Part shown: one piece after another, positions 1 to 64,000 of the stretch
How the letters are laid out: each line of letters starts with the position of its first letter
Numbering within the stretch: the stretch's first letter is position 1
Origin: Candidatus Saccharimonadales bacterium
GTDB lineage: Bacteria > Patescibacteriota > Saccharimonadia > Saccharimonadales > UBA10212
Length of the DNA: 64,000 nt
Assembly (NCBI GenBank): GCA_035758565.1
Contig: DASTXL010000001.1
Coordinates: 203,242-267,241 of the forward strand
Direction of reading: 5' to 3'
Notes under the pieces: generated by a model
What the model was told of the DNA's origin: nothing
Database searches by the model: none
What the model saw: the letters and a program-made list of their open reading frames with translations, nothing else
Program-made: the position numbers and the translations under genes

Positions 1-165
1 ACGCCCCCGCCCGGGGCACTTCCGCCATTTTGGATGTTAGTAAGATATTCAGTGCTCTAAAGCGGTGATTTTTTACGACATGCCGGTTAGTTAATCTACA
101 GAGGGCTAGCTCTGGCTCACTTACTATGGTAAGTGCCATTAATTAACGAAAAGAGGAGGGAATAT

Positions 166-375
166 ATGGCAGATTCTAAAAACCCAGGTCAATTTGGCAA
201 TCGTCCTGATACAACAGATGCGGCACGGGCCGGCGGTAAAGCGAGTAGCGGCTCGTTTGGCGACGCTAACAGCGCCGACCCCAGCGAAGCCGGTCGCAAG
301 GGCGCAAAAGCCCAGCCTATTGAGGCTAAGCGTGAAGGTGGCCGAAAGGGTGGTTCCGCTTCAAGAAGCAGCTAG
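166..375 (+). CDS. KGG-repeat general stress protein (YciG/GsiB-like)
   Basis: Start was moved to the ATG at 166, which follows a GAGGAGGG SD. The protein is Gly/Lys/Ala-rich with repeated GGKAS/GRKGA/GGRKGG motifs typical of KGG stress-protein repeats. Confidence 0.5.
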   Translation: MADSKNPGQFGNRPDTTDAARAGGKASSGSFGDANSADPSEAGRKGAKAQPIEAKREGGRKGGSASRSS

Positions 376-434
376 CCCCACGGCTGTAACTTGAAGAAGC
401 CCGGCTGTTTAACAAACTAGCCCTCACCGTTAAA

Positions 435-466
435 AGAGACCTGCTTGCCCCGGGTCTCTTTTATTT
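435..466. terminator. Bidirectional rho-independent terminator between convergent genes
   Basis: AGAGACC...GGTCTCT stem followed by a T-run, with an A-run upstream. Confidence 0.5.
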
Positions 467-1033
467 TGCCTGAATTACCTTATAGCCCGACCGCCAAGAA
501 ATTATTAGCAGTCTTTCCACCTCATTCCAGTCTGGCGGATTTTCTTGCCAATCACCCTCGTGGTTGGGCAGCATCATTGCTGCCGCCCTATATTTGGCGT
601 AGGTTTTTAAGCCAGAGGCGGGCACGTTATATATAGCAGCGGCGCTTTCGGCCAGACTGGCCTCTAAAGTCTTTTTATATTTCTCGGGGTAGCGGTGGAT
701 ATCCCACCACTCTAGTTCCAGTTCGGCGGCCTTTTTGTAGTCAAATGGCTCAGTGCAGTTATCTGATATAGCTTTATAGAATTTTGTTAAGTTTTTTAGT
801 GTTTTTTGATAGTTTTCACGGCCCTTTTTTAAACGGTAGTCAGTGGCCGCAGCAGCAGCGTAATAGGCTAACTTGAGTGTTGCGACCCAGTTTGTTCTGA
901 GCTGAGTCCTCATTAGCTGGATCAATTGTAAAAACATCTTAAAAAAACGGTGATTATAATAGGAACGCCACATTTGAGCGTCCAGGTGAGCAACTTTTTC
1001 CCAATCAAACCTTCTTAAGTTAGCCTTAGCCAT
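461..1033 (-). CDS. Hypothetical helical protein
   Basis: 190-aa ORF with no competing ORF; no motif recognised. Confidence 0.45.
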   Translation of the reverse strand: MAKANLRRFDWEKVAHLDAQMWRSYYNHRFFKMFLQLIQLMRTQLRTNWVATLKLAYYAAAAATDYRLKKGRENYQKTLKNLTKFYKAISDNCTEPFDYKKAAELELEWWDIHRYPEKYKKTLEASLAESAAAIYNVPASGLKTYAKYRAAAMMLPNHEGDWQENPPDWNEVERLLIISWRSGYKVIQAK

Positions 1034-1130
1034 AGCAAAAGTATTATAAAAGTGAGTTGATTCGGCAAGTAGCGCTAAGTGGTCTGGGGTGGCGGCCGTT
1101 GCCAGCTACCACCCCAGACTAAAAATCGTA

Positions 1131-1410
1131 TCACCCTCTCCGTCGTAATGCTTTACGAGGGAGAAGCTCCTCGAGGAACTCCAACACCGATGTCGGTGTG
1201 AAGTGGATGACGAAGAGCCAGATGTAGCGGGCGGGGGCGAACGCGTAGCCGACGAAGGTCATCAGGCCGTGGTTGAAGCGTGCCCGTGCCCTGCTGGGAG
1301 TCCAGACGGGCCAGACCACCTCACAGGCCCCAGATGGAGATCGTGAGGATGGCGGTGAGGGCAATCGCGGCCAGCGCGAGTCCCCCAAGCCACTTGAGCT
1401 CGTTGAGCAT
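1131..1410 (-). pseudogene. High-GC, frame-disrupted membrane-protein fragment (foreign origin suspected)
   Basis: After an AGGAAGGA SD, the ATG at 1410 opens a 29-aa TM-like peptide (MLNELKWLGGLALAAIALTAILTISIWGL) that stops at 1321. A second frame continues through 1388-1131 with a hydrophobic segment (NHGLMTFVGYAFAPARYIWLFVIHF). G+C is clearly above the flanks. Confidence 0.35.
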
Positions 1411-1609
1411 TAACGTTCCTTCCTGCCTCTTCTCTCGAGGCGGTCGCTAGGGTCAGTTGCTACTTGCCGAAAGGTTCCCGTCGATAAGGTTGTAGGCAAT
1501 AAAGCGAACCTTATGACGAAGGGTTTATTATAACATTTTTACTCAACTATGTCTACAACTATGTAATGGAGTCTCGAATAGGCTCTTTGTAATATTCTCA
1601 ACAGACCTG

Positions 1610-1678
1610 CCCAGCACCTAGCTCCAAGAACGTCCGTCTTAGCGGACGTTTATGAAATACTTGGAGCTAGGTGCTGGG
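1610..1678. repeat. Nested perfect palindrome (19-bp arms enclosing a 7-bp hairpin)
   Basis: CCCAGCACCTAGCTCCAAG (1610-1628) is the exact reverse complement of 1660-1678. The inner hairpin is ACGTCCG...CGGACGT, and the same inner stem recurs in the terminator at 11233-11263. Confidence 0.8.
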
Positions 1679-1903
1679 TTGGCAGCTGCAAAATCAACCG
1701 TTATTGTAGAATTAACTTCGCATTGACCGGTGTTAGGGTTTTGTGATAATCTGTTTTGGTAAAAGCAGCTTTAGATCTTGGTTCCTGAGTCAAGTCTGCC
1801 CTAATAACAGAGGTAGAAACTGCCAGGACCAAGAATTTTTAAAGTGCGGACCCATTAATTATGGGCGTTGCTTTTTACGCTAACAATGAAAAGGAACCAC
1901 TAA

Positions 1904-2521
1904 GTGAAGGCCCTTATAACAAGAAAAGTAGGCATGACAAGCGTGATCAACGAAGATGGCGCTGCTGTTGCCGTTACCCTACTTTCGGCTACTCCCAACG
2001 TTATAACTCAAATCAAAACCGACGAAACAGACGGTTATAAGGCCTTAGCTTTTGGTTTCGAAGAAAAAAGTGCTGACAAGGCCGGCAAGACAGCCAAGGG
2101 TCAATTTAAACTCGCTGGTATTATGCCAAAGATTGTCCGCGAGTTCCGCATTAATGAATTACCAGAAGAAACAAAAGTCGGCGATAAAATAAGCGCCGAC
2201 GTTTTTAATGTTGGAGACACAGTAGATGTCACTGGCACCAGCAAGGGCAAGGGCTGGGCCGGCACAATTAAGCGCCACAACTTCCATCGCGGCCGCAAGA
2301 CGCACGGTGGTCGCAGCTATCGTCGCCCAGGTTCTATTGGCTCTATGTATCCACAGCATATCTTTAAAGGCACAAAAATGGCTGGCCGCATGGGCCACGA
2401 CCAAGTTACGGTCAAGCGCCTAAAGGTTGCTCTAGTTGATACTGATTTGAATGTTATTGGCGTCGAGGGTTCTGTGCCAGGCCCCCGTAAAAGCATAGTT
2501 CTTATAAAGGAGGCCAAATAA
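1904..2521 (+). CDS. rplC: 50S ribosomal protein uL3
   Basis: GTG start. RKVGMT and KGKGWAGTIKRH motifs; first gene in the conserved rplC-D-W-B order. Confidence 0.95.
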   Translation: MKALITRKVGMTSVINEDGAAVAVTLLSATPNVITQIKTDETDGYKALAFGFEEKSADKAGKTAKGQFKLAGIMPKIVREFRINELPEETKVGDKISADVFNVGDTVDVTGTSKGKGWAGTIKRHNFHRGRKTHGGRSYRRPGSIGSMYPQHIFKGTKMAGRMGHDQVTVKRLKVALVDTDLNVIGVEGSVPGPRKSIVLIKEAK

Positions 2522-3159
2522 TGTCGGTTGCTACCTACACCAAGGGTGGCGCTAAAGCCACTACTCCAGCCAAGCTGAATAAAGCCGTGTTTGGCGTAGA
2601 AGTAACCAATCACGAATTATTAAAAGATGCTTATCTGGCTTATCTGGCTAACGCTCGTCCTAACTTGGCTGTTGCCAAGAAACGCGGTGAAGTAAGTGGT
2701 GGTGGCCGCAAGCCGTGGCGCCAGAAAGGTACTGGCCGGGCCCGCTTTGGTTCAAGCCGTAACCCGATTTGGACTGGCGGTGGCGTGGCTTTTGGCCCAA
2801 ATGGCAATGAAAACTATAGCCGCAAGTTGAACACGGCTGCTAAGCGCACGGCTATTCGTCAAGCTTTGAGCATGGCTAACAAAGAAAATCGTATTAAAGT
2901 TATTGAAAAATTTGTAAGTGACGGCAAGGTTAAGCCGGCCGTAGCTTTGCTGGCCAAGATCGAAGCTAATGGAAACGTTTTGTTGGTGGTGGCCAACAAA
3001 GATGAAGCAGCCGTTCGTGCTACCCGCAATATCAAGAACGTTAGAACAGTTGCCGCTAACTACTTAAATGTTTACGATCTTATGAACGCTGACGTTATCG
3101 TTATGGAAAACGAAGCCTTAAAGGCAGTACACGGTTGGCTGGGAGGCAATAATGAGTAA
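2521..3159 (+). CDS. rplD: 50S ribosomal protein uL4
   Basis: WRQKGTGRAR motif. ATG overlaps the rplC stop (TAATG). Confidence 0.95.
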   Translation: MSVATYTKGGAKATTPAKLNKAVFGVEVTNHELLKDAYLAYLANARPNLAVAKKRGEVSGGGRKPWRQKGTGRARFGSSRNPIWTGGGVAFGPNGNENYSRKLNTAAKRTAIRQALSMANKENRIKVIEKFVSDGKVKPAVALLAKIEANGNVLLVVANKDEAAVRATRNIKNVRTVAANYLNVYDLMNADVIVMENEALKAVHGWLGGNNE

Positions 3160-3478
3160 GTCAGTATTCTTAAAGCCGCGCTTGAGCGAGAAAGCCTATG
3201 CAACCAGCGAGGTCACCAATACTTATGTTTTTGATGTTCCAGCTGATATGAACAAGCATGCCATTGCTGACGCCGTAGCTGCTCAGTATGAAGTTACGGT
3301 TACCAATGTTCGGATTACCAATATTCCTGGTAAGGCCAAAAAGCTTTATCGTAAGCGCACCCGTGGTATTGAAACCAAGCGTAATGATGTCCGTAAGGCT
3401 TACGTAACTTTAAAGCAAGGCGATAACCTGCCATTCTTTGCCGGCAGCGAAGCTGAAGCAGGCGAGGAGGCTAAGTAA
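3152..3478 (+). CDS. rplW: 50S ribosomal protein uL23
   Basis: Position between rplD and rplB, with size and sequence typical of uL23. Confidence 0.9.
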   Translation: MSKSVFLKPRLSEKAYATSEVTNTYVFDVPADMNKHAIADAVAAQYEVTVTNVRITNIPGKAKKLYRKRTRGIETKRNDVRKAYVTLKQGDNLPFFAGSEAEAGEEAK

Positions 3479-3479
3479 T

Positions 3480-4316
3480 ATGGCTATCAAGGCTTACAAT
3501 CCAACTACTCCAGGTCGCCGTGGTATGAGCACGCAGGATTTTGATGCTATCACTACTAAAAAGCCTGTTAAGAGCTTGCTGCGCATCAAAAAATCCACTG
3601 CTGGTCGCAACAACCAAGGCCGCATCACTACTCGCCACAAGGGCGGCGGGGTTAAGAACTACTATCGTTTAGTTAACTTCAAACTACCTGTCGGTACGGA
3701 GGCTACTGTTGAGCACATTGAATACGACCCAAATCGTAGTGCCCGAATTGCCCGCGTCAAAGACCAAAATGGCGCTCTGCACTATATATTAGCCGTTCGT
3801 GGCATGCGCCCAGGTCAGAAGTTTACTGTTGCCGAAGAAACCAGCATTGAGTCTGGCAATCGTTTGCCGCTCAAGAGCATTCCAACCGGTACTGTTATCC
3901 ACGCTATCGAACTGCAACCGGGCCGTGGTGCTCAGCTGGTCCGCACCGCCGGCGCTGGTGCCCAGCTAGTTGCTAAAGAAGAAGATTACGCTCAGGTTCG
4001 CCTGCCAAGCGGTGAGGTTCGCATGATTAATGTTGAGTGCATGGCTACCATAGGTGTAATTGGTAATGAGCAGCATCAAAATATCCAAGTTGGTAAAGCC
4101 GGCCGCAACCGCTTAAAGGGTAAACGCCCAACTGTTCGCGGTGTAGTAATGAACGCCGCCGACCACCCTCACGGTGGTGGTGACGGTGGTCGTCACCGTA
4201 TGGCCCGCCCGCCCGTAACTCCGTGGGGTCAGAAGACTTTGGGCTATAAGACTCGCCGCCGAAAAGCAAGTAGCAAGTTTATTGTAAGAACACGTCATCA
4301 AGGAAAGAGGAGATAG
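3480..4316 (+). CDS. rplB: 50S ribosomal protein uL2
   Basis: Starts [15 protein letters not shown] at 3480. HPHGGGDG motif present. Confidence 0.95.
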
Positions 4317-4317
4317 T

Positions 4318-4587
4318 ATGAGCCGCTCACTGAAAAAAGGTCCATATGTTGACCCTAAACTAGCTAAGAAGATTGCCGCCCTGAACTCGGATGACCGCAC
4401 GGTCGTTAAAACCTGGGCCCGTGCCAGCACTATCTCTCCTGATTTTGTTGGTCGCACTGTTGCTGTTCATAACGGCCGTGTGCACGTACCGGTCTTCATT
4501 ACCGAAAACATGGTTGGTCACAAGCTTGGCGAATTCGCTCCAACCCGTAAGTTCCGCTCGCACGGTGGAAAGTTAGCCAAAGGTTAA
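4318..4587 (+). CDS. rpsS: 30S ribosomal protein uS19
   Basis: [11 protein letters not shown] start and [11 protein letters not shown] motif. Confidence 0.95.
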
Positions 4588-4597
4588 GGATTAAATT

Positions 4598-4984
4598 ATG
4601 CCAGTTAAAGCAATTTCAAAAGGAGTTCGCATCAGCCCGCGCAAAGTCAGCGTGGTGGCGGCGTTGGTTCGTGGCCGAACTGTTGAGGATGCCATCGTAA
4701 TTCTTGACCACACACCGCGTCGCAGCGCTAAAGCCGTTAAGGAAACCATTAAGAGCGCGGCTGCTAATGCCGAGCACAACCATAATTTTAAGCCAACTAG
4801 CTTGTTTATCTCTGAGATTTCCGTAACTCCGGGTCCACGCCTTAAGCGCTATCGCCCAGCTGCTCGTGGCCGCGCCCTGCCATTTGAGCGAAAGACCAGC
4901 CACATCCGCGTTGTTGTTGACGGAGATCAGCGTGAGATTAAAAAGACGACCACCAAAGTCACTACCGAGAAGGAGGCCAAATAA
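4598..4984 (+). CDS. rplV: 50S ribosomal protein uL22
   Basis: ISPRKVSVVAALVRG motif and operon position. Confidence 0.9.
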   Translation: MPVKAISKGVRISPRKVSVVAALVRGRTVEDAIVILDHTPRRSAKAVKETIKSAAANAEHNHNFKPTSLFISEISVTPGPRLKRYRPAARGRALPFERKTSHIRVVVDGDQREIKKTTTKVTTEKEAK

Positions 4985-5106
4985 TGAGTGAATTTGGAAG
5001 AGGGGTTCCTGTGGGAGAGGCTTTAGAATTCGATCGCACCAATGAAGGCGACAGAGCTGTTGTTAGCATCGAAAATATTGACCCACGCACTTTGGCGGCT
5101 GTTCTG

Positions 5107-5193
5107 AGGGAAAAGAAAAGCACCGGTTCGCCGGATGGCGAATCTGGATTTATTCCAGAAGGTGCGATAGGAAAAACCGTAGGTTTGTCCTAT
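5107..5193 (+). repeat. Structured intergenic repeat, copy 1 (three-way variant), rplV|rpsC junction
   Basis: AGGGAAAAGAAAAGC box. CACC...GGTG closes two sub-hairpins (GGTTCGCC/GGCGAATC and TGGA/TCCA). Followed by GCGAT and hairpin ATAGGAaAAACC-gta-GGTTTgTCCTAT. Confidence 0.8.
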
Positions 5194-5216
5194 GAACGAC
5201 CGGAGGGAGTGTAGTT

Positions 5217-5846
5217 ATGGGCCAAAAAGTAAATCCAATCAGCATGCGTTTACAAGTCAACAAAGATTGGCGCTCTAAGTGGTTTGCCGGCAAGCGCGAA
5301 TACGCCAACTACCTCAAGCAGGATTTGGCTGCCCGCAAGCTCATTGCCGACAAACTTGGTTCTCGCGCCGCTGTATCTAAGGTTGATATCGAACGCTCGC
5401 CAAACCTAGTCACCGTAACTATCCAGACTGCTAAGGCCGGTGTTGTTATTGGCCGTGGCGGTTCCGGCGCCGCTGAACTCAAAGAGGCTATCGAAAAACT
5501 TTATGGTGTTCCGACCCGCGTAAACATCGAAGAGATTAAGCGCCCTGAGCTGCAGGCCAAGCTGGTTGCCGAAAATATTGCCCACCAGCTAGAACGCCGT
5601 ATTGCCTTCCGCCGCGCCATGAAAATGGCCGCTGCCGGCAGTATGCGTGCTGGCGCTAAGGGCATTCGCATAGAAGTTTCCGGTCGCCTAGGCGGTATGG
5701 AAATGAGCCGTCGCGAAAAAATTACTGAAGGCTCTGTGCCTCTGCACACGCTTCGCGCTGACATTGACTACGCTGCTGCCCGCGCTCTTTACCCGGGTGC
5801 CGGCATCATTGGTGTTAAAGTTTGGATCTACCGAGGGGAGACCTAA
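5217..5846 (+). CDS. rpsC: 30S ribosomal protein uS3
   Basis: MGQKVNP start, KH-domain sequence and operon position. Confidence 0.95.
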   Translation: MGQKVNPISMRLQVNKDWRSKWFAGKREYANYLKQDLAARKLIADKLGSRAAVSKVDIERSPNLVTVTIQTAKAGVVIGRGGSGAAELKEAIEKLYGVPTRVNIEEIKRPELQAKLVAENIAHQLERRIAFRRAMKMAAAGSMRAGAKGIRIEVSGRLGGMEMSRREKITEGSVPLHTLRADIDYAAARALYPGAGIIGVKVWIYRGET

Positions 5847-5849
5847 GCC

Positions 5850-6266
5850 ATGTTAATGCCATCCCGAACTAAGTACCGCAAAGTGCGCAAAGGCAAGATC
5901 CACGGCGGCAAAGCTACCGCCCTATCTACTATTGCCTACGGCCGCTACGGACTGGTTAGCCAAGACAAGGAACGCATTAATAGCCGCCAGATCGAGGCTG
6001 CCCGCCAGGCTATGACCCGTTACGTTAAACGTGGCGGTCAGATCTGGATCCGTATTTTCCCGCACACCCCAGTTACCCGTAAGCCACAAGACGTGAAGAT
6101 GGGTAGCGGCAAAGGTAATCCAGAATTTTTTGTTGCCAAGGTTAAGCCAGGGACCATCATGTTTGAGATGGACGGCGTGCCAGAAGAAGTAGCTCGCGAA
6201 GCTATGCGCCTTGCTGGTCACAAACTACCTGTTAAGACCAAGTTTTTAGTTAAGGAGGAGGCGTAA
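5850..6266 (+). CDS. rplP: 50S ribosomal protein uL16
   Basis: [11 protein letters not shown] start and KMGSGKG motif. Confidence 0.95.
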
Positions 6267-6283
6267 TGGTTTCTTTTGCTAAA

Positions 6284-6357
6284 AGGGAAAAGATAGCCCA
6301 GGCAAAAACCACGCTTTTTGCCTGGCGCGATAAGAAAAACCGCAGGTTTGTCTTATC
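6284..6357 (+). repeat. Structured intergenic repeat, copy 2, rplP|rpmC junction
   Basis: AGGGAAAAGATAGC box; hairpin CCAGGCAAAAA/TTTTTGCCTGG; CGCGAT linker; hairpin ATAAGAaAAACC-gca-GGTTTgTCTTAT. Confidence 0.8.
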
Positions 6358-6380
6358 TGAAGTTAAGGAGGAGGCATAAG

Positions 6381-6581
6381 ATGAAAATTGCTGAAATCCG
6401 CAAGCTAAAAACAGAGGAACTGACCAAGCAAAGCAACTCATTGCGTGAAGAAATTGCCGAATTAAAGCGCCGGCTATATAGCGGCGAAGTATCTAACACC
6501 CGTGTTATCCGCTCTAAGCGCAAAGATTTAGCCCGAGTATTAACAGTTTTACAAGAACAACTAACCAAGGAGGCCCAATAA
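6381..6581 (+). CDS. rpmC: 50S ribosomal protein uL29
   Basis: The ATG at 6381 follows an AAGGAGGAGG SD. Sequence MKIAEIRKLKTEEL... is typical of uL29. Confidence 0.9.
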   Translation: MKIAEIRKLKTEELTKQSNSLREEIAELKRRLYSGEVSNTRVIRSKRKDLARVLTVLQEQLTKEAQ

Positions 6582-6599
6582 ATGACCTCTTCCATTTTT

Positions 6600-6671
6600 A
6601 GGGAAAAGACAGCCCGACAAAATGTATTCCATTTTGCCGGCGCGATAGGAAAAACCGTAGGTTTGTCCTAT
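6600..6671 (+). repeat. Structured intergenic repeat, copy 3, rpmC|rpsQ junction
   Basis: Identical over 72 nt to copy 7. Hairpins are CCGaCAAAATG/CATTTTGcCGG and ATAGGAaAAACC-gta-GGTTTgTCCTAT. Confidence 0.85.
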
Positions 6672-6694
6672 GAACGACCGGAGGGAGTGTAGAT

Positions 6695-7000
6695 ATGGCC
6701 CGTTCAATTACCGGCACTGTGACTAGCGATAAAGGCGACAAGACTATCGTCATTACTATGCGCGTCCGCAAAACCCACCCCCTATATAAGAAGCAGTACA
6801 CAGTCGATACCAAATTTATGGCCCATGACGAAAAGAACGAGGCTAAAGTTGGCGATCTAGTCATGATCACCGAATGCCGCCCTTTGAGCGCCCGCAAACG
6901 CTTCCAGTTGACCAAAGTGTTGGAGCGCGGCGGGGTTCGCTTTGAAGAATCTGACGCTACAGCTGATATCCCGCAAGAAGAGAAAGAAGGAGAAGCTTAA
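6695..7000 (+). CDS. rpsQ: 30S ribosomal protein uS17
   Basis: GTVTSDKGDKTIVI motif and operon position. Carries an acidic C-terminal tail. Confidence 0.9.
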   Translation: MARSITGTVTSDKGDKTIVITMRVRKTHPLYKKQYTVDTKFMAHDEKNEAKVGDLVMITECRPLSARKRFQLTKVLERGGVRFEESDATADIPQEEKEGEA

Positions 7001-7372
7001 ATGATTCAGCAAGAATCCCGCCTGCTTGTTGCCGATAACAGTGGCGCCCGCTCACTTCTTTGCATTCGTGTTCTAGGCGGTTCGCGCCGCCGATACGCCC
7101 GCGTTGGCGACATTATTGTTGCTAGCGTCAAAACCGCTAACCCAGCTGGCGGCGTAAAGCGCAAGAGCATCGTTAAGGCGGTAGTAGTGCGTACTCGTAA
7201 TCCGATTCGCCGCGCTGATGGCAGCACTATTCGCTTTGATGACAACGCCGCTGTAGTACTCGCCGAGGATGGCAAGAGTCCACGTGGTACCCGTATCTTT
7301 GGCCCGGTTCCACGCGAACTGCGCGAGCAAGGTTACAGCCGAATTATTTCACTAGCTCCGGAGGTACTGTAA
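7001..7372 (+). CDS. rplN: 50S ribosomal protein uL14
   Basis: [16 protein letters not shown] start. Confidence 0.95.
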
Positions 7373-7701
7373 TGGATAAGATCTTTAAGATCCGGCTAAA
7401 AAAAGGCGATACTGTTATGGTTCGCTCAGGTAAATATAAGGGTAAAACCGGTAAAATCACGGCCGTTCATCCCAGAGAAAACAAAGTAACAGTCGAAGGC
7501 ATCAATGTGGTTAAGCGCCACCGCAAACCCACTCAACTTCGGCCTCAAGGCGGTATTTTTGAGATTACAAAGCCGATTGACGTTAGTAAGGTTGGAGTTT
7601 TGGACTCAGTAGCCAAAAAGCCTTCGCGAATTGGCTTTAAGATCGACAAAGATGGCAAAAAAGTTCGTGTTTTAAAGACCAGCGGAAAGGAGATTAAGTA
7701 A
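7372..7701 (+). CDS. rplX: 50S ribosomal protein uL24
   Basis: KOW motif (KKGDTVMVRSGKYKGKTGKI) and operon position. Confidence 0.9.
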   Translation: MDKIFKIRLKKGDTVMVRSGKYKGKTGKITAVHPRENKVTVEGINVVKRHRKPTQLRPQGGIFEITKPIDVSKVGVLDSVAKKPSRIGFKIDKDGKKVRVLKTSGKEIK

Positions 7702-8366
7702 TGGCTACGTCTCCTGATGTAAGGAAAAAGAGCAGCCCGAGCGGCGATTCACTCGACGCCCGGCGCGATGAGAAAAAACCATCGGTTTTGTCTCATAAGG
7801 CCGAAGGCCGCAGTTACGAATCTCGCTTGAAAGTGGCCTACAACACTAAATTCGCTCGTGAACTCAAAGACGAGCTTAAGCTAGATAACATCAACCAGGT
7901 TCCAAAGTTAGAGAAGATTACAATTAACGTTGGCCTGGGTCGTGCCAAAGACGATAAACGCTTGCTGGAAGTTGCTGCCAATACTATCCGCAAAATTACT
8001 GGTCAGCAACCAATCGAAACTGTGGCCAAACAGTCAATCGCAACCTTTAAGCTGCGCGAAGGTAACAAAATCGGTATGAAGGTTACCTTACGCGGCGACC
8101 GTATGTACGATTTTGCCGATCGCTTGATCAACATTGTTCTCCCACGTCTGCGCGACTTTCACGGCACTAGCAACCGGGCTTTTGACCGCCAAGGCAACTA
8201 CAGTATTGGCCTAACCGACCAGTCGGTCTTCCCCGAACTTAGTTACGAAGATACAGCTACCGCTCACGGGCTTCAGGTAGTGTTTACTATCCGGACCCAA
8301 GAGCCAGATCACGCTAAAGCACTGCTGAAGAAATTCGGCATGCCATTTGAGAAGGAGAATTCCTAA
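7701..8366 (+). CDS. rplE: 50S ribosomal protein uL5 with an N-terminal extension encoded by repeat copy 4
   Basis: The conserved uL5 core starts near RLKVAYNTKF...QVPKLEKITINVGLG. The only ATG is at 7701, overlapping the rplX stop. In-frame TTG 7827 and GTG 7833 lack a well-placed SD. Confidence 0.85.
   Translation: MATSPDVRKKSSPSGDSLDARRDEKKPSVLSHKAEGRSYESRLKVAYNTKFARELKDELKLDNINQVPKLEKITINVGLGRAKDDKRLLEVAANTIRKITGQQPIETVAKQSIATFKLREGNKIGMKVTLRGDRMYDFADRLINIVLPRLRDFHGTSNRAFDRQGNYSIGLTDQSVFPELSYEDTATAHGLQVVFTIRTQEPDHAKALLKKFGMPFEKENS
7722..7796 (+). repeat. Structured intergenic repeat, copy 4, inside the 5' end of the rplE ORF
   Basis: AGGAAAAAGAGCAGC box; imperfect hairpin CCGAGCGGCGA/TCGACGCCCGG; CGCGAT linker; hairpin ATGAGAaAAAACC-atc-GGTTTTgTCTCAT. 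Confidence 0.7.
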
Positions 8367-8382
8367 AATGTTGAATTTAGTA

Positions 8383-8455
8383 ATGGAAAAGAGCAGCCAG
8401 AGTTTGGATTCACTCCAAACCCTGCGCGATGAGAAAAACCGCAGGTCTGTCTCAT
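8383..8455 (+). repeat. Structured intergenic repeat, copy 5, rplE|rpsN junction
   Basis: TGGAAAAGAGCAGC box; hairpin CAGaGTTTGGA/TCCAAACcCTG; CGCGAT linker; hairpin ATGAGAaAAACC-gca-GGTcTgTCTCAT. Confidence 0.8.
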
Positions 8456-8477
8456 GCTCTGATAAGGAGGATAAATA

Positions 8478-8747
8478 ATGGCCAAGAAATCAATCCTCGC
8501 GCGTGATGCGAAACGAGACAAAATGATCGCTAAATACGCCGCTAAGCGCGCCGAACTCAAAGCAGTCGGTGATTACGAAGGCCTAGCCAAATTGCCTCGC
8601 AATTCTAGCCCGACCCGTCACACTAACCGCTGCGCCGAGACAGGCCGCCCACGCGGATTTATGCGTCAGTTTGGTTTATCTCGCATTGCTTTCCGCGAGC
8701 ACGCCAGCCGGGGCGAAGTTCCAGGCGTAACAAAGAGTAGTTGGTAA
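8478..8747 (+). CDS. rpsN: 30S ribosomal protein uS14 (long, non-zinc form)
   Basis: [13 protein letters not shown] start, [18 protein letters not shown] motif and a ...KSSW end. Confidence 0.95.
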
Positions 8748-8774
8748 GAATATATGAGTACATTCCATTTAATA

Positions 8775-8861
8775 AGGGAAAAGAGTAGCACCGGTCCGGC
8801 AATTGCCGGATTTGGATTCATTCCAAAAGGTGCGTTGAGGAAAACCGTAGGTTGTCCTCAA
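8775..8861 (+). repeat. Structured intergenic repeat, copy 6 (three-way variant), rpsN|rpsH junction
   Basis: AGGGAAAAGAGTAGC box. CACC...GGTG closes TCCGGC/GCCGGA and TTGGA/TCCAA. Followed by hairpin TTGAGGAaAACC-gta-GGTTgTCCTCAA. Confidence 0.8.
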
Positions 8862-8878
8862 AAGCCGGAGGCGCAAAT

Positions 8879-9283
8879 ATGAAGCAAATAGTAAATACAG
8901 ATCCAATCGCAGATATGCTCACTCGTATCCGCAACGGCATTGCCGTCGGCAAGAGTGAGGTCAGGATGCCGCATTCTAAGGTCAAAGAGACCGTTGCCAA
9001 GATTTTGGCCGATAACGGTTTTCTTTCGAGTGTCAAAGCTTCAGAAGAAGGCGGTCGCAAAGTTCTGACTGTTGTGATTACCGGCAGCGACGAACCGGCT
9101 AAGATTACCGAAATTTCCCGCATTAGCCGCCCGGGTCGCCGTGTTTATGTTAAGGCCGCCGATATTCCATCGGTTAAGCGCGGCCGGGGTATTGTAGTTG
9201 TTTCAACTTCCCACGGTGTTATGAGCGGTAAAGAAGCCGTCAATCAACACCTTGGCGGAGAATTAATCTGTCAGGTTTATTAA
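8879..9283 (+). CDS. rpsH: 30S ribosomal protein uS8
   Basis: Start at the ATG at 8879. DPIADMLTRIRNG motif. Confidence 0.95.
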   Translation: MKQIVNTDPIADMLTRIRNGIAVGKSEVRMPHSKVKETVAKILADNGFLSSVKASEEGGRKVLTVVITGSDEPAKITEISRISRPGRRVYVKAADIPSVKRGRGIVVVSTSHGVMSGKEAVNQHLGGELICQVY

Positions 9284-9293
9284 GGAGTAAATA

Positions 9294-9830
9294 ATGAGTC
9301 GAATAGGAAAACTACCGATTTCAGTTCCATCCGGTGTGACAATCACTGTCGACGACGACTTTGTGAGCGTTAACGGCCCCAAAGGCAGTTTGAAGCAATT
9401 CACTATGCCGGGCGTTAAGGTTGCTGCAACTGGCGATCAAGTGTTGGTTACCCGCGAAAATGATGAGCGAGCTAACCGTGCCCGTCACGGACTAATGCGC
9501 TCATTGGTTGCTAATATGGTTCAGGGCGTCAGCCAAGGGTTTGAAAAGAAGCTAGAGCTAAACGGCGTAGGCTACCGCGTGCAAACGCAAGGTGCCGATC
9601 TCAAATTTAACCTCGGCTTTTCTCATGACGTTGTCTATAAAGTGCCGGCGGGTGTTAATGTGACTGTCGAGCAGAACGTCATCACCGTTAGCGGTATTGA
9701 TAAGCAACAGGTTGGCCAAGTGGCCGCCGAAATCCGAGCGCTTAAGAAGCCAGAGCCATACAAGGGCAAAGGTATCAAATATGTCGATGAGCGCATTATC
9801 CGTAAATCAGGTAAGAGCGGTAAGGAATAA
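9294..9830 (+). CDS. rplF: 50S ribosomal protein uL6
   Basis: MSRIGKLPI start and operon position. Confidence 0.95.
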
Positions 9831-9831
9831 G

Positions 9832-10185
9832 ATGAATAACTTAAAGCACAAACAAATGATGAGTGAGCGCCGAGCTAACCGTGTCCGCGCTAAGGTTTCT
9901 GGCACTTCTGAGCGCCCGCGCTTGGCTGTCAGCATTAGCAACCTGCACGTTACGGCCCAAATCATCGACGATACAACCAGCAAAACTTTGGCCTACGCGA
10001 CAACCGTCGGACAAAAACTAACTGGCACAATGACCGAAAAGGCTGCCGTTATTGGCGAACAGATTGCTAAAAAAGCCGCCAAAGCCAAGGTGAGTAAAGT
10101 TGTTTTAGATCGCTCAAGCCGTAAATATCACGGCCGCGTCAAGGCTTTAGCTGACGCCGCGCGCAAGTCAGGATTGGAGTTTTAA
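9832..10185 (+). CDS. rplR: 50S ribosomal protein uL18
   Basis: The ATG at 9832 follows a [28 protein letters not shown] motif. Confidence 0.9.
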
Positions 10186-10186
10186 T

Positions 10187-10741
10187 ATGGCCGAAAATCA
10201 GCAAAATCAACCACAACGTCGCAATCCACGAGCCCAAGCTGTCGAAGAAAAGCAGTTCGACGAGCGCGTCGTTTACGTTAACCGCGTTGCGCGTGTCGTT
10301 AAAGGAGGCCGTCGTTTTCGCTTCCAAGCTTTAGTCGTAATTGGCGACCACAAAGGTCAAGTCGGTATCGGTGTTAGTAAGGGTGCCGACGTTCAGGCTG
10401 CCGTTACCAAAGCTACGGATGTGGCCAAAAAACATCTAACGAGAATCCCGATGCACAACGCGACTCTTACCCATGAAGTCCAGGCTAAAGTTGGTGGTTC
10501 CAAGATTTTGATTATGCCGGCTGCACCAGGTACTGGTTTGATCGCCGGTGGTGTTGTGCGTATTGTTCTAGAGGTTGCCGGTATCGAAAACGCTCTCTCT
10601 AAGTCGCTAGGCTCTTCTAACCGCATCAATACGGCTTACGCCACGCTAGCTGCGTTATCTCAGATGGAGCCAGCTGACAAATGGGTTCCGAACCAGACGA
10701 GTAAGCCAGCTTCAAAAGCTAAAGCAAAGGCGGAGGCTTAA
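10187..10741 (+). CDS. rpsE: 30S ribosomal protein uS5
   Basis: VNRVARVVKGGRRFRF motif and operon position. Confidence 0.95.
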   Translation: MAENQQNQPQRRNPRAQAVEEKQFDERVVYVNRVARVVKGGRRFRFQALVVIGDHKGQVGIGVSKGADVQAAVTKATDVAKKHLTRIPMHNATLTHEVQAKVGGSKILIMPAAPGTGLIAGGVVRIVLEVAGIENALSKSLGSSNRINTAYATLAALSQMEPADKWVPNQTSKPASKAKAKAEA

Positions 10742-10744
10742 ACT

Positions 10745-11212
10745 ATGAAATTTAATGAACTTACAGTATCTAAGCAGACTAAGCCAACTCGCGTTGGACG
10801 CGGTATTAGTGCCGGTCGCGGCAAGACTGCCGGTCGCGGCACCAAAGGCCAGGGTTCGCGTAAAAGCTCCGGCCGAGCCGGATTCGAGGGCGGTCAGATG
10901 CCGATTTATATGCGCCTGCCTAAACTTCGCGGCTTTAAGAGCCACCGGGTGGCCGCCGAAAATGTTTACACCGGTCAGCTGAACGACGTTAAGGGCGTCA
11001 CTGTTGATCCAACCTCGCTAGCCGAAGCCGGATTGATTAGCAGCCCCTACGTCAACGTGAAGCTGGTTGTTAAGGGCGAGTTAACCGCTAAAAAGACAGT
11101 TAAGCTGCAATCTGCCAGCAAATCAGCCGTTGAGACGGTCGAAAAAGCCGGTGGCAAATTTGAGCGCATTGACCGCCTGGCGCGAACTAAAAAAGCCAGC
11201 GAATCAAAATAA
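10745..11212 (+). CDS. rplO: 50S ribosomal protein uL15
   Basis: RVGRGISAGRGKTAGRGTKGQ motif. It follows rpsE directly, with no L30 gene between them. Confidence 0.95.
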   Translation: MKFNELTVSKQTKPTRVGRGISAGRGKTAGRGTKGQGSRKSSGRAGFEGGQMPIYMRLPKLRGFKSHRVAAENVYTGQLNDVKGVTVDPTSLAEAGLISSPYVNVKLVVKGELTAKKTVKLQSASKSAVETVEKAGGKFERIDRLARTKKASESK

Positions 11213-11232
11213 AGCAACTCTCTGTTTAAAAA

Positions 11233-11267
11233 ACGTCCGTTAAAGTGTTACGCTAGCGGACGTTTTT
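11233..11267 (+). terminator. Rho-independent terminator/attenuator after rplO
   Basis: ACGTCCG...CGGACGT stem followed by TTTTT, with an A-run upstream. Confidence 0.55.
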
Positions 11268-11284
11268 CTGTATAATTATTACGA

Positions 11285-12817
11285 ATGAACTGGGGCATAA
11301 TTTTAAAGTCTCTTGGCCACAAAGAGATGCGAAACCGCATTTTGGCGGTGCTTGGCATGCTGCTTGTTTTTCGAATCTTAGCTCACGTTCCAGTTCCTCT
11401 AGCCGACCCGCACACTTTAAAGCAGGTCCTCAATAACCTCTTTACGCAGACAAATTCCAACCAACTTCTCGGGTTTCTTAATGTTCTTTCTGGCGGCGCG
11501 CTAGCTAACTTCTCGATCATGCTAGTGGGCTTGGGCCCTTACATTAACGCCAGCATTATTATGCAGCTGCTCACCAAAGCTATTCCAAAATTGGAAGCTA
11601 TGAACAAAGAGGGAGAGTACGGCCGCAAAAAGATTAACCAGTACACCCGCATGCTTACATTTCCGCTGGCCATCGTTCAGTCAATCGGCACCATTTATTT
11701 AATCCGCCAAGAGGCCTCAAGCATTGGTGGTTTGGGCGATATCACGGCCAATACTTCATTTTTGCAGTGGGCTTTAATGATCGCCACACTCACCGGCGGC
11801 TCTATGGTATTGATGTGGCTGGGTGAACTTATTACCGAACGTTCTATCGGCAACGGTATTAGCTTGCTGATTACCGTGGGCATTGTTAGTCGCCTGCCGA
11901 CCCTATTTACCGAGCTTTGGAGTGGAGCCTACTGGGTTAAGGGCACTAACGCGGCCAATGATAAATTTATGCTGTTCCATCGCAATTTTTCTAAGCACGG
12001 CATGATTATTTTTTGGATAATCATGCTGGCCATTATTGCCATCACGTGGGCGGTGGTGAAGCTTAATGAAGCCAGCCGTAAACTTACGGTTAATTATGCT
12101 AAACGCGTGCAAGGCAATCGTACTTATGGTGGCGTAACCACTACTTTGCCGGTCAAACTTATTACGGCCGGTGTTATTCCAATTATCTTTGCCGTGGCCT
12201 TTCTTTCCGTGCCCAATTTCTTGGGCCAGTTGCTAACGCACGGGCAGGGAGTGAATCTGGCTAATCCAGTAGGCACTTGGCAGCATTTGGGCGTTAATTT
12301 GTCTACCTGGTTTCAGAGTCCTAGCCAGCTAACCTTTGCTACCGAGGGTTGGAAGGCCTGGATTTACCCGGTGACCTACTTCTTATTAGTGTTTATCTTT
12401 ACTTACTTCTATACCAGCGTAACGTTTAACTCTAAAGAGATTGCCGAGAACTTGCAAAAACAAGGCGGCTTTATCGCCGATGTCCGTTCTGGCAAGCAAA
12501 CCGAAAGGTATTTGTCTAAGGTAGTTAATCGCCTAACTTTGTTTGGTGCGCTAGCACTTGGTTTTTTGGCGATTTTGCCGATTGTCGCCCAAGTTAAGCT
12601 GAATGAGAACATTGCCATTGGCGGCACTAGCATTTTGATCTTGGTTTCCGTTTCGCTTGAAACCTTACGCCAAGTAGAATCACGCGCTTTGATGATTACT
12701 TACGATCAGTATGAGCAACCCGACTATTTTTACGAAGCTCCAGGAGTAGAGGGCGCTCCATCTAGCCGCACGGCTATTCTCTCGCGCCTGCCGCTGGTTG
12801 GCCGCCGCAAAAAATAG
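11285..12817 (+). CDS. secY: Preprotein translocase subunit SecY (long form, 510 aa)
   Basis: Multi-TM protein with LNVLSGGALANFSI, GISLLI and GGTSILI motifs. It sits after rplO. A TATAAT box lies 8 nt upstream of the ATG. Confidence 0.9.
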   Translation: MNWGIILKSLGHKEMRNRILAVLGMLLVFRILAHVPVPLADPHTLKQVLNNLFTQTNSNQLLGFLNVLSGGALANFSIMLVGLGPYINASIIMQLLTKAIPKLEAMNKEGEYGRKKINQYTRMLTFPLAIVQSIGTIYLIRQEASSIGGLGDITANTSFLQWALMIATLTGGSMVLMWLGELITERSIGNGISLLITVGIVSRLPTLFTELWSGAYWVKGTNAANDKFMLFHRNFSKHGMIIFWIIMLAIIAITWAVVKLNEASRKLTVNYAKRVQGNRTYGGVTTTLPVKLITAGVIPIIFAVAFLSVPNFLGQLLTHGQGVNLANPVGTWQHLGVNLSTWFQSPSQLTFATEGWKAWIYPVTYFLLVFIFTYFYTSVTFNSKEIAENLQKQGGFIADVRSGKQTERYLSKVVNRLTLFGALALGFLAILPIVAQVKLNENIAIGGTSILILVSVSLETLRQVESRALMITYDQYEQPDYFYEAPGVEGAPSSRTAILSRLPLVGRRKK

Positions 12818-12818
12818 C

Positions 12819-14135
12819 CTACTTTATTTTTGAACAATCAACGTCACCGCCAACTGGTAGCGGGCGTCCAGTTACACCAGCGTAATAACGGACTAGTCGT
12901 TCACCTAGATCTGATCCAGGATATGGTTGATCGTATAATCGGGCTAGCAAAAATTCTGTTTTGGCGCGGATAACCGGACGAGCAGGATCTAGTAGGTCTG
13001 GAAAATTACCGTTTGGCAAGGACATCATCCCGCCGAGAGCTTCCTTGTCGTCGGCAACGCTGGCAAATCCATCTGTATCGGCTACCACTTCTTTGCTTTC
13101 TTCAGCGGCGAAACCTTCTTGCACTCGACAATATTCTTTATAGTCTTTCTTTTCGTATGCTTTGAGACCCTTCTGGCCGTTCTTTATATCCGACGGTCGG
13201 CGGTATATATCGATTGAATTTAAAATGGTCAGTCCTTTATGATTGCCGGAGCCATAGATGTTTTTATGCGGGTTCAGAGCGACGTAGCCGGGGTCATTAT
13301 CGGCGGTAGTGTAGCACTCTTCGTTATCTAACCCATCGTAAAGCGCCTTGTCGATTTCGTCTGCGCTTCCATCACCGCTTATATCCCAATAAAGAGTGCC
13401 TGGACCGTAATAATAGTCGAAGGCATAGGCAGAGCTCTTCATAAGGATGATCTTTTTAAGTCCGCTCAGCTGTACGTATTCCGCAGGGATATTCCGAAGA
13501 CCTCGCGTAATTCTAGACAAGCTGGCCAAAGCCTCATCCTGAACGTCTAATTTGGTTGGGCTCTCGAAGTCATCAACCTGCTTTTTAGATCCAATCTGCA
13601 ACGATATGCCGTACTTACCCAGATATTCGCGCACAGCTTGTAAGTCTTCGTTAATCGAAGGTAAGATTTGGTCTGTGACGCCGAAATTTTTCTTATCCCA
13701 TTTTGCCCAAGCGGGCGTAACACCTTCTTGGGAGTTAAATGCAATGTCCTCTATGGCCGGCGACTGCTCAACGAATGTTAAATGATATTTTTTGGCGGCG
13801 ACTTTTTCTTGCCAGCTGGGATCGCTTAGAGTTTTGTCCACGTAGGCTTGGGTCGGGACAGGTAGTTTATTGGCATCGAACATGCCGCCAAATAGCTTAT
13901 CAACTGCTTTTGTCGCTTTGGCGGATGGCGCCGGACAACTCGTGGCAGGCATTAATGAGCTTTTGTTTTCATGTTTAGCAATTAAAAATAGCGACAACGC
14001 GGCGGTACCAATCGCTCCCCACTGAACCAGCCGTGTTTTGCGCCATCTAAAATCTGGATGATTAATAATGTCGCTAATAGTTTGAGAGCCGCGTGAGTCG
14101 GCACCTTCGGATTCATTAGGTGGCTTTTCTGACAT
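12819..14135 (-). CDS. Hypothetical membrane-anchored/secreted protein
   Basis: 438-aa ORF with one N-terminal TM helix (WGAIGTAALSLFLIA). No family recognised. Confidence 0.5.
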   Translation of the reverse strand: MSEKPPNESEGADSRGSQTISDIINHPDFRWRKTRLVQWGAIGTAALSLFLIAKHENKSSLMPATSCPAPSAKATKAVDKLFGGMFDANKLPVPTQAYVDKTLSDPSWQEKVAAKKYHLTFVEQSPAIEDIAFNSQEGVTPAWAKWDKKNFGVTDQILPSINEDLQAVREYLGKYGISLQIGSKKQVDDFESPTKLDVQDEALASLSRITRGLRNIPAEYVQLSGLKKIILMKSSAYAFDYYYGPGTLYWDISGDGSADEIDKALYDGLDNEECYTTADNDPGYVALNPHKNIYGSGNHKGLTILNSIDIYRRPSDIKNGQKGLKAYEKKDYKEYCRVQEGFAAEESKEVVADTDGFASVADDKEALGGMMSLPNGNFPDLLDPARPVIRAKTEFLLARLYDQPYPGSDLGERLVRYYAGVTGRPLPVGGDVDCSKIK

Positions 14136-14282
14136 TTTATAACTATACCATCTTTTTGAATTTTTTAAATAATTAATCGACTGTAGCTTTCTAAGCGTAA
14201 GCGTTTGCCATAATACCCTCAGTAAAAGGATAATCAGGCCACGAGCTTTAACGAGGCTTTAGAGAAGAAACGTCTAAAGGAA

Positions 14283-14822
14283 ATGCCGCGCGAGGATCTT
14301 TTGGCGGCAGTTGATGACACTATTGAACTCCATGGCGAATACCTTCGGCTTTACGACTATTACGAGAATACCGACGGCACGCTAAATTATTGGGCCGGTC
14401 ATGTTGCCGCTAGGGATGTGGCGCACTATGTTTTGACCGGCGAAAACGAACACATTGCTTGGATTGATTATTTAATCGCCGAAGGATTGGCCGAAAGTAG
14501 GCAAAACTGGCAAGATTGGGCGCGACCGCACCCGCATTCAGTTTATGAAAGGGCTATTCACGATTTTTCTAGATCAGAACATTCTTTGAATAGCACGTAT
14601 TTTCTGATGAGTTCTATGGCCGCAGCCTTAAGGCGCTTAAGGAATCAAACTGGCTGGATTGAGCGAGATGGTGATTACGGCTGGCGCTTAACACCCTCTG
14701 GCATAGCCGTGGCCGATGCTCTTGCCGAGGACATGGTTGAAGAAATCGGCCAAAAGTCACAGATTACTTTCAAGAACACGCAGTATAATCTCCTTGAACT
14801 AAATAAAGGAGGCACGCTATGA
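14283..14822 (+). CDS. Hypothetical protein
   Basis: 179-aa ORF with an AAAGGAA SD. Its end overlaps the next gene by 4 nt. Confidence 0.45.
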   Translation: MPREDLLAAVDDTIELHGEYLRLYDYYENTDGTLNYWAGHVAARDVAHYVLTGENEHIAWIDYLIAEGLAESRQNWQDWARPHPHSVYERAIHDFSRSEHSLNSTYFLMSSMAAALRRLRNQTGWIERDGDYGWRLTPSGIAVADALAEDMVEEIGQKSQITFKNTQYNLLELNKGGTL

Positions 14823-15238
14823 ATCCAGTTGTTCATTTCGAAATGGGATATTTCGATCGAGATCGGATGAAAGAGTTTTACCAGACGGCTTTTGGCTGGA
14901 AGTTGCAGCAATACGGTGAAGATATGGGTAATTATGTAGTAGCCCAAACGGCTGAAACCGACGAAGACGGCATGGTCAAAACTCCTGGCGCTATTAACGG
15001 CGGTTTTTATGCCAAAAGCGACAGTCCAGATTCGCATGCGCCATCAGTAGTTATATCTGTTAAAGATATTAATAAAGCTATCGAGGATGTTAAGTCTGCC
15101 GGCGGCAAAATCAAAGGTGGCATGACTCCAGAAGGCGAACACACCATGGAGCCGACGATGATTCCGGGTGTTGGTCTTTGGATTTCTTTCGAAGACACCG
15201 AGGGCAACCGCGTAAGCCTTATGCAGCCAAAACGGTAA
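14819..15238 (+). CDS. VOC/glyoxalase-bleomycin-resistance family protein
   Basis: MNPVVHFEM start followed by AFGW, and a C-terminal FEDTEGNRVSLMQP, both typical of VOC-fold proteins. Confidence 0.55.
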   Translation: MNPVVHFEMGYFDRDRMKEFYQTAFGWKLQQYGEDMGNYVVAQTAETDEDGMVKTPGAINGGFYAKSDSPDSHAPSVVISVKDINKAIEDVKSAGGKIKGGMTPEGEHTMEPTMIPGVGLWISFEDTEGNRVSLMQPKR

Positions 15239-15300
15239 AGTTCAATTATCATTTGCTCTCCGGTCATTGAATTTTTAGTAAATAGTGGTACGGTTGGGCT

Positions 15301-15678
15301 ATGGCACACAATGAATATCCGTCAGAAATACCGCAGTATTATTTTTCTGAAGATATAGAAGTGCCAGTAGCGACCGTCTATTTACCTCAAGAGTCCGATT
15401 TATATAGCGAACCTGCTGTTAGACCAGTCGTTCTGGGCCACATCGCGAATGACGAGATAGAAAGATTAGTGCTGGACTTTGAGCATGTTGAGTATATAGA
15501 CTCCACGTTTTTGGGCATGTTCGTTGGGGCCGCTAAGCGAGTTAGGGCAGCTCAACGCCGAACAATCAAAGAGTTAATTTTACAGGGCCCGGCTGCCAAT
15601 AAGTCCATTCCAAAAATATTTGAGGTCACCGGACTTGACCGAGTCTTTAAGATGGAGGGCTTCAAGGGTCGTGTATAG
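15301..15678 (+). CDS. STAS-domain protein (anti-sigma-factor antagonist-like)
   Basis: VEYIDSTFLGMFVGA and FEVTGLDRVF resemble the SpoIIAA/STAS signature. Confidence 0.5.
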   Translation: MAHNEYPSEIPQYYFSEDIEVPVATVYLPQESDLYSEPAVRPVVLGHIANDEIERLVLDFEHVEYIDSTFLGMFVGAAKRVRAAQRRTIKELILQGPAANKSIPKIFEVTGLDRVFKMEGFKGRV

Positions 15679-15748
15679 AATTCTTGGCCAAGCCCGCATA
15701 TAAAGCTTGTGCTTGCGTTTAAAGGATTCTGGTGGAAGAATTACTCAG

Positions 15749-16045
15749 ATGAGCGAGCACATGTCAGAAAATGAGAAATTTATCTTAAGCATTCCCGAAT
15801 CGGTTACTTACACTGCCGATGGCAGGCGGATAGTCGAAGGCGTGGGTTATGCTAGCCCAGGTTTGAGCGAGGGTGAAACTCGAGAGATGCTGGCCAATGG
15901 CTATGGGTTTGATCCAGATTCGATAGAAATAACTGGGTTACAGGAAGCCACAGCATCCAGGGGACGCCGCTTGAGTGTCGGTTTTAGACGGTGGAATTCC
16001 AGCTGGGACCCTGATGCGACCCGCCAAAACGCCAGCCTGAATTAA
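15749..16045 (+). CDS. Hypothetical protein
   Basis: ORF trimmed to the ATG at 15749, downstream of GGTGGAAG. No motif recognised. Confidence 0.35.
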   Translation: MSEHMSENEKFILSIPESVTYTADGRRIVEGVGYASPGLSEGETREMLANGYGFDPDSIEITGLQEATASRGRRLSVGFRRWNSSWDPDATRQNASLN

Positions 16046-16102
16046 TTTATCAAAACCCTTTACAACTCCTTACCGCTCTGGTATATTGAACAGGTTGTAT
16101 TT

Positions 16103-16324
16103 ATGGCCAAAGACAAGGAAGTAATCGAACTCGCCGGAACGGTAGTCGAAGCATTACCAGGAACGCAGTTTCGTGTCGAGCTTGAAAACGGCCATCAAAT
16201 CATAGCTCACGTTGCAGGGAGGATGCGGAAACATTATATCCGTTTAGTCCCAGGCGACCGCGTTAAGGTAGAATTGACACCTTACGATCTGACGAAGGGT
16301 CGGATAACTTACCGCGAGAATTAA
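16103..16324 (+). CDS. infA: Translation initiation factor IF-1
   Basis: [31 protein letters not shown]...KGRITYR is typical of IF-1. Confidence 0.95.
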
Positions 16325-16377
16325 TAAATTAGTTCTATAAGAGCAGTGTGTCACCCAGGATAAGGAGGATGATCCGC

Positions 16378-16494
16378 ATGAAAGTGCGTGCCAGCGTAAA
16401 GAAAATCAGTCCAGATGATAAAATCGTCCGCCGTAAAGGACGAGTTTACATTATTAATAAATTAAAGCCTAAGCACAAGCAGAGGCAAGGTTAA
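16378..16494 (+). CDS. rpmJ: 50S ribosomal protein bL36
   Basis: 38-aa ORF absent from the ORF track: [38 protein letters not shown]. It follows a TAAGGAGG SD and lies between infA and rpsM. Confidence 0.9.
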
Positions 16495-16497
16495 TAT

Positions 16498-16884
16498 ATG
16501 GCAAGAATTTCTGGTGTAACTATTCCAGATAATAAGCAGGTGTTAGTAAGTCTGACCTATGTTTATGGTGTCGGTCCTAAATTCGCCAGCGAAATTTTAG
16601 ATAAGGCTAAGATTGAGCCAACTGTCCGCGTAAAAGACCTGACGGATGCGGAAATTGGCCGCATTCAGGATGTTATTAACGCTGATTACATTATTGAAGG
16701 TGAGCTGCAGCGGATTATTACTGGTAATATCAAGCGTTTGCGAGACATCAAAGCCTACCGAGGCGAGCGTCACGCTCGTAACCTGCCAAGTCGAGGGCAG
16801 CGCACCAGAACTAACGCCCGCACTCGCCGCGGCAAGAAAATGACCGTTGGCGGCACAGCTAAGAAAGCCCCGAGCAAGACCTAA
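16498..16884 (+). CDS. rpsM: 30S ribosomal protein uS13
   Basis: MARISGVTIP start and operon position. Confidence 0.95.
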   Translation: MARISGVTIPDNKQVLVSLTYVYGVGPKFASEILDKAKIEPTVRVKDLTDAEIGRIQDVINADYIIEGELQRIITGNIKRLRDIKAYRGERHARNLPSRGQRTRTNARTRRGKKMTVGGTAKKAPSKT

Positions 16885-16892
16885 GGATTAGT

Positions 16893-17372
16893 ATGGCAGA
16901 CGAAATTACACAAGAAAAGGCCAAGCAAACAACTCCAGAGCAGCCAGAAGTTACCACTCAGGCCGCCGAACAGCCAGAGGCAACTGCAGCCGCTCCCAGT
17001 CGCCGTCGTAAGGCTAAACGTACAGTTAGCGCGGCGCACATCCACGTTTTGGCAACTTTTAATAACACCATCGTTACCGTGACTGATGACAAGGGTAATA
17101 CCCTGACTACCGCTAGCGCTGGCGCTTCTGGTTTTCGCGGATCCAAGAAGGGTACAGCCTATGCCGCTCAAGTAGCCGCCGAGAAGGCCATTGGTGATGC
17201 CAAGAGCGCTTACGGAGTAACTAAGGCCGACGTATTTGTAAAAGGTGTTGGCTTGGGCCGCGACGCAGCCGTTCGTTCGTTGATCAACCAAAAGATTACC
17301 GTCGAGAGCGTTCGTGACGTAACCGGCGTACCACACGGTGGCGTACGTCCAAGAAAGCCGAAGAGGAACTAA
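16893..17372 (+). CDS. rpsK: 30S ribosomal protein uS11 with an N-terminal low-complexity extension
   Basis: HIHVLATFNNTIVTVTD and GFRGSKKGT motifs. About 40 aa of Q/E/A/T-rich sequence lie at the N-terminus. Confidence 0.9.
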   Translation: MADEITQEKAKQTTPEQPEVTTQAAEQPEATAAAPSRRRKAKRTVSAAHIHVLATFNNTIVTVTDDKGNTLTTASAGASGFRGSKKGTAYAAQVAAEKAIGDAKSAYGVTKADVFVKGVGLGRDAAVRSLINQKITVESVRDVTGVPHGGVRPRKPKRN

Positions 17373-17395
17373 AAATGATGTATTTGCAGCTAAAT

Positions 17396-17467
17396 AGGGA
17401 AAAGACAGCCCGACAAAATGTATTCCATTTTGCCGGCGCGATAGGAAAAACCGTAGGTTTGTCCTAT
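17396..17467 (+). repeat. Structured intergenic repeat, copy 7, rpsK|rpsD junction
   Basis: Its 72 nt are identical to copy 3 (6600-6671). Confidence 0.85.
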
Positions 17468-17486
17468 AAGGACGGAGTCCGCTAAG

Positions 17487-18107
17487 ATGGCACGAGATAC
17501 TCAAAGTATAGTTAAAATGTCTCGCCGTGAAGGCTACGCTCTTCACCCTAAGGCTCACAAAGCCCTGGTTAAGCGCAGCGCCCTACCTGGCCAGCAGAAC
17601 ACCGGCGGCTACAACCGCACTAAGTCTAGTCAGTATTCATTGCAGTTGCGCGAAAAGCAGAAAGTGAAGAGACTTTACGGCCTATTAGAGCGTCAATTCG
17701 CTAAATTAATGACCGAGGCCAGCAAAGCCCGCGGTCAATCCGGCGCAACTTTATTGCAGTACCTAGAGCGGCGCTTAGACAATGTTATTTACCGGGCTGG
17801 TTTAGCGCCAAGCCGCCGCGCCGCGCGCCAAATGGTCACTCATGGCCACTACATGCTCAATGGCCGCCGAGTTGATGTTCCCTCTATCCGTGTTAAGGAA
17901 GGTGATGTAATCGTCGTGCGGGATCACAGCAAAGGCAGTGATTATTTCAAACGCCTGGAAGATACCAGCCCAGCACCGGCCGCTTATCCTGCCTGGTTGA
18001 AGGTTAATCGCAAAAAGCTGGAGGTTACTATTACAGGTATTCCTACCCGTGACGATGCCGAACCAGACATCAAAGAACAGTTAATCGTAGAATATTATTC
18101 ACGCTAA
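17487..18107 (+). CDS. rpsD: 30S ribosomal protein uS4
   Basis: SRREGYAL motif, an S4 domain (RLDNVIYRAGLAPSRRAARQMVTHGH) and operon position. Confidence 0.95.
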   Translation: MARDTQSIVKMSRREGYALHPKAHKALVKRSALPGQQNTGGYNRTKSSQYSLQLREKQKVKRLYGLLERQFAKLMTEASKARGQSGATLLQYLERRLDNVIYRAGLAPSRRAARQMVTHGHYMLNGRRVDVPSIRVKEGDVIVVRDHSKGSDYFKRLEDTSPAPAAYPAWLKVNRKKLEVTITGIPTRDDAEPDIKEQLIVEYYSR

Positions 18108-18128
18108 AAGGAGGCGAGGAGTAAAAGT

Positions 18129-19079
18129 ATGAGCAAATTAATTCACACCCCAGCGCTGGCATCGGTCAACGATCATGGCGCTACCAGTGCGACGTTCGTT
18201 ATCGAACCGTTGCATCCTGGTTACGGTATGACGCTCGGTAATTCTCTGCGCCGCGTTCTGCTATCCAGCATTGCTGGGGCCGCAGTCACGGGCTTTAGAG
18301 TCGAGGGCGTTAGCCACGAATTCACTACTGTAAAAGGCGTTAAAGAAGACGTCGTGGCCATTATGCTAAATCTAAAGGGTTTGCGCTTTAAGGTTTATAG
18401 CGACGAGCCACAAACCATTCGTTTGAGCAAAAAAGGCAAAGGTGCCGTGACCGGCAAAGACCTAGAACTCAATTCTGATATTGAAGTCGTCAACCCAGAG
18501 CAGGTTATTTGTCACATAGACGACGACAAAGCCAGCGTTTCTATGGAGCTTACCGTTGAGACTGGTCGCGGTTATCGTCCAATCGACGAAACCGGCAGCG
18601 GCCGCAAAGTTAGCGATATGATTATGCTAGACGCCTTGTTCACTCCAGTTTTACGTGTTCGTTACAAGGTAGAAAATACTCGTGTTGGCCAGGCCACCGA
18701 CCTTGACCGCTTGCTTTTAACTGTTGACACCGACGGCTCAATCAGCCCACGCGAGGCTTTTGAAGAAGCCGCCGCGCTTTTGGTTAATCAATACACTGCT
18801 TTGGCCGGTCAAACTCGTGTAGAGGCCAGCCCAGCACCTGTTAGCGGTTCTAGCGACAGCGCCACCGCTTTAGAAGACGGTGACGAACCAGCTGAACTCA
18901 TGACCTCTATCGAGGACCTAAACCTTAGCGCTCGTACTACTAACGCTTTGATCAACAATGATATTCACACCATTCGCGACTTGTTGAGCCTGTCAGAAGC
19001 GGAATTACGCGACCTCAAAGGTTTTGGCAACAAAGCCTTAGATGAAGTTAAAGATAAAATAGCCGAATTGGAACTCTAG
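18129..19079 (+). CDS. rpoA: DNA-directed RNA polymerase subunit alpha
   Basis: GYGMTLGNSLRRVLLSSI motif and a C-terminal domain (LNLSARTTNAL), positioned after rpsD. Confidence 0.95.
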   Translation: MSKLIHTPALASVNDHGATSATFVIEPLHPGYGMTLGNSLRRVLLSSIAGAAVTGFRVEGVSHEFTTVKGVKEDVVAIMLNLKGLRFKVYSDEPQTIRLSKKGKGAVTGKDLELNSDIEVVNPEQVICHIDDDKASVSMELTVETGRGYRPIDETGSGRKVSDMIMLDALFTPVLRVRYKVENTRVGQATDLDRLLLTVDTDGSISPREAFEEAAALLVNQYTALAGQTRVEASPAPVSGSSDSATALEDGDEPAELMTSIEDLNLSARTTNALINNDIHTIRDLLSLSEAELRDLKGFGNKALDEVKDKIAELEL

Positions 19080-19091
19080 GAGACTCACTAA

Positions 19092-19589
19092 ATGCACCGC
19101 CACGGATACCAAGGAAGAAAATTCGGCCGCGAACGCGACCAGCGCCGCGCTTTGCTCAAGGGCTTAGCGGAGTCTTTGGTTATTCGTGAGTCGATCGAGA
19201 CTACCTTACCCAAGGCTAAAGAAGTTGTAACTTACACCGAAAAGTTGATTACCAAAGCTAAAAAGGGAGATTTACACTCCCGTCGCCAGGTTATTGCCAG
19301 CCTTTCTACCGTGGAAGCCGCTAACAAGCTGGTTAACGAGTTAGCGCCAAAGCTAGCCGGTCGCAACAGTGGTCACCTGCGCGTAAAACGCACCGGCTTG
19401 CGACGCGGCGACAACGCTCAGATGGCCCGTGTTAGTTTTGTAGATGATTTGTCAAAGAAAGCCGCAAAAGCTGCCGAAGCCAAAAAGGCAGAAGCAAAGC
19501 CTGCAGATGCAAAAGCACCAGCTAAAGCTGCCAAGAAGCCTGCTGCGCCCAAAAAGCCAGCCAGTCGCACCAAGAAAGAGGATAAATAA
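19092..19589 (+). CDS. rplQ: 50S ribosomal protein bL17 with a Lys/Ala-rich C-terminal tail
   Basis: GRKFGRERDQRRALLKGLA motif. The tail reads AKAAEAKKAEAKPADAKAPAKAAKKPAAPKKPA. Confidence 0.9.
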   Translation: MHRHGYQGRKFGRERDQRRALLKGLAESLVIRESIETTLPKAKEVVTYTEKLITKAKKGDLHSRRQVIASLSTVEAANKLVNELAPKLAGRNSGHLRVKRTGLRRGDNAQMARVSFVDDLSKKAAKAAEAKKAEAKPADAKAPAKAAKKPAAPKKPASRTKKEDK

Positions 19590-20020
19590 TGAAGACTTAT
19601 AGTCAAAAACCGGCTGAGGTTACCCGCAAGTGGTACGTTTTGGACGCTTCGCAGGCCAGCATGGGCCGTGTGTCTACTGTGGCTGCATCATTATTGATCG
19701 GCAAAGGGAAACCAACCGTAACTGCCCACGTAGATGGTGGCGACTACGTCATTGTTATCAACGCCGATAAGCTAGTTGTAAGCGGTGGCAAAGAAGAGAA
19801 AAAAGTTTATTACAACCACAGTGGTTTTCCTGGCGGTTTACGTGAGCGCCCGCTCAAAGAAGTTTCCGGCACCGAGGCTTTGTACGCTGCTATTCGCGGC
19901 ATGCTGCCAGTTAATAAACTACGCGATGGCCGCTTGGCTCGTCTTAAGATTTACGCTACCGAAGCACACAATCACAACGCCCAGCAGCCCGACGTTTACG
20001 AATTGAAAGGTAATAAGTAA
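19589..20020 (+). CDS. rplM: 50S ribosomal protein uL13
   Basis: RKWYVLDA and GDYVIVINA motifs. Confidence 0.95.
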   Translation: MKTYSQKPAEVTRKWYVLDASQASMGRVSTVAASLLIGKGKPTVTAHVDGGDYVIVINADKLVVSGGKEEKKVYYNHSGFPGGLRERPLKEVSGTEALYAAIRGMLPVNKLRDGRLARLKIYATEAHNHNAQQPDVYELKGNK

Positions 20021-20418
20021 TGGCAAATAACTACTTTTACGCCCTAGGTCGCCGCAAAAGCGCCACTGCCCGAGTACGCTTGCAGTCTGGCAAAGGCGAA
20101 TTCAGAATCAACGACAAGACCTCCGATGAGTACTTCGCCGGCAGCAAAACCTTTACTACTGAGCTTTTCCGCCCGTTCAACGTACTGGAACTAGATCCTG
20201 AGAAGTACGCTGTCAGCGCCAAGGTTTCCGGCGGCGGCCACGCCAGCCAGGCTGACGCTATCCGCCTCGCTATTTCTAAGGCTTTGGTTGAACTTAACGA
20301 AGATTACCGTGGTACTTTGCGCCGAGCTGAGCTACTGGGCCGCGACCCGCGCGAGAAAGAACGCAAGAAGTTTGGCCTTAAAGGCGCGCGCAAGCAACGC
20401 CAGTTTACTAAGCGCTAA
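20020..20418 (+). CDS. rpsI: 30S ribosomal protein uS9
   Basis: GRRKSATARV motif, GGG..QA, and the C-terminal RKQRQFTKR. Confidence 0.95.
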   Translation: MANNYFYALGRRKSATARVRLQSGKGEFRINDKTSDEYFAGSKTFTTELFRPFNVLELDPEKYAVSAKVSGGGHASQADAIRLAISKALVELNEDYRGTLRRAELLGRDPREKERKKFGLKGARKQRQFTKR

Positions 20419-20440
20419 ACAGCCAAAATTATAAGAAAAG

Positions 20441-20465
20441 GAGCCTTAAAAACAAGGCTCTTTTT
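20441..20465. terminator. Bidirectional terminator between rpsI and the convergent gene
   Basis: GAGCC...GGCTC stem followed by TTTTT. Confidence 0.45.
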
Positions 20466-21425
20466 CTATTTTCGACTCTGAGAACGCGTTCTAGTAACTT
20501 GCGTGGTTGCCAGTAGAAGTTCGTCCAGAGCAGTAATGTAATCATCGACGCTTTTTGTTCCGACAGCCATGCTTTTACGAACGTAAGTTAGGTATTCTTT
20601 ACGTTTGTCTTCTGGAATTTCTGGGTTTTTAAGCTCAGTTAGTGCATAGCTCATCCAGGCTTGAGAATTGCTGTCGATAGTCGTGAACCTGAGCACTCTG
20701 TCGACGCTATTCTCGTCTTGGCCTTCTTGTTCAGTCACGCGCTTGCCATAAATCTCCCGGCCGGTAAGATCTTTGCCGATAGGTTGCATGTCGCTGCCTT
20801 CTGGTTTTTGATCTACGCCAGCAACATAAAAAACATCGTAGCTATCAAAATGAAACACATCAAAAAAATCTCGACCGCTAGACCTCTCTCCAAAGTGCAG
20901 AGTTGGAGTGTAGACAGATTCTCTGCCGGCGTCTCCGCCCCTAAAAATTCCCCATAGCCGCAGCGCACCAAAAGTTTCAATGCCTGTTTCGCCGACACCT
21001 AGCGGAATGAGTAGAGAGTCAGCGTAAACCCGCTCTACCTCTGCTTCGCCTTTGCCGGGGCGGTTTTCACCGTCTTGAATACGGCTGGCCTTATCTACGT
21101 TTCTTGGATCGCCAAACAATTTATCACTGGCTTCAACCGCGAATTGATTCCTATCTAAAACACTTTGCCACCTCTCGTGCAGGGCTTCAATGCTTCTGGC
21201 TCTTTGAGCATTACGCCTTTGTTCGCGACGCAGCTCCGCGGCTTGTTCGCGGACTCGAGCTACATGCTCTTCTTCTAGCTGCATGCCAGCTTTAACCGAT
21301 TCTCTGGTTTCTTCTAGTCGCTGATTAACTCTTTCTGTGCTCATAAATCCCTTTGGTTTCGATTGTATGCCAGAGGAGTAAGAATGCAAGCATAGGCGGC
21401 TTAATAGCTCGGCTATCGTTGACAT
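20466..21425 (-). CDS. Hypothetical protein
   Basis: 319-aa ORF; an alternative start is M28 at 21344. It has a coiled-coil-like N-terminal half. No family recognised. Confidence 0.45.
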   Translation of the reverse strand: MSTIAELLSRLCLHSYSSGIQSKPKGFMSTERVNQRLEETRESVKAGMQLEEEHVARVREQAAELRREQRRNAQRARSIEALHERWQSVLDRNQFAVEASDKLFGDPRNVDKASRIQDGENRPGKGEAEVERVYADSLLIPLGVGETGIETFGALRLWGIFRGGDAGRESVYTPTLHFGERSSGRDFFDVFHFDSYDVFYVAGVDQKPEGSDMQPIGKDLTGREIYGKRVTEQEGQDENSVDRVLRFTTIDSNSQAWMSYALTELKNPEIPEDKRKEYLTYVRKSMAVGTKSVDDYITALDELLLATTQVTRTRSQSRK

Positions 21426-21606
21426 AAGGTTTTTGTTGAGATAAGGTCATTGTTATGAACTTTGTTAAGACCGTCTTGAAGTATTGGTTCACACCCAGAA
21501 AGCTGGCGGTTTCTCCTGTGCGTATTAAAAAGTAAATAACTTAGTAACCACGAGTGAGGCCGCCAAGCTGGCGGCTTTTTAAATTAATTAGAATTGGAGA
21601 AAAACA

Positions 21607-21897
21607 ATGAACCGTCAACACGGGCCAGAGCAAGCTTCTGGCGAACAAATATCGTCCGAAAGATTAAGATTACACGAGCTTGGCCAACTTGCCCTAAGTG
21701 GTCGCGAACAGCGAATTTTAGAAGCAAGACAAACCAGAGCGGCTCGAAACTTTGTGGAACGTTTCCACTTTATGGAGGTCTTCGGCTTTGATCCACACTT
21801 TGGTATTGCAGATAGCGGCGAGGAGGCGCCAGAAAACGACTATAAGCCTCGGCTTAAGACAACCCCGGCCGTAAGGCCGCTTTTAGTCGCACTATAG
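21607..21897 (+). CDS. Hypothetical protein
   Basis: 96-aa ORF following a GGAGAAAAA sequence. Weak call. Confidence 0.3.
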   Translation: MNRQHGPEQASGEQISSERLRLHELGQLALSGREQRILEARQTRAARNFVERFHFMEVFGFDPHFGIADSGEEAPENDYKPRLKTTPAVRPLLVAL

Positions 21898-21929
21898 AAA
21901 ACTAAAAGAATACCGATATAATGAAAGTA

Positions 21930-23006
21930 ATGAAAGAAACAATTTTAACTGGCATTAGGGCCAATAATGATCTTCATATTGGCAATTATTTTGGCGCGCT
22001 ATTGCCTATGATTGATATGGCCAAAAAACACTCTGACGAGTACGAAATCAATTTGTTCGTGCCAGATCTACACAGCTTTACGACGCCGATTGACCATAGC
22101 AAACTGCAAGCCCAAATCTTACATAATCTTAGGCTATTTGTAGCTGCTGGATTACCGCTGGATAATGATTCGATTCATATTTACCGCCAAAGCTATATTC
22201 CAGCGCATTCCGAGCTGACTTGGATACTAGACTGCTTCACCGGCTTCGGTGAAATGCGAAGAATGACCCAGTTTAAAGATAAAGCGCAAAAAGCAACTCT
22301 CGACGTAGCGGAGGCGGATAATCCAGAGCATATTCGCTCCATCGCTCAAGATTTATTTGCATCTGTCTCTGTAGGGCTGTTCAACTATCCCGTCCTGATG
22401 GCGGCGGACATTCTGCTTTATGGCGCTAAATATGTGCCGGTTGGCGACGACCAAACACAACACCTGGAGTTTACGCGCGATATTGCGACCCGAATGAATA
22501 ATCAGTTTGGAGAGCTTTTTGTGGTGCCAGAACCAGTGGCGAAGCAACATGAATTCTTCGGTAAAGACCAGGGCTTGCGTATCAAAGACTTAGTTGATCC
22601 AACTAAAAAGATGAGCAAGTCCGACGAATCCGGCCGCGGAATTATATTCCTTGGCGATAATCCTGACGACGCCGCAAAAAAGATCATGAGCGCCACAACT
22701 GACAGCGAAAGCAGCGTTGGCAATCCGGATATGCAGACTCGCCCGGGTGTTGCCAACCTGGTTCAAATTCTTAAGCTGTTGGATCCAAACATTGGTGATG
22801 TCAGCAACCTAGGATATAAAGATTTTAAAGAGAAAGTCGCGAACTCAGTCAAAGATTTCCTTAATGATTTTCAAGCCAAGCTAGCAAGCGTGGACGAACA
22901 AGCGATAATGCAGAAACTCGAAGCCGACGAGTCAGCTATGACTAAGATTGCTGGCGAAACCTTGCTGAGCGTACAAAGAGCTGTAGGATTAAGACCAAAA
23001 GAATAG
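21930..23006 (+). CDS. trpS: Tryptophan--tRNA ligase
   Basis: GIRANNDLHIGNYFGA (HIGH-type) and KMSKS motifs. The start was placed at the ATG at 21930 because the TATAAT box at 21917-21922 overlaps the upstream ATG at 21921. Confidence 0.85.
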   Translation: MKETILTGIRANNDLHIGNYFGALLPMIDMAKKHSDEYEINLFVPDLHSFTTPIDHSKLQAQILHNLRLFVAAGLPLDNDSIHIYRQSYIPAHSELTWILDCFTGFGEMRRMTQFKDKAQKATLDVAEADNPEHIRSIAQDLFASVSVGLFNYPVLMAADILLYGAKYVPVGDDQTQHLEFTRDIATRMNNQFGELFVVPEPVAKQHEFFGKDQGLRIKDLVDPTKKMSKSDESGRGIIFLGDNPDDAAKKIMSATTDSESSVGNPDMQTRPGVANLVQILKLLDPNIGDVSNLGYKDFKEKVANSVKDFLNDFQAKLASVDEQAIMQKLEADESAMTKIAGETLLSVQRAVGLRPKE

Positions 23007-23870
23007 ATGCAAGAGTTTACAGTTGATCAAGGCAGCGTAGGGGTACGGGCTGATAAGTTCGTGGCGGCCCAGTATCCGCAGTTCACCCGTTCGGCGTTAG
23101 AAGCATTATTCGACCAAAGTCTAGTGAAAGTCAACGATAAGACAGCCAAACCAGCTCATAAGGTTAAAAGCGGCGATAGGGTCATCGTGGATGAAACCTT
23201 GATAAAATTAGATCCACCCAAAATTGATCTGCCGATAATCTATGAAGACGAAAACGTAGTTGTTATCGATAAACCGCCCGGCGTTCTAACGCATTCTAAA
23301 GGCGCCCTAAACTTAGAGGGTACAGTGGCGAGCTTTGTTAGGCCAAAAGTCAAAGAACTTGAAGGAAATAGGGCAGGGATTGTACACCGTCTAGATAGAG
23401 CCACCAGCGGTGTGATTATCACCGCCAAGAACCCGCAGACGCTATCCAAGCTACAAAAACAGTTTTCTAATCGCAAAGCTAAAAAGGTTTATTTGGCACT
23501 CGTAGAAGGCAGTTTAGACCCGCCAGAAGCTATTATTGACGTGCCGATTGCCCGCAATCCAGCTCGTCCGCAGACATTTAAAGTATCAAGCAGTGGCAAG
23601 CCAGCCATTACCCAATATAAAGTTCTAAAGACTTTTGCGGATAAAGATAAAACGTATTCATTAGTGGAGCTCAAGCCCCAAACCGGCCGCACTCATCAGC
23701 TAAGGCTGCATATGGCTTATATCGGCCATCCGATAGCGGGCGACCCAATATACGGCCACAGCAACGATGATCGCCTGATGCTGCACGCTAGTAGTCTGGA
23801 AATAACTTTGCCTACTAGCGAAAGAAAGGTGTTTGAGGCTAAGCTGCCAAAGGAGTTTAGAGATGTTTAA
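23007..23870 (+). CDS. rluD: RluA-family 23S rRNA pseudouridine synthase (RluD-like)
   Basis: N-terminal S4-like domain, plus HRLDRATSGVII and RTHQLR motifs. Confidence 0.8.
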   Translation: MQEFTVDQGSVGVRADKFVAAQYPQFTRSALEALFDQSLVKVNDKTAKPAHKVKSGDRVIVDETLIKLDPPKIDLPIIYEDENVVVIDKPPGVLTHSKGALNLEGTVASFVRPKVKELEGNRAGIVHRLDRATSGVIITAKNPQTLSKLQKQFSNRKAKKVYLALVEGSLDPPEAIIDVPIARNPARPQTFKVSSSGKPAITQYKVLKTFADKDKTYSLVELKPQTGRTHQLRLHMAYIGHPIAGDPIYGHSNDDRLMLHASSLEITLPTSERKVFEAKLPKEFRDV

Positions 23871-24738
23871 CGATCTTTTGCTGCACGAAGCTACTCGTCA
23901 ACAATTGGATGGTTTTATGAAAAGACCGTCACATGCTCTATTGCTTAGCGGTCTGCCCGGTAGCGGCAAATTAACTGTTGCTCGAGCACTAGCCGCGCAG
24001 CTGCTTTCACTTGAACCAGAAGTATTAGAAAATTATCCTCATTTCTTAATAATCAGTCGCTCTGGCGGTAAGCAAGATATAAGTATCGATTCGATTCGGC
24101 AAATTCCTCGTGCTTTATACCTACAAATTCCTGGAAACGCAGCCGTAAAGAGAGTGATTTTGATAGAAGATGCCCAACTCATGAACCCAGAGGCTCAAAA
24201 CGCACTTTTAAAATCGTTAGAAGAACCCGGCGGCGGCACGATCTTTATACTAACTGCCACGGACAAAGCAGAGCTTTTGCCAACCGTCGCCTCTAGAGCA
24301 ACCAGCATTTCTATCAATCCGGTAGGGCAGGAATTAGCCGTTAAATTCTTTAATCAGTTCCCTCAGAACAAAGTTCTATCGGCTTGGGCGCTTAGCCAGG
24401 GCGCCCCTGGACTGCTAGCAACATTACTGGGCGAAGAAGACAGTGAACTTAGATCAGCAGTTGATCAGGCCAAAACTTTCCTTACCATGGACCGCTACGA
24501 GCGGTTAGTAGAACTAGATCGGTTAAGCAAGAACAAAGCAGACCTCTCTAATCTGTTAGAAGGTCTAAAGCGCGTACTCAACGCTTTATATAGAAATGCG
24601 GCCAAAACCAATAACAAAGACAGGCTAAAGAGGTTTTTAGAGGCTACGAAGCTAGTGAGTCAATCTCAGCAAGATTTAAATAACAGCGTTATGCCGCGTT
24701 TAATTATCCTAAAATTAGCCCTGAGCTTACCGGTATAG
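23863..24738 (+). CDS. holB: DNA polymerase III subunit delta-prime
   Basis: The ATG at 23863 overlaps the rluD end. HALLLSGLPGSGKLTVA P-loop-like motif and a clamp-loader fold pattern (LLKSLEEP, SR). Confidence 0.7.
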   Translation: MFNDLLLHEATRQQLDGFMKRPSHALLLSGLPGSGKLTVARALAAQLLSLEPEVLENYPHFLIISRSGGKQDISIDSIRQIPRALYLQIPGNAAVKRVILIEDAQLMNPEAQNALLKSLEEPGGGTIFILTATDKAELLPTVASRATSISINPVGQELAVKFFNQFPQNKVLSAWALSQGAPGLLATLLGEEDSELRSAVDQAKTFLTMDRYERLVELDRLSKNKADLSNLLEGLKRVLNALYRNAAKTNNKDRLKRFLEATKLVSQSQQDLNNSVMPRLIILKLALSLPV

Positions 24739-24759
24739 ATTTGTTATAATTAAGCCGAA

Positions 24760-25413
24760 ATGTATTCACTACTCTTATTAGTTGTACTTTGGTTGGTTGT
24801 TTATCGGCACGGTCACCGCTCCGAACAAGAAATGGTGGTGATTCCGCAGCGAATTGGTAACCGTTTAACCAAACTTTGGGAAATAGCGCATATGGGTATG
24901 CGTGAGAATCGTTTATTACGCGCCGAAAAGGCCCTTTTGACCATTCTTAAAATCGACGAAAAGAACGCCGCCGCTTATAACCGCTTAGGCATTTTGTACG
25001 CTAAACAGCGTGAATACCGAGACGCTATCGACTGTTTTGAAATTGCTAGCTCCATCGAGCCAAGCGCTTCCAGCCTGCACAACCTGGGACTGATCTATTA
25101 CGAAACAGAGAATTATCAAAAGGCCGCTACCGCTTTCGAGCAAGCCCTTAAACTGGAAGATGAGCTGGCTGCCCGCCATATTGCCTATGCCAAAGTTCAG
25201 GAAAAATTAGGCAATGAGAAACTGATGATTCAGGAGCTGGAAAAATCCGCCGAACTTGAGCCAAACCGCGAAACGTATGCCTTGCTCACCAAAGCCTATG
25301 AAGCTCAAGGCATGGAAGACGAAGCCAAAGCCGCCCAAAAGAAACTTGATAAAATGTTGCTGCCGGCAGCAAAGCATAAACGAATCTTACGCCCCAAACG
25401 GGTGGTTATCTAA
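24760..25413 (+). CDS. TPR-repeat protein with an N-terminal TM helix
   Basis: N-terminus MYSLLLLVVLWLVVY. TPR-like AYNRLGILYAKQREYRDAIDCFEIA repeats. TGTTATAAT promoter upstream. Confidence 0.6.
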   Translation: MYSLLLLVVLWLVVYRHGHRSEQEMVVIPQRIGNRLTKLWEIAHMGMRENRLLRAEKALLTILKIDEKNAAAYNRLGILYAKQREYRDAIDCFEIASSIEPSASSLHNLGLIYYETENYQKAATAFEQALKLEDELAARHIAYAKVQEKLGNEKLMIQELEKSAELEPNRETYALLTKAYEAQGMEDEAKAAQKKLDKMLLPAAKHKRILRPKRVVI

Positions 25414-25865
25414 AAACACAACCTTACTACAGACAAATAAACCCAAATTATAACAAAACCAAAAACAAACAGGCTAAATAGAGTTAACGCAAAAGTTGCT
25501 TCAATCCTCACGCGCCTAATTTCAATTTTTGAAGCTAATTTATGAATCGAAAGCAAAAGCGTCGACGCTAATAAGACAATGGTTGCTAAACTAGAGATAA
25601 TCAGATAGGGATAGTACTTGGACGCTCCACAGGTGTCAGAAGATGGGTCGAGGTAGTTGGATAATAAAGTGAGTGCTGTAGCTACCAGCAGGCTGATAAA
25701 GGACGATCGTAGCCTGTGTCTGGCTACTGTCGACCAGGCCGTTTCTACTATCATTGCATAAGTATAGTACGGTTTAGATTTTTTACCGCAATATCTGGCA
25801 TTTTTACCTCTGTTTTGATAAACTAACTTCGAGCTTAACAAATAAGCTCTTTTTCTTGCCGACAT
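25410..25865 (-). CDS. Hypothetical multi-TM membrane protein (start uncertain)
   Basis: Hydrophobic ORF. The annotated ATG lies 8 nt inside tRNA-Thr, so the internal M at 25754 is an alternative start. Confidence 0.35.
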   Translation of the reverse strand: MSARKRAYLLSSKLVYQNRGKNARYCGKKSKPYYTYAMIVETAWSTVARHRLRSSFISLLVATALTLLSNYLDPSSDTCGASKYYPYLIISSLATIVLLASTLLLSIHKLASKIEIRRVRIEATFALTLFSLFVFGFVIIWVYLSVVRLCF

Positions 25866-25933
25866 AGCTCAGTGGCTAGAGCGGCTGTTTTGTAAACAGC
25901 GGGTCGTGGGTTCGAATCCCTCTGTCGGCTCCA
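25858..25933 (+). tRNA. tRNA-Thr (anticodon UGU)
   Basis: Manual cloverleaf: acceptor GCCGACA/TGTCGGC, D arm GCTC...GAGC, anticodon stem GCTGT/ACAGC with loop TTTGTAA, T-loop TTCGAAT, encoded CCA. Confidence 0.85.
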
Positions 25934-26085
25934 TGATTTTGAGCCCGCCTTTTGGCGGTAGCAAAATTATCTAGTCGATACGGATGAGAACCCGGGTGAG
26001 TGAGCGAAAGCGAACAAGGGTTCGTACAGGAATGAGCGTGCAGGAATTTATTCCGAACAAGCGAATTCCGTGCAAGCGTAAGCGC

Positions 26086-26103
26086 ATCCCTCTGTCGGCT
26101 CCA
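26086..26103 (+). repeat. Direct repeat of the tRNA-Thr(UGU) 3' end (18/18 nt)
   Basis: ATCCCTCTGTCGGCTCCA is identical to 25916-25933, and lies 152 nt after the tRNA end. Confidence 0.9.
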
Positions 26104-26197
26104 TTTTTTGAACGTGTTTGCGAGGGCGTTCAAGGTGAGGAAAGTTCAGGTGGGTGTTACATTGCTAACCGCACTATACTCTGCTATAGTGCGGTCT

Positions 26198-26602
26198 ATG
26201 CAGACTAAACAAAAGGGAGATCTAGCCCTAGCATCCGCAATTCAATATTTTGTCAGCCAGGATTACGAGGTCTGTCTGCCGATAGGAGACAAGCGTGACT
26301 ATGACTTAATAATTGAGAAGGGTGGCCAGCTGTCTAGGGTTCAGGTAAAGTACGCTGGCTTATACCTGCGCGGCAATCAATGTAAGGTGGGACTACGCAT
26401 AACTGGCGGAAATCAATCATTTCATTATGCAAAGAAATACATGGACGATGCCTTTGACGAGCTTTTTGTTTATACTGCTAAGGGTGAAATGTTCCTTTTG
26501 CCATGGAGTAAAGTAACCGCAAGAAATGAAATCAGTATCGAACATAAAAAATATGAAGTTTTTCGACTGCGCGGAGGTAGTGAAGCGGTCAAACACGTCT
26601 GA
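26198..26602 (+). CDS. PD-(D/E)XK endonuclease, I-Ssp6803I-like (PDDEXK_5-type) homing-endonuclease candidate
   Basis: Start at MQTKQKGDLALASAIQYF. The DYDLIIEKGGQLSRVQVKY core gives a D...(Q)VK motif. The last 32 nt, including the stop, overlap tRNA-Tyr. Confidence 0.55.
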   Translation: MQTKQKGDLALASAIQYFVSQDYEVCLPIGDKRDYDLIIEKGGQLSRVQVKYAGLYLRGNQCKVGLRITGGNQSFHYAKKYMDDAFDELFVYTAKGEMFLLPWSKVTARNEISIEHKKYEVFRLRGGSEAVKHV

Positions 26603-26656
26603 CTGTAAATCAGATGGCATTCGCCTTCGGGGGTTCGAATCCCTCCCTCCGCACCA
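26571..26656 (+). tRNA. tRNA-Tyr (anticodon GUA), class II with long variable arm
   Basis: Acceptor GCGGAGG/CCTCCGC, anticodon stem TCTGA/TCAGA with loop CTGTAAA, 14-nt variable arm, T-loop TTCGAAT, encoded CCA. Confidence 0.85.
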
Positions 26657-26832
26657 TGAAATATGGCTAGTCATTTGACCGGCCATATTTCATCTTGTAG
26701 AGTGGGCTGAACCACCGGCGACAGCTTTAGCTGGCGCAAAAGGGGTTCGGCGTAGCAAAGGCACGCGCAAAAGCTCAGCTTTGAGCATGTCTGAGGCGGA
26801 GAAGCGACGAGCCGCAAGGCGAGGGAAGCGCT

Positions 26833-26850
26833 ATCCCTCCCCCTGCACCA
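26833..26850 (+). repeat. Imperfect direct repeat of the tRNA-Tyr 3' end (16/18 nt)
   Basis: ATCCCTCCCCCTGCACCA here compared with ATCCCTCCCTCCGCACCA at 26639-26656, 176 nt after the tRNA end. Confidence 0.75.
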
Positions 26851-26861
26851 AGTACAGCAAA

Positions 26862-27293
26862 ATGAATGATTTGAAACCTAAAGTTGGCGTCGGTATATTC
26901 CTCATCAAAGAAGGTCAATTATTGATGGGTAAAAGAAAGGGGTCTCACGGAGAGGGCGAGTATGCCTTGCCTGGCGGCCACCTGGAACAAGGCGAGTCTT
27001 TTGAAGAATGTGTTTTGAGGGAGCTAAAAGAGGAGGCTGGTCCAGATCTCAAGGTTGATCGGATCAAATTTCTGTGCGTGACTAATCTCCGCAAATATGC
27101 CCCTAAGCACTACGTAGATATAGGTATGTTAGCCGAGTATGTGTCAGGAGAACCGATAGTTGCAGAACCGGACGAAAAAGACTCCTGGGAATGGTACGAC
27201 ATGGATAAGTTGCCCGAACCTTTGTTTGGATGCACGGAAAACTATATTGAATCCTATCGGACTGGCAAGAGTTACTTTGAAGGCAACTTATAA
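26862..27293 (+). CDS. NUDIX hydrolase
   Basis: Nudix box GGHLEQGESFEECVLRELKEEAG. The start was trimmed to the ATG at 26862 so that the pseudo-tRNA end is not translated. Confidence 0.8.
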   Translation: MNDLKPKVGVGIFLIKEGQLLMGKRKGSHGEGEYALPGGHLEQGESFEECVLRELKEEAGPDLKVDRIKFLCVTNLRKYAPKHYVDIGMLAEYVSGEPIVAEPDEKDSWEWYDMDKLPEPLFGCTENYIESYRTGKSYFEGNL

Positions 27294-28310
27294 ATGGACA
27301 AGTTTAAAGAGATTCTCGAAAAAGCAGCAAGTGTTTTGATTATTACCCATGTCGGGCCGGATCCTGACGCTTTTTGCTCTTTGCTTTTGACCGGAACTAC
27401 TTTAGAGGCAAACTATCCAGATAAAAAAATAGTTATGAGCTCAGAAGAACAAACCGGCGGGCTTAACTTCTTAACCGGTTATGGCAAGATTAAGCTTCAA
27501 AAACTCGCTGATGCTATCCAGAATGACCAACCGGACCTAATAATTATGGTCGATGCCATGAATTTTAAGCGCTGCACGCGTGGCGACGATCAAGAGATCG
27601 CCAAACTTGTCAAAGAAAAGCGCATCAAGCTAGCCATTATCGATCATCACGAAAGAGTCAACATTGAAGAAAATAACGTTTATATCAACCAAGACAGCCC
27701 AGCGGCCGTGCAAGATGTCTATGAGGTGATGTTTAGCGGCATAAAACTCAATAAACCAGTGGGTTATGCCCAAACCACTATGCTTGGTTTATACTCTGAC
27801 ACCGGCGGATTTGCCTACGAGAATAAACGCTACCGTGACACCTTGAAACTTGTAGGTGATTTGATAGAAGCCGGCGCCAGCGTGGAAAAGACCAGAAACC
27901 TACTCGATCGCTACAGCACCGACAGTATGCTCGCTCTAAGCGAACTGGCCCGCAACCTTAGCCATAAAGATGATTATTCGTTCAGCTTCGTGGGCGATGA
28001 TTTCACTAAAAACTGGCAAAATCAGGGAAAGAATTTTGACGAGCTCAAGATTGCTTGCGGCCATTTTGCTAATGACTACATTCGAAATATAGATGGCCGA
28101 GTCTGGGGCTTTGTGGTCTATAAGGATTTAGCCGGCGGAGACGATATTTACGGGGTTTCATTGCGCGCTATGGGCGGAACCAAGAACGTAGCTTTAATCG
28201 CCAACGCGCTTGGCGGTGGCGGCCACATTGCTGCTGCCGGAACGAAAATCAAAGCCAGTAGCGTGCAAGAAGTGATTAAAGCCGTACAATCTACCATTTC
28301 ACAGATGTAG
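27294..28310 (+). CDS. DHH-family phosphoesterase (NrnA-like)
   Basis: HVGPDPDA, IDHH and GGGGH motifs. Confidence 0.65.
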   Translation: MDKFKEILEKAASVLIITHVGPDPDAFCSLLLTGTTLEANYPDKKIVMSSEEQTGGLNFLTGYGKIKLQKLADAIQNDQPDLIIMVDAMNFKRCTRGDDQEIAKLVKEKRIKLAIIDHHERVNIEENNVYINQDSPAAVQDVYEVMFSGIKLNKPVGYAQTTMLGLYSDTGGFAYENKRYRDTLKLVGDLIEAGASVEKTRNLLDRYSTDSMLALSELARNLSHKDDYSFSFVGDDFTKNWQNQGKNFDELKIACGHFANDYIRNIDGRVWGFVVYKDLAGGDDIYGVSLRAMGGTKNVALIANALGGGGHIAAAGTKIKASSVQEVIKAVQSTISQM

Positions 28311-28329
28311 TTTGTGGTAAACTACTTCC

Positions 28330-28932
28330 ATGTCAAAAGATAGGACTACCATAAACAAAGTCACCCTAGAGACCTTGTATGTAAAAAAGGGGATGTCCAT
28401 GAGCACCATAGCCAAAGAGTTAGGGTGCTCGGTTAACAGGGTGGTCTATTGGATGGATCAACATGGTATTAAAAGGCGCAGCATTAGTGACGCCATTTAC
28501 TTGCACAAAAATCCCAATGGAGACCCGTTCAAAATAATAACGCCCACCACACTAGAAGAAGCCAAGCTTTTAGGCTTAGGAATCGGCCTCTACTGGGGTG
28601 AGGGCACGAAGGCAAATAAGCACTCTGTGCGTTTAGGAAACTCAAATCCACATTTAATCATCGCTTTTATAAAATTTCTTACTATAATATGCGGTGTCAA
28701 TAAAGACCATCTGAAATTTGGGTTGCAACTTTTTTCAGACGTCAGTAAGAATGAAGCCTTGAATTTCTGGACAGAAGCTCTTAGCGTAAAACCCTCGCAA
28801 TTTTATAAGATAACAGTTACTATATCTGGTGCGATTGGAACATACCGGATAAAAAATAAATACGGAGTGTTAACAATCTATTACCACAACAAGAAGCTAC
28901 GAGACGCTTTAGTCTCGATGTTGCCGACATAG
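28330..28932 (+). CDS. HTH + single-motif LAGLIDADG-like homing-endonuclease candidate
   Basis: N-terminal HTH (MSTIAKELGCSVNRVVYWM). LLGLGIGLYWGEGTK resembles a LAGLIDADG motif. The last 10 nt, including the stop, overlap tRNA-Thr(GGU). Confidence 0.45.
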   Translation: MSKDRTTINKVTLETLYVKKGMSMSTIAKELGCSVNRVVYWMDQHGIKRRSISDAIYLHKNPNGDPFKIITPTTLEEAKLLGLGIGLYWGEGTKANKHSVRLGNSNPHLIIAFIKFLTIICGVNKDHLKFGLQLFSDVSKNEALNFWTEALSVKPSQFYKITVTISGAIGTYRIKNKYGVLTIYYHNKKLRDALVSMLPT

Positions 28933-28997
28933 CTCAGGGGTAGAGCACGATCATGGTAAGATCGGGGTCATGGGTTCAAATCCCATTGTCGGCTCCA
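28923..28997 (+). tRNA. tRNA-Thr (anticodon GGU)
   Basis: Acceptor GCCGACA/TGTCGGC, anticodon stem CGATC/GATCG with loop ATGGTAA, T arm ATGGG-TTCAAAT-CCCAT, encoded CCA. Confidence 0.85.
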
Positions 28998-29196
28998 GAA
29001 AATTATCACAAAAACTGTGTGATAAAAATTACAGTGCGTATCTCGCCTATGAGCTTAAATGTACTTGTGTTTGTTGGGAGGTAAGCCTGAATGATTTATA
29101 GGCGCAAACACCAGTGAGTCCCGTCCGTTAGCTCGGAGCGGGGCTCTTTATTTTAGAGTTGTTTAATAGTCCCGTATCTGTTAATATATTTTCGAT

Positions 29197-29403
29197 ATGG
29201 CAAAAAAAGGTGATAAACGCAAAGTTGTTGGGCTGGTGTGCGAGGCTTGCGGCCAGCGCCACTACTACACCACCAAGAACACTATGAATACCCCAGAAAA
29301 GCTGGAGCTTAAAAAGCTATGCCCGGTTAAAAGGGTTATAGCTGTTCAGTCAGAAACCAAAAAAAGCCTAGGTCGCAACGAAGTCAAACCCCGCAAACAC
29401 TAA
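29197..29403 (+). CDS. rpmG: 50S ribosomal protein bL33 (with C-terminal extension)
   Basis: [28 protein letters not shown]...LELKKLCP. Conserved neighbour of tRNA-Trp, secE and nusG. Confidence 0.85.
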
Positions 29404-29476
29404 AACTAGCGGTTAATTTAAAACTGTTCTAAAATACTGGGGTCCCCGCAAATTTTAATTTGTGGGGTAATTCAAA

Positions 29477-29551
29477 GGGGAGTAGCTCAGTTGGTAGAGC
29501 ACCGGTCTCCAAAACCGGGTGTCGCAGGTTCAAGTCCTGTCTCCCCTGCCA
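29477..29551 (+). tRNA. tRNA-Trp (anticodon CCA)
   Basis: Acceptor GGGGAGT/CTCCCCT, anticodon stem CCGGT/ACCGG with loop CTCCAAA, T-loop TTCAAGT, encoded CCA. Confidence 0.85.
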
Positions 29552-29702
29552 AAATAAAGTAGTCTGTCGTAAAGACAGGCTGTTTTATTTTGATATGAGT
29601 TAGGACTTGAACCGATAGGCATGAATGGCCAGTAGGCTATTCATGTTTTCTTTGCTTGGCCGGCTCGGCCAATGCTTGCATTTTGGCCAGCCGCAGAATA
29701 AC

Positions 29703-29724
29703 TCAAGTCCTGTCTCCCCTGCCA
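29703..29724 (+). repeat. Direct repeat of the tRNA-Trp 3' end (22/22 nt)
   Basis: TCAAGTCCTGTCTCCCCTGCCA is identical to 29530-29551. An inverted copy of the T-arm (AGGACTTGAACC) lies at 29602-29613. Confidence 0.9.
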
Positions 29725-29758
29725 AGACGACCGCCTAATTATAGACGGTCGTCTTTTT
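29725..29758 (+). terminator. Rho-independent terminator after the duplicated tRNA-Trp end
   Basis: AGACGACCG...CGGTCGTCT stem followed by TTTT. Confidence 0.6.
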
Positions 29759-29796
29759 ACTTTATTAGCTAATCTGACAGTGGTAAAATCAAGAGG

Positions 29797-30459
29797 ATGA
29801 GTAAAACGGTTCTAGATAAACCGGTTCTATTATGTCTTTATGGCTTCCCGGGAGCGGGCAAGAGTTATGTGGCCCGCAACATGGCTAGTGAGGTCCAGAT
29901 GGCTCACGTCAGCGCCGATCGCATTCGCAGCGAGCTATTCCAGCAGCCACGCTATGACGCCCAAGAAAACGCAATAGTTTTACACCTTATGAATTACATG
30001 ACCGCCGAGTTTTTAGAAGCTGGTGTCAGTGTTGTTTACGATATTTGTGCTGCTCGCCTAGGGCAGCGCAGGGCACTGCGCGAACTAGCCAAAAAACACA
30101 GAGCCGAGTATTTGCTGGTTTGGCTGCAAATTGATCAAGATAGCGCCTTTAACCGGACTCAAGCTCGCGACCGCAGAACCAGCGATGATCGTTTCGCCCA
30201 GCCGCAAACCCAAGAATCCTTTGGCAAAGTGGTTGGCGACATGCAGAATCCTAACCCCAACGAACCTTACATGGTTATCAGCGGCAAACACTCCTTCGTA
30301 ACTCAGAAAAACGCCGTGGTTAACAAGTTCTACCAACTAGGTCTAATCAACAGCGAGATGGTCCAGCAACATGTGGCTAAACCGGAATTGATCAATCTTG
30401 TCCCTAATCCATACAGCGGCCGCGTGGATATGAGCCGCCGAAACATAACCATAAGATAG
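29797..30459 (+). CDS. P-loop kinase-like ATP-binding protein (AAA_33/zeta-like fold)
   Basis: Walker A GFPGAGKS near the N-terminus; the size fits small P-loop kinases. Confidence 0.45.
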   Translation: MSKTVLDKPVLLCLYGFPGAGKSYVARNMASEVQMAHVSADRIRSELFQQPRYDAQENAIVLHLMNYMTAEFLEAGVSVVYDICAARLGQRRALRELAKKHRAEYLLVWLQIDQDSAFNRTQARDRRTSDDRFAQPQTQESFGKVVGDMQNPNPNEPYMVISGKHSFVTQKNAVVNKFYQLGLINSEMVQQHVAKPELINLVPNPYSGRVDMSRRNITIR

Positions 30460-30460
30460 A

Positions 30461-31186
30461 ATGTCGCAAAAACGAGTTGAAATACCTGGCATAGGCGAGG
30501 TCGTTTTGTCTAAACGACGCGGCACCACACACTTGCGGCTTAGCGTTAATGCTAAGGGCATAGTCCGAGTCGGTATGCCTTATTGGACTCCTTATGCCGC
30601 CGGCATAGCTTTTGCCCGCGAGCGCACTGACTGGATCAACAAACACCTGTCAAGTCACACCAAGGCCACTTTTAGAAGCGGCGATAGGATTGGTAAGGCT
30701 CATGTTTTGAGCATTAATCAGGATGTAGCGTTGGATAGACCAAAATCCAGACTAACAAAGACCGAGGTAATAATTAGCAGTCCTTTGCCGATTGATCACA
30801 AATTCACTCAAGAGAAAATAGTTGAGGCGTCGATCCGTGCGCTAAAACAAGAGGCTGAGACACTGTTGCCGCAACGGCTGCAATATCTAGCCCGCCAACA
30901 CGGTTTTAACTATAAAGAGGTAAGGATTCGCAGTCTAACATCCAGGTGGGGTAGTTGCTCGACCCACAAGGTCATTACTTTGAGTTTTTATCTTATGCAA
31001 TTGCCCTGGGAATTAATAGATTACGTTCTTTTGCACGAGCTGGTTCATACCGAGCAAATGAATCACGGCCCGGATTTTTGGCGACGCTTTGAAAGCGTAC
31101 TGCCAGGCGCCAAAAAATTAAGAAAGCAGGTTAATGCTCACAAACCCAGAGTTATCGCCACTAACCTCGGTGAAATGCTTGCTTAA
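30461..31186 (+). CDS. YgjP-like metallopeptidase (DUF45/M48 family)
   Basis: RWGSCS motif and the zinc motif LLHELVHTEQMNHGPDFW. Confidence 0.65.
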   Translation: MSQKRVEIPGIGEVVLSKRRGTTHLRLSVNAKGIVRVGMPYWTPYAAGIAFARERTDWINKHLSSHTKATFRSGDRIGKAHVLSINQDVALDRPKSRLTKTEVIISSPLPIDHKFTQEKIVEASIRALKQEAETLLPQRLQYLARQHGFNYKEVRIRSLTSRWGSCSTHKVITLSFYLMQLPWELIDYVLLHELVHTEQMNHGPDFWRRFESVLPGAKKLRKQVNAHKPRVIATNLGEMLA

Positions 31187-31245
31187 TTTGAAAATTTAAG
31201 ATAGTATTGACTCTAGACACCTACTTATCATAAGTAGGTTTTTTA

Positions 31246-31677
31246 GTGTCAAAGGGGACAAAAGTGGCAGAGCAACCAAGTAGAGCCAGAAAACCGCGTA
31301 TTCGAAAGACTGCGCCGACCGTTAGAGAAAGGGCAGCTGCTGCCCAAGAAAAAGCTCAAAAAGAAAAGCCCAAACGGCTGAAGAAAGTTTTTGTCAAAGT
31401 CCCAGTACCTAAAGTAAAGCGTCCGCACCTTCCGCAAAACCAGTTCTTCAACACTCTGCGAAAGATCTTTCAGCCAATTGGCAGAGTTCTTTCCAAGCTA
31501 GCCCCTCGCTATTTTGCGAACGCTTGGCGCGAACTAAGACAAGTTACTTGGCCGAACAGGGGTGAAACCTGGCGCTTAACGCTGGCTGTTTTTGTCTTTT
31601 CAGTAGTGTTTGGAGCGTTGGTAGCTGGAGTAGACAAAGGTCTAGACGAAATATTTAAGCACGTAGTTCTAAAGTAA
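31246..31677 (+). CDS. secE: Preprotein translocase subunit SecE with a long Lys-rich N-terminal extension
   Basis: The C-terminal LRQVTWPNRGETWRLTLAVFVFSVVFGALVAGVD matches the SecE TM segment. GTG start. It lies directly upstream of nusG. Confidence 0.8.
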   Translation: MSKGTKVAEQPSRARKPRIRKTAPTVRERAAAAQEKAQKEKPKRLKKVFVKVPVPKVKRPHLPQNQFFNTLRKIFQPIGRVLSKLAPRYFANAWRELRQVTWPNRGETWRLTLAVFVFSVVFGALVAGVDKGLDEIFKHVVLK

Positions 31678-31689
31678 AGGGAAGAAATA

Positions 31690-32232
31690 GTGAGCAAACG
31701 TTACGACTCAACCAAACAGTGGTATGCCATTCATACTTATAGTGGCTACGAAGAGAAAGTTGCCGAATCAATCCGTCAGCGCGCGGAAAGTCTTGATATG
31801 GGCGACAAGATCTTCCAGGTTCTAGTACCCAAAGAAAAGATGATAGAAATCAAGAACGGCAAGCGCAAGATTGTCGAAAAGCGTATTTTTCAGGGCTACG
31901 TATTAGTAGAAATGAAACTATCAGAAGATGCTTGGTACATCGTGCGTAATACGCCGAATGTAACTGGTTTTGTAGGCACAGGTACCGAACCAACCCCTGT
32001 TAGCGACGATGAAATTTCCAAGATTATGAAGCGCATGGGCCGTGAAGAGCCAAAGCATAAGTTCGATTACGCCGTGGGCGAGGTTGTAAACATTGTTGAC
32101 GGACCGTTCAAAGGCTTTGATGGTGCAATTAACGAAATCGACGCCCAAAAAGGCAAACTTAAAGTGTTGGTCAACATGTTCGGCCGCGAAACTCCGGTTG
32201 AGCTCGACGGCCTTCAGGTAAAGCGAGTTTAG
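31690..32232 (+). CDS. nusG: Transcription termination/antitermination factor NusG
   Basis: WYAIHTYSGYEEKV (NGN domain) and a KOW motif (GEVVNIVDGPFKGFDG). Confidence 0.9.
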   Translation: MSKRYDSTKQWYAIHTYSGYEEKVAESIRQRAESLDMGDKIFQVLVPKEKMIEIKNGKRKIVEKRIFQGYVLVEMKLSEDAWYIVRNTPNVTGFVGTGTEPTPVSDDEISKIMKRMGREEPKHKFDYAVGEVVNIVDGPFKGFDGAINEIDAQKGKLKVLVNMFGRETPVELDGLQVKRV

Positions 32233-32241
32233 GAGAGATTT

Positions 32242-32673
32242 ATGGCAACAAAACCAATTAGAGCAAGTTTAAAGATGAAAATCCGCGGCGGCCAGGCCAG
32301 CGCGGCGCCTCCCGTAGGTAGCACTCTTGGTCAGTACGGCGTAAACATGATGGATTTTATCAATCCGTTCAACGATCAAACCAAGGACAAGATGGGTCAA
32401 AATCTGACAGTTCATATCACTATTTATGAAGATCGGACTATGGACTGGCGCATTGTAGGCACACCAACTGACGAACTTATCTTAAAGGCACTCGGCGTTG
32501 ATAAGGGTTCTGGCAAGCCTAACAGTGAAAAGCTTTCTAAGAAGCTTAGCCAAGCCCAACTGACCGAAATCGCTGGGGCCAAGATGGCCGACATGAACGC
32601 CGACGACATCGAATCAGTCAAAAAGATGGTTGCCGGCACTGCCCGCAGCATGGGCATTGAGGTGGAGGCTTAG
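32242..32673 (+). CDS. rplK: 50S ribosomal protein uL11
   Basis: GGQASAAPPVGSTLGQYGVN motif, positioned after nusG. Confidence 0.95.
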   Translation: MATKPIRASLKMKIRGGQASAAPPVGSTLGQYGVNMMDFINPFNDQTKDKMGQNLTVHITIYEDRTMDWRIVGTPTDELILKALGVDKGSGKPNSEKLSKKLSQAQLTEIAGAKMADMNADDIESVKKMVAGTARSMGIEVEA

Positions 32674-32674
32674 T

Positions 32675-33046
32675 ATGTCAGCATCCGCAGCAGAGGTGGG
32701 CGTTGACTGGTTTGACGATGGTGAGCGCCTAGGTCGCAATCGCAGCAAGGGCATCGCGCCAGAGGTCTCTACCGGCGAATCTACCGAGGGGTTTGAACCA
32801 ACTCCAGGCATCCACGAACGCGAGACATTTAGAGTCCGCACAGCACCCGAGATTGACTTATACTTTGGCGCCGTCAAAGAGCTGGGAAAGGCAAGAATAG
32901 CTGCGAACCTGGCACTGTTAGACGGCTCCAGCGCGACAAATCGCCTAGGCACCCATCCACCGAGCGCCCAAGAAATTAAAGAGCTAGAAGATCAGGCTAG
33001 AAGTTTAGCTTACAGAGCCTCGGATATTCAGCAAGGAATTCAATAA
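32675..33046 (+). CDS. Hypothetical protein inserted between rplK and rplA
   Basis: 123-aa ORF starting at the ATG at 32675, 2 nt after the rplK stop, using the GGTGGAGG sequence inside the rplK end as SD. No family recognised. Confidence 0.4.
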   Translation: MSASAAEVGVDWFDDGERLGRNRSKGIAPEVSTGESTEGFEPTPGIHERETFRVRTAPEIDLYFGAVKELGKARIAANLALLDGSSATNRLGTHPPSAQEIKELEDQARSLAYRASDIQQGIQ

Positions 33047-33103
33047 TTAACTAACGTGGGAGGCGCTAAGAAACGCCGCATGCACCACGAAAGGAGAGTA
33101 ACC

Positions 33104-34015
33104 ATGGCAGAAGCCAAGAAAAAGCAAGTCAAAAAGGCAGACGTAGTTGCCGAGACCGTAGTTGAGGGCAATGTGCCCGAAGTCAAGGTAGAAAAAGAAG
33201 TCGTTCAGACCCCAGCCGAGCCAAAAACTACTGCTAAAGCCGGCAAGCGCAGCGCCAAAGCTGCTCGCGAAACCGAAGAGAAGGAAGCCAAAGAAGCCCG
33301 CAAGGCAGAAACACCGGCAGAAGCCACTAAGCCAGCGGCCAAACCGCAGCAATCTCGCACCAAAGCTGAGCGTGCCGGTAAAAAATACCGCGAAGCCGCC
33401 AAGCTCGTAGACAGAGAAAAGTTTTATACTCAAGAGGACGCCCTAGAGCTTGCTACCAAGACCAGCCCGTCCAAGTTCGACGCCACTGTCGAACTTCATA
33501 TTAACCTAGGTGTTGATCCGCGCCAGGCTGATCAGAACGTCCGCGATACTGTTAGTTTGCCAGCCGGTACCGGTAAGGACGTCCGCGTTGCCACTCTAGC
33601 CAGTGACGACGACGCCGAAAAGCTGTTTGCTAAGTTAGACAAAGAAGAAATCGACTTTGATATCCTGGTCGCTACACCTGGCATGATGCCTCGTTTGGGT
33701 AAATATGCCCGCTTGCTCGGCCCGCGCGGCTTAATGCCTAACCCCAAGAGCGGCACCATTACTAACGACGTAGAGGCGGCTGTAAGCGAAGCCAAAGCCG
33801 GCCGTGTTGAATATCGCGTAGATCAAAGCGGCATCATCCACATTGGCATCGGCAAGGTAAGCTTTGGCAAAGACAAGTTGAATCAAAATGCCGAGGCTGT
33901 AATGTCATCTATCCGCGCCGCCCGTCCTGCCAGCCTTAAAGGTAACTACATCAAGGCCATTACTGTCAGCACCACCATGGGCCCTGGCATAAAAGTAGAG
34001 GTTAGCGGCCGCTAA
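33104..34015 (+). CDS. rplA: 50S ribosomal protein uL1 with a ~100-aa Lys/Glu/Ala-rich N-terminal extension
   Basis: The ATG at 33104 follows an AAAGGAGAG SD. The uL1 core includes [23 protein letters not shown]. Confidence 0.9.
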
Positions 34016-34497
34016 GCTCGCTCGTAAACTTCCATCTTAAAATCGTAAGGATTTTTTTGATCTTTAGCCCGTGTTTCGCTCGAAATTAGCCTCCAATCTC
34101 GGGGATCAAACTCAAAAAACCGGTCGCCTTTGGGCAAAAATTTGACAGTGTTTAAGTAAAGCCTTGTCGCTTGCGGCAGGGCTTGCTTAAATATCGACTC
34201 GCCACCGATTATAAACACCTGGTCTTCGTCGTCGACCAGGCTAAGTGCTTCTTCTAGCGAATGGGCCACTTCAGCACCCGGGCTGGGCGTGTAGCTTTGG
34301 TTGCGCGTAATAACAATATTGCGACGTTCTTTGAGTGCCCGGCCGATATTCTGGTGTGTTTTGCGGCCCATTATTATGGGGTGGCCAGTGGTAATTCTCT
34401 TAAAGTAGACCAGGTCAGCCGGCAAATACCAAGGCGTGCCTTTGGAGCTTCCAATGACATTATTTTGCGCTCGTGTAACTATTATCGAGATGTTCAT
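34012..34497 (-). CDS. folA: Dihydrofolate reductase
   Basis: [15 protein letters not shown]...[26 protein letters not shown] is typical of DHFR. Confidence 0.85.
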
Positions 34498-34563
34498 TTT
34501 ACAACCTTAAAAAATATTATCCTGCATATGTTAACTGGTATTATGGAGGCAAAGGAGGCATTC

Positions 34564-36198
34564 GTGCAAAAAGATAAAAATCCTCTTGTGGAATACAAGA
34601 TGCAGATTTCACCTGCCGGATATGTCTTCTTGGGCGATCGCGTTACTGACGTCGAGGGCAATATTTACGCTTTTAACGGTAAGACTTCTCCGCTACTGAT
34701 TGCCGCCGCTATGGCCCGTCTTAGCCGTCGAGGCAGCGATTTACGAGAAATTTTTGTTGATGAATTCGGCATGGCCGGTGAAAAAGATGCTTCGGGCCTA
34801 ATTCACCGCGTGGTTACCGCATATGGCGACGACAGCGTGCAGCAGCTCACCGGTTTGCATTTTGTGGTAGAGGACGCCTCTAATCTATTAACCAAAATGC
34901 TGGAATGGGGACGGTTTGCTGCCTACCTAGAACAATCTACCCGCTACATTTACTATGACGAAAAAGATAAAAATGGACAGTACAAATATTACGTTCCAGC
35001 CGATTTAGACCCAGAGACAGAAGCTCAATATTGCCGAATTCACGACCAGATTTTTGATCTTTATTCTGGCATGGTCCACAAGTTGACTCGCCATGTGCGC
35101 AAAGCTAATCCCGCACCTGAAGACGTCCGCGAAAAAATTGCCTGGAGAGGCGCCACCAAAGCCCAAGCCTGCGACACCATCAGACCAGTCTTGCCCGTGT
35201 CTACAAGATCGACTGTGGGCATTTATGCTTCGGCTCAGGCCGTTGAAAGTCTTATTTTGCACCTTCTCAGCGAAGATTTGCTAGAAGCCCGCTTAGCCGG
35301 TCAAAAGATCTTAGAAGAAGCTCGCAAAGTTATTCCGGCCTTTTTAGAGCGAGCCGACAAGCCAGATCGTGGCGGCGCTACCACGGCTTACCGAGCCAAT
35401 ACCCGCGCGGCCATGTCTAAACTCGCTAAAAAATATCTGCCAAAAGAATCTAAAGATTTTGATAGCGAAGTAAAGCTTATAGATTACTGGCCAAAAAATG
35501 AGTCAGAAATTATCAATCACCTGCTGTTCGCCGAAAGCAATCTATCAACCGCAGAGCTAGAAAAGGCGGTTAGAAAACTCAAGAAAGCCGATAAGCGAAG
35601 GATCTTTGATACTTATATGGGCAAAAGACTTAATCGCCGCCATCGTCCTGGCAGGGCCCTGGAGTTTCCGCACTACTTATGGGAAGTCACGGCCGATTAC
35701 GGCACTTTTCGTGATCTGCAGCGCCATAGGGTTATCGACGGTTTTGAGTGGCAAGATTTGAGCACCGCTTACGGTTACGAGGTGCCGGAGCTTGTTCGAG
35801 AAGCAGGCTTGGAGCAAGATTTTCATAAGTGTTTTGAATTATCAGAAGAACTCCATCAACTGATGCTTCAAAAAAAATACGTAGAAGAAGCCCAGTATGC
35901 AACTTTGTTCGGGCACAGGATGCGCTACCGATTTATGCTAAACGCCCGAGCAACTTTTCATTTCTTAGAACTAAGATCGAGTCCGCAAGGTCATCCAGGC
36001 TATCGCCGCATTTGCATGCAGATGCATGAGCAACTCAAAAAAGTCCACCCCATGCTAGCTAGCGCCATGCGTTTTGTAAATCAAGACGAAGACCCCAAAC
36101 TAACTAGAATGGCGGCCGAACTGGCCACTCAATATAAGCTAGAAAAGCTCGACAACCTAGAAAAACAGGCCGAGGCCGAGATGGAGAAGAACCAGTGA
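34564..36198 (+). CDS. thyX: Tandem-domain (pseudo-dimeric) ThyX-type FAD-dependent thymidylate synthase
   Basis: GTG at 34564 lies 5 nt after an AAGGAGG SD (alternative in-frame ATGs at 34528 and 34543). The first half has LEQSTRY (the S-x-RY part of the ThyX motif) but WGR in place of RHR. The second half has LQRHR but lacks the RY. Confidence 0.65.
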   Translation: MQKDKNPLVEYKMQISPAGYVFLGDRVTDVEGNIYAFNGKTSPLLIAAAMARLSRRGSDLREIFVDEFGMAGEKDASGLIHRVVTAYGDDSVQQLTGLHFVVEDASNLLTKMLEWGRFAAYLEQSTRYIYYDEKDKNGQYKYYVPADLDPETEAQYCRIHDQIFDLYSGMVHKLTRHVRKANPAPEDVREKIAWRGATKAQACDTIRPVLPVSTRSTVGIYASAQAVESLILHLLSEDLLEARLAGQKILEEARKVIPAFLERADKPDRGGATTAYRANTRAAMSKLAKKYLPKESKDFDSEVKLIDYWPKNESEIINHLLFAESNLSTAELEKAVRKLKKADKRRIFDTYMGKRLNRRHRPGRALEFPHYLWEVTADYGTFRDLQRHRVIDGFEWQDLSTAYGYEVPELVREAGLEQDFHKCFELSEELHQLMLQKKYVEEAQYATLFGHRMRYRFMLNARATFHFLELRSSPQGHPGYRRICMQMHEQLKKVHPMLASAMRFVNQDEDPKLTRMAAELATQYKLEKLDNLEKQAEAEMEKNQ

Positions 36199-36896
36199 GC
36201 GTATATAGCAACAAGCAGATCTTTGAAGCCATCAAAACCGGGCATATTGTTTGCTACCCATTGGTGAAAGACAACGTGGCCGGTAGCAGCGTAGATGTTA
36301 CGCTTGGCGAGTGGTTTTACCGCACCGAACGCACCGGCAGCAGCGGTTTTTATAACCCCTTTGACATCAAAGACGTGGATCGCTACTTTGCCGGACCCTA
36401 TAAAGCCGAGATTCATAGCAAATGGGCTAAAGCTAACGGGCGCCAACTGTTCGAGGGCATTCCGGCCAATCACCCAATTATTGTCTTGCGACCTGGCGAG
36501 CGCATTTTGGGCCACACGCACGAGTTTGTAGGCATTAAGGCCCCTGGCACCAGCACCATGCAGGCCCGCAGCACCTGGGGCCGAAACGGCGTGGCTGTTT
36601 GCCTAGACGCCGGCTGGGGCGACCCCGGTTACATTAACCGCTGGACCATGGAGATATATAATATGAACCAGCACGAGAGTGTTGTTTTGCCCGTAGGCGA
36701 GCGTGTCGCCCAACTTGTTTTTTACGAAACCGGACCCGTAGACGGCGAATATAAGAAACTTAGCGGCAAATACCAATCGGATAAGAGCTCGGATCTAGCC
36801 ACTATAGTTAAGAACTGGCGACCCGAACAAATGCTGCCTAGGGCTTATAAAGACGAGCGGCGCAAGCCAAAAAATGTTAAAGGGTTAGAGGTTTAG
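36195..36896 (+). CDS. dcd: dCTP deaminase-family protein (long form)
   Basis: The N-terminal SNKQIFEAIKTGHIV...AGSSVDVTLG and later GWGDPGY...TMEIYN resemble the Dcd/dUTPase fold. Confidence 0.6.
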   Translation: MSVYSNKQIFEAIKTGHIVCYPLVKDNVAGSSVDVTLGEWFYRTERTGSSGFYNPFDIKDVDRYFAGPYKAEIHSKWAKANGRQLFEGIPANHPIIVLRPGERILGHTHEFVGIKAPGTSTMQARSTWGRNGVAVCLDAGWGDPGYINRWTMEIYNMNQHESVVLPVGERVAQLVFYETGPVDGEYKKLSGKYQSDKSSDLATIVKNWRPEQMLPRAYKDERRKPKNVKGLEV

Positions 36897-36921
36897 AGGT
36901 GGGCATGCGGAAAGGATCAAA

Positions 36922-38838
36922 ATGCAGAACCCATCTGGCACATTTATAGTCATCGAGGGTGCCGACGGCTCCGGCAAATCCACTCAGTTCAATATCCTAA
37001 AAGCCCGTCTAGAGGCGATAGGGCACGAGGTAGATGTTTTTAAATTCCCGCAGCACCACGAACCATCGGGCTATTTCGTGCATAAGTACCTGAACGGCGG
37101 ATACGGCCCGATTGATAAAATAAGCCCCTACACAGCCTCTTTGTTTTATGCGCTAGACAGATTCGAAGGAGCGCCGGCCATACGTCAATCAATGCAAAGC
37201 GGACATATAGCGTTAAGCGACCGCTATGTGGGCGCCAACATGGCTCACCAGGGGTCCAAATTTACAAATCCGGCAGAACAAAGAGGTTTCTTTGTGTGGG
37301 AAGACGGCTTGGAGTTCGAACTCTTAAACATACCTCGACCAACTCTGACTATTTTTTTGCACGTTCCAGCCGAAATATCTCAAAGACTGTTGGCTGAACG
37401 CGCCAAAAAAACTGGCGTAGCCTTAGACGAGCACGAAAAAAATGTCGAGCACCTTAGAACAACCGTCTCAACATATGAAAAACTTTGCCAGTTGTTTCCG
37501 AACGATTTTAAGTTGGTAGATTGCACCGAAAATGGCAAGCTGCTGAGCGTACCGCAAATCAACAATAAGATTTGGGATGTTGTTAAGCCTATTCTGCCCG
37601 ATAAGCCAAGCAAACCAGCTCACAGCGTAACGGTAAAACTCAACGAGACTGCTCAGTCTAAATCAGCGCCCAAGACCGATACGTCTGAGGTTCCAAAGAA
37701 GGCGGTCAAAGAAGCGGTAAGCACAAAATTAAGCCTGGCGGCCATATTAGAGGCTCGCCTGGCCGGATTAGACATTCAGCCTGAGCTAGATTGGTCAAAA
37801 GCCGGCTACGAGTACTTTAAACCACAGGATTTGCCTAAGAAAACAGCAGCTAAGTACGAGCAGTTTATGGAAGGTTTTGTGGTGTTTCACCGGGCCATGA
37901 AAGGCAAACTCAAAAAAACCGGTGCTAGCGAGGCTTTGCTCTATGACGCCTTGCCGCTAGCGGCGCAATTCGAAGTTAAGGTCCCTTTGCCAGAGAATGA
38001 ACAAGGCCTGTTAGAACAGTTTTCTGGTAGTCAAAATGTGGAGCTGCGCCAACTTGCAGGCCAGCTAAACGGCAATTCTAAGAGTAAAGCCAGCGTCCGC
38101 GACTCTAATCCGCCAGAATCTATCGATAAAATCCTTGCCCGAATCGCCGGTGAACATTTGCCGCAAGCTTTGGCACAACAACCTGAGACAGTAGAGCTGG
38201 TAGAAGCCCAGCCACGCAATGAATTTAAGGTTTTGGCCGATGTTTTATACCCGTATAGTAACTTGCCCAAACTAGACCTAGAGGCCGAGATAGACCAGTG
38301 GGGCTACCAGCAAAAAACAAAGGCCTTAGAAACCGCGCTAAAAAACTCGCCGTCAGAGGTAATGCCCAAACTTCAGTATCGGTTTGACCTAACGCTTGAC
38401 TACCGGCTCTTAAGTCACGTGGTTGGCCTGGTTAAAGATATTAAGCTACAGCCGGCCACGCCACGCTATGGCTACGACGTTCCTCACGCGGTTGACGAAG
38501 CCGGCATAACAGAAGAGTATTTAGAGTGTTTTGACAAAAGCCTGGAGCTATTTAGCACCTTGCAAGCCGCTAGCCGTGACGACTTGGCTGTTTATGCCAC
38601 CTTAACCGGGCACGAGAACCGCTGCCACGTTACTTGCAGCTTGGCGGACCTAAAGACCATTAAAGATAAAAGTCTGTCTAGCGAACTTAACCAACTGATT
38701 GATCAATTGCTAGAAAAGATAAGCGAACACCACCCAATAGCTGCCGCCAGCCTGGGTGAACAATTGTCGGAGGAAGCGCCAAAGTCAGCACGCAAAAAAC
38801 GCCCTCGCCGCCGGGGCGGCAAATCCAAGAAGTCCTAA
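36922..38838 (+). CDS. tmk: Thymidylate kinase fused to a degenerate ThyX-like C-terminal domain
   Basis: The N-terminus has FIVIEGADGSGKSTQ and DRY (Tmk). The C-terminal ~200 aa (PRYGYDVPHAVDEAGITEEYLECF...YATLTGHENRC) parallel thyX residues AYGYEVPELVREAGLEQDFHKCF...YATLFGHRMRY but lack RHR. The tail is basic. Confidence 0.65.
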   Translation: MQNPSGTFIVIEGADGSGKSTQFNILKARLEAIGHEVDVFKFPQHHEPSGYFVHKYLNGGYGPIDKISPYTASLFYALDRFEGAPAIRQSMQSGHIALSDRYVGANMAHQGSKFTNPAEQRGFFVWEDGLEFELLNIPRPTLTIFLHVPAEISQRLLAERAKKTGVALDEHEKNVEHLRTTVSTYEKLCQLFPNDFKLVDCTENGKLLSVPQINNKIWDVVKPILPDKPSKPAHSVTVKLNETAQSKSAPKTDTSEVPKKAVKEAVSTKLSLAAILEARLAGLDIQPELDWSKAGYEYFKPQDLPKKTAAKYEQFMEGFVVFHRAMKGKLKKTGASEALLYDALPLAAQFEVKVPLPENEQGLLEQFSGSQNVELRQLAGQLNGNSKSKASVRDSNPPESIDKILARIAGEHLPQALAQQPETVELVEAQPRNEFKVLADVLYPYSNLPKLDLEAEIDQWGYQQKTKALETALKNSPSEVMPKLQYRFDLTLDYRLLSHVVGLVKDIKLQPATPRYGYDVPHAVDEAGITEEYLECFDKSLELFSTLQAASRDDLAVYATLTGHENRCHVTCSLADLKTIKDKSLSSELNQLIDQLLEKISEHHPIAAASLGEQLSEEAPKSARKKRPRRRGGKSKKS

Positions 38839-38865
38839 AGTGGCCCTTAGTGTTACGATAGAGCT

Positions 38866-39084
38866 ATGCAAAAAGTAGCTACTCGAGTATTTATTGGCGC
38901 GTCGATCGTTTTTGGTATTCTGGGCGTCATCCAGGTTATAACAATGCCAGACAATGACAACGATGCGTCAGATTTTAACAAGATAATCGTGCGGCTTCTA
39001 ATGGCAACCGTCTTTATCGTCTTGCCTTCATTCGCATTAAGCATTGCCGGCAAGTATTTAAACGATAGTTCCAGAGGTCGATAG
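38866..39084 (+). CDS. Small two-TM membrane protein
   Basis: 72-aa ORF with two hydrophobic helices. Confidence 0.4.
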   Translation: MQKVATRVFIGASIVFGILGVIQVITMPDNDNDASDFNKIIVRLLMATVFIVLPSFALSIAGKYLNDSSRGR

Positions 39085-39092
39085 GCAAGAAT

Positions 39093-39674
39093 ATGGGAAA
39101 GCTAATATATTTATTCACCACATCGCTGGACGGCTACGTCGCCGATAAAAATGGCGATTTTAGTTGGTCGAAACCAACCGAGGAGGTCCACTTTTTTGTC
39201 AACGACCAATTGCGTAACGTCGGCACGATTCTAATGGGTCGCAATTTGTACGAGACCTTAAAAGCTTGGGACGACATTCCTACTAAAGGGGTAGGCGGCA
39301 TCATGGACGGCCCAAGTCCAGCCATGAATGATTATTCTAAGATATGGCACGCCGCTAATAAGGTAGTTTATTCTTCTTCGCTTTCTGAGCTCGCGATAGA
39401 CAACGCGAAGATTGAGCGGTCATTTGATCCTGAAGCAGTCAAAAAGCAAGTGGCCGAATCGGCTCATGATTTTGATATCGGCGGTCCGCATCTGGCCGCC
39501 CAGGCCATCAAGGCTGATATTATCGACGAATACCACCAAATTATCGCTCCGCTAATCCTTGGCGAAGGTAATTTCTGGCTGCCCGGCGGGAACCGCAACA
39601 AGCTGGAGCTGGTAGATATGCGCAAGTTTGAAAACGGCTTCGTGCACCTGCATTATAGAAAGGCTGAAGAATGA
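39093..39674 (+). CDS. RibD C-terminal domain / dihydrofolate reductase-family protein
   Basis: TSLDGYVADKNGDFSW and ILMGRNLYE motifs are typical of RibD_C proteins. Confidence 0.6.
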   Translation: MGKLIYLFTTSLDGYVADKNGDFSWSKPTEEVHFFVNDQLRNVGTILMGRNLYETLKAWDDIPTKGVGGIMDGPSPAMNDYSKIWHAANKVVYSSSLSELAIDNAKIERSFDPEAVKKQVAESAHDFDIGGPHLAAQAIKADIIDEYHQIIAPLILGEGNFWLPGGNRNKLELVDMRKFENGFVHLHYRKAEE

Positions 39675-40231
39675 AGAAATTAATCATGTGGAATTTGGTC
39701 ACGCTCGATGGGTTTTTTGAGGGCGAGAAGCCGTGGGATTTATCTTTCCACGGCCTGGTTTTCGATAAAGAGCTAGAGGATTTTACGATCAAGCAGCTAG
39801 ATTCAGCCGACGCAGTTATTTATGGCGAGAATACATACAAAGGCATGGCCGAATACTGGACCGACCCCGACCAAGTAGACGATATTAAGACCGAACCTAT
39901 AAATAAAATTAAAAAATATGTTTGTTCGCCTACACTTAAGACTGCCGATTGGCAAAATACCACGGTTATTAAAGACGCCGTGAGCGAGATACCCAAATTG
40001 AAGCAGGAAGGCGACGGCAATCTGTTCGTTTTTGGCAGCGCCATCTTGAGCGAATCGCTTACGCGCGCGAACCTGTTCGATGAATACCGCTTGTGCGTAG
40101 TGCCGGTGTTCTTGGGCAAGGGCAGGCGGCTGTTCAACGACGGCCTGCCGTATCAAAAATTAAAACTACTAAAATCTCAACCCCTACAATCCGGCGCCAT
40201 CATCCTTACATACGCTCCAAGCTCAAGTTAG
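39671..40231 (+). CDS. RibD C-terminal domain / dihydrofolate reductase-family protein (paralog)
   Basis: VTLDGFFEG, VIYGENTY and LFVFGSAILS motifs. Overlaps the upstream paralog by 4 nt. Confidence 0.55.
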   Translation: MKKLIMWNLVTLDGFFEGEKPWDLSFHGLVFDKELEDFTIKQLDSADAVIYGENTYKGMAEYWTDPDQVDDIKTEPINKIKKYVCSPTLKTADWQNTTVIKDAVSEIPKLKQEGDGNLFVFGSAILSESLTRANLFDEYRLCVVPVFLGKGRRLFNDGLPYQKLKLLKSQPLQSGAIILTYAPSSS

Positions 40232-40262
40232 CGGGAGACCCAAAAACCCAGTTTGATATAGT
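40231..40262 (+). promoter_or_regulatory. Island cassette repeat R1 (GC box - A tract - extended -10)
   Basis: GCGGGAGACCCAAAAACCCAGTTTGATATAGT. Six nt separate the -10 box from the ATG at 40269. Confidence 0.6.
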
Positions 40263-40268
40263 GAGCCT

Positions 40269-40838
40269 ATGCGAACTCGAATAATTCTTCATGGCGGCAA
40301 CTCCGATAGAAGCACCGAAAAGAACGCCAAGTTCTTTAAAGAAATTGTCGATGGCGTGGGAACTAATACGGTAAAAGTCTTATGTGTCTATTTTGCCCGT
40401 CCGGAACACCGCTGGGATGATTCGTACGAAGAAGATAAATATATTTTCCAAAGAATAGATACCGACAAAGATGTAGAAACCGAATTAGCTACTTATGATT
40501 CATTCGTAGACCAAATAGCCGCTGCGGATATTGTGTTTATAAATGGCGGCCATAGAGGGCACTTAAAAGAAACTCTGCTTTCGATCGGTGTGGAGCGCTT
40601 TAGACAGATGGTTGAAGGCAAAACTCTAGTGGGCATAAGCGCCGGAGCGAACATTCTTTCAAAATATTATTATTCGTCGGTAGCTCAAGACATCCGAGAG
40701 GGAACTAACTTCTTGAACATAAAGCTGTTTACTCACTTCTCAGAAGATGAACCTGAACAGCTCAATGATTTAAAGTCGTATGCCGAAGATCTGCCTGTAG
40801 TCACGATTCCCGAAGAAGAGTATTTAGTTATCGAGTAG
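40269..40838 (+). CDS. Peptidase S51 (dipeptidase E-like) family protein
   Basis: ILHGGN, FINGGH and GISAGAN motifs. Confidence 0.5.
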   Translation: MRTRIILHGGNSDRSTEKNAKFFKEIVDGVGTNTVKVLCVYFARPEHRWDDSYEEDKYIFQRIDTDKDVETELATYDSFVDQIAAADIVFINGGHRGHLKETLLSIGVERFRQMVEGKTLVGISAGANILSKYYYSSVAQDIREGTNFLNIKLFTHFSEDEPEQLNDLKSYAEDLPVVTIPEEEYLVIE

Positions 40839-40855
40839 GCACCCGCAGAAAATCA

Positions 40856-40893
40856 GGCGGAGCGGACCCAAAAAATCCCCAGTTTGTTATAAT
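40856..40893 (+). promoter_or_regulatory. Island cassette repeat R2
   Basis: GGCGGAGCGGACCCAAAAAATCCCCAGTTTGTTATAAT. Six nt separate the -10 box from the ATG at 40900. Confidence 0.65.
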
Positions 40894-40899
40894 TCATTC

Positions 40900-41145
40900 A
40901 TGGCAGAGGATGAATTTACTAAACTTTTCAAATACATCACCGAACGTTTCGACAAGGTAGATGCAGAGCTTGAGAAAAAAGCCGATGCAGCTCTGGTAGA
41001 AAAAGTTCTGGCTTTGATTGATAAGATTGCCAAACAACAGGAAATCAACGACGAAGAACGCCTGGTCATGGGCCACCAGTTGGACAGAATGGACCGCTGG
41101 GTCCATGAGCTGGCCGACAAGATTGGTTATAAACTTTCAGTTTAA
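40900..41145 (+). CDS. Small coiled-coil hypothetical protein
   Basis: 81-aa ORF with a leaderless-type start. Confidence 0.45.
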   Translation: MAEDEFTKLFKYITERFDKVDAELEKKADAALVEKVLALIDKIAKQQEINDEERLVMGHQLDRMDRWVHELADKIGYKLSV

Positions 41146-41158
41146 GACTGTAGTGATT

Positions 41159-41287
41159 ATGAAGCTCAAAGGAAAAGTAGCAAAAATTGGCAAAGCGACG
41201 GTTGTTGTATTCGATAAAGCCATGTTCGAAAAGTCAGGTTTGAAGGTTGGTGATTTGGTAAGCCTAGCTGGTATCAAAAAGCTTTAA
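41159..41287 (+). CDS. Very small AbrB/MazE-like (SpoVT-AbrB fold) candidate
   Basis: 42 aa: MKLKGKVAKIGKATVVVFDKAMFEKSGLKVGDLVSLAGIKKL. The call is a weak pattern match only. Confidence 0.25.
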   Translation: MKLKGKVAKIGKATVVVFDKAMFEKSGLKVGDLVSLAGIKKL

Positions 41288-41296
41288 CGGCTAACT

Positions 41297-41557
41297 GCTC
41301 CATTTGTTCTGGCAAAACGGAATCTAAAAATCTCGAACCAAAGCTACGTTCTTTACCAAAGAACCAAATGTTTTTCATCCATTTCTTGGTCGCGAAGAAA
41401 CGGAAGCCAAAGAACGACAGGCAACTCACTCCCGCAGGACTGTTTCGTACGTTCATGAAAAGGGAAGACTGCGGAACTCGTGCTTTGGGCACTCAAACAG
41501 TCCTCGCTTCAGACTTTTCATAAACTTCTTTAGCAGCTCTGGTTCGCTCGAGCCTGG
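41297..41557 (+). repeat. Repeat family copy A (modules 1+2)
   Basis: Aligns with 43389-43604 (same strand) and with the reverse complement of 47505-47732. Ends in GGTTCGCTCGAGCCTGG. Confidence 0.8.
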
Positions 41558-41570
41558 GGTTTTTGAGCCG

Positions 41571-41609
41571 GGCGGGGCGGACCCAAAAAATCCCAAGATT
41601 GCTTATGCT
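41571..41609 (+). promoter_or_regulatory. Island cassette repeat R3 (divergent -10 part)
   Basis: GGCGGGGCGGACCCAAAAAATCCCAAGATTGCTTATGCT. The downstream gene has its own GGAGGAAGC SD. Confidence 0.5.
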
Positions 41610-41656
41610 TGCAATGTTGAATCGTTAAGAATATATTTCTGTTAATCGGAGGAAGC

Positions 41657-42016
41657 ATGGCAGAGAGAACACATCCAAATGAAAAGTACGTAGAAAATCT
41701 ATTTAACGACGCTATTAATTGGCTAGGTGTAGTTGGAGAATATGACCATAATATTCCAAAGGAAGATAATCCCTACAACCGGTCGGTAGATAAGGCCCTA
41801 AACTTCTTAGCTAGCCAAATCGCCGAAAGTTCAATAGATATAGCCATGCTACTATCTACCTTAGAACGACAAGCACAGACAGTAGTTGCCGAATCTGATG
41901 ACCTCTATGGGGACTTGGACAGAGTTATTAGGACCAATCAAATGTATGTGCTAGCCAGGACGATGAACGCATATTCTTCGCCAGAACGTATTGTTCACAT
42001 CCCGCTGGAAGTGTAA
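41657..42016 (+). CDS. Hypothetical protein
   Basis: 119-aa ORF with a CGGAGGAAGC SD. Confidence 0.45.
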   Translation: MAERTHPNEKYVENLFNDAINWLGVVGEYDHNIPKEDNPYNRSVDKALNFLASQIAESSIDIAMLLSTLERQAQTVVAESDDLYGDLDRVIRTNQMYVLARTMNAYSSPERIVHIPLEV

Positions 42017-42027
42017 ACCCTCAGCCG

Positions 42028-42065
42028 CTGAGGCAAACCCAAAAAATCCCAAGTTTTGATATAAT
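42028..42065 (+). promoter_or_regulatory. Island cassette repeat R4
   Basis: GCTGAGGCAAACCCAAAAAATCCCAAGTTTTGATATAAT. Six nt separate the -10 box from the ATG at 42072. Confidence 0.6.
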
Positions 42066-42071
42066 ATTCTT

Positions 42072-42167
42072 ATGAATAAAGTAGCAACAAAGCCGAACGT
42101 TCAGGTCTGGACAAAGAACTTCATCAAGAAGTACTCTCCGGCTTTAAAAGAGCTGTCCAAAAAATAA
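42072..42167 (+). CDS. 31-aa candidate antitoxin partner of Doc
   Basis: MNKVATKPNVQVWTKNFIKKYSPALKELSKK. It ends 6 nt before the doc start, in the usual upstream position of an antitoxin. Confidence 0.3.
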   Translation: MNKVATKPNVQVWTKNFIKKYSPALKELSKK

Positions 42168-42173
42168 AAATCT

Positions 42174-42560
42174 ATGAACCAAATATCGGTCGACGATGTT
42201 GTTTACATCCACGACCATATTATTGCCGCTTCTGGCGGTCTTACGGGACTAAGGGATAAAGGACAGCTCAAAGCTTGCCTAGCCAGGCCTTTTCAAAGCG
42301 CTTTTGGTGAAGAAACATATCCCGATCTGTTCGAGAAAGCAGCCGCCTTACTGGACTGCATTGCCAATGATCATCCGTTTGCAGATGGCAATAAACGAAC
42401 AGCCATGGCGTCGGCAGTTATCTTTCTGGTGTCGTACGGTATATCTACCGACTTCACGAACCAAGAATACGAAGATTTCATGCTCCACGTCGTTAATGAT
42501 AAGCCGAGCATCCAAGAGATTGCCAACTGGCTTCGCCAACACGGCGACATAATTATTTAA
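42174..42560 (+). CDS. doc: Fic/Doc-family toxin (death-on-curing type)
   Basis: HPFADGNKRTA matches the Doc variant of the Fic motif, and the 128-aa size fits. Confidence 0.8.
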   Translation: MNQISVDDVVYIHDHIIAASGGLTGLRDKGQLKACLARPFQSAFGEETYPDLFEKAAALLDCIANDHPFADGNKRTAMASAVIFLVSYGISTDFTNQEYEDFMLHVVNDKPSIQEIANWLRQHGDIII

Positions 42561-42566
42561 AACACA

Positions 42567-42603
42567 GGCGGGGCGGACCCAAAAAATCCCAGTTTGATAT
42601 AGT
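42567..42603 (+). promoter_or_regulatory. Island cassette repeat R5
   Basis: GGCGGGGCGGACCCAAAAAATCCCAGTTTGATATAGT. Seven nt separate it from the ATG at 42610. Confidence 0.65.
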
Positions 42604-42609
42604 TTTTAT

Positions 42610-43374
42610 ATGTACAAGTCATTTACAGCAGATGATTATCGCAAACACTTAAAGCTGCCGGCCGATTATGTTGTTGATGGTTTTTTAATTTACGGCACGT
42701 TTAGAAAGTTCCCATACGAACAGTTGGAGGATTCACTCAAAAAACAAAGGATAGAATATCAAACCGCAAAAATTGGCGACGAATATTTTGACCCAGTGCT
42801 TACGTTTAGGGTAGGCAATAATAATTATTGGTTCACTATTGCTTACGGCGGAACAATGCTAAGCGAATATCTACATTTAGCCTGCACGTTTGGCAGCAAG
42901 AAGAACCTTTTGATAGGTAGTTGCGGCGGGCTCAAAAAAGGCGCGTCGAGTTTGGACATCATAGTTCCGGACTGGAGCTATGGCGACGAAAGTTCCGCGA
43001 GGTCCTATCAGAACGAAAAAGATGGTAAGCAGTATTCGGACACTTCGATTTCTGATAGGTTGGCAGATAAACTAGCCGATAAATACAAGGTGCACCGTGG
43101 TCCAACCGTCACTCATCAAGCAATGCTTGGTGAAACCTGGGAAGACATTGAGCGCTGGGCACAACAGGGCTATATTGGCGTAGAGATGGAAGCATCTACT
43201 GTTTTTGCGGTATCGAATCATTTTAAAGTACCCTCGGCTGCCATTCTTCACATTGGCGATAACCTTATAGAAGAAGAAACGGTTATGGACATAAATTACG
43301 AAACCAACCGCGATTTACACAGGCAAGTTTCTCAAGACATCTTCGATGCAGCCGTTGAAGAATTACTTAAATAG
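42610..43374 (+). CDS. Nucleoside phosphorylase-superfamily (PNP_UDP_1-like) protein
   Basis: GSCGGL and GVEMEAS motifs. Confidence 0.5.
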   Translation: MYKSFTADDYRKHLKLPADYVVDGFLIYGTFRKFPYEQLEDSLKKQRIEYQTAKIGDEYFDPVLTFRVGNNNYWFTIAYGGTMLSEYLHLACTFGSKKNLLIGSCGGLKKGASSLDIIVPDWSYGDESSARSYQNEKDGKQYSDTSISDRLADKLADKYKVHRGPTVTHQAMLGETWEDIERWAQQGYIGVEMEASTVFAVSNHFKVPSAAILHIGDNLIEEETVMDINYETNRDLHRQVSQDIFDAAVEELLK

Positions 43375-43388
43375 CTTTTAGACGCAAA

Positions 43389-43604
43389 CTCAAAAATCCA
43401 TGTTCTTTAGCAAAGAACCAAATGTTTTCAACCATTTGATTCGGCAAACGGTTGACCAAAGCCGACAGGCATTCGCTCCGGCAGGGCTGGTTCGTACGTT
43501 TTTAAAAAGGGAAGACTGCGAAACTCGCGGATTGGCGCTTCAAACAGTCCTCGCTTCAGGCTTTTCATAAACTTCTCACCAATCTCTGGTTCGCTCGAGC
43601 CTGG
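43389..43604 (+). repeat. Repeat family copy B
   Basis: Shares GTTCTTTagcAAAGAACCAAATG...AAAAGGGAAGACTGCGaAACTCG...CAAACAGTCCTCGCTTCAG...GGTTCGCTCGAGCCTGG with copy A. Confidence 0.8.
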
Positions 43605-43641
43605 ATTTGATTAACGTAAAATTAAAGTCCCTATATTTGCT

Positions 43642-44550
43642 ATGATGAATCTCATGAAAACGGACTATTCTCTTGAATGGTTTCAGGAGAGAGCATTTAA
43701 ATCACTTAAGAAAATCAAAGAAGGCCAGTGGGACTATTCAGATCCATCATTGATCTACGTGCCTGACGAGGAAGAAAAATACGAAACAGTTCAGCAGAGC
43801 GGAAGTCGATACCACGAACTTATCACGGAACCAGAAAAGAAGTATCTGGAACAAATTGCACCAATAGTAGCAAATGCGCTGCCAAATGATTTTGAATATA
43901 TCGATCTCGGTCCTGGCAATGCACATAAAGAACAATATATTTTTGACGCGCTCAAAGCCCTGGGAAAAAAATTTAAGTACATCCCTGTAGACATAGATAA
44001 AAAATATCTTGATCTTGCTGCTCGGCATGCAGAGCGACAAGGTATCGAGGTTTCAGATGCTCAGCTACTCTTCGAAGAATTACCGTACAGATTGCCAGCA
44101 AGTCATACCCCGCGCTTTGTTTCCATCGGAATGACGTTTACGAACTATGCGCCTGACACGATCTTGCCGCTGTTGAAGAAGATTGCCGGTCAATCCGGAT
44201 ACGTCTTGACTAATTCACAGATCAGGGAACGGCTAGATATGGCCGCGGTCACGGATGTTTATCAGGATGAGGTTTATGCGTTACTGGAGACAAAGATAAG
44301 GTTGCTAGGACTTCGTCCCTCAGATCTTGAAAAGCAATGGTGCGACGACGGCATCAGAGCCTGGTTTAAGATAAAGAATGTCAGCCAAGATCTCAGCAAG
44401 CTCGGCGTCAGAGCTGGTGATGAGTTCTTAGCCTATTATTTCTTTAGGCCGACTATAAAATCGCTTTCAGAAAGCTTCAGCCGACACTTCGACAGCTTCA
44501 AACTGCTCGATATTAACGCCGCCTTTGTGGCCGGCCTACTCTTTACCTAA
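43642..44550 (+). CDS. SAM-dependent methyltransferase (EgtD/Methyltransf_33-like)
   Basis: YIDLGPGNAHKEQYIFDAL resembles the SAM-binding motif I of EgtD-type enzymes. This is the only supporting motif. Confidence 0.35.
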   Translation: MMNLMKTDYSLEWFQERAFKSLKKIKEGQWDYSDPSLIYVPDEEEKYETVQQSGSRYHELITEPEKKYLEQIAPIVANALPNDFEYIDLGPGNAHKEQYIFDALKALGKKFKYIPVDIDKKYLDLAARHAERQGIEVSDAQLLFEELPYRLPASHTPRFVSIGMTFTNYAPDTILPLLKKIAGQSGYVLTNSQIRERLDMAAVTDVYQDEVYALLETKIRLLGLRPSDLEKQWCDDGIRAWFKIKNVSQDLSKLGVRAGDEFLAYYFFRPTIKSLSESFSRHFDSFKLLDINAAFVAGLLFT

Positions 44551-44554
44551 AACC

Positions 44555-44596
44555 GGGCGGGGCAAACCCAAAAAATCCTCTTATTGTTAATATAGT
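44555..44596 (+). promoter_or_regulatory. Island cassette repeat R6
   Basis: GGGCGGGGCAAACCCAAAAAATCCTCTTATTGTTAATATAGT, followed by a second TGTTATAAT. Confidence 0.5.
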
Positions 44597-44671
44597 CATA
44601 TTATGTTATAATTTACTTATCTTTGGAAGCAATTCCTCAGATTGTAATGTCATCCTATTCTAGGAGGCATC

Positions 44672-45133
44672 ATGGACGATCAGACGGTGAGCCCCGAGGC
44701 TCGCACCGCTGCCAAGTGGTGGGCAGACCAGCTGCGTGGGCCGGCGAGGATGGACAACGGATCGCTTGAGTACTCCATGGAGACCGGCGACCCGAACCAC
44801 TTCGACCAGGCCATCACGACGATGGGTCTCGCAGGGATACTCAACGAGCGCGAACGCTCCGGCCTCAGCGACGAGCAGATCTCCGTGTTCGAAGAAGCGC
44901 TCGCAAGGCGCGTCCAGGAGCGGCTGCAGCAGTCCGGTGAGTTCGGCGTCACGATCGACGTCGACTACCACCCGGACTACCTGCTCGTCGACAGCGCGGA
45001 CGAGGCCGGCATTCGTGTCGGCATGACGCTCTTCCCCTGGAAGACGACCATGTGGATCGAGACCGGAAGCGTCAGGGTGAGCTGCGGCTACCGCGGCCCG
45101 ACCGAGGACCTGTCGATCGCCACCGCGTCATAG
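44672..45133 (+). CDS. High-GC hypothetical protein (horizontally acquired, actinobacterial-type codon usage)
   Basis: 153-aa ORF with a TAGGAGG SD. Codon third positions are almost all G/C (GAC, GAG, CTC, ACG, ATC), unlike neighbouring genes. A GC-rich terminator hairpin follows (GGGCGGGAGC...GCTCCCGCCC). Confidence 0.65.
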   Translation: MDDQTVSPEARTAAKWWADQLRGPARMDNGSLEYSMETGDPNHFDQAITTMGLAGILNERERSGLSDEQISVFEEALARRVQERLQQSGEFGVTIDVDYHPDYLLVDSADEAGIRVGMTLFPWKTTMWIETGSVRVSCGYRGPTEDLSIATAS

Positions 45134-45254
45134 GAGAAACAGCCCTCATTGCCGTTTCCACGGGCGGGAGCCGTAGAGCTCCCGCCCCAGCGCCATGAAC
45201 GCTTCTGCATTTGCAGTCAAGCGCCTTGGCGCTTTTTTCGATTCTAAAATCATC

Positions 45255-45286
45255 GGGGCGGACCCAAAAAATCCTGGTCTGTATTC
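45255..45286 (+). promoter_or_regulatory. Island cassette repeat R7 (divergent 3' part)
   Basis: GGGGCGGACCCAAAAAATCCTGGTCTGTATTC. A GATATAAT box lies at 45301-45308. Confidence 0.5.
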
Positions 45287-45331
45287 TTCGCTAAAACGAA
45301 GATATAATTGCGGTAAGGATGGTCTAAGAGT

Positions 45332-46507
45332 ATGAGCCGAGAAAATAGAGTTTTTAAATTAACCTTTCTTGTCGTCGCCAAGGACTGGGACGAAGTAATT
45401 ACTGTCTTCAAAAAAGAATTAGGAATCACAAAAGTTAAAGAGGACATTGGTGACTACAAGATGGCGGGTCACTATATTGTTGGATTAGATTTATCTGATA
45501 GAGACCTAAGCGACGGTTTCTATGGAAAGATTCATGCAAGTTCAACAATAACTCTGTTAAGCGACAAGGCATCTGATGAGCGAGCACAAAAGATCCTGGA
45601 CCTCGCAAGACCAATTGAGCTAAAGCTTAGAGAGTTAATTATCTATGCTCACGAGCTAGTTGACGCGTACTTCGACATTATTCAACCTAAAAGTCCTGTG
45701 GCGAAGAGGTTTATGGGCTCTAAGCAATTAGTGGGCAAGGAAGTTTTAGATTCGGCCGTTTCATTTCTCGACCTAGGGGAAATTATAAAAGTTCTGGGAA
45801 GTGATGGGAATGAGGTCGACACAACCAGACCCACAGACGACATAGTTAAACTGCTAGAGGCAACTTCGAACTTTGAACAATTTAAGGAAAAATTGATTAA
45901 GAAGTTTAAGCGCCTAACGGTCTGGGATGTTATTGCGAAGACGGTTTTGCAACAACCGATTTCTTGGTTAAGTATCAAAGATGACTTAAACGAGCTAAAA
46001 AACATCCGTAATGTAGCCGCTCATTTTAGAATCGCAACGCCGGATAATCTTAAGAGAGCGACCGAATTGTCAGGAAGTTTACTACCCCAGCTATCGAGAA
46101 AGCCGGACCCGGACCGAAAAGCAATTGAGGAGATGGCTCAAACTTTTTCTGTGTGGGCTAAAGAATACGAGTTGTTCAAGGAAGTAAATAAAGCCGCACT
46201 TGATGCTATAAAGGTTAATAATAGTTTTCTTACGCAGGCCACTAAAGACATTTCAAACTCTTTCAGATCTGCAATCCCAGACATAAATTCTTCGATATCA
46301 AACTTTAATACAGTTTCAGGTTCGATATATCCAGATTCTTTATTGCGAAGTATGGCGTTTCCTGATATTTCGTCGATAAATCCAGGAGCGGGTTTGCATA
46401 AGGCTAGTCCTGATATCGGGAAATTCTTGGGCAGTGAATACGATAGCGACCAGGGTGACAGCGAAGATGAAGATAGCACTTCTATGGCGCCTGTTAAGAA
46501 AAAATAA
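45332..46507 (+). CDS. HEPN-domain protein (Rx4H; Swt1/Abi-like)
   Basis: LNELKNIRNVAAHFR contains the R-x4-H HEPN signature in the usual helical context. The C-terminus is low-complexity and acidic. Confidence 0.5.
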   Translation: MSRENRVFKLTFLVVAKDWDEVITVFKKELGITKVKEDIGDYKMAGHYIVGLDLSDRDLSDGFYGKIHASSTITLLSDKASDERAQKILDLARPIELKLRELIIYAHELVDAYFDIIQPKSPVAKRFMGSKQLVGKEVLDSAVSFLDLGEIIKVLGSDGNEVDTTRPTDDIVKLLEATSNFEQFKEKLIKKFKRLTVWDVIAKTVLQQPISWLSIKDDLNELKNIRNVAAHFRIATPDNLKRATELSGSLLPQLSRKPDPDRKAIEEMAQTFSVWAKEYELFKEVNKAALDAIKVNNSFLTQATKDISNSFRSAIPDINSSISNFNTVSGSIYPDSLLRSMAFPDISSINPGAGLHKASPDIGKFLGSEYDSDQGDSEDEDSTSMAPVKKK

Positions 46508-46514
46508 AGACATA

Positions 46515-47477
46515 ATGAAACTGCCAAACCGCGACAAAATCATCAACGAGCTTACTCGCCGCTATGAAGAAGTGCTTAGGAGATCTGAGAGCAGATTGAA
46601 GAATGACGAGGACGCACGTCAATTTATATCGCTGATCGCCCACTATATTAACTACATTAAGCAAGACGAACTCACAGAGGAAGCCATAACAAAATTATTT
46701 AAAAATAAAGAGGCACTCGCGAGTGATCAAGTTCTTATTGATGAGGCAGATAAAATCATAGTTCAGTTAAGAAAAGATCGTAATAAGGTTGTTAAATTTG
46801 CAGCCAAACAAGGTATTGATACTGGACCGTATCAATTTAATACTTCCAGCACGGCTCAACAGATTACGCTAGACAAGGAGGTCTCTTTTAACCTTAGCTT
46901 CTTGGACAATTTCCTCAAACTTCCCAGCGACCATCAAAGAGTCAGTGATTTACCAAATCAAATAGGTCATTTCCGCTCAATTATTTTTGCCACCACGCAA
47001 TTAGCGGGCGAGACAAGAGCACTCACAAAGTTAAAGTCTGACTATAGCGATATATCTAACGAGTTTGCAAAGAAGCTAAAGATGCAGGGCGTGTATTTAA
47101 ATTATCTACGGATTGAAGATTATCAAGCCCTAGAGGTTGTTTGGCGAGAGGTTTATCAAGAGAGCGATCATGATGAGCAATTTATATTTCACTTTATGTA
47201 CGGAGATTTGTTTGAAAAAAACCGAACTTTTTCTCCCGGTCAACAAAATGATGCAAATGAATTTGTATCAAAATATATGAGCCACCTACAACGCGTGCAT
47301 AACTACCTAATCGATGGACTTGAGAATGCGCCCTCTTCTGAAAAATTTGTTAAGTGGCTTGTAGAACATTTTGGCCCAACTTTAGCTTCAGTAATAATCA
47401 TCCTAGTAATATATGTAATTCTCCGTCATCTAGGTCTGAAGATAGACATAAACTCACTAAAGAATTGGGTCGGGTAA
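46515..47477 (+). CDS. Hypothetical protein with a C-terminal TM anchor
   Basis: The ATG at 46515 is 8 nt after the HEPN gene stop. The C-terminal helix is LASVIIILVIYVILRHLGL. Confidence 0.45.
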   Translation: MKLPNRDKIINELTRRYEEVLRRSESRLKNDEDARQFISLIAHYINYIKQDELTEEAITKLFKNKEALASDQVLIDEADKIIVQLRKDRNKVVKFAAKQGIDTGPYQFNTSSTAQQITLDKEVSFNLSFLDNFLKLPSDHQRVSDLPNQIGHFRSIIFATTQLAGETRALTKLKSDYSDISNEFAKKLKMQGVYLNYLRIEDYQALEVVWREVYQESDHDEQFIFHFMYGDLFEKNRTFSPGQQNDANEFVSKYMSHLQRVHNYLIDGLENAPSSEKFVKWLVEHFGPTLASVIIILVIYVILRHLGLKIDINSLKNWVG

Positions 47478-47504
47478 GTCGAACGTCGACTTGTTCCTGA
47501 TATT

Positions 47505-47732
47505 CCAGGCTCGAGAAAACAGAGAGAGTGAGGAGCGAGTTCAAAAGTCTGAACCGAGGACTGTTTGAGCGCCAAACGGCGAGTTCCGCAGGTTCACTTT
47601 TGGCGATTGTGCGAGCGACCATCTAGTTTTCGAATGCCTGCCGTTTCTTGGCTTCCGTTCTTTCGCGGCCAAAGAATGGAAGAAAACATTTGGTACTTTT
47701 CAAAAGTACATTCTTGCCAGAACAAAATGGAA
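47505..47732 (-). repeat. Repeat family copy C (inverted orientation)
   Basis: Its reverse complement aligns with copy A. On the plus strand the core 47506-47640 is closed by CAGGCTCGAGAAAAC...GTTTTCGAATGCCTG. Confidence 0.8.
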
Positions 47733-47761
47733 CAAAAAATAGTTAAGCGTACAATAAAGTT

Positions 47762-48025
47762 ATGGCCTACGAACCGGACGAGGAAGACCTTAAATGGATG
47801 AAAACTCGCAAAAGCGGGCATACGTACGCAGAGCGCGCTAAATGGCGTGAAGAATACGCCAAAACCCACCCCGCTAAAGAAATTGAGAGCCATGGCTGGC
47901 GAGACTTCTTTATAGGTTTAGCTATTATGATAATCATTATTTTGATAGCTTTTGCTCTGGGCGGTAACGACCCTACTACTGACGGAAATTGTAATCAAGC
48001 TAACTTTTCGGGTTTGGGCTGTTAA
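47762..48025 (+). CDS. Small membrane protein
   Basis: 87-aa ORF with one TM helix (FFIGLAIMIIIILIAFALGG). Confidence 0.4.
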   Translation: MAYEPDEEDLKWMKTRKSGHTYAERAKWREEYAKTHPAKEIESHGWRDFFIGLAIMIIIILIAFALGGNDPTTDGNCNQANFSGLGC

Positions 48026-48265
48026 TCTGTTACCGTGTCTTAATGGGAGATATGCCCGCTTAGACTGTTGCCTAACAGAGTTAATTTTGCTAATATATCC
48101 AGGAACTTGAGCCAAAGACAGCGACGGGGAAACCTTAATAAAGTCGCCTAGGAACAAGAAAGTCTTATAGATTTTTACGTTAGTCTTTTGGCCATAATAG
48201 GCCATTTTTTATAGCTCAAGACACCTTAACAAATTGGTCGATATTGTTAAACAAGGAGAAAACTC
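48026..48265 (+). promoter_or_regulatory. Long untranslated leader upstream of rplJ (candidate L10 autoregulatory leader)
   Basis: 240 nt without a credible ORF, ending in an AAGGAGAAAA SD. L10-leader regulation is known in many bacteria, but no structure was verified here. Confidence 0.25.
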
Positions 48266-48790
48266 ATGGCTTTATCCAGAGAGAAAAAAGAAGAAGCCGT
48301 TAGTGAAGTTACGCAACTCCTGAAAGATTCCAAATTGACGGTCGTAGCCAAATACCAGGGCACGAGCGTTAAGTCTATGCAGGAGCTTCGCCGCGCTTCG
48401 CGCGATAACGGCACCCGAGTCCTCGTCGTCAAGAACCGCTTATTCAAAAAAGCGGCCGCTGGTGACGAACGATTTAAAGACACTGATCTAAGCGAACTGA
48501 ACGGACAGCTGATGTACGCCTTCAACAATGAAGACGAAGTCGCACCCGCCCAGAGCCTGGCCAATTTTGCCAAAAATGAGCCGCAGATCGAATTTGTCGC
48601 CGCCTTGACCCCAGAAGGTAAACTTCTACCTGCCGAGGAGGTCAAAGTCTTGGCCAGCTTGCCAAGCAAGAACGAGCTTATCGCTCAGACTGTCGCAATG
48701 CTTCTATCGCCCGTTAACGACGTTACAAACGCGCTTTCCGGCAACCTGTACGCTCTATTAGACGGCGTGGAAGCAAAGGCTACAGCGTAA
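48266..48790 (+). CDS. rplJ: 50S ribosomal protein uL10
   Basis: MALSREKKEEAV start and LRRASRDNGTRVLVVKN motif, upstream of rplL. Confidence 0.9.
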   Translation: MALSREKKEEAVSEVTQLLKDSKLTVVAKYQGTSVKSMQELRRASRDNGTRVLVVKNRLFKKAAAGDERFKDTDLSELNGQLMYAFNNEDEVAPAQSLANFAKNEPQIEFVAALTPEGKLLPAEEVKVLASLPSKNELIAQTVAMLLSPVNDVTNALSGNLYALLDGVEAKATA

Positions 48791-48816
48791 ATATTAATTA
48801 GGAAGGAATTGAAATC

Positions 48817-49200
48817 ATGGCAGATTTAAAGAATTTAGCTAAAGAACTCACAGGCTTAACTGTCCTGGAAGTCAACGAACTTAAGACCATCCTTAAGGAT
48901 GAATACGGCATCGAGCCGGCCGCCGCAGCTGTAGCTGTTGCCGGCCCAGCCGCTGGTGGCGCTGAAGGCGGAGCCGCCACGGAAGAGAAGAGCGAATACG
49001 ACGTCATGCTAAAAGACGCCGGTGCTCAGAAGGTTGCAGTCATCAAGGCTGTTAAAGATATCACCGGCCTAGGCCTGGGCGAGGCTAAGGCTATCGTAGA
49101 CGGCGCTCCTAAGGCTGTTGTCGAGAAAGTTAGCAAAGAAGACGCTGAAAACGCCAAGAAGGCTTTAGAAGAAGCTGGCGCTACAGTCGAACTCGCCTAA
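48817..49200 (+). CDS. rplL: 50S ribosomal protein bL12
   Basis: Ala-rich hinge, and the C-terminal domain [27 protein letters not shown]...[10 protein letters not shown]. Confidence 0.95.
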
Positions 49201-49416
49201 CAATAACGCAACGCCTAGCCCTGCCAACTGGCTTTAGCCAGCCGCACCGGCTAGGCTTCTGGCGTATTACGGCGTCAGAAGCTTACGGTACTCCTTAGCA
49301 GTATTTCGATACAGCTAGAGTCCGTTCCTCAGCTTCTTTCTTGTACTACGCTCAGATGCGTGAATTGTTTGATTCAAAGAGAAAAGGAAAAGTTTTAGAG
49401 AGACTTTTGCAAAGAA

Positions 49417-49441
49417 CTGCCCCGAAAAAGGGCAGTTTTTT
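49417..49441 (+). terminator. Rho-independent terminator downstream of rplL
   Basis: CTGCCC-cgaaaaa-GGGCAG followed by TTTTTT. Confidence 0.6.
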
Positions 49442-49462
49442 GTTGGGTTAAGTTAATAGTAA

Positions 49463-49552
49463 AGGGAAAGGTAGTAGCTCCGGTTCGGCTTTGGCCGAAT
49501 CCGGATTTACTCCGGAAGGAGCGTTGAAGGAAAACCGCAGGTTGTCCTTCAA
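49463..49552 (+). repeat. Structured repeat, copy 8 (three-way variant; orphan, outside any operon junction)
   Basis: AGGGAAAGGTAGTAGC box. CTCC...GGAG closes GGTTCGGC/GCCGAATC and CGGA/TCCG. Followed by hairpin TTGAAGGAaAACC-gca-GGTTgTCCTTCAA. It has no start codon, and stop codons occur in the frames used by the other copies. Confidence 0.75.
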
Positions 49553-49667
49553 ATTGGTTTATCCACAGAAAAACGCTATATTTTTGACACCATATATAAT
49601 AGTGTGTTAGGTTTGGGGTGAATATAGGGGATTAAATAAAAAACCTATAGGGAGATTTGGAAAACAA

Positions 49668-50180
49668 ATGACAGACATACCTGAAAAGCAGATAAAACGG
49701 CTTCGCAGCTTAATTGCAGAGGCTGAGACGGCTTTGGCCGCCACTAAAGAATTGTTAGTGAGCTTGGTTGGCGACGACCCAGTTTTAACCGAGAAACTTG
49801 TAGATAAGCAGCTGGGCAAAGTTATAGAAGGCGTCTTCGACGGCCAGAACATGGTCGGCAGCGACGGCAAAACTTACCCAGTACCGGCTAACTACGCCTC
49901 TAAATCTAAGTTGGTGCAGGGCGATATTCTTAAGCTGACAATCGCCGATGACGGCTCATTCCTTTATAAGCAAATCGGGCCAATTCCACGCAAGCAGGTA
50001 GTTGGCGTATTGCAGCAAAAAGACGGCCACTACTTTGTAGAAGTTGATGGCAAACAATACCGCGTACTGTTGGCCAGCGTAACCTACTTTAAGGCTAAGC
50101 CTGGCGACCAAGTCAGCGTGAATGTTCCAGAAGATTCTACCGTCGACGCCGAGTGGGCCGCCCTAGAAGCCGCCCTGTAA
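49668..50180 (+). CDS. Hypothetical protein
   Basis: 170-aa ORF following a GGGAGA sequence. No family recognised. Confidence 0.5.
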   Translation: MTDIPEKQIKRLRSLIAEAETALAATKELLVSLVGDDPVLTEKLVDKQLGKVIEGVFDGQNMVGSDGKTYPVPANYASKSKLVQGDILKLTIADDGSFLYKQIGPIPRKQVVGVLQQKDGHYFVEVDGKQYRVLLASVTYFKAKPGDQVSVNVPEDSTVDAEWAALEAAL

Positions 50181-50262
50181 GAAGAGTTTCTATTGTAAAA
50201 AGCACGCCGTACAGATGGCGTGCTTTTTGTTATTCTTTTAGAAGAAGAGAGGGCTAATAAAA

Positions 50263-50907
50263 ATGGCTAAAAACCTATATTTTCGCTACGGTGCGATGAA
50301 CTGCGGAAAGTCTACTCGCGTATTGCAAGAAGCGCACAACTACGAACAATACGATCACAAGGTGGTAGTTACCAAACCAGGAATTGACACCAAAGGCAAG
50401 GACCACATCGTTTCTCGCTTGGGCGTTCAACGAGAAGCTGATTTTGTAATTACTCCCGAAGACAGAGTATTGGAAAAGCTCGCGCCAGTTGTGGCTAGAC
50501 ATGAGATTAAGTGTGTTTTTATTGACGAAGCTCAATTCTTAACAGTGCCACAAGTGGAAGAGCTGGCTTGGGGCGTGGTGCCGCAAGACGGACTCAATAT
50601 AGCAGTTATAGCTTATGGGTTAAGATTGGATTTTCAGGCTAATGGTTTTCCGGCTAGCGAAAAATTAATGCTCGAGGCTGACAAGGTCGAGGAAATGCCC
50701 GCCATATGTCCATGCGGCGACCATAAAGCTAGATTCAACGCTAGGATGGTCGATGGGGAGTATACTTTTGAAGGAGATCAAGTGGCAATTGACGGCGAAG
50801 GCGTGAGCTACGTGTCGCTTTGCAGAGATTGTTTCCGTAGGGAAGCCTCGAAATCAGAAGCTGGGCGGACGGCGCTCATGAATGCGGGCAATTTGGTGCT
50901 TGTCTAA
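50263..50907 (+). CDS. tdk: Thymidine kinase
   Basis: GAMNCGKST P-loop, FIDEAQF motif, and zinc-ribbon cysteines (CPCG...C..C). Confidence 0.85.
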   Translation: MAKNLYFRYGAMNCGKSTRVLQEAHNYEQYDHKVVVTKPGIDTKGKDHIVSRLGVQREADFVITPEDRVLEKLAPVVARHEIKCVFIDEAQFLTVPQVEELAWGVVPQDGLNIAVIAYGLRLDFQANGFPASEKLMLEADKVEEMPAICPCGDHKARFNARMVDGEYTFEGDQVAIDGEGVSYVSLCRDCFRREASKSEAGRTALMNAGNLVLV

Positions 50908-50915
50908 AGGATTGT

Positions 50916-52394
50916 ATGGCGCAGGTTTTATATAGAAAATATCGCTCTAAAAGTTTTGCCGACGTAGTTGGGCAGGAGCATATTACCGACACCCTGCAAA
51001 AAGCCATTAAAAGCGGCCGCATTAGCCACGCCTATTTATTTACTGGCCCAAGAGGCGTAGGCAAGACATCCGTCGCCCGTATTTTGGCCCATGAGGTCAA
51101 TGGCTTGCCTTACGAAGACGAATCGATTCACCTAGATATTATCGAAATCGACGCGGCCAGCAACCGCCGGATTGAAGAAATAAGGGATTTGCGCGATAAG
51201 GTCCATATTGCGCCAACCAGCGCCAAATATAAGGTTTATATTATCGACGAAGTCCATATGCTAACCCGCGAGGCGTTTAACGCTTTATTAAAAACCCTGG
51301 AAGAGCCGCCAGAACACTGCATATTTATCTTGGCTACCACAGAGGCCCACAAACTGCCAGAAACGATCATTAGCCGCACTCAGCGTTTTGAGTTTAAATC
51401 TATTGCCAATGCTTCGGCAGTTGGGCATTTGGCTTACCTTGCCAAGAAAGAAAAGATAGATATAGATAAAGGCGCCCTGGAGCTGCTAGCCGAGCACGGC
51501 GCCGGCAGTTTCCGCGACAGCATTGGCTTGCTGGATCAACTATCGGCCAGCGGCCAGAAAATCACCGAGCAAACCGTACGAGAATTCCTAGGCTTGCCGC
51601 CGGCTAAGCTAGTTCAAGCCCTGTCGGCCGCTATAGAAAGCGGCGATAGCAAGGCCGCGCTAGCTTGCCTGGATGAATTAAGAGATCAGGGCATAAGTGC
51701 CGCCGCTACGGCCAAGCTGCTGGCTAAAAATCTTAGACAAGCCTATATTGCCTCGCCGCAAAGCTGGATGGGCAGAGCGCTGAAAGACCTGATTGAAGTT
51801 CCGGCCAGTACGCGCCCCTTAGAGAATCTGGAAATAGTTGTTTTAGAAGCTTGTGCCGCTAACCTGGAACTGGCCGTGCCACGCTCGTCTGCCGCCAGTG
51901 TTAAATCACCAGAAATCCAAGTTAAGGTAGCTGCTCCAAAAATCGAAATTGAATCACCAGCCAAAATCGAAGAAGTTAAAAAAGAGTTAATGACCGAAGT
52001 GGCTAAACCCAAAAAACCGCGTATAGTCAGTGAGTTAAACGATCAAGCCTGGGAAGAAATTGTCGCTAAGGTTAAAGAGCAGGCTGCATCGCTTTATACG
52101 GCACTTAGGCTAGCTACCCCAGAAGTAGCCGATGGCAAGTTAACCTTGGCTTTTCAGTTTCCGCTGCATCAGAAAAAAGTTAGCCAAGCCCAGCACCGCG
52201 AACTAATTGGTCAAATTGTCGCTCAGGTGACGGGCCAAGATCTAATCATAGAGTCAGTCGTGGATAAATCTAAGAAGCCACAGCCCAAACAAGAAAAGAA
52301 GCCAGAACCAAAACCAGTAAAAACCAAGCCGGATAACGGCTCTTTAGAAAGCATAAGCAATATCTTCGGCGAAGCCGAGGTGATAGAATCCTAA
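50916..52394 (+). CDS. dnaX: DNA polymerase III subunit gamma/tau
   Basis: YRKYRSKSFADVVGQEH, GPRGVGKTS, IDEVHML and SRTQRF motifs. Confidence 0.9.
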   Translation: MAQVLYRKYRSKSFADVVGQEHITDTLQKAIKSGRISHAYLFTGPRGVGKTSVARILAHEVNGLPYEDESIHLDIIEIDAASNRRIEEIRDLRDKVHIAPTSAKYKVYIIDEVHMLTREAFNALLKTLEEPPEHCIFILATTEAHKLPETIISRTQRFEFKSIANASAVGHLAYLAKKEKIDIDKGALELLAEHGAGSFRDSIGLLDQLSASGQKITEQTVREFLGLPPAKLVQALSAAIESGDSKAALACLDELRDQGISAAATAKLLAKNLRQAYIASPQSWMGRALKDLIEVPASTRPLENLEIVVLEACAANLELAVPRSSAASVKSPEIQVKVAAPKIEIESPAKIEEVKKELMTEVAKPKKPRIVSELNDQAWEEIVAKVKEQAASLYTALRLATPEVADGKLTLAFQFPLHQKKVSQAQHRELIGQIVAQVTGQDLIIESVVDKSKKPQPKQEKKPEPKPVKTKPDNGSLESISNIFGEAEVIES

Positions 52395-52414
52395 AGAAGA
52401 ACAGGGTTAGTTAG

Positions 52415-53779
52415 ATGCCAAAGCCTCCCGTCGAAACCGCTCCGCAAAGCCTCGATATTGAGGCCAGTTTACTGGGCAGCATTTTAATTGACAGCGAGAG
52501 CTTTATTAAGATCGCCGATATGGTTCAAGCCGACGATTTTTATGATGAGCGGCACAAGGCGATATTTGCCGCCATGCGCACGCTGCACGATCGCCGCAGC
52601 CCGATAGATATCTTAACTTTGAGCGAACAACTCAAATCACTTGGCCAGCTGGACGGCGTGGGCGGCGCCAGCTATTTAACCGAGCTAACTAACACCGTGC
52701 CCACGGCCACACACCTTGAGCAGTATGCTGAAATCGTAGCCGATAAGGCTATTCGCCGCCGCTTGATTAGCGCTTCGCGAGATATTGCCAACATTGGCTC
52801 AGACGAAAGCAAAACCTTGCAGGAGCTGATCGAAGAGGCCGAGACCAGGCTGTTTGAAGTCAGCCAGCGGCACGTGCGCCAAGACATTACCAGCCTGGAA
52901 TCAATCCTAGAGGCTAGTTTTGATAGAATTGACGATTTGCACAATAACAAGGGCGCCATCCGCGGTATTCCAACCGGCCTGCGCGATTTAGATAAACTAC
53001 TTGCCGGTTTGCAGCGCTCGGATCTTATAGTTATTGCCGCCCGCCCGAGCATGGGCAAGACGGCGCTGATGCTAAATATCGCCCTTAACGTGGCCACCAA
53101 GGCCAAGCAAGGCTCGGTGTTAATATTCAGCCTAGAAATGGGTAAAGAGCAGCTTGTAGACCGCTTATTGGCCGCTGAAGCCGGCGTTGACGCCTGGAAG
53201 CTCCGGACTGGCGAAGGCTTAGACACCAAGGATTTTGAACGGCTTAGCGCCGGCATGGGCGAGCTGGCCGAAGCGCCGATTTTTATTGACGACACTTCTG
53301 GTATTACGGTCAGCGATATGCGCACCAAAGCTCGCCGCTTGCACCACCAGCATCCACTGGCATTAATCGTGGTTGACTATTTGCAGCTGATGAGCGGCGG
53401 TTCACGCTTTGCGGCCACCGCTAATCGTGTGCAGGAAATATCTGAAATTAGCCGTAGTTTAAAGATTTTGGCCCGCGAATTAAATGTGCCGGTCGTAGCC
53501 CTAAGCCAGTTGAGCCGCTCCGTAGAAAACCGCACGCCGCAAATTCCGCAATTGGCCGACCTGCGCGAATCAGGATCAATCGAGCAAGATGCCGATATCG
53601 TGGCTTTTCTTTACCGCGAAGATTACTATAACCCCGATAGCGACAAGCAAAACATCACCGAAATACTGGTTAAAAAACATCGTAACGGCCCGACTAAAAA
53701 CATTGACCTCTACTTCGACAGAGTCAAGCAGCGGTTCCGCGACTTAGACGTCGCGCACGACCAACCGTTCGAGTCCTAG
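52415..53779 (+). CDS. dnaB: Replicative DNA helicase DnaB
   Basis: PQSLDIEASLLGSIL, ARPSMGKTA (Walker A), VVDYLQLM and LSQLSR motifs. Confidence 0.9.
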   Translation: MPKPPVETAPQSLDIEASLLGSILIDSESFIKIADMVQADDFYDERHKAIFAAMRTLHDRRSPIDILTLSEQLKSLGQLDGVGGASYLTELTNTVPTATHLEQYAEIVADKAIRRRLISASRDIANIGSDESKTLQELIEEAETRLFEVSQRHVRQDITSLESILEASFDRIDDLHNNKGAIRGIPTGLRDLDKLLAGLQRSDLIVIAARPSMGKTALMLNIALNVATKAKQGSVLIFSLEMGKEQLVDRLLAAEAGVDAWKLRTGEGLDTKDFERLSAGMGELAEAPIFIDDTSGITVSDMRTKARRLHHQHPLALIVVDYLQLMSGGSRFAATANRVQEISEISRSLKILARELNVPVVALSQLSRSVENRTPQIPQLADLRESGSIEQDADIVAFLYREDYYNPDSDKQNITEILVKKHRNGPTKNIDLYFDRVKQRFRDLDVAHDQPFES

Positions 53780-54072
53780 CAACTGCGTCGCGCAGGGCCT
53801 GTTTTCCGGCATAGCCGGAAATTCCGCCCGCGCTCTCGGCGAATCGCTGCGTTAGCTACGCTCTGTCGCTCGTTCAGAGTAGCAATTCTACACTTCACTC
53901 GCTCCTCACTGCTGCCTTGCGATTCATCCAAGCGCAGCGCTAGGATTATCGCTATGTTTCAGACGCAAAAATGATTGCTCATGATTATTTATCAGTCTTT
54001 GCACTACGCCCAAATGTAAAGCTAGGGAACTGTTATTAAGGTACAGAAAGAGGTTTTGCTATAATTGTGCTT

Positions 54073-55233
54073 ATGTATACAAGATGGCGGGAGTGGGTTA
54101 GCGACCGCTGGGAATTATCAACTTTGCTCGGCTTTGGCAGCGGCCTGTTGATTGTTATTGCCTACCTTTGGCGCTTGGGCGCTAAGCCGTTTGGAGCTAG
54201 CGAGACTAATTTAGTAAACAGCTTAAGTCTACAAAATATTAAAGACAACCCCTTAAACGCACCTCATAATTTGCTGCTGTTAGCTTTAAAACATTGGCAT
54301 CACGCCGGCCCAACAGGCGCTAGGCTAATATCTGTTATTTTTGCCTTGATCATAATTGTTTGCTTTTACCTGATGGTTAAGTTTTGGCTTGGACGATTTG
54401 GTGGCTGGCTAGGAGCTTTAATGCTGAGCTTTACACCGCTATTTATGCTTGCTGGTCGAAATGCAGGCAATAGTTTAATGGTTCTATTACCCATTGTGAG
54501 CATAGTTGCCTATATGTGGATGCTCAGAGGCGGCAAGGTTAGTTTGTGGAGACTGCTGGCCCTGACTTTAGCAGCCGTATTAAGCGCATATTCGCCAGGT
54601 GGTCTGATAGTACTGATTGTGGGCGCTATTTATGAACGTCACAACTTGGCCAAGCTATTTAAGGCAGCATCAACATTTAGTTTGGCGGTAAATATCGTGG
54701 TTCTTTTGGCCTTGCTAACTCCAATCGGCTGGGCTTCTGCCCGCCATGCGGCCACCCTAGAACAATTTTTCTTAGTTCCGGCGACTTGGCTTGGCGCGAC
54801 AGTTATAGTAAAAAGCATTGGTTGGTCGGTTCTGGCGTTGTTCTGGCACAGTAGCACGCACCACGTTTTGCAGGTTGGACAGTTGGCCATTCTTGACGCA
54901 ACCGAAATAGTACTAGCCCTGTTTGGCTTTTATGCCCTGTGGAGCAAGGCTCCAAAGAAACTTTATCCTTTAATTTTTATTGCTGCCTGCGGTGTTTTAG
55001 CGAGCGCCATAAACCAAAACTATGACCTACTGCTTGTTTGCATCATACCAATTCTAGTGGTCGCCGCTACGGGTCTTCGTTACCTGTATCTAGAGTGGAC
55101 CAGAGTGTTCCCGCGCAATCCTTTGCCGCGCGGCTTAGCCCTGATAATTTTAGTAACCGTAATAGTGGTGCATATAGCCTGGGGCGCGCATTATAGCCTG
55201 ACAGCCTGGCCGCACAGCCTACCGGTTAGATAA
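54073..55233 (+). CDS. Polytopic membrane protein, ArnT/PMT-like glycosyltransferase family suspected
   Basis: About 10 predicted TM helices. The ATG at 54073 is 7 nt after TGCTATAAT. The family assignment is tentative. Confidence 0.4.
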   Translation: MYTRWREWVSDRWELSTLLGFGSGLLIVIAYLWRLGAKPFGASETNLVNSLSLQNIKDNPLNAPHNLLLLALKHWHHAGPTGARLISVIFALIIIVCFYLMVKFWLGRFGGWLGALMLSFTPLFMLAGRNAGNSLMVLLPIVSIVAYMWMLRGGKVSLWRLLALTLAAVLSAYSPGGLIVLIVGAIYERHNLAKLFKAASTFSLAVNIVVLLALLTPIGWASARHAATLEQFFLVPATWLGATVIVKSIGWSVLALFWHSSTHHVLQVGQLAILDATEIVLALFGFYALWSKAPKKLYPLIFIAACGVLASAINQNYDLLLVCIIPILVVAATGLRYLYLEWTRVFPRNPLPRGLALIILVTVIVVHIAWGAHYSLTAWPHSLPVR

Positions 55234-55275
55234 GTGTTTTGCTAGAATATAGGTAACGAAAAGGAGTTTTTAAAA

Positions 55276-55569
55276 GTGAGTAAAGTAGACCAAGCTAAGC
55301 TAATTATGCGAGCACGCAAGCTGCAAAAAGAGCTGCAAAAAGAAATTATTACAGTTGAAGCCGGCGAAGGTGCCGTTAGGGTAGAAATCACCGGTGAGCA
55401 GAAGATCAAAAAGATCCATATCGACCCTGAATATATCGACCTGGATGACATCGGCCAGCTAGAAATGTGGGTCGAAGAAGCCGTAAAAGAAGCTATCAAT
55501 CAAAGCCAAAAGTTGGCCGCCGAAAAAATGCAGCCGATGATGGGAGCTCTTTCTGGTCTAGGCTTTTAG
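55276..55569 (+). CDS. ybaB: Nucleoid-associated protein YbaB/EbfC
   Basis: GTG start following an AAAGGAG SD. KLQKELQKE...VEAGEGAVRVEITGEQKIKKIHIDPE matches the family pattern. Lies upstream of recR. Confidence 0.8.
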   Translation: MSKVDQAKLIMRARKLQKELQKEIITVEAGEGAVRVEITGEQKIKKIHIDPEYIDLDDIGQLEMWVEEAVKEAINQSQKLAAEKMQPMMGALSGLGF

Positions 55570-55572
55570 TTA

Positions 55573-56184
55573 ATGAGCGCCGTTATCCCAGAACCGTTAC
55601 TGGACCTCATCGAGGCTCTTCGCCAGCTACCTGGCGTTGGACCGCGTTCGGCCGAGCGCTATGCCTACAGCCTATTTAAGGCCGATAGCGCCAAAGCTCT
55701 GAACCTGGCGCAACAACTGAACCGGCTGCATAAAAGCATTGGCTACTGTCCAAAGACTTTTGCGCTGATTGAGGAAGGGCAGGAGGTGAGTTCGCTCTAT
55801 GCCGACCCCAAGCGTGATAAAACCGTCGTAGCGGTAGTGGCCGAGCCTTTTGATATTGTGGCTTTAGAAAAAACCAATAGTTTTAACGGCACTTATCACG
55901 TACTGGGCGGCTTGGTGTCGCCAATTGATGGCGTGGGCCCCGAGAACCTGCATATAAGCGAACTCATCAACCGAATAGATGAAGACAATGTGCAAGAGCT
56001 AATATTGGCCACTAACGCCAGCGTAGAAGGCGAGAGCACAGCTTTACTAATCACCCAAGCCGTTGGCGATAAGCCGGTTAAAATTACTCGCCTGGCTCGC
56101 GGCTTGCCGGTTGGCGTGGATTTAGAGTACGCCGACCAAATTACCCTCACCCGAGCCCTAGAAGGCCGCCAAGCCTTACTTTAG
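55573..56184 (+). CDS. recR: Recombination protein RecR
   Basis: LIEALRQLPGVGPRSAERYAY (HhH) and a Toprim-like region (VVAVVAEPFDIVALE). Confidence 0.85.
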   Translation: MSAVIPEPLLDLIEALRQLPGVGPRSAERYAYSLFKADSAKALNLAQQLNRLHKSIGYCPKTFALIEEGQEVSSLYADPKRDKTVVAVVAEPFDIVALEKTNSFNGTYHVLGGLVSPIDGVGPENLHISELINRIDEDNVQELILATNASVEGESTALLITQAVGDKPVKITRLARGLPVGVDLEYADQITLTRALEGRQALL

Positions 56185-56194
56185 TATATAGTCA

Positions 56195-56327
56195 GCACTC
56201 GAGAAAACAGAGGGAGCGAGTAGCGAGGCAAAAGCAGTATCGAGGACTTGTCTGACGAACAAAGTGAGGAGTCCCGCAGATTCACTTTTGACGAGCAACC
56301 GAGCGACCATCTAGTTTTCGAATGTGC
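56195..56327 (-). repeat. Repeat family copy D (module 2 only)
   Basis: GCACTCGAGAAAACAGAGGGAGCGAG...CTAGTTTTCGAATGTGC parallels 47506-47640, with compensatory closing pairs (GCAC/GTGC compared with AGGC/GCCT). Confidence 0.7.
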
Positions 56328-56381
56328 TGAGAGCTTGGCGCCACCTTGTCGGCACAAGGTGGCAAAGGTACAATTATACTA

Positions 56382-57395
56382 ATGAAACTTGCTGAAATTA
56401 CCGACATTGATGAATTTGTTAAAACTCACCAGAAAATTCTAGTTGTCCAGGCCGACAACCCCGACGGCGATAGCCTGGCTAGCGCCCTTGCCTTAGAAGA
56501 AATTTTGTCCGAGCTGGGCAAGGATGTCTATTTATATTGCGGAGTTGATTTGCCATCGTATTTGCACTATTTTCCTGGTTCTGACCGCGTAACCTCTGAG
56601 GTTCCCAACGATTTTGAGGCCAGCATTATTGTAGACACCAGCAGCGATTCGTTGCTAGAGCAGCTGCGGTTAAAAAGCCAGCGCTCATGGTTGGCCGCCA
56701 AGCCGAGCTTAATCGTCGATCACCACGCCACAGCGCCAACAATAGACTTCGCCGAGCTTGCTTACGTCAAGCCGGCCGTCGCCACCTGTGAACTCATATA
56801 TGAAATTGCCAAAGGTTTAAACTGGCCCTTAACTCAGCAAGCTAAAGAATTCATTGCCATGGGAATTTTGAGCGACAGCCTAGGACTTACCTCTGAAGCC
56901 ACAACCGCCCGTTCAATCCATATTATTGCCGAGTTGGTTGAAGGCGGTGTGAGCCTGGCAGAGCTAGAAAACGCCCGCCGCGAAACCATGCGCCGCGAGA
57001 CCGAGCTAATTCATTACAAAGGCCGTTTATTAGAGAGAGTTGAATTCTATAGCGATAACCGCATTGCTACCGTAACTATTCCGTGGGAAGAAATCGAGCG
57101 CTATAGCCCGTTATACAATCCGCCAATGTTGGTTATTGACGACATGCGACTGGCCAAGGACACCGACGTAGCTATCTGCTTTAAGGTTTACCGCGACGGC
57201 AAAATTACCGGTAAAATTCGCTGCAATTACGGCAAGGGAATCGGCGATAAATTAGCCGAGCATTTTGGCGGCGGCGGCCACCCATACGCTGCCGGTTTTA
57301 AGCTAACCGACGGCCGAAATTTTGAAGACGTAAAAAGCGAATGCATCCAAGTAGCTACCAAACTTCTAGACGAGCTAGGTGGTGATAAGTCATGA
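56382..57395 (+). CDS. DHH-family phosphoesterase (NrnA/RecJ-like), second paralog
   Basis: ADNPDGDSLAS, VDHH and GGGGHPYAAG motifs. Confidence 0.65.
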   Translation: MKLAEITDIDEFVKTHQKILVVQADNPDGDSLASALALEEILSELGKDVYLYCGVDLPSYLHYFPGSDRVTSEVPNDFEASIIVDTSSDSLLEQLRLKSQRSWLAAKPSLIVDHHATAPTIDFAELAYVKPAVATCELIYEIAKGLNWPLTQQAKEFIAMGILSDSLGLTSEATTARSIHIIAELVEGGVSLAELENARRETMRRETELIHYKGRLLERVEFYSDNRIATVTIPWEEIERYSPLYNPPMLVIDDMRLAKDTDVAICFKVYRDGKITGKIRCNYGKGIGDKLAEHFGGGGHPYAAGFKLTDGRNFEDVKSECIQVATKLLDELGGDKS

Positions 57396-58804
57396 AATTG
57401 TTTAACACGCTCGGCCGCAAGCTAGAAGATTTCTCACCAATAAATGATAACGAGGCGCGTATCTACACCTGCGGGCCAACTGTTTACGACTATCAGCATA
57501 TTGGCAATTACAGCGGCTATATTTACTGGGACGTTCTGGTTAGATTACTTAAATTCAAAGGCTATGATGTAAACCGCGTCATGAATATAACAGACGTAGG
57601 GCACTTAGTAAGCGACGCCGATGAAGGCGAGGACAAGCTGGAAAAGGGCGCTCACCGCGAAGGCAAAACCGCCCGAGAAGTTGCCGACTTTTACACCGAA
57701 GACTTTAAGAAAAATTTCAAATCCTTGAACCTGCTTGAACCAAGTCAATTTGCTAAGGCTACCGATTATATTCCGCAGCAAGTAGAAATGGTTCAAACAC
57801 TAATCGATAAAGGTTTCGCCTATAAAACTAGGCAGGCAATCTACTTCGATGTTCAAAAGCTCGACGACTACGGCAAGCTGACCGGACAAAAGTTATCGGA
57901 TAAAGAAGTCGGCGCTCGAAGCGAAGTTGTAACGGACAGTGCGAAACACCACCCACAAGATTTTGCGTTATGGTTCTTTACGATAGGTAGATTCGCTAAC
58001 CATGAAATGCATTGGTCAAGCCCATGGGGCGACGGATTTCCTGGTTGGCATATCGAATGTTCGGCTATAATCCACGCCATCCTTGGCGATCCCATAGATA
58101 TTCACACTGGTGGAGTCGACCATATCGGCACTCACCACACTAACGAAATCGCCCAAACCGAAGCCGCCTTTAACAAACCGCTTTCTAGGTTCTGGCTGCA
58201 CAACAATCATATGATGGTCAACGGCCATAAAATCAGCAAGTCTTTGGGTAACGGCTTTACTTTGCAAGACTTAGAAAAACGCGGCTATTCGCCAATGGAC
58301 TTCAAAATGCTAGTTTTACAAAGCCATTACCGCAGCCAGTCTAACTTCAGCTGGGAAGCGCTCGAGGCTGCTAAAAATCGTTTAAAAAGGTTTCGAAATT
58401 TTGCTGTTAGGCGTTTCCAAGAAGCTCAACCAGCTGCTGGTTCCTTTTCGCCAGCTATGATAGTTGTGAGTAAGTTCAGCACCATTCCTGCATTAGAAAA
58501 TGACTTAAACACTCCTGAAGCACTAGAAAAGATCGAGCAATTCATAGAGGGCGTAGAGAATAAATCACTAGCTGATGAGAAATTTTTAATCGGACCATTT
58601 GTAAAGCAAATAGATGATCTTTTCGGACTTGACCTGATGAGCGCATCAGATATCAGCAGCGATGAAAAAGATCTAATAAATCAGCGCGAAATTGCGCGCA
58701 AGGATCAGGATTGGCAAAAGTCCGATGAGCTGCGTGATAAGTTAGCTGAGCAGGGAATTGGCATAAACGACACGCCGCAAGGCCCAGTTTGGTACCGACT
58801 CTAA
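57392..58804 (+). CDS. cysS: Cysteine--tRNA ligase
   Basis: YTCGPTVYDYQHIGN, WHIECS and KISKSLGN motifs. Confidence 0.9.
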   Translation: MKLFNTLGRKLEDFSPINDNEARIYTCGPTVYDYQHIGNYSGYIYWDVLVRLLKFKGYDVNRVMNITDVGHLVSDADEGEDKLEKGAHREGKTAREVADFYTEDFKKNFKSLNLLEPSQFAKATDYIPQQVEMVQTLIDKGFAYKTRQAIYFDVQKLDDYGKLTGQKLSDKEVGARSEVVTDSAKHHPQDFALWFFTIGRFANHEMHWSSPWGDGFPGWHIECSAIIHAILGDPIDIHTGGVDHIGTHHTNEIAQTEAAFNKPLSRFWLHNNHMMVNGHKISKSLGNGFTLQDLEKRGYSPMDFKMLVLQSHYRSQSNFSWEALEAAKNRLKRFRNFAVRRFQEAQPAAGSFSPAMIVVSKFSTIPALENDLNTPEALEKIEQFIEGVENKSLADEKFLIGPFVKQIDDLFGLDLMSASDISSDEKDLINQREIARKDQDWQKSDELRDKLAEQGIGINDTPQGPVWYRL

Positions 58805-59904
58805 ACAGCCTGGATGGTTTCGTTTTTGGTGGGCGGTTTTACGCCCGGATTTTTATGTTTGAAATAATCTTCTAGAAGGACTTTGACGGCGCTAGCAGCG
58901 GGTATGGCTACGATAGCACCCAGAAATCCTGCGAGGCCGACACCAAGCAGCGCCGCGACAAAAACCGACAGAGCAGTCAGTTTATTAAGCCGCGACTGGA
59001 TGAACGGCTGGAAGGTGTGGTTCTCTACGAAGAAATAAACGATGAAGTAAATCAGCATGACTATGGCCAGGCTCAGGGAGTTCAACAGGCAGACTAAAAT
59101 AACGACCGTCGAGGCGATCGGGTTACCGAACAGGGGTATCAGCCCGAAGACGGAGACTATGCCGGCCAGTGCGGCGGCATTGATGCTGACATCCATGACG
59201 TGACTGGCGATCTCGAGCGCCAAAAAGGCGAAAAATCCGGCGATCAGAGCAATTATAACTTGTCCGTTGACGAAGCCGCTGACACCTTTATACATCTGCC
59301 TGGCAAGATCTTTGCGGTGGGCGCGCTTGCTTGCGGGCACGATGCCCCAATAAAGATCGAGCCAGTACGGACCCTCGACCAACATCATGAACGTCATGAC
59401 CAAAACAGCTAAAATCGAGGTAACGATCTCGGCTATCCGTTTGCCGGTGTCCCAGACAGTCGTACCGAAATTGCCATAATTATTGGCAAAGTCGCGGGCC
59501 GAGCTGGAAAGCTTCTGATCGAGTTTATACTTACGCGCCTCCCGGGCGAGCGTGCTATCCTGGTGCTGAAAATTATCAACCAGATGCGGGACCTCATTGA
59601 TGAAGGTGCGAGTTTGTTTGACCAGCGGCGGAGTCACCAGAATAAAGAAGGCGGCCAAGACCGCAATCACCAGTACATAAGCTAGCGATGTGGCTTGCAC
59701 GCGGCCTTTTATGCCCGAGCGGCGCGATAACCAGCTAACTACCGGGTTGAGCGCCAGGGCTAAAAAGAACGACGCGAAGATAAGTATAAGGATATGACTG
59801 ACGCGGCCGATGACCTTGAAGGCAACGACTGTCGCGACCACCCAGAGAATAGAGCGGAAGATTGTCCGGTTTGTTACACTGACGACAATTTTGTCAGATT
59901 TCAT
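58801..59904 (-). CDS. AI-2E family transporter (PerM/UPF0118)
   Basis: 367-aa polytopic protein whose topology and sequence pattern are typical of the family. Confidence 0.55.
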   Translation of the reverse strand: MKSDKIVVSVTNRTIFRSILWVVATVVAFKVIGRVSHILILIFASFFLALALNPVVSWLSRRSGIKGRVQATSLAYVLVIAVLAAFFILVTPPLVKQTRTFINEVPHLVDNFQHQDSTLAREARKYKLDQKLSSSARDFANNYGNFGTTVWDTGKRIAEIVTSILAVLVMTFMMLVEGPYWLDLYWGIVPASKRAHRKDLARQMYKGVSGFVNGQVIIALIAGFFAFLALEIASHVMDVSINAAALAGIVSVFGLIPLFGNPIASTVVILVCLLNSLSLAIVMLIYFIVYFFVENHTFQPFIQSRLNKLTALSVFVAALLGVGLAGFLGAIVAIPAASAVKVLLEDYFKHKNPGVKPPTKNETIQAV

Positions 59905-59909
59905 TGATA

Positions 59910-61061
59910 TTAATTATGCTCGTTTTTATTTTTATTGGCAATCAGCGAGTGGTAGATAGATTCGATTTGTCTGCCGACCACGTTGACGTCGTATTGTTTG
60001 ACAGCTTGCTCCTGCCAGGTATGCAGATCCGCGGCCAGTTTGCTATTAGTCAATAGAGACATGAGTCTTTGACTGAAAATCTCTGAATCCCTGGGATCCA
60101 CGAGCAGCTCTTCTCGTTCGCCAAGCACGCTGCGATAGCCGGGATTGTCGCCGCCCAAAACCACACCTGAACCAGCCGCCATCGCTTCGATCAAGACAAT
60201 ACCAAAAGCTTCTCCGTAAAGCGCCGGAAAACAGGCAAGTCGCGCTCCGGCAAGCAGCTTGGCCTTTTCTTCTTCGCTAACAAAACCAAAAAATTCGACA
60301 TTAGAACCTAGCTTGTTCTCTTTGACATAGTTTTTGAGCATTGATTCCAGCCCGCCGGCGCCAGCAACTCTAACCTTTATCTTCGACATGCCAGGCTCTT
60401 TAACCAAAATATTGACGGCTTTGAGCAGTTCTAGGCAGCCTTTGCGCCCGACTAGTCTGCCAAGAAATACAATATCGCTTTTGCTGACAGCGCCATGAGA
60501 ACGGAATTTAGATATGTCTACGGCATTGGGCAAAATTTCGGTTTTGAACCCGTAAGCCACGCGAGCAAATTCGGCAGAGGCTCGGCTGACACTAACCATC
60601 GCGTCAAAACGATGTTTGCTGTTAGCCAGAGCAATTCTAAGCAGGCGCGACCCAAATTGCGAAAGCCACCCAGCTGGAAAGATATGAAATGTTCCAAGAA
60701 TAACCGTATTTTTAGGAGCGAGCCTAATTACGCGCGAAGCAAGCAGCGGCGAATAGGGAACTTGCACGTGCAGTACGTCGAATTTTTCTTCATGCAAAAT
60801 TTTCTTAATTTGGCGGCGGCTAGCCGGACCGGGAATTGTGAGCCTGTTGCCGTTGAAGCGGACCTTATAATTCTTAGAAAGGCTATAGATTTTGCCGCCC
60901 TGCCAGGATTCAAGTTTGGTTTCGCCGACCAAATACCTAACTTCGTGACCTTGGCCTGAAAGCCACGCACCTATAGTTTTGACATACTGGGCGACGCCAT
61001 CCGAGCTATCAAGGGTGTCGTCAAAGACAAACCCAATCTTAAGCTTTGGCGTGTTCTTCAT
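59910..61061 (-). CDS. Glycosyltransferase family 4 (GT-B)
   Basis: The start was trimmed to MKNTPKLKIGFVFDD. EAFGIVLIEAMAAG (E-x7-E region). Confidence 0.7.
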   Translation of the reverse strand: MKNTPKLKIGFVFDDTLDSSDGVAQYVKTIGAWLSGQGHEVRYLVGETKLESWQGGKIYSLSKNYKVRFNGNRLTIPGPASRRQIKKILHEEKFDVLHVQVPYSPLLASRVIRLAPKNTVILGTFHIFPAGWLSQFGSRLLRIALANSKHRFDAMVSVSRASAEFARVAYGFKTEILPNAVDISKFRSHGAVSKSDIVFLGRLVGRKGCLELLKAVNILVKEPGMSKIKVRVAGAGGLESMLKNYVKENKLGSNVEFFGFVSEEEKAKLLAGARLACFPALYGEAFGIVLIEAMAAGSGVVLGGDNPGYRSVLGEREELLVDPRDSEIFSQRLMSLLTNSKLAADLHTWQEQAVKQYDVNVVGRQIESIYHSLIANKNKNEHN

Positions 61062-62184
61062 GGCGCTTGATTGCCTGTTCGTAAATAGCCAGATACTGTT
61101 CGGCAACAATCGGATAGTCAAATTGCTTTACATAATTCAGAGCCCACTCGCGCCAAATCTGCCTGATCTTTTCGTCAAACATCATTATTTCTAGGCGGCG
61201 AGCAAAATCAACTGTGTCCTTAGGATTAACGAGTGAAATAGCGCCGGTATCGATTAATGTGCTCTGGTAGCCAGCATTGTCGCCCGCTACCAGCGGCAAA
61301 CCGGCCGCCATTGCTTCTAGAAGCACGATGCCGAAGCTTTCGCCGTAGACCGCCGGCGAGCAAAATAGATCGCTCTCATGAAGATAACGAACTTTGTCCT
61401 CTTCGCTAATAAAGCCCAGGAACTCCACCCTAGGGATAGATTGATCGGCTACAAATTCTTTTAGTTTTTTATCATCCACGCCACTACCGGCAATTACCAG
61501 ACGAACGTCCTTGCGCTTTTTAGTTAAATCATGAAAAGCCTGCAGGAGGTATTTAACACCTTTGCGGTTTTCTAGACGGCCCACATAAAAAATGGTTTTT
61601 GTATTGCTTTTTTTGCCTTTTGGCTTAGGAGTGTAAACTTGAAATTTAGCAAGATCTATACCGTTGGGCACAATGATGATCGGTCGGTGTGTAACGGCCC
61701 TGAACCAGTCAGTGGCCGGCTCCGAAACGGCAGTAAAAACATCAAAGTGTTTAACCATTGACTTAACGTATGGAGTTACCACCGTGGTGACAGTTTTGGC
61801 TGTCAGCGTTTCCCAAAATCGTCCATGCTGAGTGCCAACCGTCGCCATATTGGCCCTGCCTAGCAGTTGGCGGCTCCAAAACGGAATCCAGGGCTCGTGG
61901 AAGTGCAGTACGTCGAACTGCTCGCGCTGAAAGACCTCGTCGATCGCGTCATTATCAACGCTAAAAGACCATTGCCAAGCGCTACCGGCAAAGGCCGTGG
62001 TACTCATTGAGGTGCCTAAGGTAATGATATGCTCGGGCACTTCGCCCTCGTAATCCCTGGGCATCGGCGTAATGATTTTAGCGTCATGGCCGCGAGCAGC
62101 GTACTCTTGCCGCAAAGCCGTAACGCATTCCTGAACACCGCCGCCGCGAAACATATGATAAGGACAAATTAGTGCTATTTTCAT
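61039..62184 (-). CDS. Glycosyltransferase family 4 (GT-B)
   Basis: MKIALICPY...GGVQE start and ESFGIVLLEAMAAG motif. Confidence 0.75.
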   Translation of the reverse strand: MKIALICPYHMFRGGGVQECVTALRQEYAARGHDAKIITPMPRDYEGEVPEHIITLGTSMSTTAFAGSAWQWSFSVDNDAIDEVFQREQFDVLHFHEPWIPFWSRQLLGRANMATVGTQHGRFWETLTAKTVTTVVTPYVKSMVKHFDVFTAVSEPATDWFRAVTHRPIIIVPNGIDLAKFQVYTPKPKGKKSNTKTIFYVGRLENRKGVKYLLQAFHDLTKKRKDVRLVIAGSGVDDKKLKEFVADQSIPRVEFLGFISEEDKVRYLHESDLFCSPAVYGESFGIVLLEAMAAGLPLVAGDNAGYQSTLIDTGAISLVNPKDTVDFARRLEIMMFDEKIRQIWREWALNYVKQFDYPIVAEQYLAIYEQAIKRHEEHAKA

Positions 62185-63170
62185 TTTTTTACCGTCCGCT
62201 TAGATGATCTCTTGGAAGATTGCTGGCTCTTTTTTGCCGTAGGGTTTTTGGCAAACGCCTTTCGCAGCCCGTCGGGCACGAATGGCGCGGCAGTTTTTTC
62301 GTCGGCAATGATTGTCGGAGCGTGGTTAGGATCTTTAGTGAAGAATACGTTCACGTCTGTAAATATCTGGCGGAAATGCTCCTCGACCTTTACGTGGTTA
62401 AAGTATCGGTCGTGCTGAGAAGCCACGTGATAAACCGGAAGATTTATGTGCTTGCCGCAATTGTTCAGATTAAACATTTCTACATTAGTTTTCATTTGAG
62501 TGCGAATATCATTGATCCGCCAGAGCACAATTTCCATATCCATGGTCTTGTTAAATTCGTCGCCAGACATTTTAGCTAATTTTTCTTTGGCAAAACGGGA
62601 GTGCTTGTAGGCACGGCGAAGGTAAAATGGCTGCAAAAACACGCCCTGAAAAAACGCCGCTGGAAGGCGTCTCGAAAATAGGCCGCAGACGAGTTTGTAC
62701 ATGCGCATGCGGCTCTTGGGAAATATAAAGTCATCATGGTGCGAAAATCCAACCACGCTCACCAGCATTTCGACACGGTCAGTTAGTTCGGGATATTTCT
62801 GAAGCATTCGGGTGGCGGTGGCAAAGCCCAAGCTCATGGCGACTATCGTAACTTTGCGCCGTTTGTACTTAAGTTTCATGAAGGCGGCCAGATAATCAGC
62901 CAGCTCATCAATAGTAGCCGTATGCCCGATTTTATATAGGCTGGCCATGCCGCCAAAACCAGGCATATCCGGCATTGTTACGTTGCCGTAATGGCTAAAC
63001 ACTTTAATCAAACCCCACCAGCGTTCCAAGCTAGAATGCTGACCGTAGACAAAAAGAATATCTCGATCGTATTTTTTATTTTGAGTAGGCAGGTACAGCA
63101 TACGGCCTTCGAGACCGTTGATATTAAGCGGCTGGATATAATCTGCCGCATCTAAGTTACGTTTTGGCAT
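62181..63170 (-). CDS. Alpha/beta-hydrolase fold protein
   Basis: AMSLG nucleophile-elbow-like motif, with typical size. Has a Lys/Ser-rich C-terminal tail. Confidence 0.45.
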   Translation of the reverse strand: MPKRNLDAADYIQPLNINGLEGRMLYLPTQNKKYDRDILFVYGQHSSLERWWGLIKVFSHYGNVTMPDMPGFGGMASLYKIGHTATIDELADYLAAFMKLKYKRRKVTIVAMSLGFATATRMLQKYPELTDRVEMLVSVVGFSHHDDFIFPKSRMRMYKLVCGLFSRRLPAAFFQGVFLQPFYLRRAYKHSRFAKEKLAKMSGDEFNKTMDMEIVLWRINDIRTQMKTNVEMFNLNNCGKHINLPVYHVASQHDRYFNHVKVEEHFRQIFTDVNVFFTKDPNHAPTIIADEKTAAPFVPDGLRKAFAKNPTAKKSQQSSKRSSKRTVKK

Positions 63171-63372
63171 GTCCGTTTAATTATAAATTGTTAGAGCCTA
63201 TCTGTAAAAGCCTAGACTAAAGCTTGCGCAGCGTATAAAATAACCTCTGTTCTTCGTCTTGTTCTGCAAAACAAAATCATGAGAGGATTCATGATTTTGA
63301 GAGGAGGAATCTAGCGACAAGCCGAAGCTTTTGCCGATAGGCAAAACGAGGCCAAAGCGCAAGTTCCGACGA

Positions 63373-63447
63373 TGGGACGTCGCCAAGTGGTAAGGCACCG
63401 GGTTTTGGTCCCGGTATTCGGGGGTTCGAATCCCTCCGTCCCAGCCA
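63373..63447 (+). tRNA. tRNA-Gln (anticodon UUG)
   Basis: Acceptor TGGGACG/CGTCCCA, 3-bp D stem, anticodon stem CCGGG/CCCGG with loop TTTTGGT, T-loop TTCGAAT, encoded CCA. Confidence 0.85.
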
Positions 63448-63600
63448 AGGCCGATAAATGGATCTTTAGGATTCGTTTGTCGGCCTTGATTTTTTAGATG
63501 GGATTCGAACGGGTTTGCCGGGGGCAAACCCCGAACCTAGCCCGGCGACCATGGGAGCCGGGTCGCCTTGGCAAAAGTAATTTTTCTTTTGCCGGCGAGG

Positions 63601-63621
63601 CGAATCCCTCCGTCCCAGCCA
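63601..63621 (+). repeat. Direct repeat of the tRNA-Gln 3' end (21/21 nt)
   Basis: CGAATCCCTCCGTCCCAGCCA is identical to 63427-63447. An inverted T-arm-like GGGATTCGAAC lies at 63500-63510. Confidence 0.9.
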
Positions 63622-63630
63622 TACAAAAAA

Positions 63631-63655
63631 CCGGACCATACTGGTCCGGTTTTTT
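63631..63655. terminator. Bidirectional terminator after the duplicated tRNA-Gln end
   Basis: CCGGACCA...TGGTCCGG stem flanked by an A-run and a T-run. Confidence 0.6.
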
Positions 63656-63679
63656 GTATGTTGATGTATAATTCACTCA

Positions 63680-64000
63680 ATGAAATCGGTGGTAATGTGC
63701 GGCGCAAGGCGCTTTAAGTCCGAGATTAGAGAGTTTGCCAAAGAGCTAAAAGCACAAGGTGTGTTCGTTTATGAGCCTTTTTTAACCAATTTCGACTGGG
63801 CCGAACTAGAAAAGCAGGATCCTTTAATCTCAGTCCTGGTAGCCACCGGCTTGACCCTTCACCATATTGAATTTATTAGAAAAGCCGATGTTACCTTCGT
63901 CTATAACAAGGGCGGGTATGCTGGAAATAGCGTGACTCTTGAGGTAGGAGCGGCAGCCGCGCTGCACAAATCAATTTATGCATTAGAGCATGATGAGGAA
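63680..64000 (+). CDS. Hypothetical protein, truncated by the window end
   Basis: The ATG at 63680 opens a frame that stays open to the window end (MKSVVMCGARRFKSEIREFAKELKAQGVFVYEPF...). It possibly resembles nucleoside 2-deoxyribosyltransferase, but this is not established. Confidence 0.35.
   Translation, partial: MKSVVMCGARRFKSEIREFAKELKAQGVFVYEPFLTNFDWAELEKQDPLISVLVATGLTLHHIEFIRKADVTFVYNKGGYAGNSVTLEVGAAAALHKSIYALEHDEE

Follow-up and report, generated by a model that had tools for sequence, protein, structure and literature searches.

A structured RNA cassette has recently been inserted at seven stop/start junctions of the S10/spc/alpha ribosomal protein (r-protein) operon of a Candidatus Saccharimonadales bacterium. 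Comparison of these inserts with those of related genomes suggests, with a probability of roughly 0.7, that an open "relay" frame through the inserted DNA is selected to pass ribosomes between genes and that the peptide is irrelevant. The window analyzed is a stretch of 64,000 nt (GCA_035758565.1, DASTXL010000001.1, positions 203,242 to 267,241, forward strand); coordinates below are positions within it, and all features given lie on its + strand. Gene identities in the operon were confirmed via Pfam.

The repeat element and its copies in the window

The repeat is a cassette of ~72 to 90 nt, present in the window in eight copies (c1 to c8), seven of them in the r-protein operon. A stretch at its 5′ side (AGGGAAAAGAGCAGC) is single stranded and is followed by a variable hairpin (P1), the linker GCGCG, and a conserved 12-bp hairpin (P2), often with a small hairpin (P3) at the 3′ side; modular variants in which P1 is absent, branched, or moved upstream also occur. 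In a covariation check, base pairing was retained at 98.4% over 96 copies, compared to 42 to 56% in slid controls, and compensatory double changes were detected at 18 of the 23 pairs. The family is a large one of strongly covarying structured RNAs, widespread in Saccharibacteria; Rfam contained no match for it and gave no r-protein leader match. Seventeen copies lie 4 to 11 nt 5′ of tRNA genes. Others lie ~10 nt upstream of 5S rRNA, in the rRNA spacer, at several sites within 23S rRNA (including a stem read as helix 25), and in the mRNA leaders of ssb-rpsR, nusG-rplK, and dnaK, which carry no upstream ORF. The cassette sits directly upstream of functional units, namely, the 5′ ends of tRNAs, 5S rRNA, and start codons, and at tolerant 23S rRNA sites; almost every copy that could be scored is oriented like its host transcript.

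Six small ORFs bridge junctions of the operon, as the earlier note had claimed: the ORF list and the sequence contain all of them, along with the overlaps TAATG (rplV and rplP stops, rpsN start) and ATATGA (rpsH start). ORF 1 (76 aa, 4984 to 5214, rplV-rpsC) begins with an ATG on the rplV stop and ends with a TAG 2 nt before the rpsC ATG. Its stretch of 230 nt is entirely insertion, made up of a unique 123-nt filler (4984 to 5106), for which no homolog was found among the loci compared, and the long-form copy c1 (5107 to 5193; CM 48 to 53 bits; fold of −39 kcal/mol, z = −2.85), whose P1 forms a three-way junction and precedes P2. ORF 2 (37 aa, 6266 to 6379, rplP-rpmC) carries the short-form copy c2 (6284 to 6356; CM 72 to 83 bits); its ATG was made at the insertion boundary on the rplP stop (TAA/TG), it ends 1 nt short of the rpmC ATG at the duplicate of the rplP stop codon, and the ORF is conserved in the orthologous copies of loci L176 and L177. 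ORF 3 (36 aa, 6582 to 6692), between rpmC and rpsQ, carries the short-form copy c3 (6600 to 6671; CM 85 to 97 bits), which has its own Shine-Dalgarno (SD) flank, GAACGACCGGAGGGAGTGTAG, directly 3′; the same flank follows c1 and the rpsQ-rplN copy of L171.

Copy c4 (7721 to 7796; CM 82 to 84 bits) was correctly described as being in frame with rplE (ORF 7701 to 8366, starting in a TAATG overlap with rplX), where it lies in the N-terminal tail of L5, with P3 (GGCC GAA GGCC) at 7799 to 7809. ORF 5 (36 aa, 8368 to 8478, rplE-rpsN), whose stop overlaps the rpsN ATG, carries the short-form c5 (8383 to 8455; CM 87 to 93 bits). ORF 6 (42 aa, 8754 to 8882, rpsN-rpsH), ending in ATATGA, carries the long-form c6 (8775 to 8861; CM 35 to 48 bits), for which folding (−39.5 kcal/mol, z = −4.08) predicts a P3 (GCC GGA GGC, 8864 to 8872) that contains the rpsH SD. 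ORF 7 (36 aa, 17375 to 17485), between rpsK and rpsD, carries the short-form c7 (17396 to 17467; CM 86 to 99 bits), and folding likewise predicts its P3 (GGAC GGA GUCC, 17470 to 17480), containing the rpsD SD. Every downstream gene has its own SD. The remaining copy, c8 (49463 to 49552; CM 21 to 25 bits), is a diverged long form, intergenic and immediately following a hairpin that resembles an intrinsic terminator. In agreement with the earlier description, it lacks an ORF: there is no ATG, and the frame is closed at codon 4 (AGG GAA AGG TAG).

The earlier note also held that the copies are read in two different frames. This is so at P2, because P1 differs in length, whereas the conserved 5′ end is read in a single frame common to all copies (AGG GAA AAG, R/M-E-K). 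The third possible P2 frame nearly always meets a stop (GCGCGA followed by UGA, UAG, or UAA), and most copies have two open frames. The variable segment of the peptide coincides with the covarying P1. The 5′ frame is identical in all tight-junction copies even where the second frame is open, a regularity that the relay model does not explain.

Recent insertion and target duplications

Five of the window copies (c1, c2, c3, c5, and c6) have empty sites in the closest relatives and are therefore recent insertions, placed exactly at stop/start junctions, rather than old spacers that had been "kept." In L170 and L171, rplV and rpsC are 0 to 1 nt apart at the c1 site, rpmC and rpsQ overlap at the c3 site (TAATGG), and the c5 (rplE-rpsN) and c6 (rpsN-rpsH) sites are empty. 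At the c7 junction, rpsK and rpsD are 2 nt apart in L172 and L175. Copy c4 is absent from close L5 homologs and kept in one (P0002, locus L170). Across genomes, the positions of the element are not orthologous.

Target duplications accompany these insertions. Two copies of a 19-nt sequence flank c2, the left (6248 to 6266, AGTTAAGGAGGAGGCGTAA) being the end of rplP with its SD and stop codon and the right (6361 to 6379, AGTTAAGGAGGAGGCATAA) supplying the rpmC SD and the ORF 2 stop; the empty site of L170 has a single copy. A diverged 18-nt duplication flanks c5 (8349 to 8366 and 8461 to 8478), and its right copy (GATAAGGAGGATAAATAA) nearly equals the empty site of L171 (GAGAAGGAGGATAAATAG). 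At c6, a 6-nt duplication (ATATGA) takes in the rpsH start. Duplications in the window measure 3 to 19 nt, often including SD and stop codon, and those of the whole family 3 to 43 nt, with no fixed length; flanking direct repeats of 19 to 43 nt compare with a null 99.9th percentile of 11.

Once in place, some copies change little. Copy c2 and its L176 ortholog differ at 3 of 73 nt, compared with 18.5% of nt for rplP; the core of c4 differs from that of L170 at 0 of 75 nt, while the remaining rplE differs at 19.7% of nt and 41.8% of third positions. By these comparisons, the nucleotide sequence of c2 and c4 is constrained in place. Copies c3 and c7 are 100% identical. The element itself probably acts as RNA, for instance by being recognized by a conserved factor for processing or binding.

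Bridging frames across Saccharibacteria

The shared 5′ frame is open in 21/21 copies at tight r-protein junctions and in 46/83 copies elsewhere (Fisher p = 2.5e-5), and 20/21 versus 9/83 lie entirely within an ATG-started ORF (p = 1.5e-13), where the tight-junction class was defined after data inspection and the effective sample is smaller than these counts, since copies of the same family share ancestry. Outside them, 37/83 copies (45%) contain in-frame stops and 74/83 (89%) have no ATG-started ORF. Because the frame is closed in so many copies and the ATG is usually absent, the element itself is not coding.

We also took a census of long spacers between tightly packed r-protein genes at 35 Saccharibacteria operon loci. 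Of 33 long spacers, 31 have an open sense frame, mostly running from upstream stop to downstream start, compared to 17 with an open frame on the antisense strand. A bridging ORF is present in 1 of 39 natural spacers (rplO-secY and secY-infA). Element-bearing tight r-protein junctions are all bridged in L013, L059, L063, L083, L089, L103, L171, and L172. So are antisense copies in gene 5′ ends (L080 and L111), where each ORF ends in an ATGA overlap with the real start, eight L059 junctions occupied by an unrelated hairpin repeat (family B), and unique-sequence inserts in L172, L020, L021, and L059. In-frame fusions of the element occur in L5 (c4), S17 (L018), and S10 (L003). The exceptions are two spacers, in L017 and L063, both rpsH-rplF, that have no bridging ORF. 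The recurrence of bridging in other genomes, antisense copies, and unrelated inserts favors the earlier proposal that an open frame linked to coupling, and not a specific peptide, is under selection.

How such a frame might act follows from the geometry of the operon. Junctions normally overlap or span ≤10 nt (489/672), so that neither the upstream SD nor the ATG on the stop codon can be lost. Ribosomes that finish gene A would be expected to start at that ATG. The insertions that persist would be only those that open a frame through the whole structured insert and end it at, or a few nucleotides from, the start of gene B; the frame at P2 would be whichever of the two stop-free frames P1 length dictates. 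Coupling drops when stop/start spacing grows by <20 nt, and both RNA-unfolding and reinitiation models of coupling are established (PMC12548453). Via reinitiation, a relay ORF would bring back the close stop-to-start spacing on which coupling depends, and ribosome transit would melt P2 and P3, which sequester the SD of gene B in some copies, as well as keep the spacer translated. Coupling may not be essential, because each downstream gene has its own SD. Nor does the fold alone block initiation, since leader-type copies precede translated genes without an upstream ORF.

That own SD, which makes reinitiation not strictly necessary, also lends some weight to a tentative alternative in which the open frame serves to keep ribosomes on the spacer and not to couple genes via reinitiation. 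Translation would then prevent Rho-type polarity, or RNase attack on ~110 nt of naked structured RNA in an essential operon. It is well known that untranslated RNA is subject to polarity (PMC12548453), and the sequence features predicted are those of the relay model. However, the bridging ORFs stop at approximately −5 to +11 nt from the next ATG in all non-fused cases, a placement that reinitiation needs and mere coverage does not, and leader-type, tRNA, and rRNA copies are untranslated yet tolerated.

It is unlikely that the ORFs are a passive by-product, without selection, of an overlapping start that cannot be removed and an element poor in stops in two of three frames. In line with that reading, P2 is open in two of its three frames, 17/33 spacers are open throughout on the antisense strand, interior shuffles bridge 13 to 28% of ~115-nt spacers, and window copies are mostly young, so that the openness of the window ORFs at least partly reflects which insertions survive and is no sign of prolonged maintenance. 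Yet bridging ORFs are present in ~29 of the 31 true long r-protein spacers, compared to ~5.4 predicted by the shuffles; 94% of spacers are open in the frame that the ATG sets, versus 8 to 19% for other frames or strands; and unique inserts of 232 to 325 nt are fully open, with shuffle probabilities of ≤0.02 each. Furthermore, orthologous junction copies that lack an ATG vary in length between classes that leave the frame open and classes that close it (74, 74, and 76 nt at ssb-rpsR; 76, 76, and 74 nt downstream of a gene of 677 aa), whereas tight-junction copies never do. The passive reading also invokes A/T-rich SD-to-ATG spacers, which often contain stops.

A cis-regulatory site for r-protein autoregulation, or a terminator or attenuator between cistrons, would fit a structured element that adjoins SDs and has 7/8 window copies in the r-protein operon, but is highly improbable given the absence of an Rfam leader match, the nonorthologous positions and empty sites in close relatives, the same element before tRNAs and 5S rRNA and inside 23S rRNA, and sense-strand hairpins with no U-tract, terminator-like matches being confined to the antisense strand. 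Least probable of all are functional micropeptides, of one family or of the two that the earlier note had offered as an alternative: despite a good SD and ATG, recurring motifs (REK...GAIGKTVGLSY and REK...RDEKNRRFV), and one ORF that three assemblies list as a gene, the motifs are what RNA-constrained nucleotides yield on translation, with a variable segment that tracks P1, P2 is used in two frames, the L080 and L111 ORFs read the antisense strand, most members elsewhere have stops or no ATG-started ORF, frozen synonymous sites in c4 point to RNA-level and not protein-level selection, and unrelated inserts show the same bridging.

Comparison with known systems

The ends of the relay ORFs reproduce the −1/−4 or few-nucleotide geometry of TAATG/ATGA coupling in r-protein operons, and the unfolding and reinitiation models both apply to them (PMC12548453). 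Unlike in usual coupling, a dispensable intermediate cistron of inserted repeat DNA would carry coupling across ~110 to 325 nt, an arrangement for which we found no earlier description in the literature searched.

Rickettsia palindromic elements (RPEs) are likewise short structured repeats of a reduced genome that insert into essential genes and RNA genes, where they are tolerated since they leave the reading frame open (PMC10969869). As described, RPEs are set apart by a conserved peptide read in one frame inside ORFs, whereas the present element occurs mainly at stop/start junctions, in relay ORFs of its own, has P2 in two frames, is also found 5′ of tRNAs and 5S rRNA, and shows strong covariation and in-place sequence constraint. 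The MITE-like repeats Correia/CREE, ERIC, BOX, and REP resemble it in being noncoding, multicopy, insertion polymorphic, cotranscribed, and hairpin forming, and some of them affect the fate of the mRNA as targets of RNase III or RNase E (PMC10969869). The present element differs from them in its lack of terminal inverted repeats, its target duplications of variable length (3 to 43 nt), its host-transcript orientation, its exact placement a few nucleotides 5′ of tRNAs, 5S rRNA, and starts, and its modular variants, which are typical of functional RNAs.

Copies in the putative helix 25 stem and at other 23S sites recall the intervening sequences (IVSs) of helix 25 and helix 45. In a survey of rRNA insertions in Saccharibacteria, 64/66 were short (≤250 bp), with no features of introns or homing endonucleases (PMC11270868). 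Classical IVSs occur only in 23S rRNA, from which RNase III excises them, whereas the present family also occurs in mRNAs and tRNA leaders.

Short ORFs across inserted element copies

The window covers an S10/spc/alpha r-protein operon in which L22, S3, L16, L29, S17, L5, S14, S8, S11, and S4 were confirmed with Pfam. Its best related loci are Candidatus Saccharimonadales/Saccharibacteria MAGs, and the NCBI annotation of its own L5 is a Saccharimonadales MAG protein. Up to seven junctions in the window have been colonised by the folded RNA repeat (the element; copies c1 to c7, with c8 at 49463-49552). The earlier note described six small ORFs spanning these inserts from the stop of one gene to the start of the next, and all six were found: 4984-5214 (c1, rplV-rpsC), 6266-6379 (c2, rplP-rpmC), 6582-6692 (c3, rpmC-rpsQ), 8368-8478 (c5, rplE-rpsN), 8754-8882 (c6, rpsN-rpsH), and 17375-17485 (c7, rpsK-rpsD). 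The TAATG and ATATGA stop/start overlaps read from the sequence are likewise present, c4 lies in frame within the rplE ORF, and c8, said to lack a start codon and to carry stops, has no ATG and meets a stop at codon 4. Relative to the upstream stop, the six ORFs start at −1 to +6 nt, with the SD in the end of the upstream gene, and their stop codons begin at most 5 nt before or 1 nt after the first base of the next ATG, giving TAATG or ATGA overlaps with the next gene or gaps of 1 to 2 nt. None of the six peptides carries a protein-level signal, and only that of c2 has ever been called as a gene in databases, in three assemblies.

The copies had also been described as read in two frames. This is true of P2, the conserved hairpin, where both frames are used because P1, the hairpin preceding it, differs in length between copies; the 5′ motif (AGG GAA AAG, the R-E-K frame), in contrast, is read in a single frame by every copy. 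The third P2 frame nearly always runs into UGA, UAG, or UAA in GCGCGA-UGA-GA.

We compared element copies at tight r-protein junctions (n = 21; the window, L013, L059, L063, L083, L089, L097, L103, and L170 to L172, plus the gene fusions L003 and L018) with 83 copies elsewhere among the matches listed. The R-E-K frame was open in 21/21 tight-junction copies versus 46/83 elsewhere (Fisher p = 2.5e-5), and an ATG-started ORF spanned the element in 20/21 versus 9/83 (p = 1.5e-13), values that refer to a class defined after inspection of the data and to copies that share ancestry and so are not independent. Because the frame is closed in 37 of the 83 non-junction copies and a spanning ORF is present in only those 9, the element is not a coding unit. 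The common 74-nt class of non-junction copies ends ...PAR*.

We set these ORFs against chance in a census that covered 35 Saccharibacteria loci with 672 r-protein junctions. Most junctions (489/672) were 10 nt or shorter. Counting a spacer as bridged when an ORF started −4 to +12 nt from the upstream stop and ended −12 to +15 nt from the downstream start, we found about 29 bridged and 2 unbridged among true r-protein spacers of at least 45 nt, against 5.4 expected from interior shuffles; the natural spacers rplO-secY and secY-infA were bridged in 1 case of 39. The sense frame was open in 31 of 33 long spacers, usually exactly one frame, versus 17/33 on the antisense strand. The bridging geometry recurs from locus to locus and exceeds chance. 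To this extent the earlier proposal of selection for an open frame that preserves translational coupling stands, and coupling itself we infer from that geometry.

Insertion history and bridging of unrelated inserts

The copies in the window were inserted recently, and at stop/start junctions. In the close relatives L170 (L5 87% identical to that of the window) and L171 (82 to 87%, by region compared), the genes at rplV-rpsC, rplP-rpmC, rpmC-rpsQ, rplE-rpsN, and rpsN-rpsH are 0 to 4 nt apart or overlapping, and the rpsK-rpsD gap is 2 nt in L172 and L175. Filled and empty sites differ by target duplications: 19 nt at c2 (AGTTAAGGAGGAGGC(G/A)TAA), a diverged 18 nt at c5, 6 nt at c6 (ATATGA, which includes the rpsH start), and 3 nt or less at c1 and c3. 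The c2 ORF has an ATG made at the insertion boundary (TAA/TG) and stops at the duplicated rplP stop, and c1 and c3 bring their own SD flank, which recurs at the rpsQ-rplN copy of L171. Direct repeats of 21 to 43 nt flank the copies in L083, L063, L103, L080, and L111 (99.9th percentile of the null, 11). Duplication lengths overall are 3, 6, 18, 19, 21, 27, 28, 37, and 43 nt. The edges of the inserted unit vary (8 to 23 nt before AGGG on one side, 4 nt after P2 or after P3 on the other), and element positions differ between genomes. These duplications and shifting edges and positions look like those of a mobile element. A Pfam scan of ten window ORFs found no transposase-like or mobilisation gene. 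Another Saccharibacterium carries a reverse-transcriptase gene (RVT_1, 358 aa) between rpsJ and rplC (L175:3376-4452), which may be relevant to the spread of structured repeats.

Bridging also accompanies inserts other than sense copies of the element. A second, unrelated repeat of about 115 nt occupies eight r-protein junctions of L059, each of them bridged, including L059:413-527, 3084-3198, 3613-3730, 4407-4521, 6432-6555, 7606-7722, and 8080-8198. It has a small hairpin on the 5′ side (UAAAAUG...CAUUUUA), a long one that is very stable (GGAGUGCGAAGUG...CUCCGCACUUC; −40 to −51 kcal/mol), and its own SD, GAAAGGAGC, and its ORFs run from an ATGA or TAATG start to a stop overlapping the next ATG. 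Nine of the ten long bridged spacers in L059 carry one of two repeat families. Inserts of unique sequence (108 to 325 nt) are bridged at rplB-rpsS and rplR-rpsE in L172, rplB-rpsS in L020, rplV-rpsC in L021, and rplE-rpsN and rpsH-rplF in L059. In two further loci the element is antisense: in L080 it lies in the 5′ end of what its GCFWG motif suggests is an msrA gene, and in L111 it lies within another gene. Here duplications of 37 and 43 nt keep the original start, and the ORF opened by that start runs through the antisense element until its stop overlaps the real start as ATGA. Since the unrelated repeat, the unique inserts, and the antisense copies are all bridged, the element itself is removed as the cause of bridging.

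Unique stretches of 108 to 325 nt that are fully open from stop to start lie at 4984-5106 of the window, L013:5750-5956, L172:3403-3678 and 6741-6989, and L059:5837-6161 and 6958-7065. Searches of all compared loci with blastn and tblastn found no homologs of the c1 filler of the window, the L013 extension, or the two L172 ORFs. The L059 rpsH-rplF peptide resembles a membrane peptide (MKSALLQIPFTIVGLSLAALLGYVINVMYKK...). Such stretches could be real small genes or relay ORFs, that is, bridging ORFs, over unknown inserts.

The element as a structured RNA family

The element opens with a single-stranded 5′ part, AGGGAAAAGAGCAGC(C), followed by P1, which varies in sequence and length and in c1, c6, and c8 is a three-way junction. 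Next come the linker GCGCG and P2, a conserved 12-bp hairpin (AUGAGAAAAACC-GYA-GGUUUGUCUCAU), and a small P3 is often present (GGC-GAA-GCC, GCC-CUUG-GGC, or GCC-GGA-GGC). Single copies are more stably folded than shuffles (z, −2 to −4). No relevant curated Rfam family was detected by cmscan of the window at gathering thresholds or of 4900-9000 at E values up to 10. A covariance model built from the window copies identified the element in four other Saccharibacteria genome loci, and when metagenome contigs were scanned for exact matches to the P2 core pattern, at least 120 stretches were hit, 80 of which were taken as loci. Among the matches listed, these 80 hold about 90 full copies, and metagenome and genome loci together hold more than 100; a second covariance model found no further, more diverged copies in 28 Saccharibacteria operon loci. 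Across 96 aligned copies, 98.4% of cells are base-paired (81% in shuffles and 42 to 56% with slid partners) and 18 of 23 pairs show compensatory double changes, pairing figures that are somewhat inflated by an alignment fitted to the model.

Mini-form copies of 47 to 48 nt carry GC-GAA-GC in place of P1 (L105:2436-2491, L071:93-148, L124:10527-10582, L129:464-519, L067:5365-5420, L073:555-610 and 729-784, and L093:702-757). Upstream of their AGGGAAAAG motif lies a hairpin with a GAAUUYACUUC-type (UUYAY-type) loop, a domain order that looks like a permutation. Variants with P1 replaced display the modularity typical of functional RNAs.

The window copies lie outside rRNA, and the family is found in several further settings. 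At least 17 copies immediately precede tRNA genes of the same strand, with the P2 end 4 to 11 nt before the mature 5′ end and a sigma-70-like promoter 45 to 60 nt further upstream. Of the copies in rRNA regions, all in rRNA orientation, some precede 5S rRNA by about 10 nt, some occupy the 16S-23S spacer, and others sit within 23S genes (all together, L056:1228-1311, 2599-2684, 3419-3502, and 3551-3631; L066:3698-3791; L109:444-527, 1193-1275, and 2790-2873; L119:6633-6712, 7587-7667, and 8195-8276). Those inside 23S genes occupy a stem at LSU model position ~583, interrupted by L056:2599-2684 and L066:3698-3791, and at least two other sites. By the E. coli 23S structure, we tentatively take this stem to be helix 25, the classical site of 23S intervening sequences (IVSs). 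Further copies precede rplK, nusG, rpsR (after ssb), and dnaK: ssb-rpsR in L069, L084, and L060, upstream of nusG in L068, nusG-rplK in L110 and L095, and the dnaK leader in L058. These leader-type copies have an SD-like GAAAGGAG 5 to 25 nt upstream of the element. The start codon follows some 100 nt beyond P3, often with no SD visible in that interval, and folding of the element might juxtapose SD and AUG as a split ribosome-binding site. At looser junctions (ssb-rpsR, nusG-rplK, secE-nusG, and one that follows a 677-aa gene), the SD lies ahead of the element, no ATG is present, and copies shift between open and closed length classes.

Within the operons, the core of the element is constrained in place. 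The c4 core and its counterpart in L170 differ at 0/75 nt, compared with 19.7% of nucleotides and 41.8% of third positions in the rest of rplE (P ~ 5e-8), and changes in P3 of c4 are confined to the loop. The c2 core differs from that of L176 at 3/73 nt, mostly loop positions, compared with 18.5% of nucleotides in rplP. Judged by these comparisons, neutral decay of selfish DNA does not explain core conservation in c2 and c4, which implies that the element has a role at the RNA (or DNA) level or that partly decayed copies carry a cost. The element represents an uncatalogued, strongly constrained RNA family common to tRNA leaders, rRNA, and mRNAs.

Proposed translational coupling and alternative readings

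At tight r-protein junctions of these operons the next start overlaps or adjoins the previous stop, and therefore an SD and an ATG stay at the upstream stop after insertion. Ribosomes would start at this ATG. Coupling proceeds via reinitiation, RNA unfolding around the next ribosome-binding site, or both, and lengthening the stop/start spacing by less than 20 nt lowers its efficiency (PMC12548453). A relay ORF would bring back short spacing at both ends, and the transit of ribosomes along it would melt P2 and P3. In the predicted fold the SD is held in P3 of c6 and c7; downstream genes have SDs of their own. The window ORFs have the start-at-stop geometry with SD and the stop-at-start geometry of translationally coupled cistrons. 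These sequence patterns suggest strong selection in these operons for coupling or for continuous translation. The junctions would amount to a natural experiment on coupling, in which selection keeps each ORF starting where the upstream gene stops and stopping where the downstream gene starts, whatever the peptide between. A related alternative, that open frames shield the spacer from polarity or RNases, is not separable from coupling here.

A broader reading takes the element as an undescribed, Saccharibacteria-specific structured RNA cassette to which operons adapt via relay ORFs. It would be either a universal punctuation or processing signal, which an RNase or RNA-binding protein specific to the lineage may read, or the product of RNA-mediated insertion, which may proceed by template switching or a retro-type route. 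Its features include the orientation of the host transcript, sites 4 to 11 nt before tRNA 5′ ends, ~10 nt before 5S, at start codons, and in tolerant 23S loops, variable filler at both edges, and duplications of 3 to 43 nt. We consider this processing-signal or RNA-mobile-cassette reading less likely and advance it only tentatively.

That the small ORFs are micropeptide genes, as the earlier note offered in the alternative, is disfavoured, given that P2 is read in two frames, the element is read antisense in L080 and L111, and 45% of the other copies are closed. The same three features distinguish the element from Rickettsia palindromic elements (RPEs), which are described as encoding one conserved peptide per family. 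The likeness to RPEs is in-gene insertion with the frame left open, as for c4 in L5, kept in L170, and for fusions at the S17 C terminus (L018) and the S10 N terminus (L003).

Three readings of the element as a transcription signal were rejected. An internal promoter in each copy, with the 5′ AGGGA as discriminator, was dropped because tRNA-leader copies have clear TTGAC.../...TAAT promoters 45 to 60 nt further upstream and a consensus scan found no promoter excess. Read antisense, the 5′ motif includes UGCUCUUUU, which resembles boxA; boxA-type antitermination was rejected since UGCUCUUUU is on the wrong strand relative to rRNA and tRNA genes. An intrinsic terminator or attenuator would have a GC-rich hairpin with a U-tract directly after it on the transcribed strand; no sense-strand terminator-like site was found at P1/P2, such matches being antisense only. 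Antisense P1 followed by GCUGCUCUUUUCCCU is terminator-like (minus strand of the window, 6298-6325, 6614-6640, 7737-7756, and 8398-8424), and GCUGCUCUUUUCCCU also resembles the start of rrn boxA (UGCUCUUU).

The nearest analogues of the element are RPEs, co-transcribed MITE-like repeats, some of them RNase targets (PMC10969869), 23S rRNA IVSs, and classical stop/start coupling. It resembles MITEs in its many dispersed copies and in insertion polymorphism between relatives (empty sites in L170 and L171). MITEs, however, have terminal inverted repeats and target duplications of fixed, family-specific length, whereas here the ends (AGGGAAAAG... and ...GUCUCAU) are non-complementary, the element folds into two to four separate hairpins, and duplication lengths vary (3 to 43 nt, filled versus empty sites). 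Classical 23S IVSs lie in helix 25 or helix 45 and are excised by RNase III, which fragments the 23S rRNA; the stem that two related copies interrupt at LSU ~583 may be helix 25. Full-text literature searches turned up no earlier account of the RNA family, nor of coupling carried over inserted repeats by relay ORFs. The nearest literature is a CPR rRNA survey in which 64 of 66 rRNA insertions in Saccharibacteria were short, without intron or endonuclease features, and uncharacterised (PMC11270868).

R-protein operons rank with the most conserved and compact of known gene arrays, and their repeated colonisation by structured repeats in these ultra-small genomes is unexpected. For annotation, gene callers may list relay ORFs as hypothetical proteins or lengthen r-proteins (L5, S17, and S10) by element-encoded tails.

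Unlike Rfam r-protein leaders, the element matches no curated covariance model; a conventional r-protein leader available for comparison, the L10 leader (RF00557), is found at gathering score at window 48094-48218, upstream of the ORF at 48266-48790. Elsewhere in the window, a 438-aa ORF without a Pfam match lies on the minus strand at 12819-14135, directly after secY on the opposite strand, amid the r-protein/adk/infA genes. With their starts as predicted, several housekeeping proteins exceed the usual length (33056-34015, 34261-36198, and 36922-38838): L1 is extended at its N terminus by about 130 aa that include Lys/Glu-rich repeats, ThyX has about 400 additional N-terminal residues, and a 638-aa protein has a thymidylate-kinase domain confined to its N terminus. 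Between 40849 and 45281, the motif CGGGGCGGACCCAAAAAATCCCAG occurs six times at a spacing of 0.5 to 2 kb, some copies being followed by TTTGATATAGT, and may serve a gene cluster as a shared promoter or regulatory motif. The same region contains a 132-nt duplication (41426-41557 and 43473-43604; 83% identical).

Follow-up and report, generated by a model that had tools for sequence, protein, structure and literature searches.

The window analyzed here is a 64,000-nt stretch of a Candidatus Saccharimonadales bacterium (contig DASTXL010000001.1, positions 203,242 to 267,241), in which ARAGORN locates five tRNA genes at the coordinates given in the original prediction. Four of them are followed by a second copy of their own 3′ end. 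Specifically, the last 18 nt of tRNA-Thr(UGU) (25858..25933; first repeat copy, 25916-25933) recur unchanged at 26086-26103 (18/18), the last 18 nt of tRNA-Tyr(GUA) (26571..26656; first copy, 26639-26656) recur at 26833-26850 with 16/18 identity, tRNA-Trp(CCA) (29476..29551) is followed by an exact copy of its last 21 nt at 29704-29724 (21/21), and tRNA-Gln(UUG) (63373..63447) by an exact copy of its last 20 nt at 63602-63621 (20/20). A copy was also looked for behind the fifth gene, tRNA-Thr(GGU), and none was found. Every copy starts in the T-loop (positions 56-59) and ends at CCA, and the gap between tRNA and copy is 147-176 nt. By our own calculation for a 16-mer with ≤2 mismatches within 500 nt, the chance expectation is ~1e-4 per tRNA, and a chance origin of the copies is negligible. 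The duplications at tRNA-Thr and tRNA-Tyr, and their extension to tRNA-Trp and tRNA-Gln (four of five tRNAs), are as the original prediction had described them.

The copies close modules of ~170–190 bases, all of which begin one base past CCA on the + strand, in the orientation of the tRNA: a Thr-linked unit of 170 nt (25934..26103), a Tyr-linked unit of 194 nt (26657..26850), a Trp-linked unit of 173 nt (29552..29724), and a Gln-linked unit of 174 nt (63448..63621). Four different tRNA species carry units within 38 kb. Misassembly, which would have undone the original prediction, does not account for the pattern, because an independent public assembly (L001) carries the Tyr module without any change and another metagenome (L129) contains an ortholog of it. 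Compared by alignment, the test of common ancestry that the original prediction had proposed, and with nhmmer, the four inserts showed no match to each other; they are not copies of one element inside this genome.

Architecture of the Units

A unit consists of an optional terminator-like hairpin, an antisense T-arm box, a structured core of hairpins (~70–100 nt) and, after the core, the tRNA copy from T-loop to CCA. The antisense box is a 5–10 nt arm complementary to the 3′ strand of the T-stem, followed by GAUGAGAAC, AUUCGAAC, or ACUUGAAC. In the window, strong T1 hairpins open all four inserts, and inverted T-arm-like boxes lie in all four, both of which had been claimed at the outset. All of the following features are on the + strand. 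The Thr unit has its T1 hairpin at 25934-25969, the antisense box AGTCGATACGGATGAGAACCC at 25973-25993 (inverted T-arm-like part GGATGAGAACCC, 25982-25993), GAGCGAAAGCGA at 26002-26013, and GGGTTCG, which can pair with GAACCC, at 26018-26024. The Tyr unit, which belongs to what we call family A, has its T1 hairpin at 26657-26692, the antisense box GTAGAGTGGGCTGAACCACC at 26697-26716 (inverted part GGGCTGAACC, 26704-26713), GGGGTTCGG at 26742-26750, and a covarying inner hairpin at 26760-26796. In the Trp unit, the T1 hairpin (29552-29590) precedes the antisense T-arm GAGTTAGGACTTGAACC (29597-29613; inverted part GGACTTGAACC, 29603-29613), an exact reverse complement of the nonpalindromic Trp T-loop, and a second terminator-like hairpin with a T-run (T2, 29725..29758) is read from the sequence directly 3′ of the copy, at a site that is not among the matches of a consensus terminator scan. 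In the Gln unit, the T1 hairpin (63448-63486; 63448-63495 with its T-run) precedes the antisense T-arm GATGGGATTCGAACGGG (63497-63513; inverted part GGGATTCGAAC, 63500-63510) and the hairpin GGGTTTGCC-GGGG-GCAAACCC (63511-63531), and a T2 terminator hairpin lies 3′ of the copy at 63623..63657. The box pattern GGAYKMGAAC matches six times in the window, where 0.8 matches would be expected. The T-arms of the Thr(UGU), Tyr, and Gln genes account for three of these and the boxes of the Thr and Gln units for two more; the sixth sits elsewhere, at 53767-53776.

The arm tracks the local T-stem, and four types are found (CCCTC/GAGGG, CCTAC/TAGG, GTCCTG/AGGAC, and CCTTC/GAAGG). Past the T-stem, pairing potential is weak (permutation p = 0.05), and for the arm and its partner strand in the copied T-stem, a test of G-U versus A-C strand asymmetry spoke no more for a helix in RNA than for an inverted repeat in DNA. 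As RNA, the arm and the copied T-stem strand would form a helix, P1, and GAACC would pair with a downstream GGUUC to form P2. The copied tRNA end may present the same 3′-processing and stability signal as the genuine tRNA end, and we propose that a discrete small RNA of ~120–190 nt would therefore be set free, as is reported for E. coli rtT and RrB (PMC8144298). A tRNA-like minihelix that includes an acceptor stem was considered and dropped, as a convincing 5′ partner of the acceptor strand is present in the Thr unit only and the other units leave a tail of 6–9 nt.

Relation to tRNA-Linked Repeats of E. coli

The same layout is seen in the tyrT/tyrV units of E. coli, in which GGGGAAGGAUGAGAAG is paired with AUCCUUCCCC and which contain GGUUCGA, GAGCGAAAGCGA, and a terminal 19-nt tRNA copy. 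These units belong to the tRNA-linked repeats (TLRs), a class whose first known example is the 178-bp repeat behind E. coli tyrT (RtT RNA; Egan & Landy 1978, Rudd 1999; PMC8144298). In E. coli, 22 units are present at 10 loci, in one to five tandem units per locus, and the final 18–19 bp of a unit reproduce the 3′ end of the upstream tRNA or rRNA gene exactly; in the rrn operons, the same class lies between the T1 and T2 terminators, after 5S rRNA genes; and transcription with the upstream gene and processing to a discrete RNA are described for rtT and RrA/B/F (PMC8144298). No function is known for the RNA product of the tRNA-linked TLRs of E. coli.

Like E. coli TLRs, the units described here directly follow a stable-RNA gene and share its orientation, close with 18–21 nt identical to that gene's 3′ end (with two differences in the window Tyr unit), measure ~100–190 nt, occur singly or as several in tandem, and are often bracketed by two terminators, as in rrnB T1/T2. 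Unlike E. coli TLRs, they reside in a Saccharibacterium (CPR) rather than an enterobacterium, they occupy four tRNA species in close proximity, and their first terminator hairpin is much stronger than that of the tyrT units. The resemblance extends to RtT RNA itself (Rfam RF00391), which shares a closing helix between an arm 5′ of GGAUGAGAA and the copied AUCC..., the GAACC/GGUUC pairing, a 3′ tail that ends in CCA, and GCGA-rich segments, the 12-mer GAGCGAAAGCGA being identical in the window Thr unit.

For a covariance model, R1, we used 18 units from Saccharibacteria and metagenomes, among them the window Thr and Tyr units, and no E. coli sequences. R1 matches four of four E. coli RtT units over their full length (24.9–32.8 bits, E 1e-5 to 9e-8) and gives ~8 bits on E. 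coli tRNA-Tyr genes; the CPR-built model thus recovers the E. coli units through a shared arm plus GAUGAGAAC and the copied T-stem/acceptor strand with CCA. Significance is reached only with this structure-aware model: sequence-only HMM and BLAST comparisons of CPR and E. coli units are marginal (E ~0.02–0.1). In the reverse direction, the Rfam RtT model aligns to the L119 unit over its full length at 14.7 bits, below its 45-bit gathering threshold, which no unit reaches, and Rfam scans of the window at gathering and permissive (E≤10) settings gave no RtT match, the Thr and Tyr units included, and no family for any insert. Identity to RtT RNA is below the reach of the Rfam model, and the interiors vary by family.

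The Gln and Trp units form a separate subclass, whose antisense T-loop is exact and whose hairpin has the form UGCC-GGNG-GCA; its closer look-alike is the rrnB T1–T2 spacer of E. coli (GGATTTGAAC followed by GTTGC-GAAG-CAAC). R1 gives only 6.7 bits on the Gln unit and no match on the Trp unit, and the alignment of the subclass is too poor to support a covariance model; both units are placed among the TLRs by architecture only.

Conservation and Distribution in Relatives

The orthologous Tyr units of the window and L129 are 85.7% identical (tRNA plus unit) and the adjacent coding gene is 74.6% identical, so that one unit is better conserved than neighboring coding DNA. Of the 36 pairs predicted for family A, 13 have changed on both sides, a number that none of 500 shuffles reached, and one hairpin, that of the Tyr unit, shows compensatory base changes. 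A further compensatory change, between the distal copy of the window Tyr unit and its 5′ partner, was withdrawn: in the comparison with L129, the 5′ segment is the same and the copy differs. The two copies are unequal in the window Tyr unit and in L117. In both, the tRNA itself is internally consistent, and it is the distal copy that deviates, carrying another species' allele. Such a variant distal copy fits a fossil host allele and an imported distal copy alike. Distal copy and tRNA also differ in L005.

Among 80 Saccharimonadales loci with ARAGORN-predicted tRNAs, 3′-end copies were found behind 4 of 27 tRNA-Tyr genes by a strict test, further copies being interrupted or truncated, behind 1 of 60 tRNA-Trp genes, and behind none of 39 tRNA-Thr(GGU) genes. 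A homolog of the Trp unit sits behind tRNA-Trp in L073, and a Thr(UGU)-linked unit was found by eye in L005, where its tRNA is cut by the end of the locus. A targeted metagenome scan yielded 21 further loci. In viral contigs, the family-A core pattern gave chance matches only, and the Tyr double-copy pattern mostly marked phage tRNA arrays. For the Thr insert, the relatives hold the clean empty sites that the original prediction had asked for: L019, L031, L036, and L065 carry the same downstream spacer directly after the tRNA. The window units are single, and tandem units, two each, are present in L031, L114-116, L123, and L126. Clean empty sites and tandem arrays show that units are gained, lost, and amplified at direct repeats.

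Cores are also exchanged between tRNA species and between genomes. One core, linked to tRNA-Tyr in L119 and to tRNA-Thr in L005, is 92/103 identical (89%) between the two, while the tRNA-Tyr genes of the two organisms are identical at only 68 of 86 positions, and each unit agrees with its own tRNA both in the left arm (GGAGG versus GTTCG) and in the right copy. The core of the window Gln unit is likewise ~78% identical to those of Tyr-linked units in L024 and L018.

Discussion

The window inserts are a known kind of element, found here in a phylum distant from E. coli. In the reading that we consider probable, all four are TLRs of the class of the E. coli tyrT 178-bp repeat and RtT RNA, the Thr unit being RtT-like, and would work as trailer RNAs through P1 and P2. 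We infer the transcription and processing of the units in Saccharibacteria and their way of spreading. The original prediction came closest to the evidence where it proposed a family of miniature non-autonomous tRNA-targeting elements, in that the units are discrete, tRNA-linked insertions that fall into families; their identity as TLRs went unrecognized. TLRs have stood unexplained in the tRNA and rRNA operons of E. coli for nearly fifty years, and the literature we searched holds no report of them outside enterobacteria, queries on Saccharibacteria, rttR, and tyrT returning mostly noise and PMC8144298 supplying the definition. The same architecture and GAUGAGAAC box in tiny Saccharibacteria genomes and low-GC metagenomic lineages imply that the class is ancient or highly mobile. 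Moreover, comparative data, namely presence and absence, tandem arrays, covariation, and the retargeting of a core from Tyr to Thr, can now be used to weigh a functional trailer RNA against a selfish element.

The retargeted cores bear on a second reading, in which the unit is a self-propagating, nucleic-acid-guided mini-element whose core moves, maybe via an RNA or single-stranded intermediate, whose arm directs insertion by pairing with the T-stem and acceptor strand, and whose two arms are rebuilt from the target. The L119/L005 pair, whose cores are far more alike than the tRNA-Tyr genes of their hosts and whose arm and copy fit the local tRNA, accords with such a process, as do the Gln core and the fact that the copy stops in every case precisely at the mature 3′ end, its 18–21 nt apparently representing the part of the tRNA 3′ of position 58. 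However, the arm swap can also be explained by core exchange between resident units at conserved ends (GAUGAGAACC, CGAUAUCC) or by compensatory selection, nothing points to an intermediate, and neither a reverse transcriptase nor another candidate enzyme was found among the window ORFs. We regard this reading as unlikely. In its broadest form, TLR/RtT modules would be pan-bacterial retargetable elements homing to stable-RNA 3′ ends, with a core that moves between genomes and tRNA species and an arm and copy rebuilt from the target by a nucleic-acid-guided, possibly RNA-templated process that requires no element-encoded protein; this too is improbable, and, if true, would be an insertion mode without earlier description. 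A view confined to RNA function, for its part, leaves unexplained how new units arise with both arms fitted to a new tRNA.

Integration by a tyrosine integrase is the other reading to be weighed against TLR identity. The segment from T-loop to CCA is the classic tRNA att segment, and direct repeats of it flank integrative elements, which can accrete at a tRNA end. The units could accordingly be miniature integrative elements or attL/attR remnants, in which a ~170 bp circle with the tRNA 3′ end as attP was integrated, and perhaps excised, at T-loop-to-CCA by an integrase whose gene lies in another part of the genome or on a phage. The span of the repeat, the precision of the empty sites, and the tandem pile-up at the tRNA end agree with this, and in three IMG/VR contigs (L087, L091, and L109) an integrase gene precedes a 3′ fragment of a tRNA and three units of 97 nt that all close with the same tRNA end. 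Yet no counterpart of the L087 integrase turned up by tblastn in the window or in the 80 loci, and the ~40 window ORFs contain no integrase or other recombinase domain, as originally noted (integrase, resolvase, transposase, and reverse transcriptase domains were sought). In contrast to integrative elements, the window units are gene-free and only ~150–175 bp between repeats, and they possess a conserved, covarying inner structure and an inverted T-arm box; in the Trp unit, this box genuinely reverse-complements the T-loop, which misfits direct overlap regions at both junctions. Where copies differ, the tRNA copy fits its own 5′ strand, the opposite of what a crossover in the T-loop would leave, and the occurrence of the class after 5S rRNA genes in E. 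coli is a further difficulty. We judge integration doubtful, and the decayed elements or att-like scars of the original prediction give way to a conserved RtT/TLR-like architecture. For genome annotation, duplicated tRNA 3′ ends are not automatically the scars of prophages or islands.

A link to neighboring homing-endonuclease-like genes, with the units as by-products of double-strand-break repair, is extremely improbable: a PD-(D/E)XK endonuclease gene (PF11645, E 5e-20) does lie directly 3′ of the Thr unit, but the Tyr, Trp, and Gln units and nearly all units elsewhere have no such gene nearby, and in L019 the same gene, 77% identical in amino acids, sits between the Thr and Tyr tRNAs without a unit.

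Units Ending in a Copy of the tRNA 3′ End

Both ARAGORN and Rfam call five tRNA genes in the window: tRNA-Thr(UGU) at 25858–25933, tRNA-Tyr at 26571–26656, tRNA-Thr(GGU) at 28923–28997, tRNA-Trp at 29476–29551, and tRNA-Gln at 63373–63447. The original prediction held that four of the five are followed by a second copy of their own 3′ end, and direct search confirms this, with identities of 18/18 for tRNA-Thr(UGU) (26086–26103), 16/18 for tRNA-Tyr (26833–26850), 21/21 for tRNA-Trp (last base 29724), and 20/20 for tRNA-Gln (last base 63621); no copy was found in the window for tRNA-Thr(GGU). All copies begin within the T-loop (positions 56–59), end at CCA, and are spaced 149–176 nt from the tRNA. 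The stem-loop and the inverted T-arm-like box that had been described are likewise present throughout: a long hairpin starts each of the four inserts, each insert folds into a compact domain, and each contains the box. The box pattern GGAYKMGAAC has six matches in the window, against 0.8 expected: three in the T-arms of tRNA-Thr(UGU), tRNA-Tyr, and tRNA-Gln, two in the Thr and Gln boxes, and a sixth elsewhere, at 53767–53776.

Presence and Absence of the Units in Relatives

Relatives were collected with a NusG-anchored scan of species-representative genomes. Almost all of the 80 loci obtained bear a Saccharibacteria or Saccharimonadales label, and the counts for relatives cover the tRNA genes that ARAGORN detects within them. 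The units are polymorphic, and the majority of relatives have empty sites. By a strict test, 4 of 27 tRNA-Tyr genes have a downstream 3′-end copy, 147–175 nt away (loci L005, L027, L031, and L069), and in L031 two units stand in tandem, giving three 3′-end copies. The Tyr-linked copy of L018 and L024 is interrupted by an insertion of 24–27 nt, CCCC[TTTAGCCTGAGCCACGTCGAAGAC]CAGCACCA (L024 4400–4447; L018 4494–4540), that is conserved between both species, and that of L056 is truncated. For tRNA-Trp a copy was found in L073 only (1/60), and for tRNA-Thr(GGU) in none of 39 genes in the 80 loci. The gap between tRNA-Thr and tRNA-Tyr is just 1–10 nt in L002, L003, L006, L024, and L051, and tRNA-Tyr directly abuts a DHH-family gene in L002, L014, L017, L026, and L051. 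The search for empty sites that had been proposed gave exact ones for the Thr insert in four relatives (L019, L031, L036, and L065), where a promoter-like spacer lies directly 3′ of the tRNA, whereas in the window this spacer (TTGCGAGG...GGTGGGTGTTACA) comes after the second Thr copy; presence or absence of the Thr unit is thus a clean 170-bp difference. A conserved Thr–Tyr spacer, TTGCGAG...GGTGTTACA(A/T)T (window 26118–26163), which also occurs in L014, L019, L025–L027, L031, L036, L056, L062, L065, and L069, looks from its sequence like a −35/extended −10 promoter for tRNA-Tyr.

The four window inserts, when aligned with one another as had been suggested, gave no alignment, and every one of them has homologs elsewhere. 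The Tyr unit is kin to the units of L005 and L031, the Trp unit to that of L073, and the Gln unit to Tyr-linked units of L024 and L018 (nhmmer E 2e-10 and 8e-10, ~78% identity). Scanning metagenome contigs for a tRNA-Tyr end with a second copy 147–177 nt on yielded 21 loci (G+C 0.34–0.51), several of them with a tandem second unit. A box of the form (R)GGAU-GAGAA-(C/U) or GGAUU(C/U)GAA(C/U) is found 47–82 nt into the unit in about two-thirds of all units collected, its versions being more diverged in family A, the window Tyr-type units. A conserved element of ~85 nt, TTCGACTCGGC...GAGCGNAGTCGAAGGACCA, with unit-like GCGA-rich motifs and without a tRNA-end copy, occupies the first ~90 nt after tRNA-Trp in L005, L009, L018, L024, and L030, and is also found after the Tyr unit of L024.

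Relationship to the tRNA-Linked Repeats of Escherichia coli

In unit length, and in having the 3′ end within each repeat, the inserts resemble the E. coli tyrT locus, which was taken for comparison. In E. coli K-12, tyrT–tyrV is followed by 178-bp units, annotated rttR/tpr, that run ...GGGGAAGGAUGAGAAGC...GGUUCGA..., GAGCG(A/C)(A/C)AGCGAGAGA..., GUUGCC-NCAG-GCAAC..., and finally AAUCCUUCCCCCACCACCA. The order of parts is the same in the CPR units: a T-stem-complementary arm, GAUGAGAA, GGUUCG, GCGA-rich hairpins, and the tRNA end. The four E. coli units are matched by the Rfam family RtT (RF00391), whose closing helix is drawn GgGaaGG/CCuuCcC. [quoted passage not shown] No function is known for TLRs except Hfq/CsrA binding by three units between rrn T1 and T2, the first and second terminator hairpins, and an early claim of a role for rtT in the stringent response was retracted (PMC8144298). 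The E. coli rrnB T1–T2 spacer (L132, 300–430) contains GGATTTGAAC and then GTTGC-GAAG-CAAC-GGCCCGGAGGG, a near-match to the RtT hairpin region, and its final 18 nt repeat the end of 5S rRNA.

By sequence comparison the likeness between CPR and E. coli units is marginal (E ~0.02–0.1), with a 12-mer, GAGCGAAAGCGA, and 9–11-mers of the box in common at matching offsets. A set of 18 Saccharibacteria and metagenome units, with no E. coli sequence among them, was used to build a covariance model, R1, whose only structure was the nine pairs of the P1 helix. R1 recovers each of the four E. coli RtT units at full length (32.8, 25.8, 25.0, and 24.9 bits; E 9e-8 to 1e-5), and its matches are co-extensive with those of Rfam RtT. 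Saccharibacteria tRNA-Tyr genes themselves score 20–25 bits because the 3′ end is common to both, and the contrast within E. coli, where tRNA-Tyr genes score ~8 bits, is therefore the fair test. Conversely, the entire Rfam RtT model aligns with the unit of the tRNA-Tyr locus L119 (14.7 bits, E 2.1 across 4227 families). With R1 the statistical link to E. coli RtT holds for the Thr/Tyr class. The window Gln unit reaches only 6.7 bits with R1 and the Trp unit has no match; these two, characterized by an exact antisense T-loop and a UGCC-GGNG-GCA hairpin, are filed as a second subclass, TLRs by architecture alone. Collectively, the window inserts are a real, well-described case of RtT-type tRNA-linked repeats, which here extend to a phylum from which our literature search found no report of them.

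Structure, Conservation, and Exchange of Cores

In sequence, the left box is the genuine reverse complement of the T-arm. The Trp unit leaves no ambiguity, since the T-loop of its tRNA, UUCAAGU, is not palindromic and the unit carries ACUUGAA. The arm 5′ of the box tracks the local T-stem in four types: GAGGG with CCCTC, TAGG with CCTAC (L031), AGGAC with GTCCT (Trp), and GAAGG with CCTTC (E. coli). This complementarity is mostly Watson–Crick, spans 5–10 bp, and dwindles past the T-stem; a test of G–U versus A–C asymmetry did not discriminate between an RNA helix and an inverted repeat in DNA. In RtT-like units the box GAACC pairs with the downstream GGUUCG, and the unit can thus be read as an antisense T-arm opposite a sense T-arm whose loop is split by ~70 nt. 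By analogy with the E. coli work and from the modelled structure, the units would be transcribed by read-through, form helix P1 between the left arm and the copied T-stem strand, and be processed at the copied CCA.

The window Tyr unit has an ortholog with the same flanks in metagenome contig L129, and tRNA plus unit are 85.7% identical over 314 nt, compared with 74.6% for the adjacent coding gene. Substitutions in the first hairpin give G–U pairs on the + strand; one pair near the loop changes from A–U to U–G. Within family A (n = 6 units), both sides have changed in 13 of 36 predicted pairs, mostly in the inner hairpin at 26760–26796, and 91% of cells pair; none of 500 shuffles reaches the observed 13/36. 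This covariation, drawn from a small sample of six sequences, favours selection on structure, as support rather than proof. A promoter-like match (TTGACC, 17 nt, TAGAGT; 26675–26703, + strand) also lies within the Tyr unit's first hairpin, immediately before the antisense box. Both hexamers are identical in L129, and the match could provide a transcription start of the unit's own.

A core of ~103 nt is 89% identical (92/103) between L119, where it lies behind tRNA-Tyr, and L005, where it lies behind tRNA-Thr in a unit without the first hairpin; identity between the tRNA-Tyr genes of the two organisms is 79% (68/86). Both the left arm (GGAGG|GAU in L119, GUUCG|GAU in L005) and the right copy (AUCCCUCC... 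and AUCCGAC..., respectively) suit the local tRNA. Thus, between tRNA species and between genomes, cores either move or are exchanged, with arms that end up matched to the local tRNA. Such matching could come about through rebuilding by the insertion mechanism, through exchange of cores at the conserved ends of resident units, or through compensatory selection.

Alternative Origins and Neighboring Genes

The original prediction likened the duplicated ends to att scars, as integrase-driven elements would leave. The differing copies, those of the window Tyr unit and of L117, are hard to reconcile with an integrase crossover in the T-loop: the distal copy equals the tRNA-Tyr allele of other species, whereas the tRNA is consistent within itself. 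Such a variant copy fits a fossil of an earlier resident allele, tRNA and unit having been imported by homologous recombination, and it also fits a copy carried in along with the unit. Of the 50 window ORFs with 170 aa or more, ~40 were searched for domains, and none showed that of an integrase, resolvase, transposase, or reverse transcriptase, in keeping with the earlier remark that the window has no integrase. A tblastn search with the integrase of L087, an IMG/VR contig, drew no match from the window or from the 80 loci. A second proposal, that the units are by-products of the adjacent homing-endonuclease-like genes, draws on a 133-aa ORF of the PD-(D/E)XK endonuclease family PF11645 (26201–26602, + strand, E 5e-20), and is contradicted by L019, which has a PF11645 gene yet no unit. 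Chance and misassembly are ruled out by alignment scores of 18–22 seen only 3′ of tRNA (upstream controls ≤16; 154 tRNA genes in related loci and the window), the identical Tyr insert in an independent Logan assembly (L001), exact empty sites, and homologous units elsewhere.

The PF11645 ORF, of the type encoded by some group I introns, is free-standing between tRNA-Thr and tRNA-Tyr, after the Thr unit, and its only counterpart among the fetched loci is that of L019 (77% amino-acid identity). A 200-aa ORF (28330–28932, + strand) with weak N-terminal HTH matches and, by eye, a LAGLIDADG-looking motif (LGLGIGLYWGEG) overlaps the first 10 nt of tRNA-Thr(GGU) with its end and has homologs at the same position in L031 (58% identity) and L030 (54%). 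A ribosomal protein L10 leader (RF00557) lies at 48094–48218 on the + strand, its score barely reaching the gathering threshold (44.1 against 44 bits). In L087 (12440–12790; also in the IMG/VR contigs L091 and L109) the end of the tyrosine-integrase gene and a tRNA 3′ fragment are followed by three tandem 97-nt units, each a terminator hairpin, GGGGAGTCGAAG..., and the same 20-nt tRNA end, which may be another, shorter tRNA-linked repeat displaced by a prophage.

What the first reader, a model, noticed from the sequence alone, without database searches (positions are those of the whole stretch)
26198..26602. I-Ssp6803I-like PD-(D/E)XK endonuclease ORF runs 32 nt into tRNA-Tyr
The ORF has the hallmarks of the PD-(D/E)XK homing-endonuclease family exemplified by I-Ssp6803I (KGDLA..A...F...GYEV..P.GD...YDLII...G.L.RVQVKY). 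I-Ssp6803I is known from a tRNA-gene group I intron. Here the gene is free-standing. It sits between the duplicated tRNA-Thr end (26086-26103) and tRNA-Tyr, and its final 10 codons and stop are made of the tRNA-Tyr acceptor and D-arm sequence. That suggests insertion of a mobile endonuclease gene right at a tRNA boundary, or a tRNA+HEG mobile unit. Free-standing endonuclease genes embedded in tRNA clusters are known from phage T4 (segB).
Basis: partly seen in the sequence, partly recalled or inferred. Interest (0 to 1): 0.55.

Follow-up and report, generated by a model that had tools for sequence, protein, structure and literature searches.

The report
Free-standing homing endonuclease at tRNA-Tyr
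A small selfish nuclease gene of the I-Ssp6803I type, known until now from a tRNA intron, sits here on its own just in front of the tRNA-Tyr gene; most close relatives of this Saccharibacteria genome lack it, and it occupies the same spot in other CPR phyla.

Summary
ORF 26198-26602 (134 aa) matches Pfam PDDEXK_5 (E 8.6e-21). Its model superposes on I-Ssp6803I (2OST, TM 0.8). It runs 32 nt into tRNA-Tyr (26571-26656).

Only 3 of 101 tRNA-Tyr-anchored metagenome loci, mostly syntenic Saccharibacteria, carry the gene. The nearest relatives have tRNA-Thr and tRNA-Tyr 7-8 nt apart. When present, the gene always abuts the 5' end of tRNA-Tyr, in Saccharibacteria, Yonathbacteria and Berkelbacteria. 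Its identity (about 65%) does not fall with host distance. One copy is frameshifted. Phage relatives (34-40% identity) lie inside phage tRNA clusters.

The cassette carries a predicted extended -10 promoter ending 7 nt before the ATG, so the mRNA is probably leaderless. The tail inside the tRNA is a lineage-specific read-through: homologs usually stop at about 124 aa.

The "duplicated tRNA-Thr end" is unrelated to the endonuclease. It closes a 170-nt insertion absent from an endonuclease-bearing relative. The same kind of unit follows 4 of the 5 tRNAs in this window. It also follows many tRNAs in Coriobacteriia, Clostridia, Proteobacteria, other CPR and a haloarchaeon, and matches no Rfam family.

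Verdict: a new variant of a known kind. The tRNA-end units are the more novel lead.

The parts
25858..25933 (+). tRNA-Thr(TGT). It is the native upstream neighbour of tRNA-Tyr in Saccharibacteria.
   Evidence: ARAGORN and Rfam tRNA, 69.6 bits. tRNA-Thr lies directly upstream of tRNA-Tyr in most syntenic loci.
25934..26103 (+). 170-nt insertion unrelated to the endonuclease. It has a terminator-like hairpin (about 25934-25969) and a degenerate reverse-complement T-arm piece (about 25982-25993). A structured stretch with a GAGCGAAAGCGAAC motif follows, then the 18-nt copy of the tRNA-Thr 3' end (26086-26103).
   Evidence: Repeat D2 is 18/18. The fold has z = -4.1. L001 lacks the insertion: its sequence after the CCA aligns with the window sequence after 26103.
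26104..26161 (+). Native tRNA-Thr/tRNA-Tyr spacer. It contains a hairpin with a conserved TTGCGAG loop (about 26108-26133), followed by GGTGGGTGTTAC.
   Evidence: This stretch is shared by alleles with and without the endonuclease (L239, L175, L222, L155) in the alignment.
26162..26197 (+). 5' end of the endonuclease cassette. Predicted promoter: -35 TTGCTA 26162-26167, TG-extended -10 TATAGT 26185-26190. It lies within the conserved motif ACTATACTCTGCTATAGT and an 11-bp hairpin (26168-26178 / 26185-26195). The -10 ends 7 nt before the ATG, so a leaderless mRNA is inferred.
   Evidence: Promoter scan and hairpin I12. Among the alleles aligned, the motif occurs only where the endonuclease gene is present, 6-7 nt before the start codon, in three CPR phyla.
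26198..26602 (+). PD-(D/E)XK homing-endonuclease gene (134 aa). The conserved core is residues 1 to about 124. The last ~10 residues (GGSEAVKHV) are a read-through tail encoded by tRNA-Tyr.
   Evidence: Pfam PF11645, 2OST by sequence and by fold, and alignment A1 with 46 invariant columns including D8, D36, E40 and Q49-V50-K51.
26571..26656 (+). tRNA-Tyr(GTA). The endonuclease cassette abuts and overlaps its 5' end. It is presumably co-transcribed with the endonuclease gene.
   Evidence: ARAGORN and Rfam, 64.6 bits. tRNA-Tyr follows the endonuclease ORF in all 11 close-homolog loci examined.
26657..26850 (+). Second unit of the same kind after tRNA-Tyr. It has a hairpin (about 26657-26692), a structured stretch, and a decayed copy of the tRNA-Tyr 3' end at 26833-26850 (16/18).
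   Evidence: Repeat D2. The fold has z = -4.2.

Best explanation
This is a free-standing homing-endonuclease cassette of the I-Ssp6803I (PDDEXK_5) family, lodged between tRNA-Thr(TGT) and tRNA-Tyr(GTA). The cassette spans about 26162-26570 and abuts the first base of tRNA-Tyr. It consists of its own extended -10 promoter and a leaderless ORF with a conserved core of about 124 codons. Proposed mechanism (inferred): the nuclease cuts the cassette-free allele in or next to the tRNA-Tyr gene. Repair from a cassette-bearing copy, for example DNA taken up from relatives, then copies the cassette in, using tRNA-Tyr and the upstream spacer as homology. Because tRNA-Tyr is conserved, the same site is available in different CPR phyla. 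In this lineage the original stop codon was lost, so translation continues 32 nt into the tRNA. The ORF and the tRNA probably share one transcript. RNase P cleavage at the tRNA 5' end would then remove the stop codon, so full-length protein could come only from unprocessed transcripts (inferred). Shown here: family membership by sequence and fold, presence/absence polymorphism, the constant insertion site, identity that is flat across phyla, a decayed copy, and phage relatives in tRNA clusters. Not shown: cleavage, the target sequence, transcription start and processing.
For: Family: PF11645 E 8.6e-21; 2OST phmmer E 4.4e-7; AlphaFold model with pLDDT 83.6 and Foldseek top hit 2OST at TM 0.78-0.80; catalytic-type residues invariant in 12 homologs. 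Sporadic presence: 3 of 101 tRNA-Tyr-anchored metagenome loci carry it, and 75 of the 120 scanned loci share at least one of the window's flanking genes (TrpS, RluD, holB, TPR, NUDIX, DHH), mostly on the tRNA-Thr side. The tRNA-Thr to tRNA-Tyr gap is 15 nt or less in 49 loci. The nearest relatives by the neighbouring TPR protein (82-83% identity; L144, L160) lack it, with gaps of 8 and 7 nt. Constant site: all 11 close homologs examined end between 5 nt before and 38 nt inside tRNA-Tyr. This holds in Saccharibacteria (L001, L003, L004, L010, L139, L256), Yonathbacteria or Parcubacteria-type loci (L005, L258) and Berkelbacteria (L008), although the upstream genes differ (tRNA-Thr, ClpB, TruD). 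Horizontal signal: endonuclease identity to the window is 65-76% within Saccharibacteria and 65-67% in the other phyla. Ribosomal protein L33 falls from 67-81% to 35-43%, and holB is only 31-43% within Saccharibacteria. Decay: L145 carries a frameshifted copy next to tRNA-Tyr. The cassette-specific promoter motif appears only in the aligned alleles that carry the endonuclease. Phage relatives lie inside tRNA clusters, one of them overlapping a phage tRNA-Tyr by 7 nt (L260).
Against: No cleavage site can be named. The tRNA-Tyr 5' region in the alignment (about 30 nt) reads the same in alleles with and without the cassette, and the bases just upstream vary, so it is unclear how bearers avoid cutting themselves. 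Synonymous sites are saturated between all copies compared (pS 0.76-1.0, pN 0.19-0.25). No recent transfer is therefore caught in the act, and the flat identity across phyla could partly be a constraint plateau. No endonuclease remnants were detected in the larger cassette-free spacers. The long-term purifying selection would also fit a host-useful function.
Confidence: 0.72

Rival explanations
1. The gene is a domesticated or host-beneficial nuclease, kept because it serves the cell. For example, it might maintain or amplify the tRNA locus or act in defence, as newly reported for phage SegB. It would not be an actively homing element.
For: There is strong, long-term purifying selection: pN 0.19-0.25 with saturated pS, and 46 invariant columns. 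The gene has its own conserved promoter motif. According to its abstract, a 2026 paper links SegB, tRNA-Tyr cleavage by the Septu defence system and amplification of anti-defence loci (PMC13096335, found; only the abstract was read).
Against: Only 3 of 101 tRNA-Tyr-anchored loci, most of them Saccharibacteria, carry it, and the closest relatives lack it. A frameshifted copy exists. Its identity does not track host phylogeny.
Confidence: 0.15
2. tRNA-Tyr and the endonuclease gene move together as one mobile unit.
For: The ORF and tRNA-Tyr abut or overlap in every case. In four homologs the read-through enters the tRNA in the same frame.
Against: In the alignment of the tRNA-Tyr 5' region (about 30 nt), endonuclease-bearing genomes carry the same sequences as cassette-free relatives of the same lineage (for example window = L155; L010 and L139 = L239 and L144). 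tRNA-Tyr differs strongly between Saccharibacteria, Yonathbacteria and Berkelbacteria, while the endonucleases stay about 65% identical.
Confidence: 0.05
3. The gene is the remnant of an intron-encoded endonuclease: a group I intron or its relic lies in or beside tRNA-Tyr, as for I-Ssp6803I in tRNA-fMet.
For: NCBI names the protein 'group I intron-associated PD-(D/E)XK endonuclease'. A relative (L003) has a roughly 200-nt insertion in the anticodon loop of the nearby tRNA-Thr(GGT), with a weak Intron_gpI match.
Against: tRNA-Tyr is uninterrupted and scores as a normal tRNA. No Intron_gpI match at E <= 1 was found in 24000-31000. The ORF starts 7 nt after a promoter-like -10 and ends at the tRNA 5' end, leaving no room for ribozyme domains.
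Confidence: 0.03
4. The 18-nt tRNA-Thr duplication is a footprint of the endonuclease insertion, that is, repair-associated duplication at the cut site.
For: The duplication lies 95 nt upstream of the ORF.
Against: L001 has the endonuclease but no duplication. Its sequence after the tRNA-Thr CCA aligns with the window sequence after the duplicate. The same architecture follows tRNA-Tyr, tRNA-Trp and tRNA-Gln in this window. It also follows tRNAs in many phyla with no endonuclease nearby.
Confidence: 0.02

Closest known systems
I-Ssp6803I (PDB 2OST; Pfam PF11645 PDDEXK_5), the homing endonuclease of the Synechocystis tRNA-fMet group I intron
   Same: It shares the protein family and fold: Pfam E 8.6e-21, and 26% identity at TM 0.8 to 2OST. 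The aligned YD...VQVK catalytic motif is the same, the size is similar, and both are associated with a tRNA gene.
   Different: The gene here is not inside an intron. It is free-standing, with a predicted promoter of its own, and lies 5' of tRNA-Tyr rather than in the anticodon loop of tRNA-fMet. It occurs in CPR bacteria, whereas a 2012 review says close homologues are generally cyanobacterial (PMC3384342). The C-terminal 30 positions of the Pfam profile are not matched.
Phage T4 SegB and other free-standing Seg/Mob endonucleases in T-even phage tRNA clusters
   Same: Both are free-standing endonuclease genes placed between tRNA genes, with sporadic presence among relatives. Preferential inheritance of the flanking region is expected. 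The T4 biology is from my own knowledge plus the abstract of PMC13096335.
   Different: SegB is a GIY-YIG enzyme in a phage. This is a PD-(D/E)XK enzyme in a cellular genome. Homing has been shown experimentally for SegB and not for this gene.
PDDEXK_5 genes in phage tRNA clusters, including very large (225-450 kb) contigs (IMG/VR contigs, loci L252-L255 and L260-L266)
   Same: They belong to the same family (34-40% identity). Every one inspected lies within 0.5 kb of a tRNA gene, most of them between tRNA genes. L260 ends 7 nt inside a phage tRNA-Tyr, and L254 ends 6 nt before a tRNA-Ser.
   Different: They are a distant subfamily in viral genomes, and most lie after tRNA-Lys rather than before tRNA-Tyr. 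I know of no published characterisation.

Membership tests
PD-(D/E)XK homing endonucleases of the I-Ssp6803I type (Pfam PDDEXK_5) | Significant match to the family profile | tested here: met
   PF11645 E 8.6e-21, 74.8 bits against a cut-off of 26.1, profile positions 1-108 of 138. All listed homologs carry PF11645.
PD-(D/E)XK homing endonucleases of the I-Ssp6803I type (Pfam PDDEXK_5) | Restriction-endonuclease-like fold closest to I-Ssp6803I | tested here: met
   The AlphaFold model has pLDDT 83.6 and pTM 0.80. The four best Foldseek hits are chains of 2OST (E 1e-8 to 1e-6, TM 0.67-0.80). The next hits are Hjc resolvases at E about 0.02.
PD-(D/E)XK homing endonucleases of the I-Ssp6803I type (Pfam PDDEXK_5) | Catalytic acidic and lysine residues conserved | tested here: met
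   KGD, YD36L and Q49-V-K51 align with the same residues of 2OST. They are invariant in 12 homologs.
PD-(D/E)XK homing endonucleases of the I-Ssp6803I type (Pfam PDDEXK_5) | [quoted passage not shown] | tested here: not met
   tRNA-Tyr and tRNA-Thr are uninterrupted. There is no Intron_gpI match at E <= 1 in 24000-31000. The ORF lies in the spacer.
PD-(D/E)XK homing endonucleases of the I-Ssp6803I type (Pfam PDDEXK_5) | Site-specific cleavage of the empty allele, and homing | not testable with these tools
   This needs an in vitro cleavage assay or a genetic cross.
Free-standing homing endonuclease genes (Seg/Mob-like behaviour) | Intergenic position between conserved genes, with presence/absence polymorphism at one site among close relatives | tested here: met
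   3 of 101 loci carry it. Syntenic relatives with 82-83% identical TPR neighbours lack it. The insertion boundaries were mapped by alignment.
Free-standing homing endonuclease genes (Seg/Mob-like behaviour) | Gene phylogeny decoupled from host phylogeny | tested here: inconclusive
   Identity is flat across phyla (66.7% within Saccharibacteria against 63.2% between phyla), while L33 drops to 35-43%. Synonymous sites are saturated, so a constraint plateau cannot be excluded.
Free-standing homing endonuclease genes (Seg/Mob-like behaviour) | GIY-YIG or HNH catalytic domain, as in Seg and Mob proteins | tested here: not met
   The domain is PD-(D/E)XK. The gene works like a Seg gene but is not a member of that protein family.
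tRNA-targeted integrative elements (considered only for the duplicated tRNA ends) | Direct repeat running from the T loop to the 3' end of the tRNA on both sides of the insert | tested here: met
   tRNA-Thr 18/18, tRNA-Tyr 16/18; tRNA-Trp and tRNA-Gln 21-nt copies read from the sequence, with 14/14 matched by script.
tRNA-targeted integrative elements (considered only for the duplicated tRNA ends) | Integrase and cargo genes between the repeats | tested here: not met
   The inserts are only about 150-180 nt with no ORF. No integrase-like sequence was recognised by eye among translated ORFs beside related sites. No profile search was run on them.

The most novel reading that the evidence does not exclude
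The 'duplicated tRNA-Thr end' may belong to an undescribed class of tiny elements, found in both Bacteria and Archaea, attached to tRNA genes. Each unit measures about 110-220 nt from the tRNA's CCA to the end of the copy. It has a terminator-like hairpin, a reverse-complement copy of the neighbouring tRNA's T arm (often reaching into the acceptor strand), and a 25-115-nt multi-hairpin core. The core often carries GNRA-type loops and the motif GAGCGAAGCGA on the tRNA strand only. The unit ends with an exact copy of the tRNA's last 18-21 nt. Units are present or absent at orthologous tRNAs, can form tandem arrays, and share their core between different tRNAs of one lineage while their ends match each tRNA. 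They could be minimal mobile DNAs that integrate at the T loop. In that case the inverted and direct copies would fold into a hairpin that mimics the target, as in the phage CTX attP site or integron attC sites. Alternatively they could be genes for small tRNA-end-mimicking RNAs. For the endonuclease itself, the most novel reading is that stop codons placed inside tRNA-Tyr couple its translation to RNase P processing.
Probability: 0.35. Interest if true: 0.8.

Novelty: new variant of a known kind. Interest (0 to 1): 0.5.

Why it matters
The I-Ssp6803I family would extend from an intron-borne curiosity of cyanobacteria to a free-standing, tRNA-gene-associated selfish element in ultra-small CPR bacteria and in phages, some of them very large. 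It offers a natural set of filled and empty alleles for defining a new homing site in a tRNA locus. It is also evidence of DNA exchange among CPR lineages. The arrangement, with a leaderless ORF in the tRNA leader and a stop codon inside the tRNA, is a compact test case for competition between translation and tRNA processing. Separately, the tRNA-end units found while checking the duplication may be a widespread element that genome annotation misses.

Tried and rejected
**Rejected explanations**
- Group I intron: the Rfam E-value scan of 24000-31000 found only tRNAs.
- Endonuclease remnants in larger cassette-free tRNA-Thr/tRNA-Tyr spacers: tblastn at E <= 10 gave nothing convincing.
- Immunity polymorphism in tRNA-Tyr: none was seen between alleles with and without the cassette.

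**Uninformative searches**
- NCBIfam gave no hit for the endonuclease or for the 131-aa ORF in L005.
- dN/dS could not be computed because synonymous sites are saturated.
- Close phage vectors: viral contigs hold only 34-40% identical relatives.

**For the tRNA-end units**
- No Rfam family matched at E <= 1 in the window region scanned (24000-31000) or at E <= 0.1 in eight related loci.
- blastn found no phage match and one unannotated Collinsella record.
- The inserts are not simply reverse-complement tRNAs: only the T-arm piece matches.
- A search for larger 'autonomous' versions with an integrase next to sites that have only the reverse-complement piece found ordinary genes, an inserted repeat element, truncations and one true convergent tRNA.
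- The resemblance of the 5' part to the tmRNA GGAUUCGAC signature was not supported by Rfam or ARAGORN.
- Literature searches found only the general phenomenon of tRNA fragments left by integration of 9-23 kb elements.

Full report
**1. The observation**

The window comes from a Candidatus Saccharimonadales (CPR/Patescibacteria) genome. The ORF product is 100% identical to an NCBI protein from such a metagenome-assembled genome, named 'group I intron-associated PD-(D/E)XK endonuclease'.

ARAGORN and Rfam place tRNA-Thr(TGT) at 25858-25933 and tRNA-Tyr(GTA) at 26571-26656. The ORF starting at ATG 26198 ends with TGA at 26600-26602. It therefore overlaps the tRNA by 32 nt, covering the acceptor 5' strand, the D arm and the start of the anticodon stem. 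A longer TTG start at 26108 exists, but the Pfam match begins at residue 1 of the ATG form.

Evidence that the protein is of the I-Ssp6803I type:
- It matches PF11645 (PDDEXK_5) at E 8.6e-21.
- It matches I-Ssp6803I (2OST) at E 4.4e-7, with the KGD, YDL and VQVK motifs aligned.
- An AlphaFold model (pLDDT 83.6) has the four 2OST chains as its best PDB matches (TM 0.67-0.80). Hjc resolvases and the nuclease domain of the SPARDA defence system follow far behind.
- The 18-nt copy of the tRNA-Thr 3' end at 26086-26103 is exact.

**2. Is the gene mobile?**

Where it occurs. Homologs at 60-77% identity are numerous in CPR metagenomes and are typically 124-126 aa long. I looked at the genomic context of eleven of them. 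In every case the ORF ends between 5 nt before and 38 nt inside a tRNA-Tyr(GTA) gene:
- Saccharibacteria: L001, L003, L004, L010, L139, L256.
- Yonathbacteria or Parcubacteria-type loci: L005, L258. Here ClpB lies upstream.
- Berkelbacteria: L008. Here TruD lies upstream.

Where it is absent. I scanned metagenome contigs with a tRNA-Tyr D-arm pattern that does not depend on the endonuclease.
- Of 101 loci with at least 450 nt upstream of tRNA-Tyr, only 3 carry the gene: one complete, one frameshifted, one cut by the contig end.
- Seventy-five of the 120 scanned loci share at least one of the window's flanking genes (TrpS, RluD, holB, TPR, NUDIX, DHH), mostly on the tRNA-Thr side. They are Saccharibacteria-like.
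- tRNA-Thr is followed by tRNA-Tyr within 15 nt or less in 49 loci, and within 16-50 nt in 24.
- The relatives closest by the neighbouring TPR protein (82-83% identity; L144, L160) have gaps of 8 and 7 nt and no endonuclease. L144 has the same tRNA-Thr 3' end as the window.

Boundaries. An alignment of alleles with and without the gene maps the insertion. The spacer up to ...GGTGGGTGTTAC (window 26104-26161) is native. Everything from about 26162 to the first base of tRNA-Tyr is cassette.

Phylogenetic signal.
- Endonuclease identity to the window copy is 65-76% within Saccharibacteria and 65-67% in the other phyla.
- Ribosomal protein L33 falls from 67-81% to 35-43%. holB is only 31-43% even within Saccharibacteria.
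- Mean pairwise endonuclease identity is 66.7% within Saccharibacteria and 63.2% between phyla.

Taken together, sporadic presence, one constant site next to a conserved gene, weak phylogenetic structure and a decaying copy are the classic signature of a homing-endonuclease gene.

Caveats.
- Synonymous sites are saturated in all comparisons (pS 0.76-1.0) while pN is 0.19-0.25.
- The copies are therefore old and under purifying selection.
- The flat identity could partly be a constraint plateau.

**3. Anatomy and likely working**

Promoter. All cassettes carry the motif ACTATACTCTG(C/T)TATA(A/G)T, or a close variant, ending 6-7 nt before the start codon. Cassette-free alleles in the alignment lack it. 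The promoter scan reads it as -35 TTGCTA (26162-26167) and a TG-extended -10 TATAGT (26185-26190). This predicts a transcript beginning at or next to the A of the ATG, that is, a leaderless mRNA. This is an inference. No terminator separates the ORF from tRNA-Tyr, so the ORF probably lies in the tRNA's 5' leader.

The overlap.
- Homolog alignment shows the natural C-terminus a few residues after the conserved EHKKY motif.
- The window protein, P0008, P0043 and P0082 have longer tails (...SEAVKHV, ...SEAVKHDRL, ...TKVVNWGRL, ...TQVVNEG).
- For the window, P0008 (L003) and P0043 (L008) I checked that these tails are translations of the tRNA-Tyr D arm. The similar P0082 tail fits the same reading.
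- The overlap is therefore a recurrent read-through variant after loss of the stop codon, not a conserved feature.
- RNase P cleavage at the tRNA 5' end would leave such an mRNA without a stop codon, which would limit expression to unprocessed transcripts. This too is an inference.

The target. It is unknown. The tRNA-Tyr 5' region in the alignment (about 30 nt) reads the same in alleles with and without the cassette, and the bases just upstream vary. I therefore cannot say how cassette bearers escape self-cleavage.

**4. Wider family**

Viral contigs hold only distant relatives (34-40% identity). Every one inspected lies within 0.5 kb of a tRNA gene, and most lie between tRNA genes.
- L260: between tRNA-Lys and tRNA-Tyr, overlapping tRNA-Tyr by 7 nt.
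- L254 and L255: ending 6 nt before tRNA-Ser.
- L261-L264: after tRNA-Lys.
- L252: 74 nt after tRNA-Tyr.

Together with I-Ssp6803I in the tRNA-fMet intron, this suggests a family-wide link to tRNA genes. [quoted passage not shown] I found no paper describing the CPR or phage free-standing forms. The closest functional analogue is phage T4 SegB, a GIY-YIG enzyme in the T4 tRNA cluster. That comparison rests on my own knowledge and the abstract of PMC13096335.

**5. The duplicated tRNA-Thr end is something else**

L001 carries the endonuclease but no duplication. Its sequence after the tRNA-Thr CCA aligns with the window sequence after 26103. Window 25934-26103 is therefore a separate 170-nt insertion.

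The same layout follows three other tRNAs in the window:
- tRNA-Tyr: copy at 26833-26850, 16/18.
- tRNA-Trp: copy at 29704-29724, with a reverse-complement T arm at 29600-29613.
- tRNA-Gln: copy at 63601-63621, with a reverse-complement T arm at 63500-63510.

Only tRNA-Thr(GGT) lacks it. The inserts fold more stably than shuffled sequence (z -4.1 to -7.8).

Distribution elsewhere.
- Of the 205 tRNAs tested in all loci held at that point, 89 also have a copy of their last 14 nt (2 mismatches or fewer) 90-300 nt downstream. The scan did not require this feature.
- The hosts include Collinsella and other Coriobacteriia, Oscillospiraceae, Faecalibacterium, Butyricicoccus, Chromatiales, Wenzhouxiangella, Verrucomicrobiota, several CPR phyla and the archaeon Halobellus. 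Several of these are isolate genomes.
- Units can be tandem (L012, L041, L080, L112).

Shared features.
- Cores are nearly identical at different tRNAs of one lineage (Collinsella tRNA-Val and tRNA-Glu), while the ends match each tRNA. This includes the unusual TTCAAGT T loops of tRNA-Trp and tRNA-Leu.
- The motif GAGCGAAGCGA (1 mismatch or fewer) occurs in 23 of 55 units on the tRNA strand and in none on the other strand.
- A consensus fold shows a closing helix between the inverted T-arm piece and the copy, plus an A-rich hairpin with compensatory changes.

Prevalence and annotation.
- In the unbiased Saccharibacteria-rich set, 11 of 333 tRNAs carry such a copy, against 0 with shuffled queries. 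The units are therefore sporadic, and this genome is rich in them.
- No Rfam family matches them.
- No phage record matches them.
- No integrase-like sequence was seen beside them; this was judged by eye only.

What they are remains open. I record them as a lead, not a conclusion.

**6. Verdict**

It needs two corrections. The tRNA does not travel with the gene, and the tRNA-Thr duplication is unrelated. The finding is a new variant of a known kind and of moderate interest. The tRNA-end units deserve a study of their own.

Noticed in passing
window 25934-26103, 26657-26850, 29552-29724, 63448-63621; also L005 3986-4157, L012, L041, L057, L080, L112 and many others: Four of the five tRNAs in the window are followed by a unit of about 150-195 nt. 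Each unit has a terminator-like hairpin, a reverse-complement copy of the tRNA's T arm at about +46 to +51, a multi-hairpin core, and an exact or near-exact copy of the tRNA's last 18-21 nt. The same architecture occurs in Coriobacteriia, Clostridia, Proteobacteria, Verrucomicrobiota, several CPR phyla and a haloarchaeon, sometimes in tandem (unit length about 110-220 nt across taxa). It matches no Rfam family.
   Followed up: partly
L003 4685-4970 (Saccharibacteria CP065016.1): A tRNA-Thr(GGT) appears to be interrupted in its anticodon loop by about 200 nt. ARAGORN does not call it. Rfam gives only a weak full-length Intron_gpI match (13.5 bits, E 0.61). It lies in the same tRNA neighbourhood as an endonuclease copy.
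   Followed up: partly
L145 about 5240-5568 (metagenome contig Ga0316189_10008464): There is a frameshifted copy of the endonuclease gene: two tblastn segments in different frames, 45-53% identical, next to tRNA-Tyr. It looks like a decaying copy.
   Followed up: partly
L005 3192-3587 (Yonathbacteria): A 131-aa ORF follows the reverse-complement T-arm piece downstream of tRNA-Tyr. By eye it has a PD-(D/E)XK-like pattern (DAIIE...LQIKSS). NCBIfam gave no hit; Pfam was not run on it.
   Followed up: partly
window 26108-26133: A hairpin with a conserved TTGCGAG loop, followed by GGTGGGTGTTAC, lies just after tRNA-Thr(TGT). It is shared by many Saccharibacteria whether or not they carry the endonuclease. 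Its function is unknown, and it has no T run typical of a terminator.
   Followed up: no
L252-L255, L260-L266 (IMG/VR phage contigs): Distant PDDEXK_5 genes lie in or next to phage tRNA clusters. In L252, ARAGORN also calls a tmRNA-like gene (3444-3842) just after the endonuclease gene.
   Followed up: partly
P0082 / L256 and P0100 / L010-L011: Proteins labelled by their sources as 'Candidatus Nitrosopolaris' (an archaeon) and 'Verrucomicrobiae' lie in typical Saccharibacteria contexts: RluD-holB-TPR-tRNA-Thr-endonuclease-tRNA-Tyr in L256, and TPR nearby plus tRNA-Thr-endonuclease-tRNA-Tyr in L010/L011. These bins or labels are probably wrong.
   Followed up: partly
window 48094-48218: A ribosomal protein L10 leader (RF00557) just reaches its gathering score (44.1 bits against 44). 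This is ordinary.
   Followed up: no
L039 2888-2946 (Magasanikiibacteriota): There is a sub-threshold type III hammerhead ribozyme match (40.7 bits against a gathering score of 48.5, E 2e-5).
   Followed up: no
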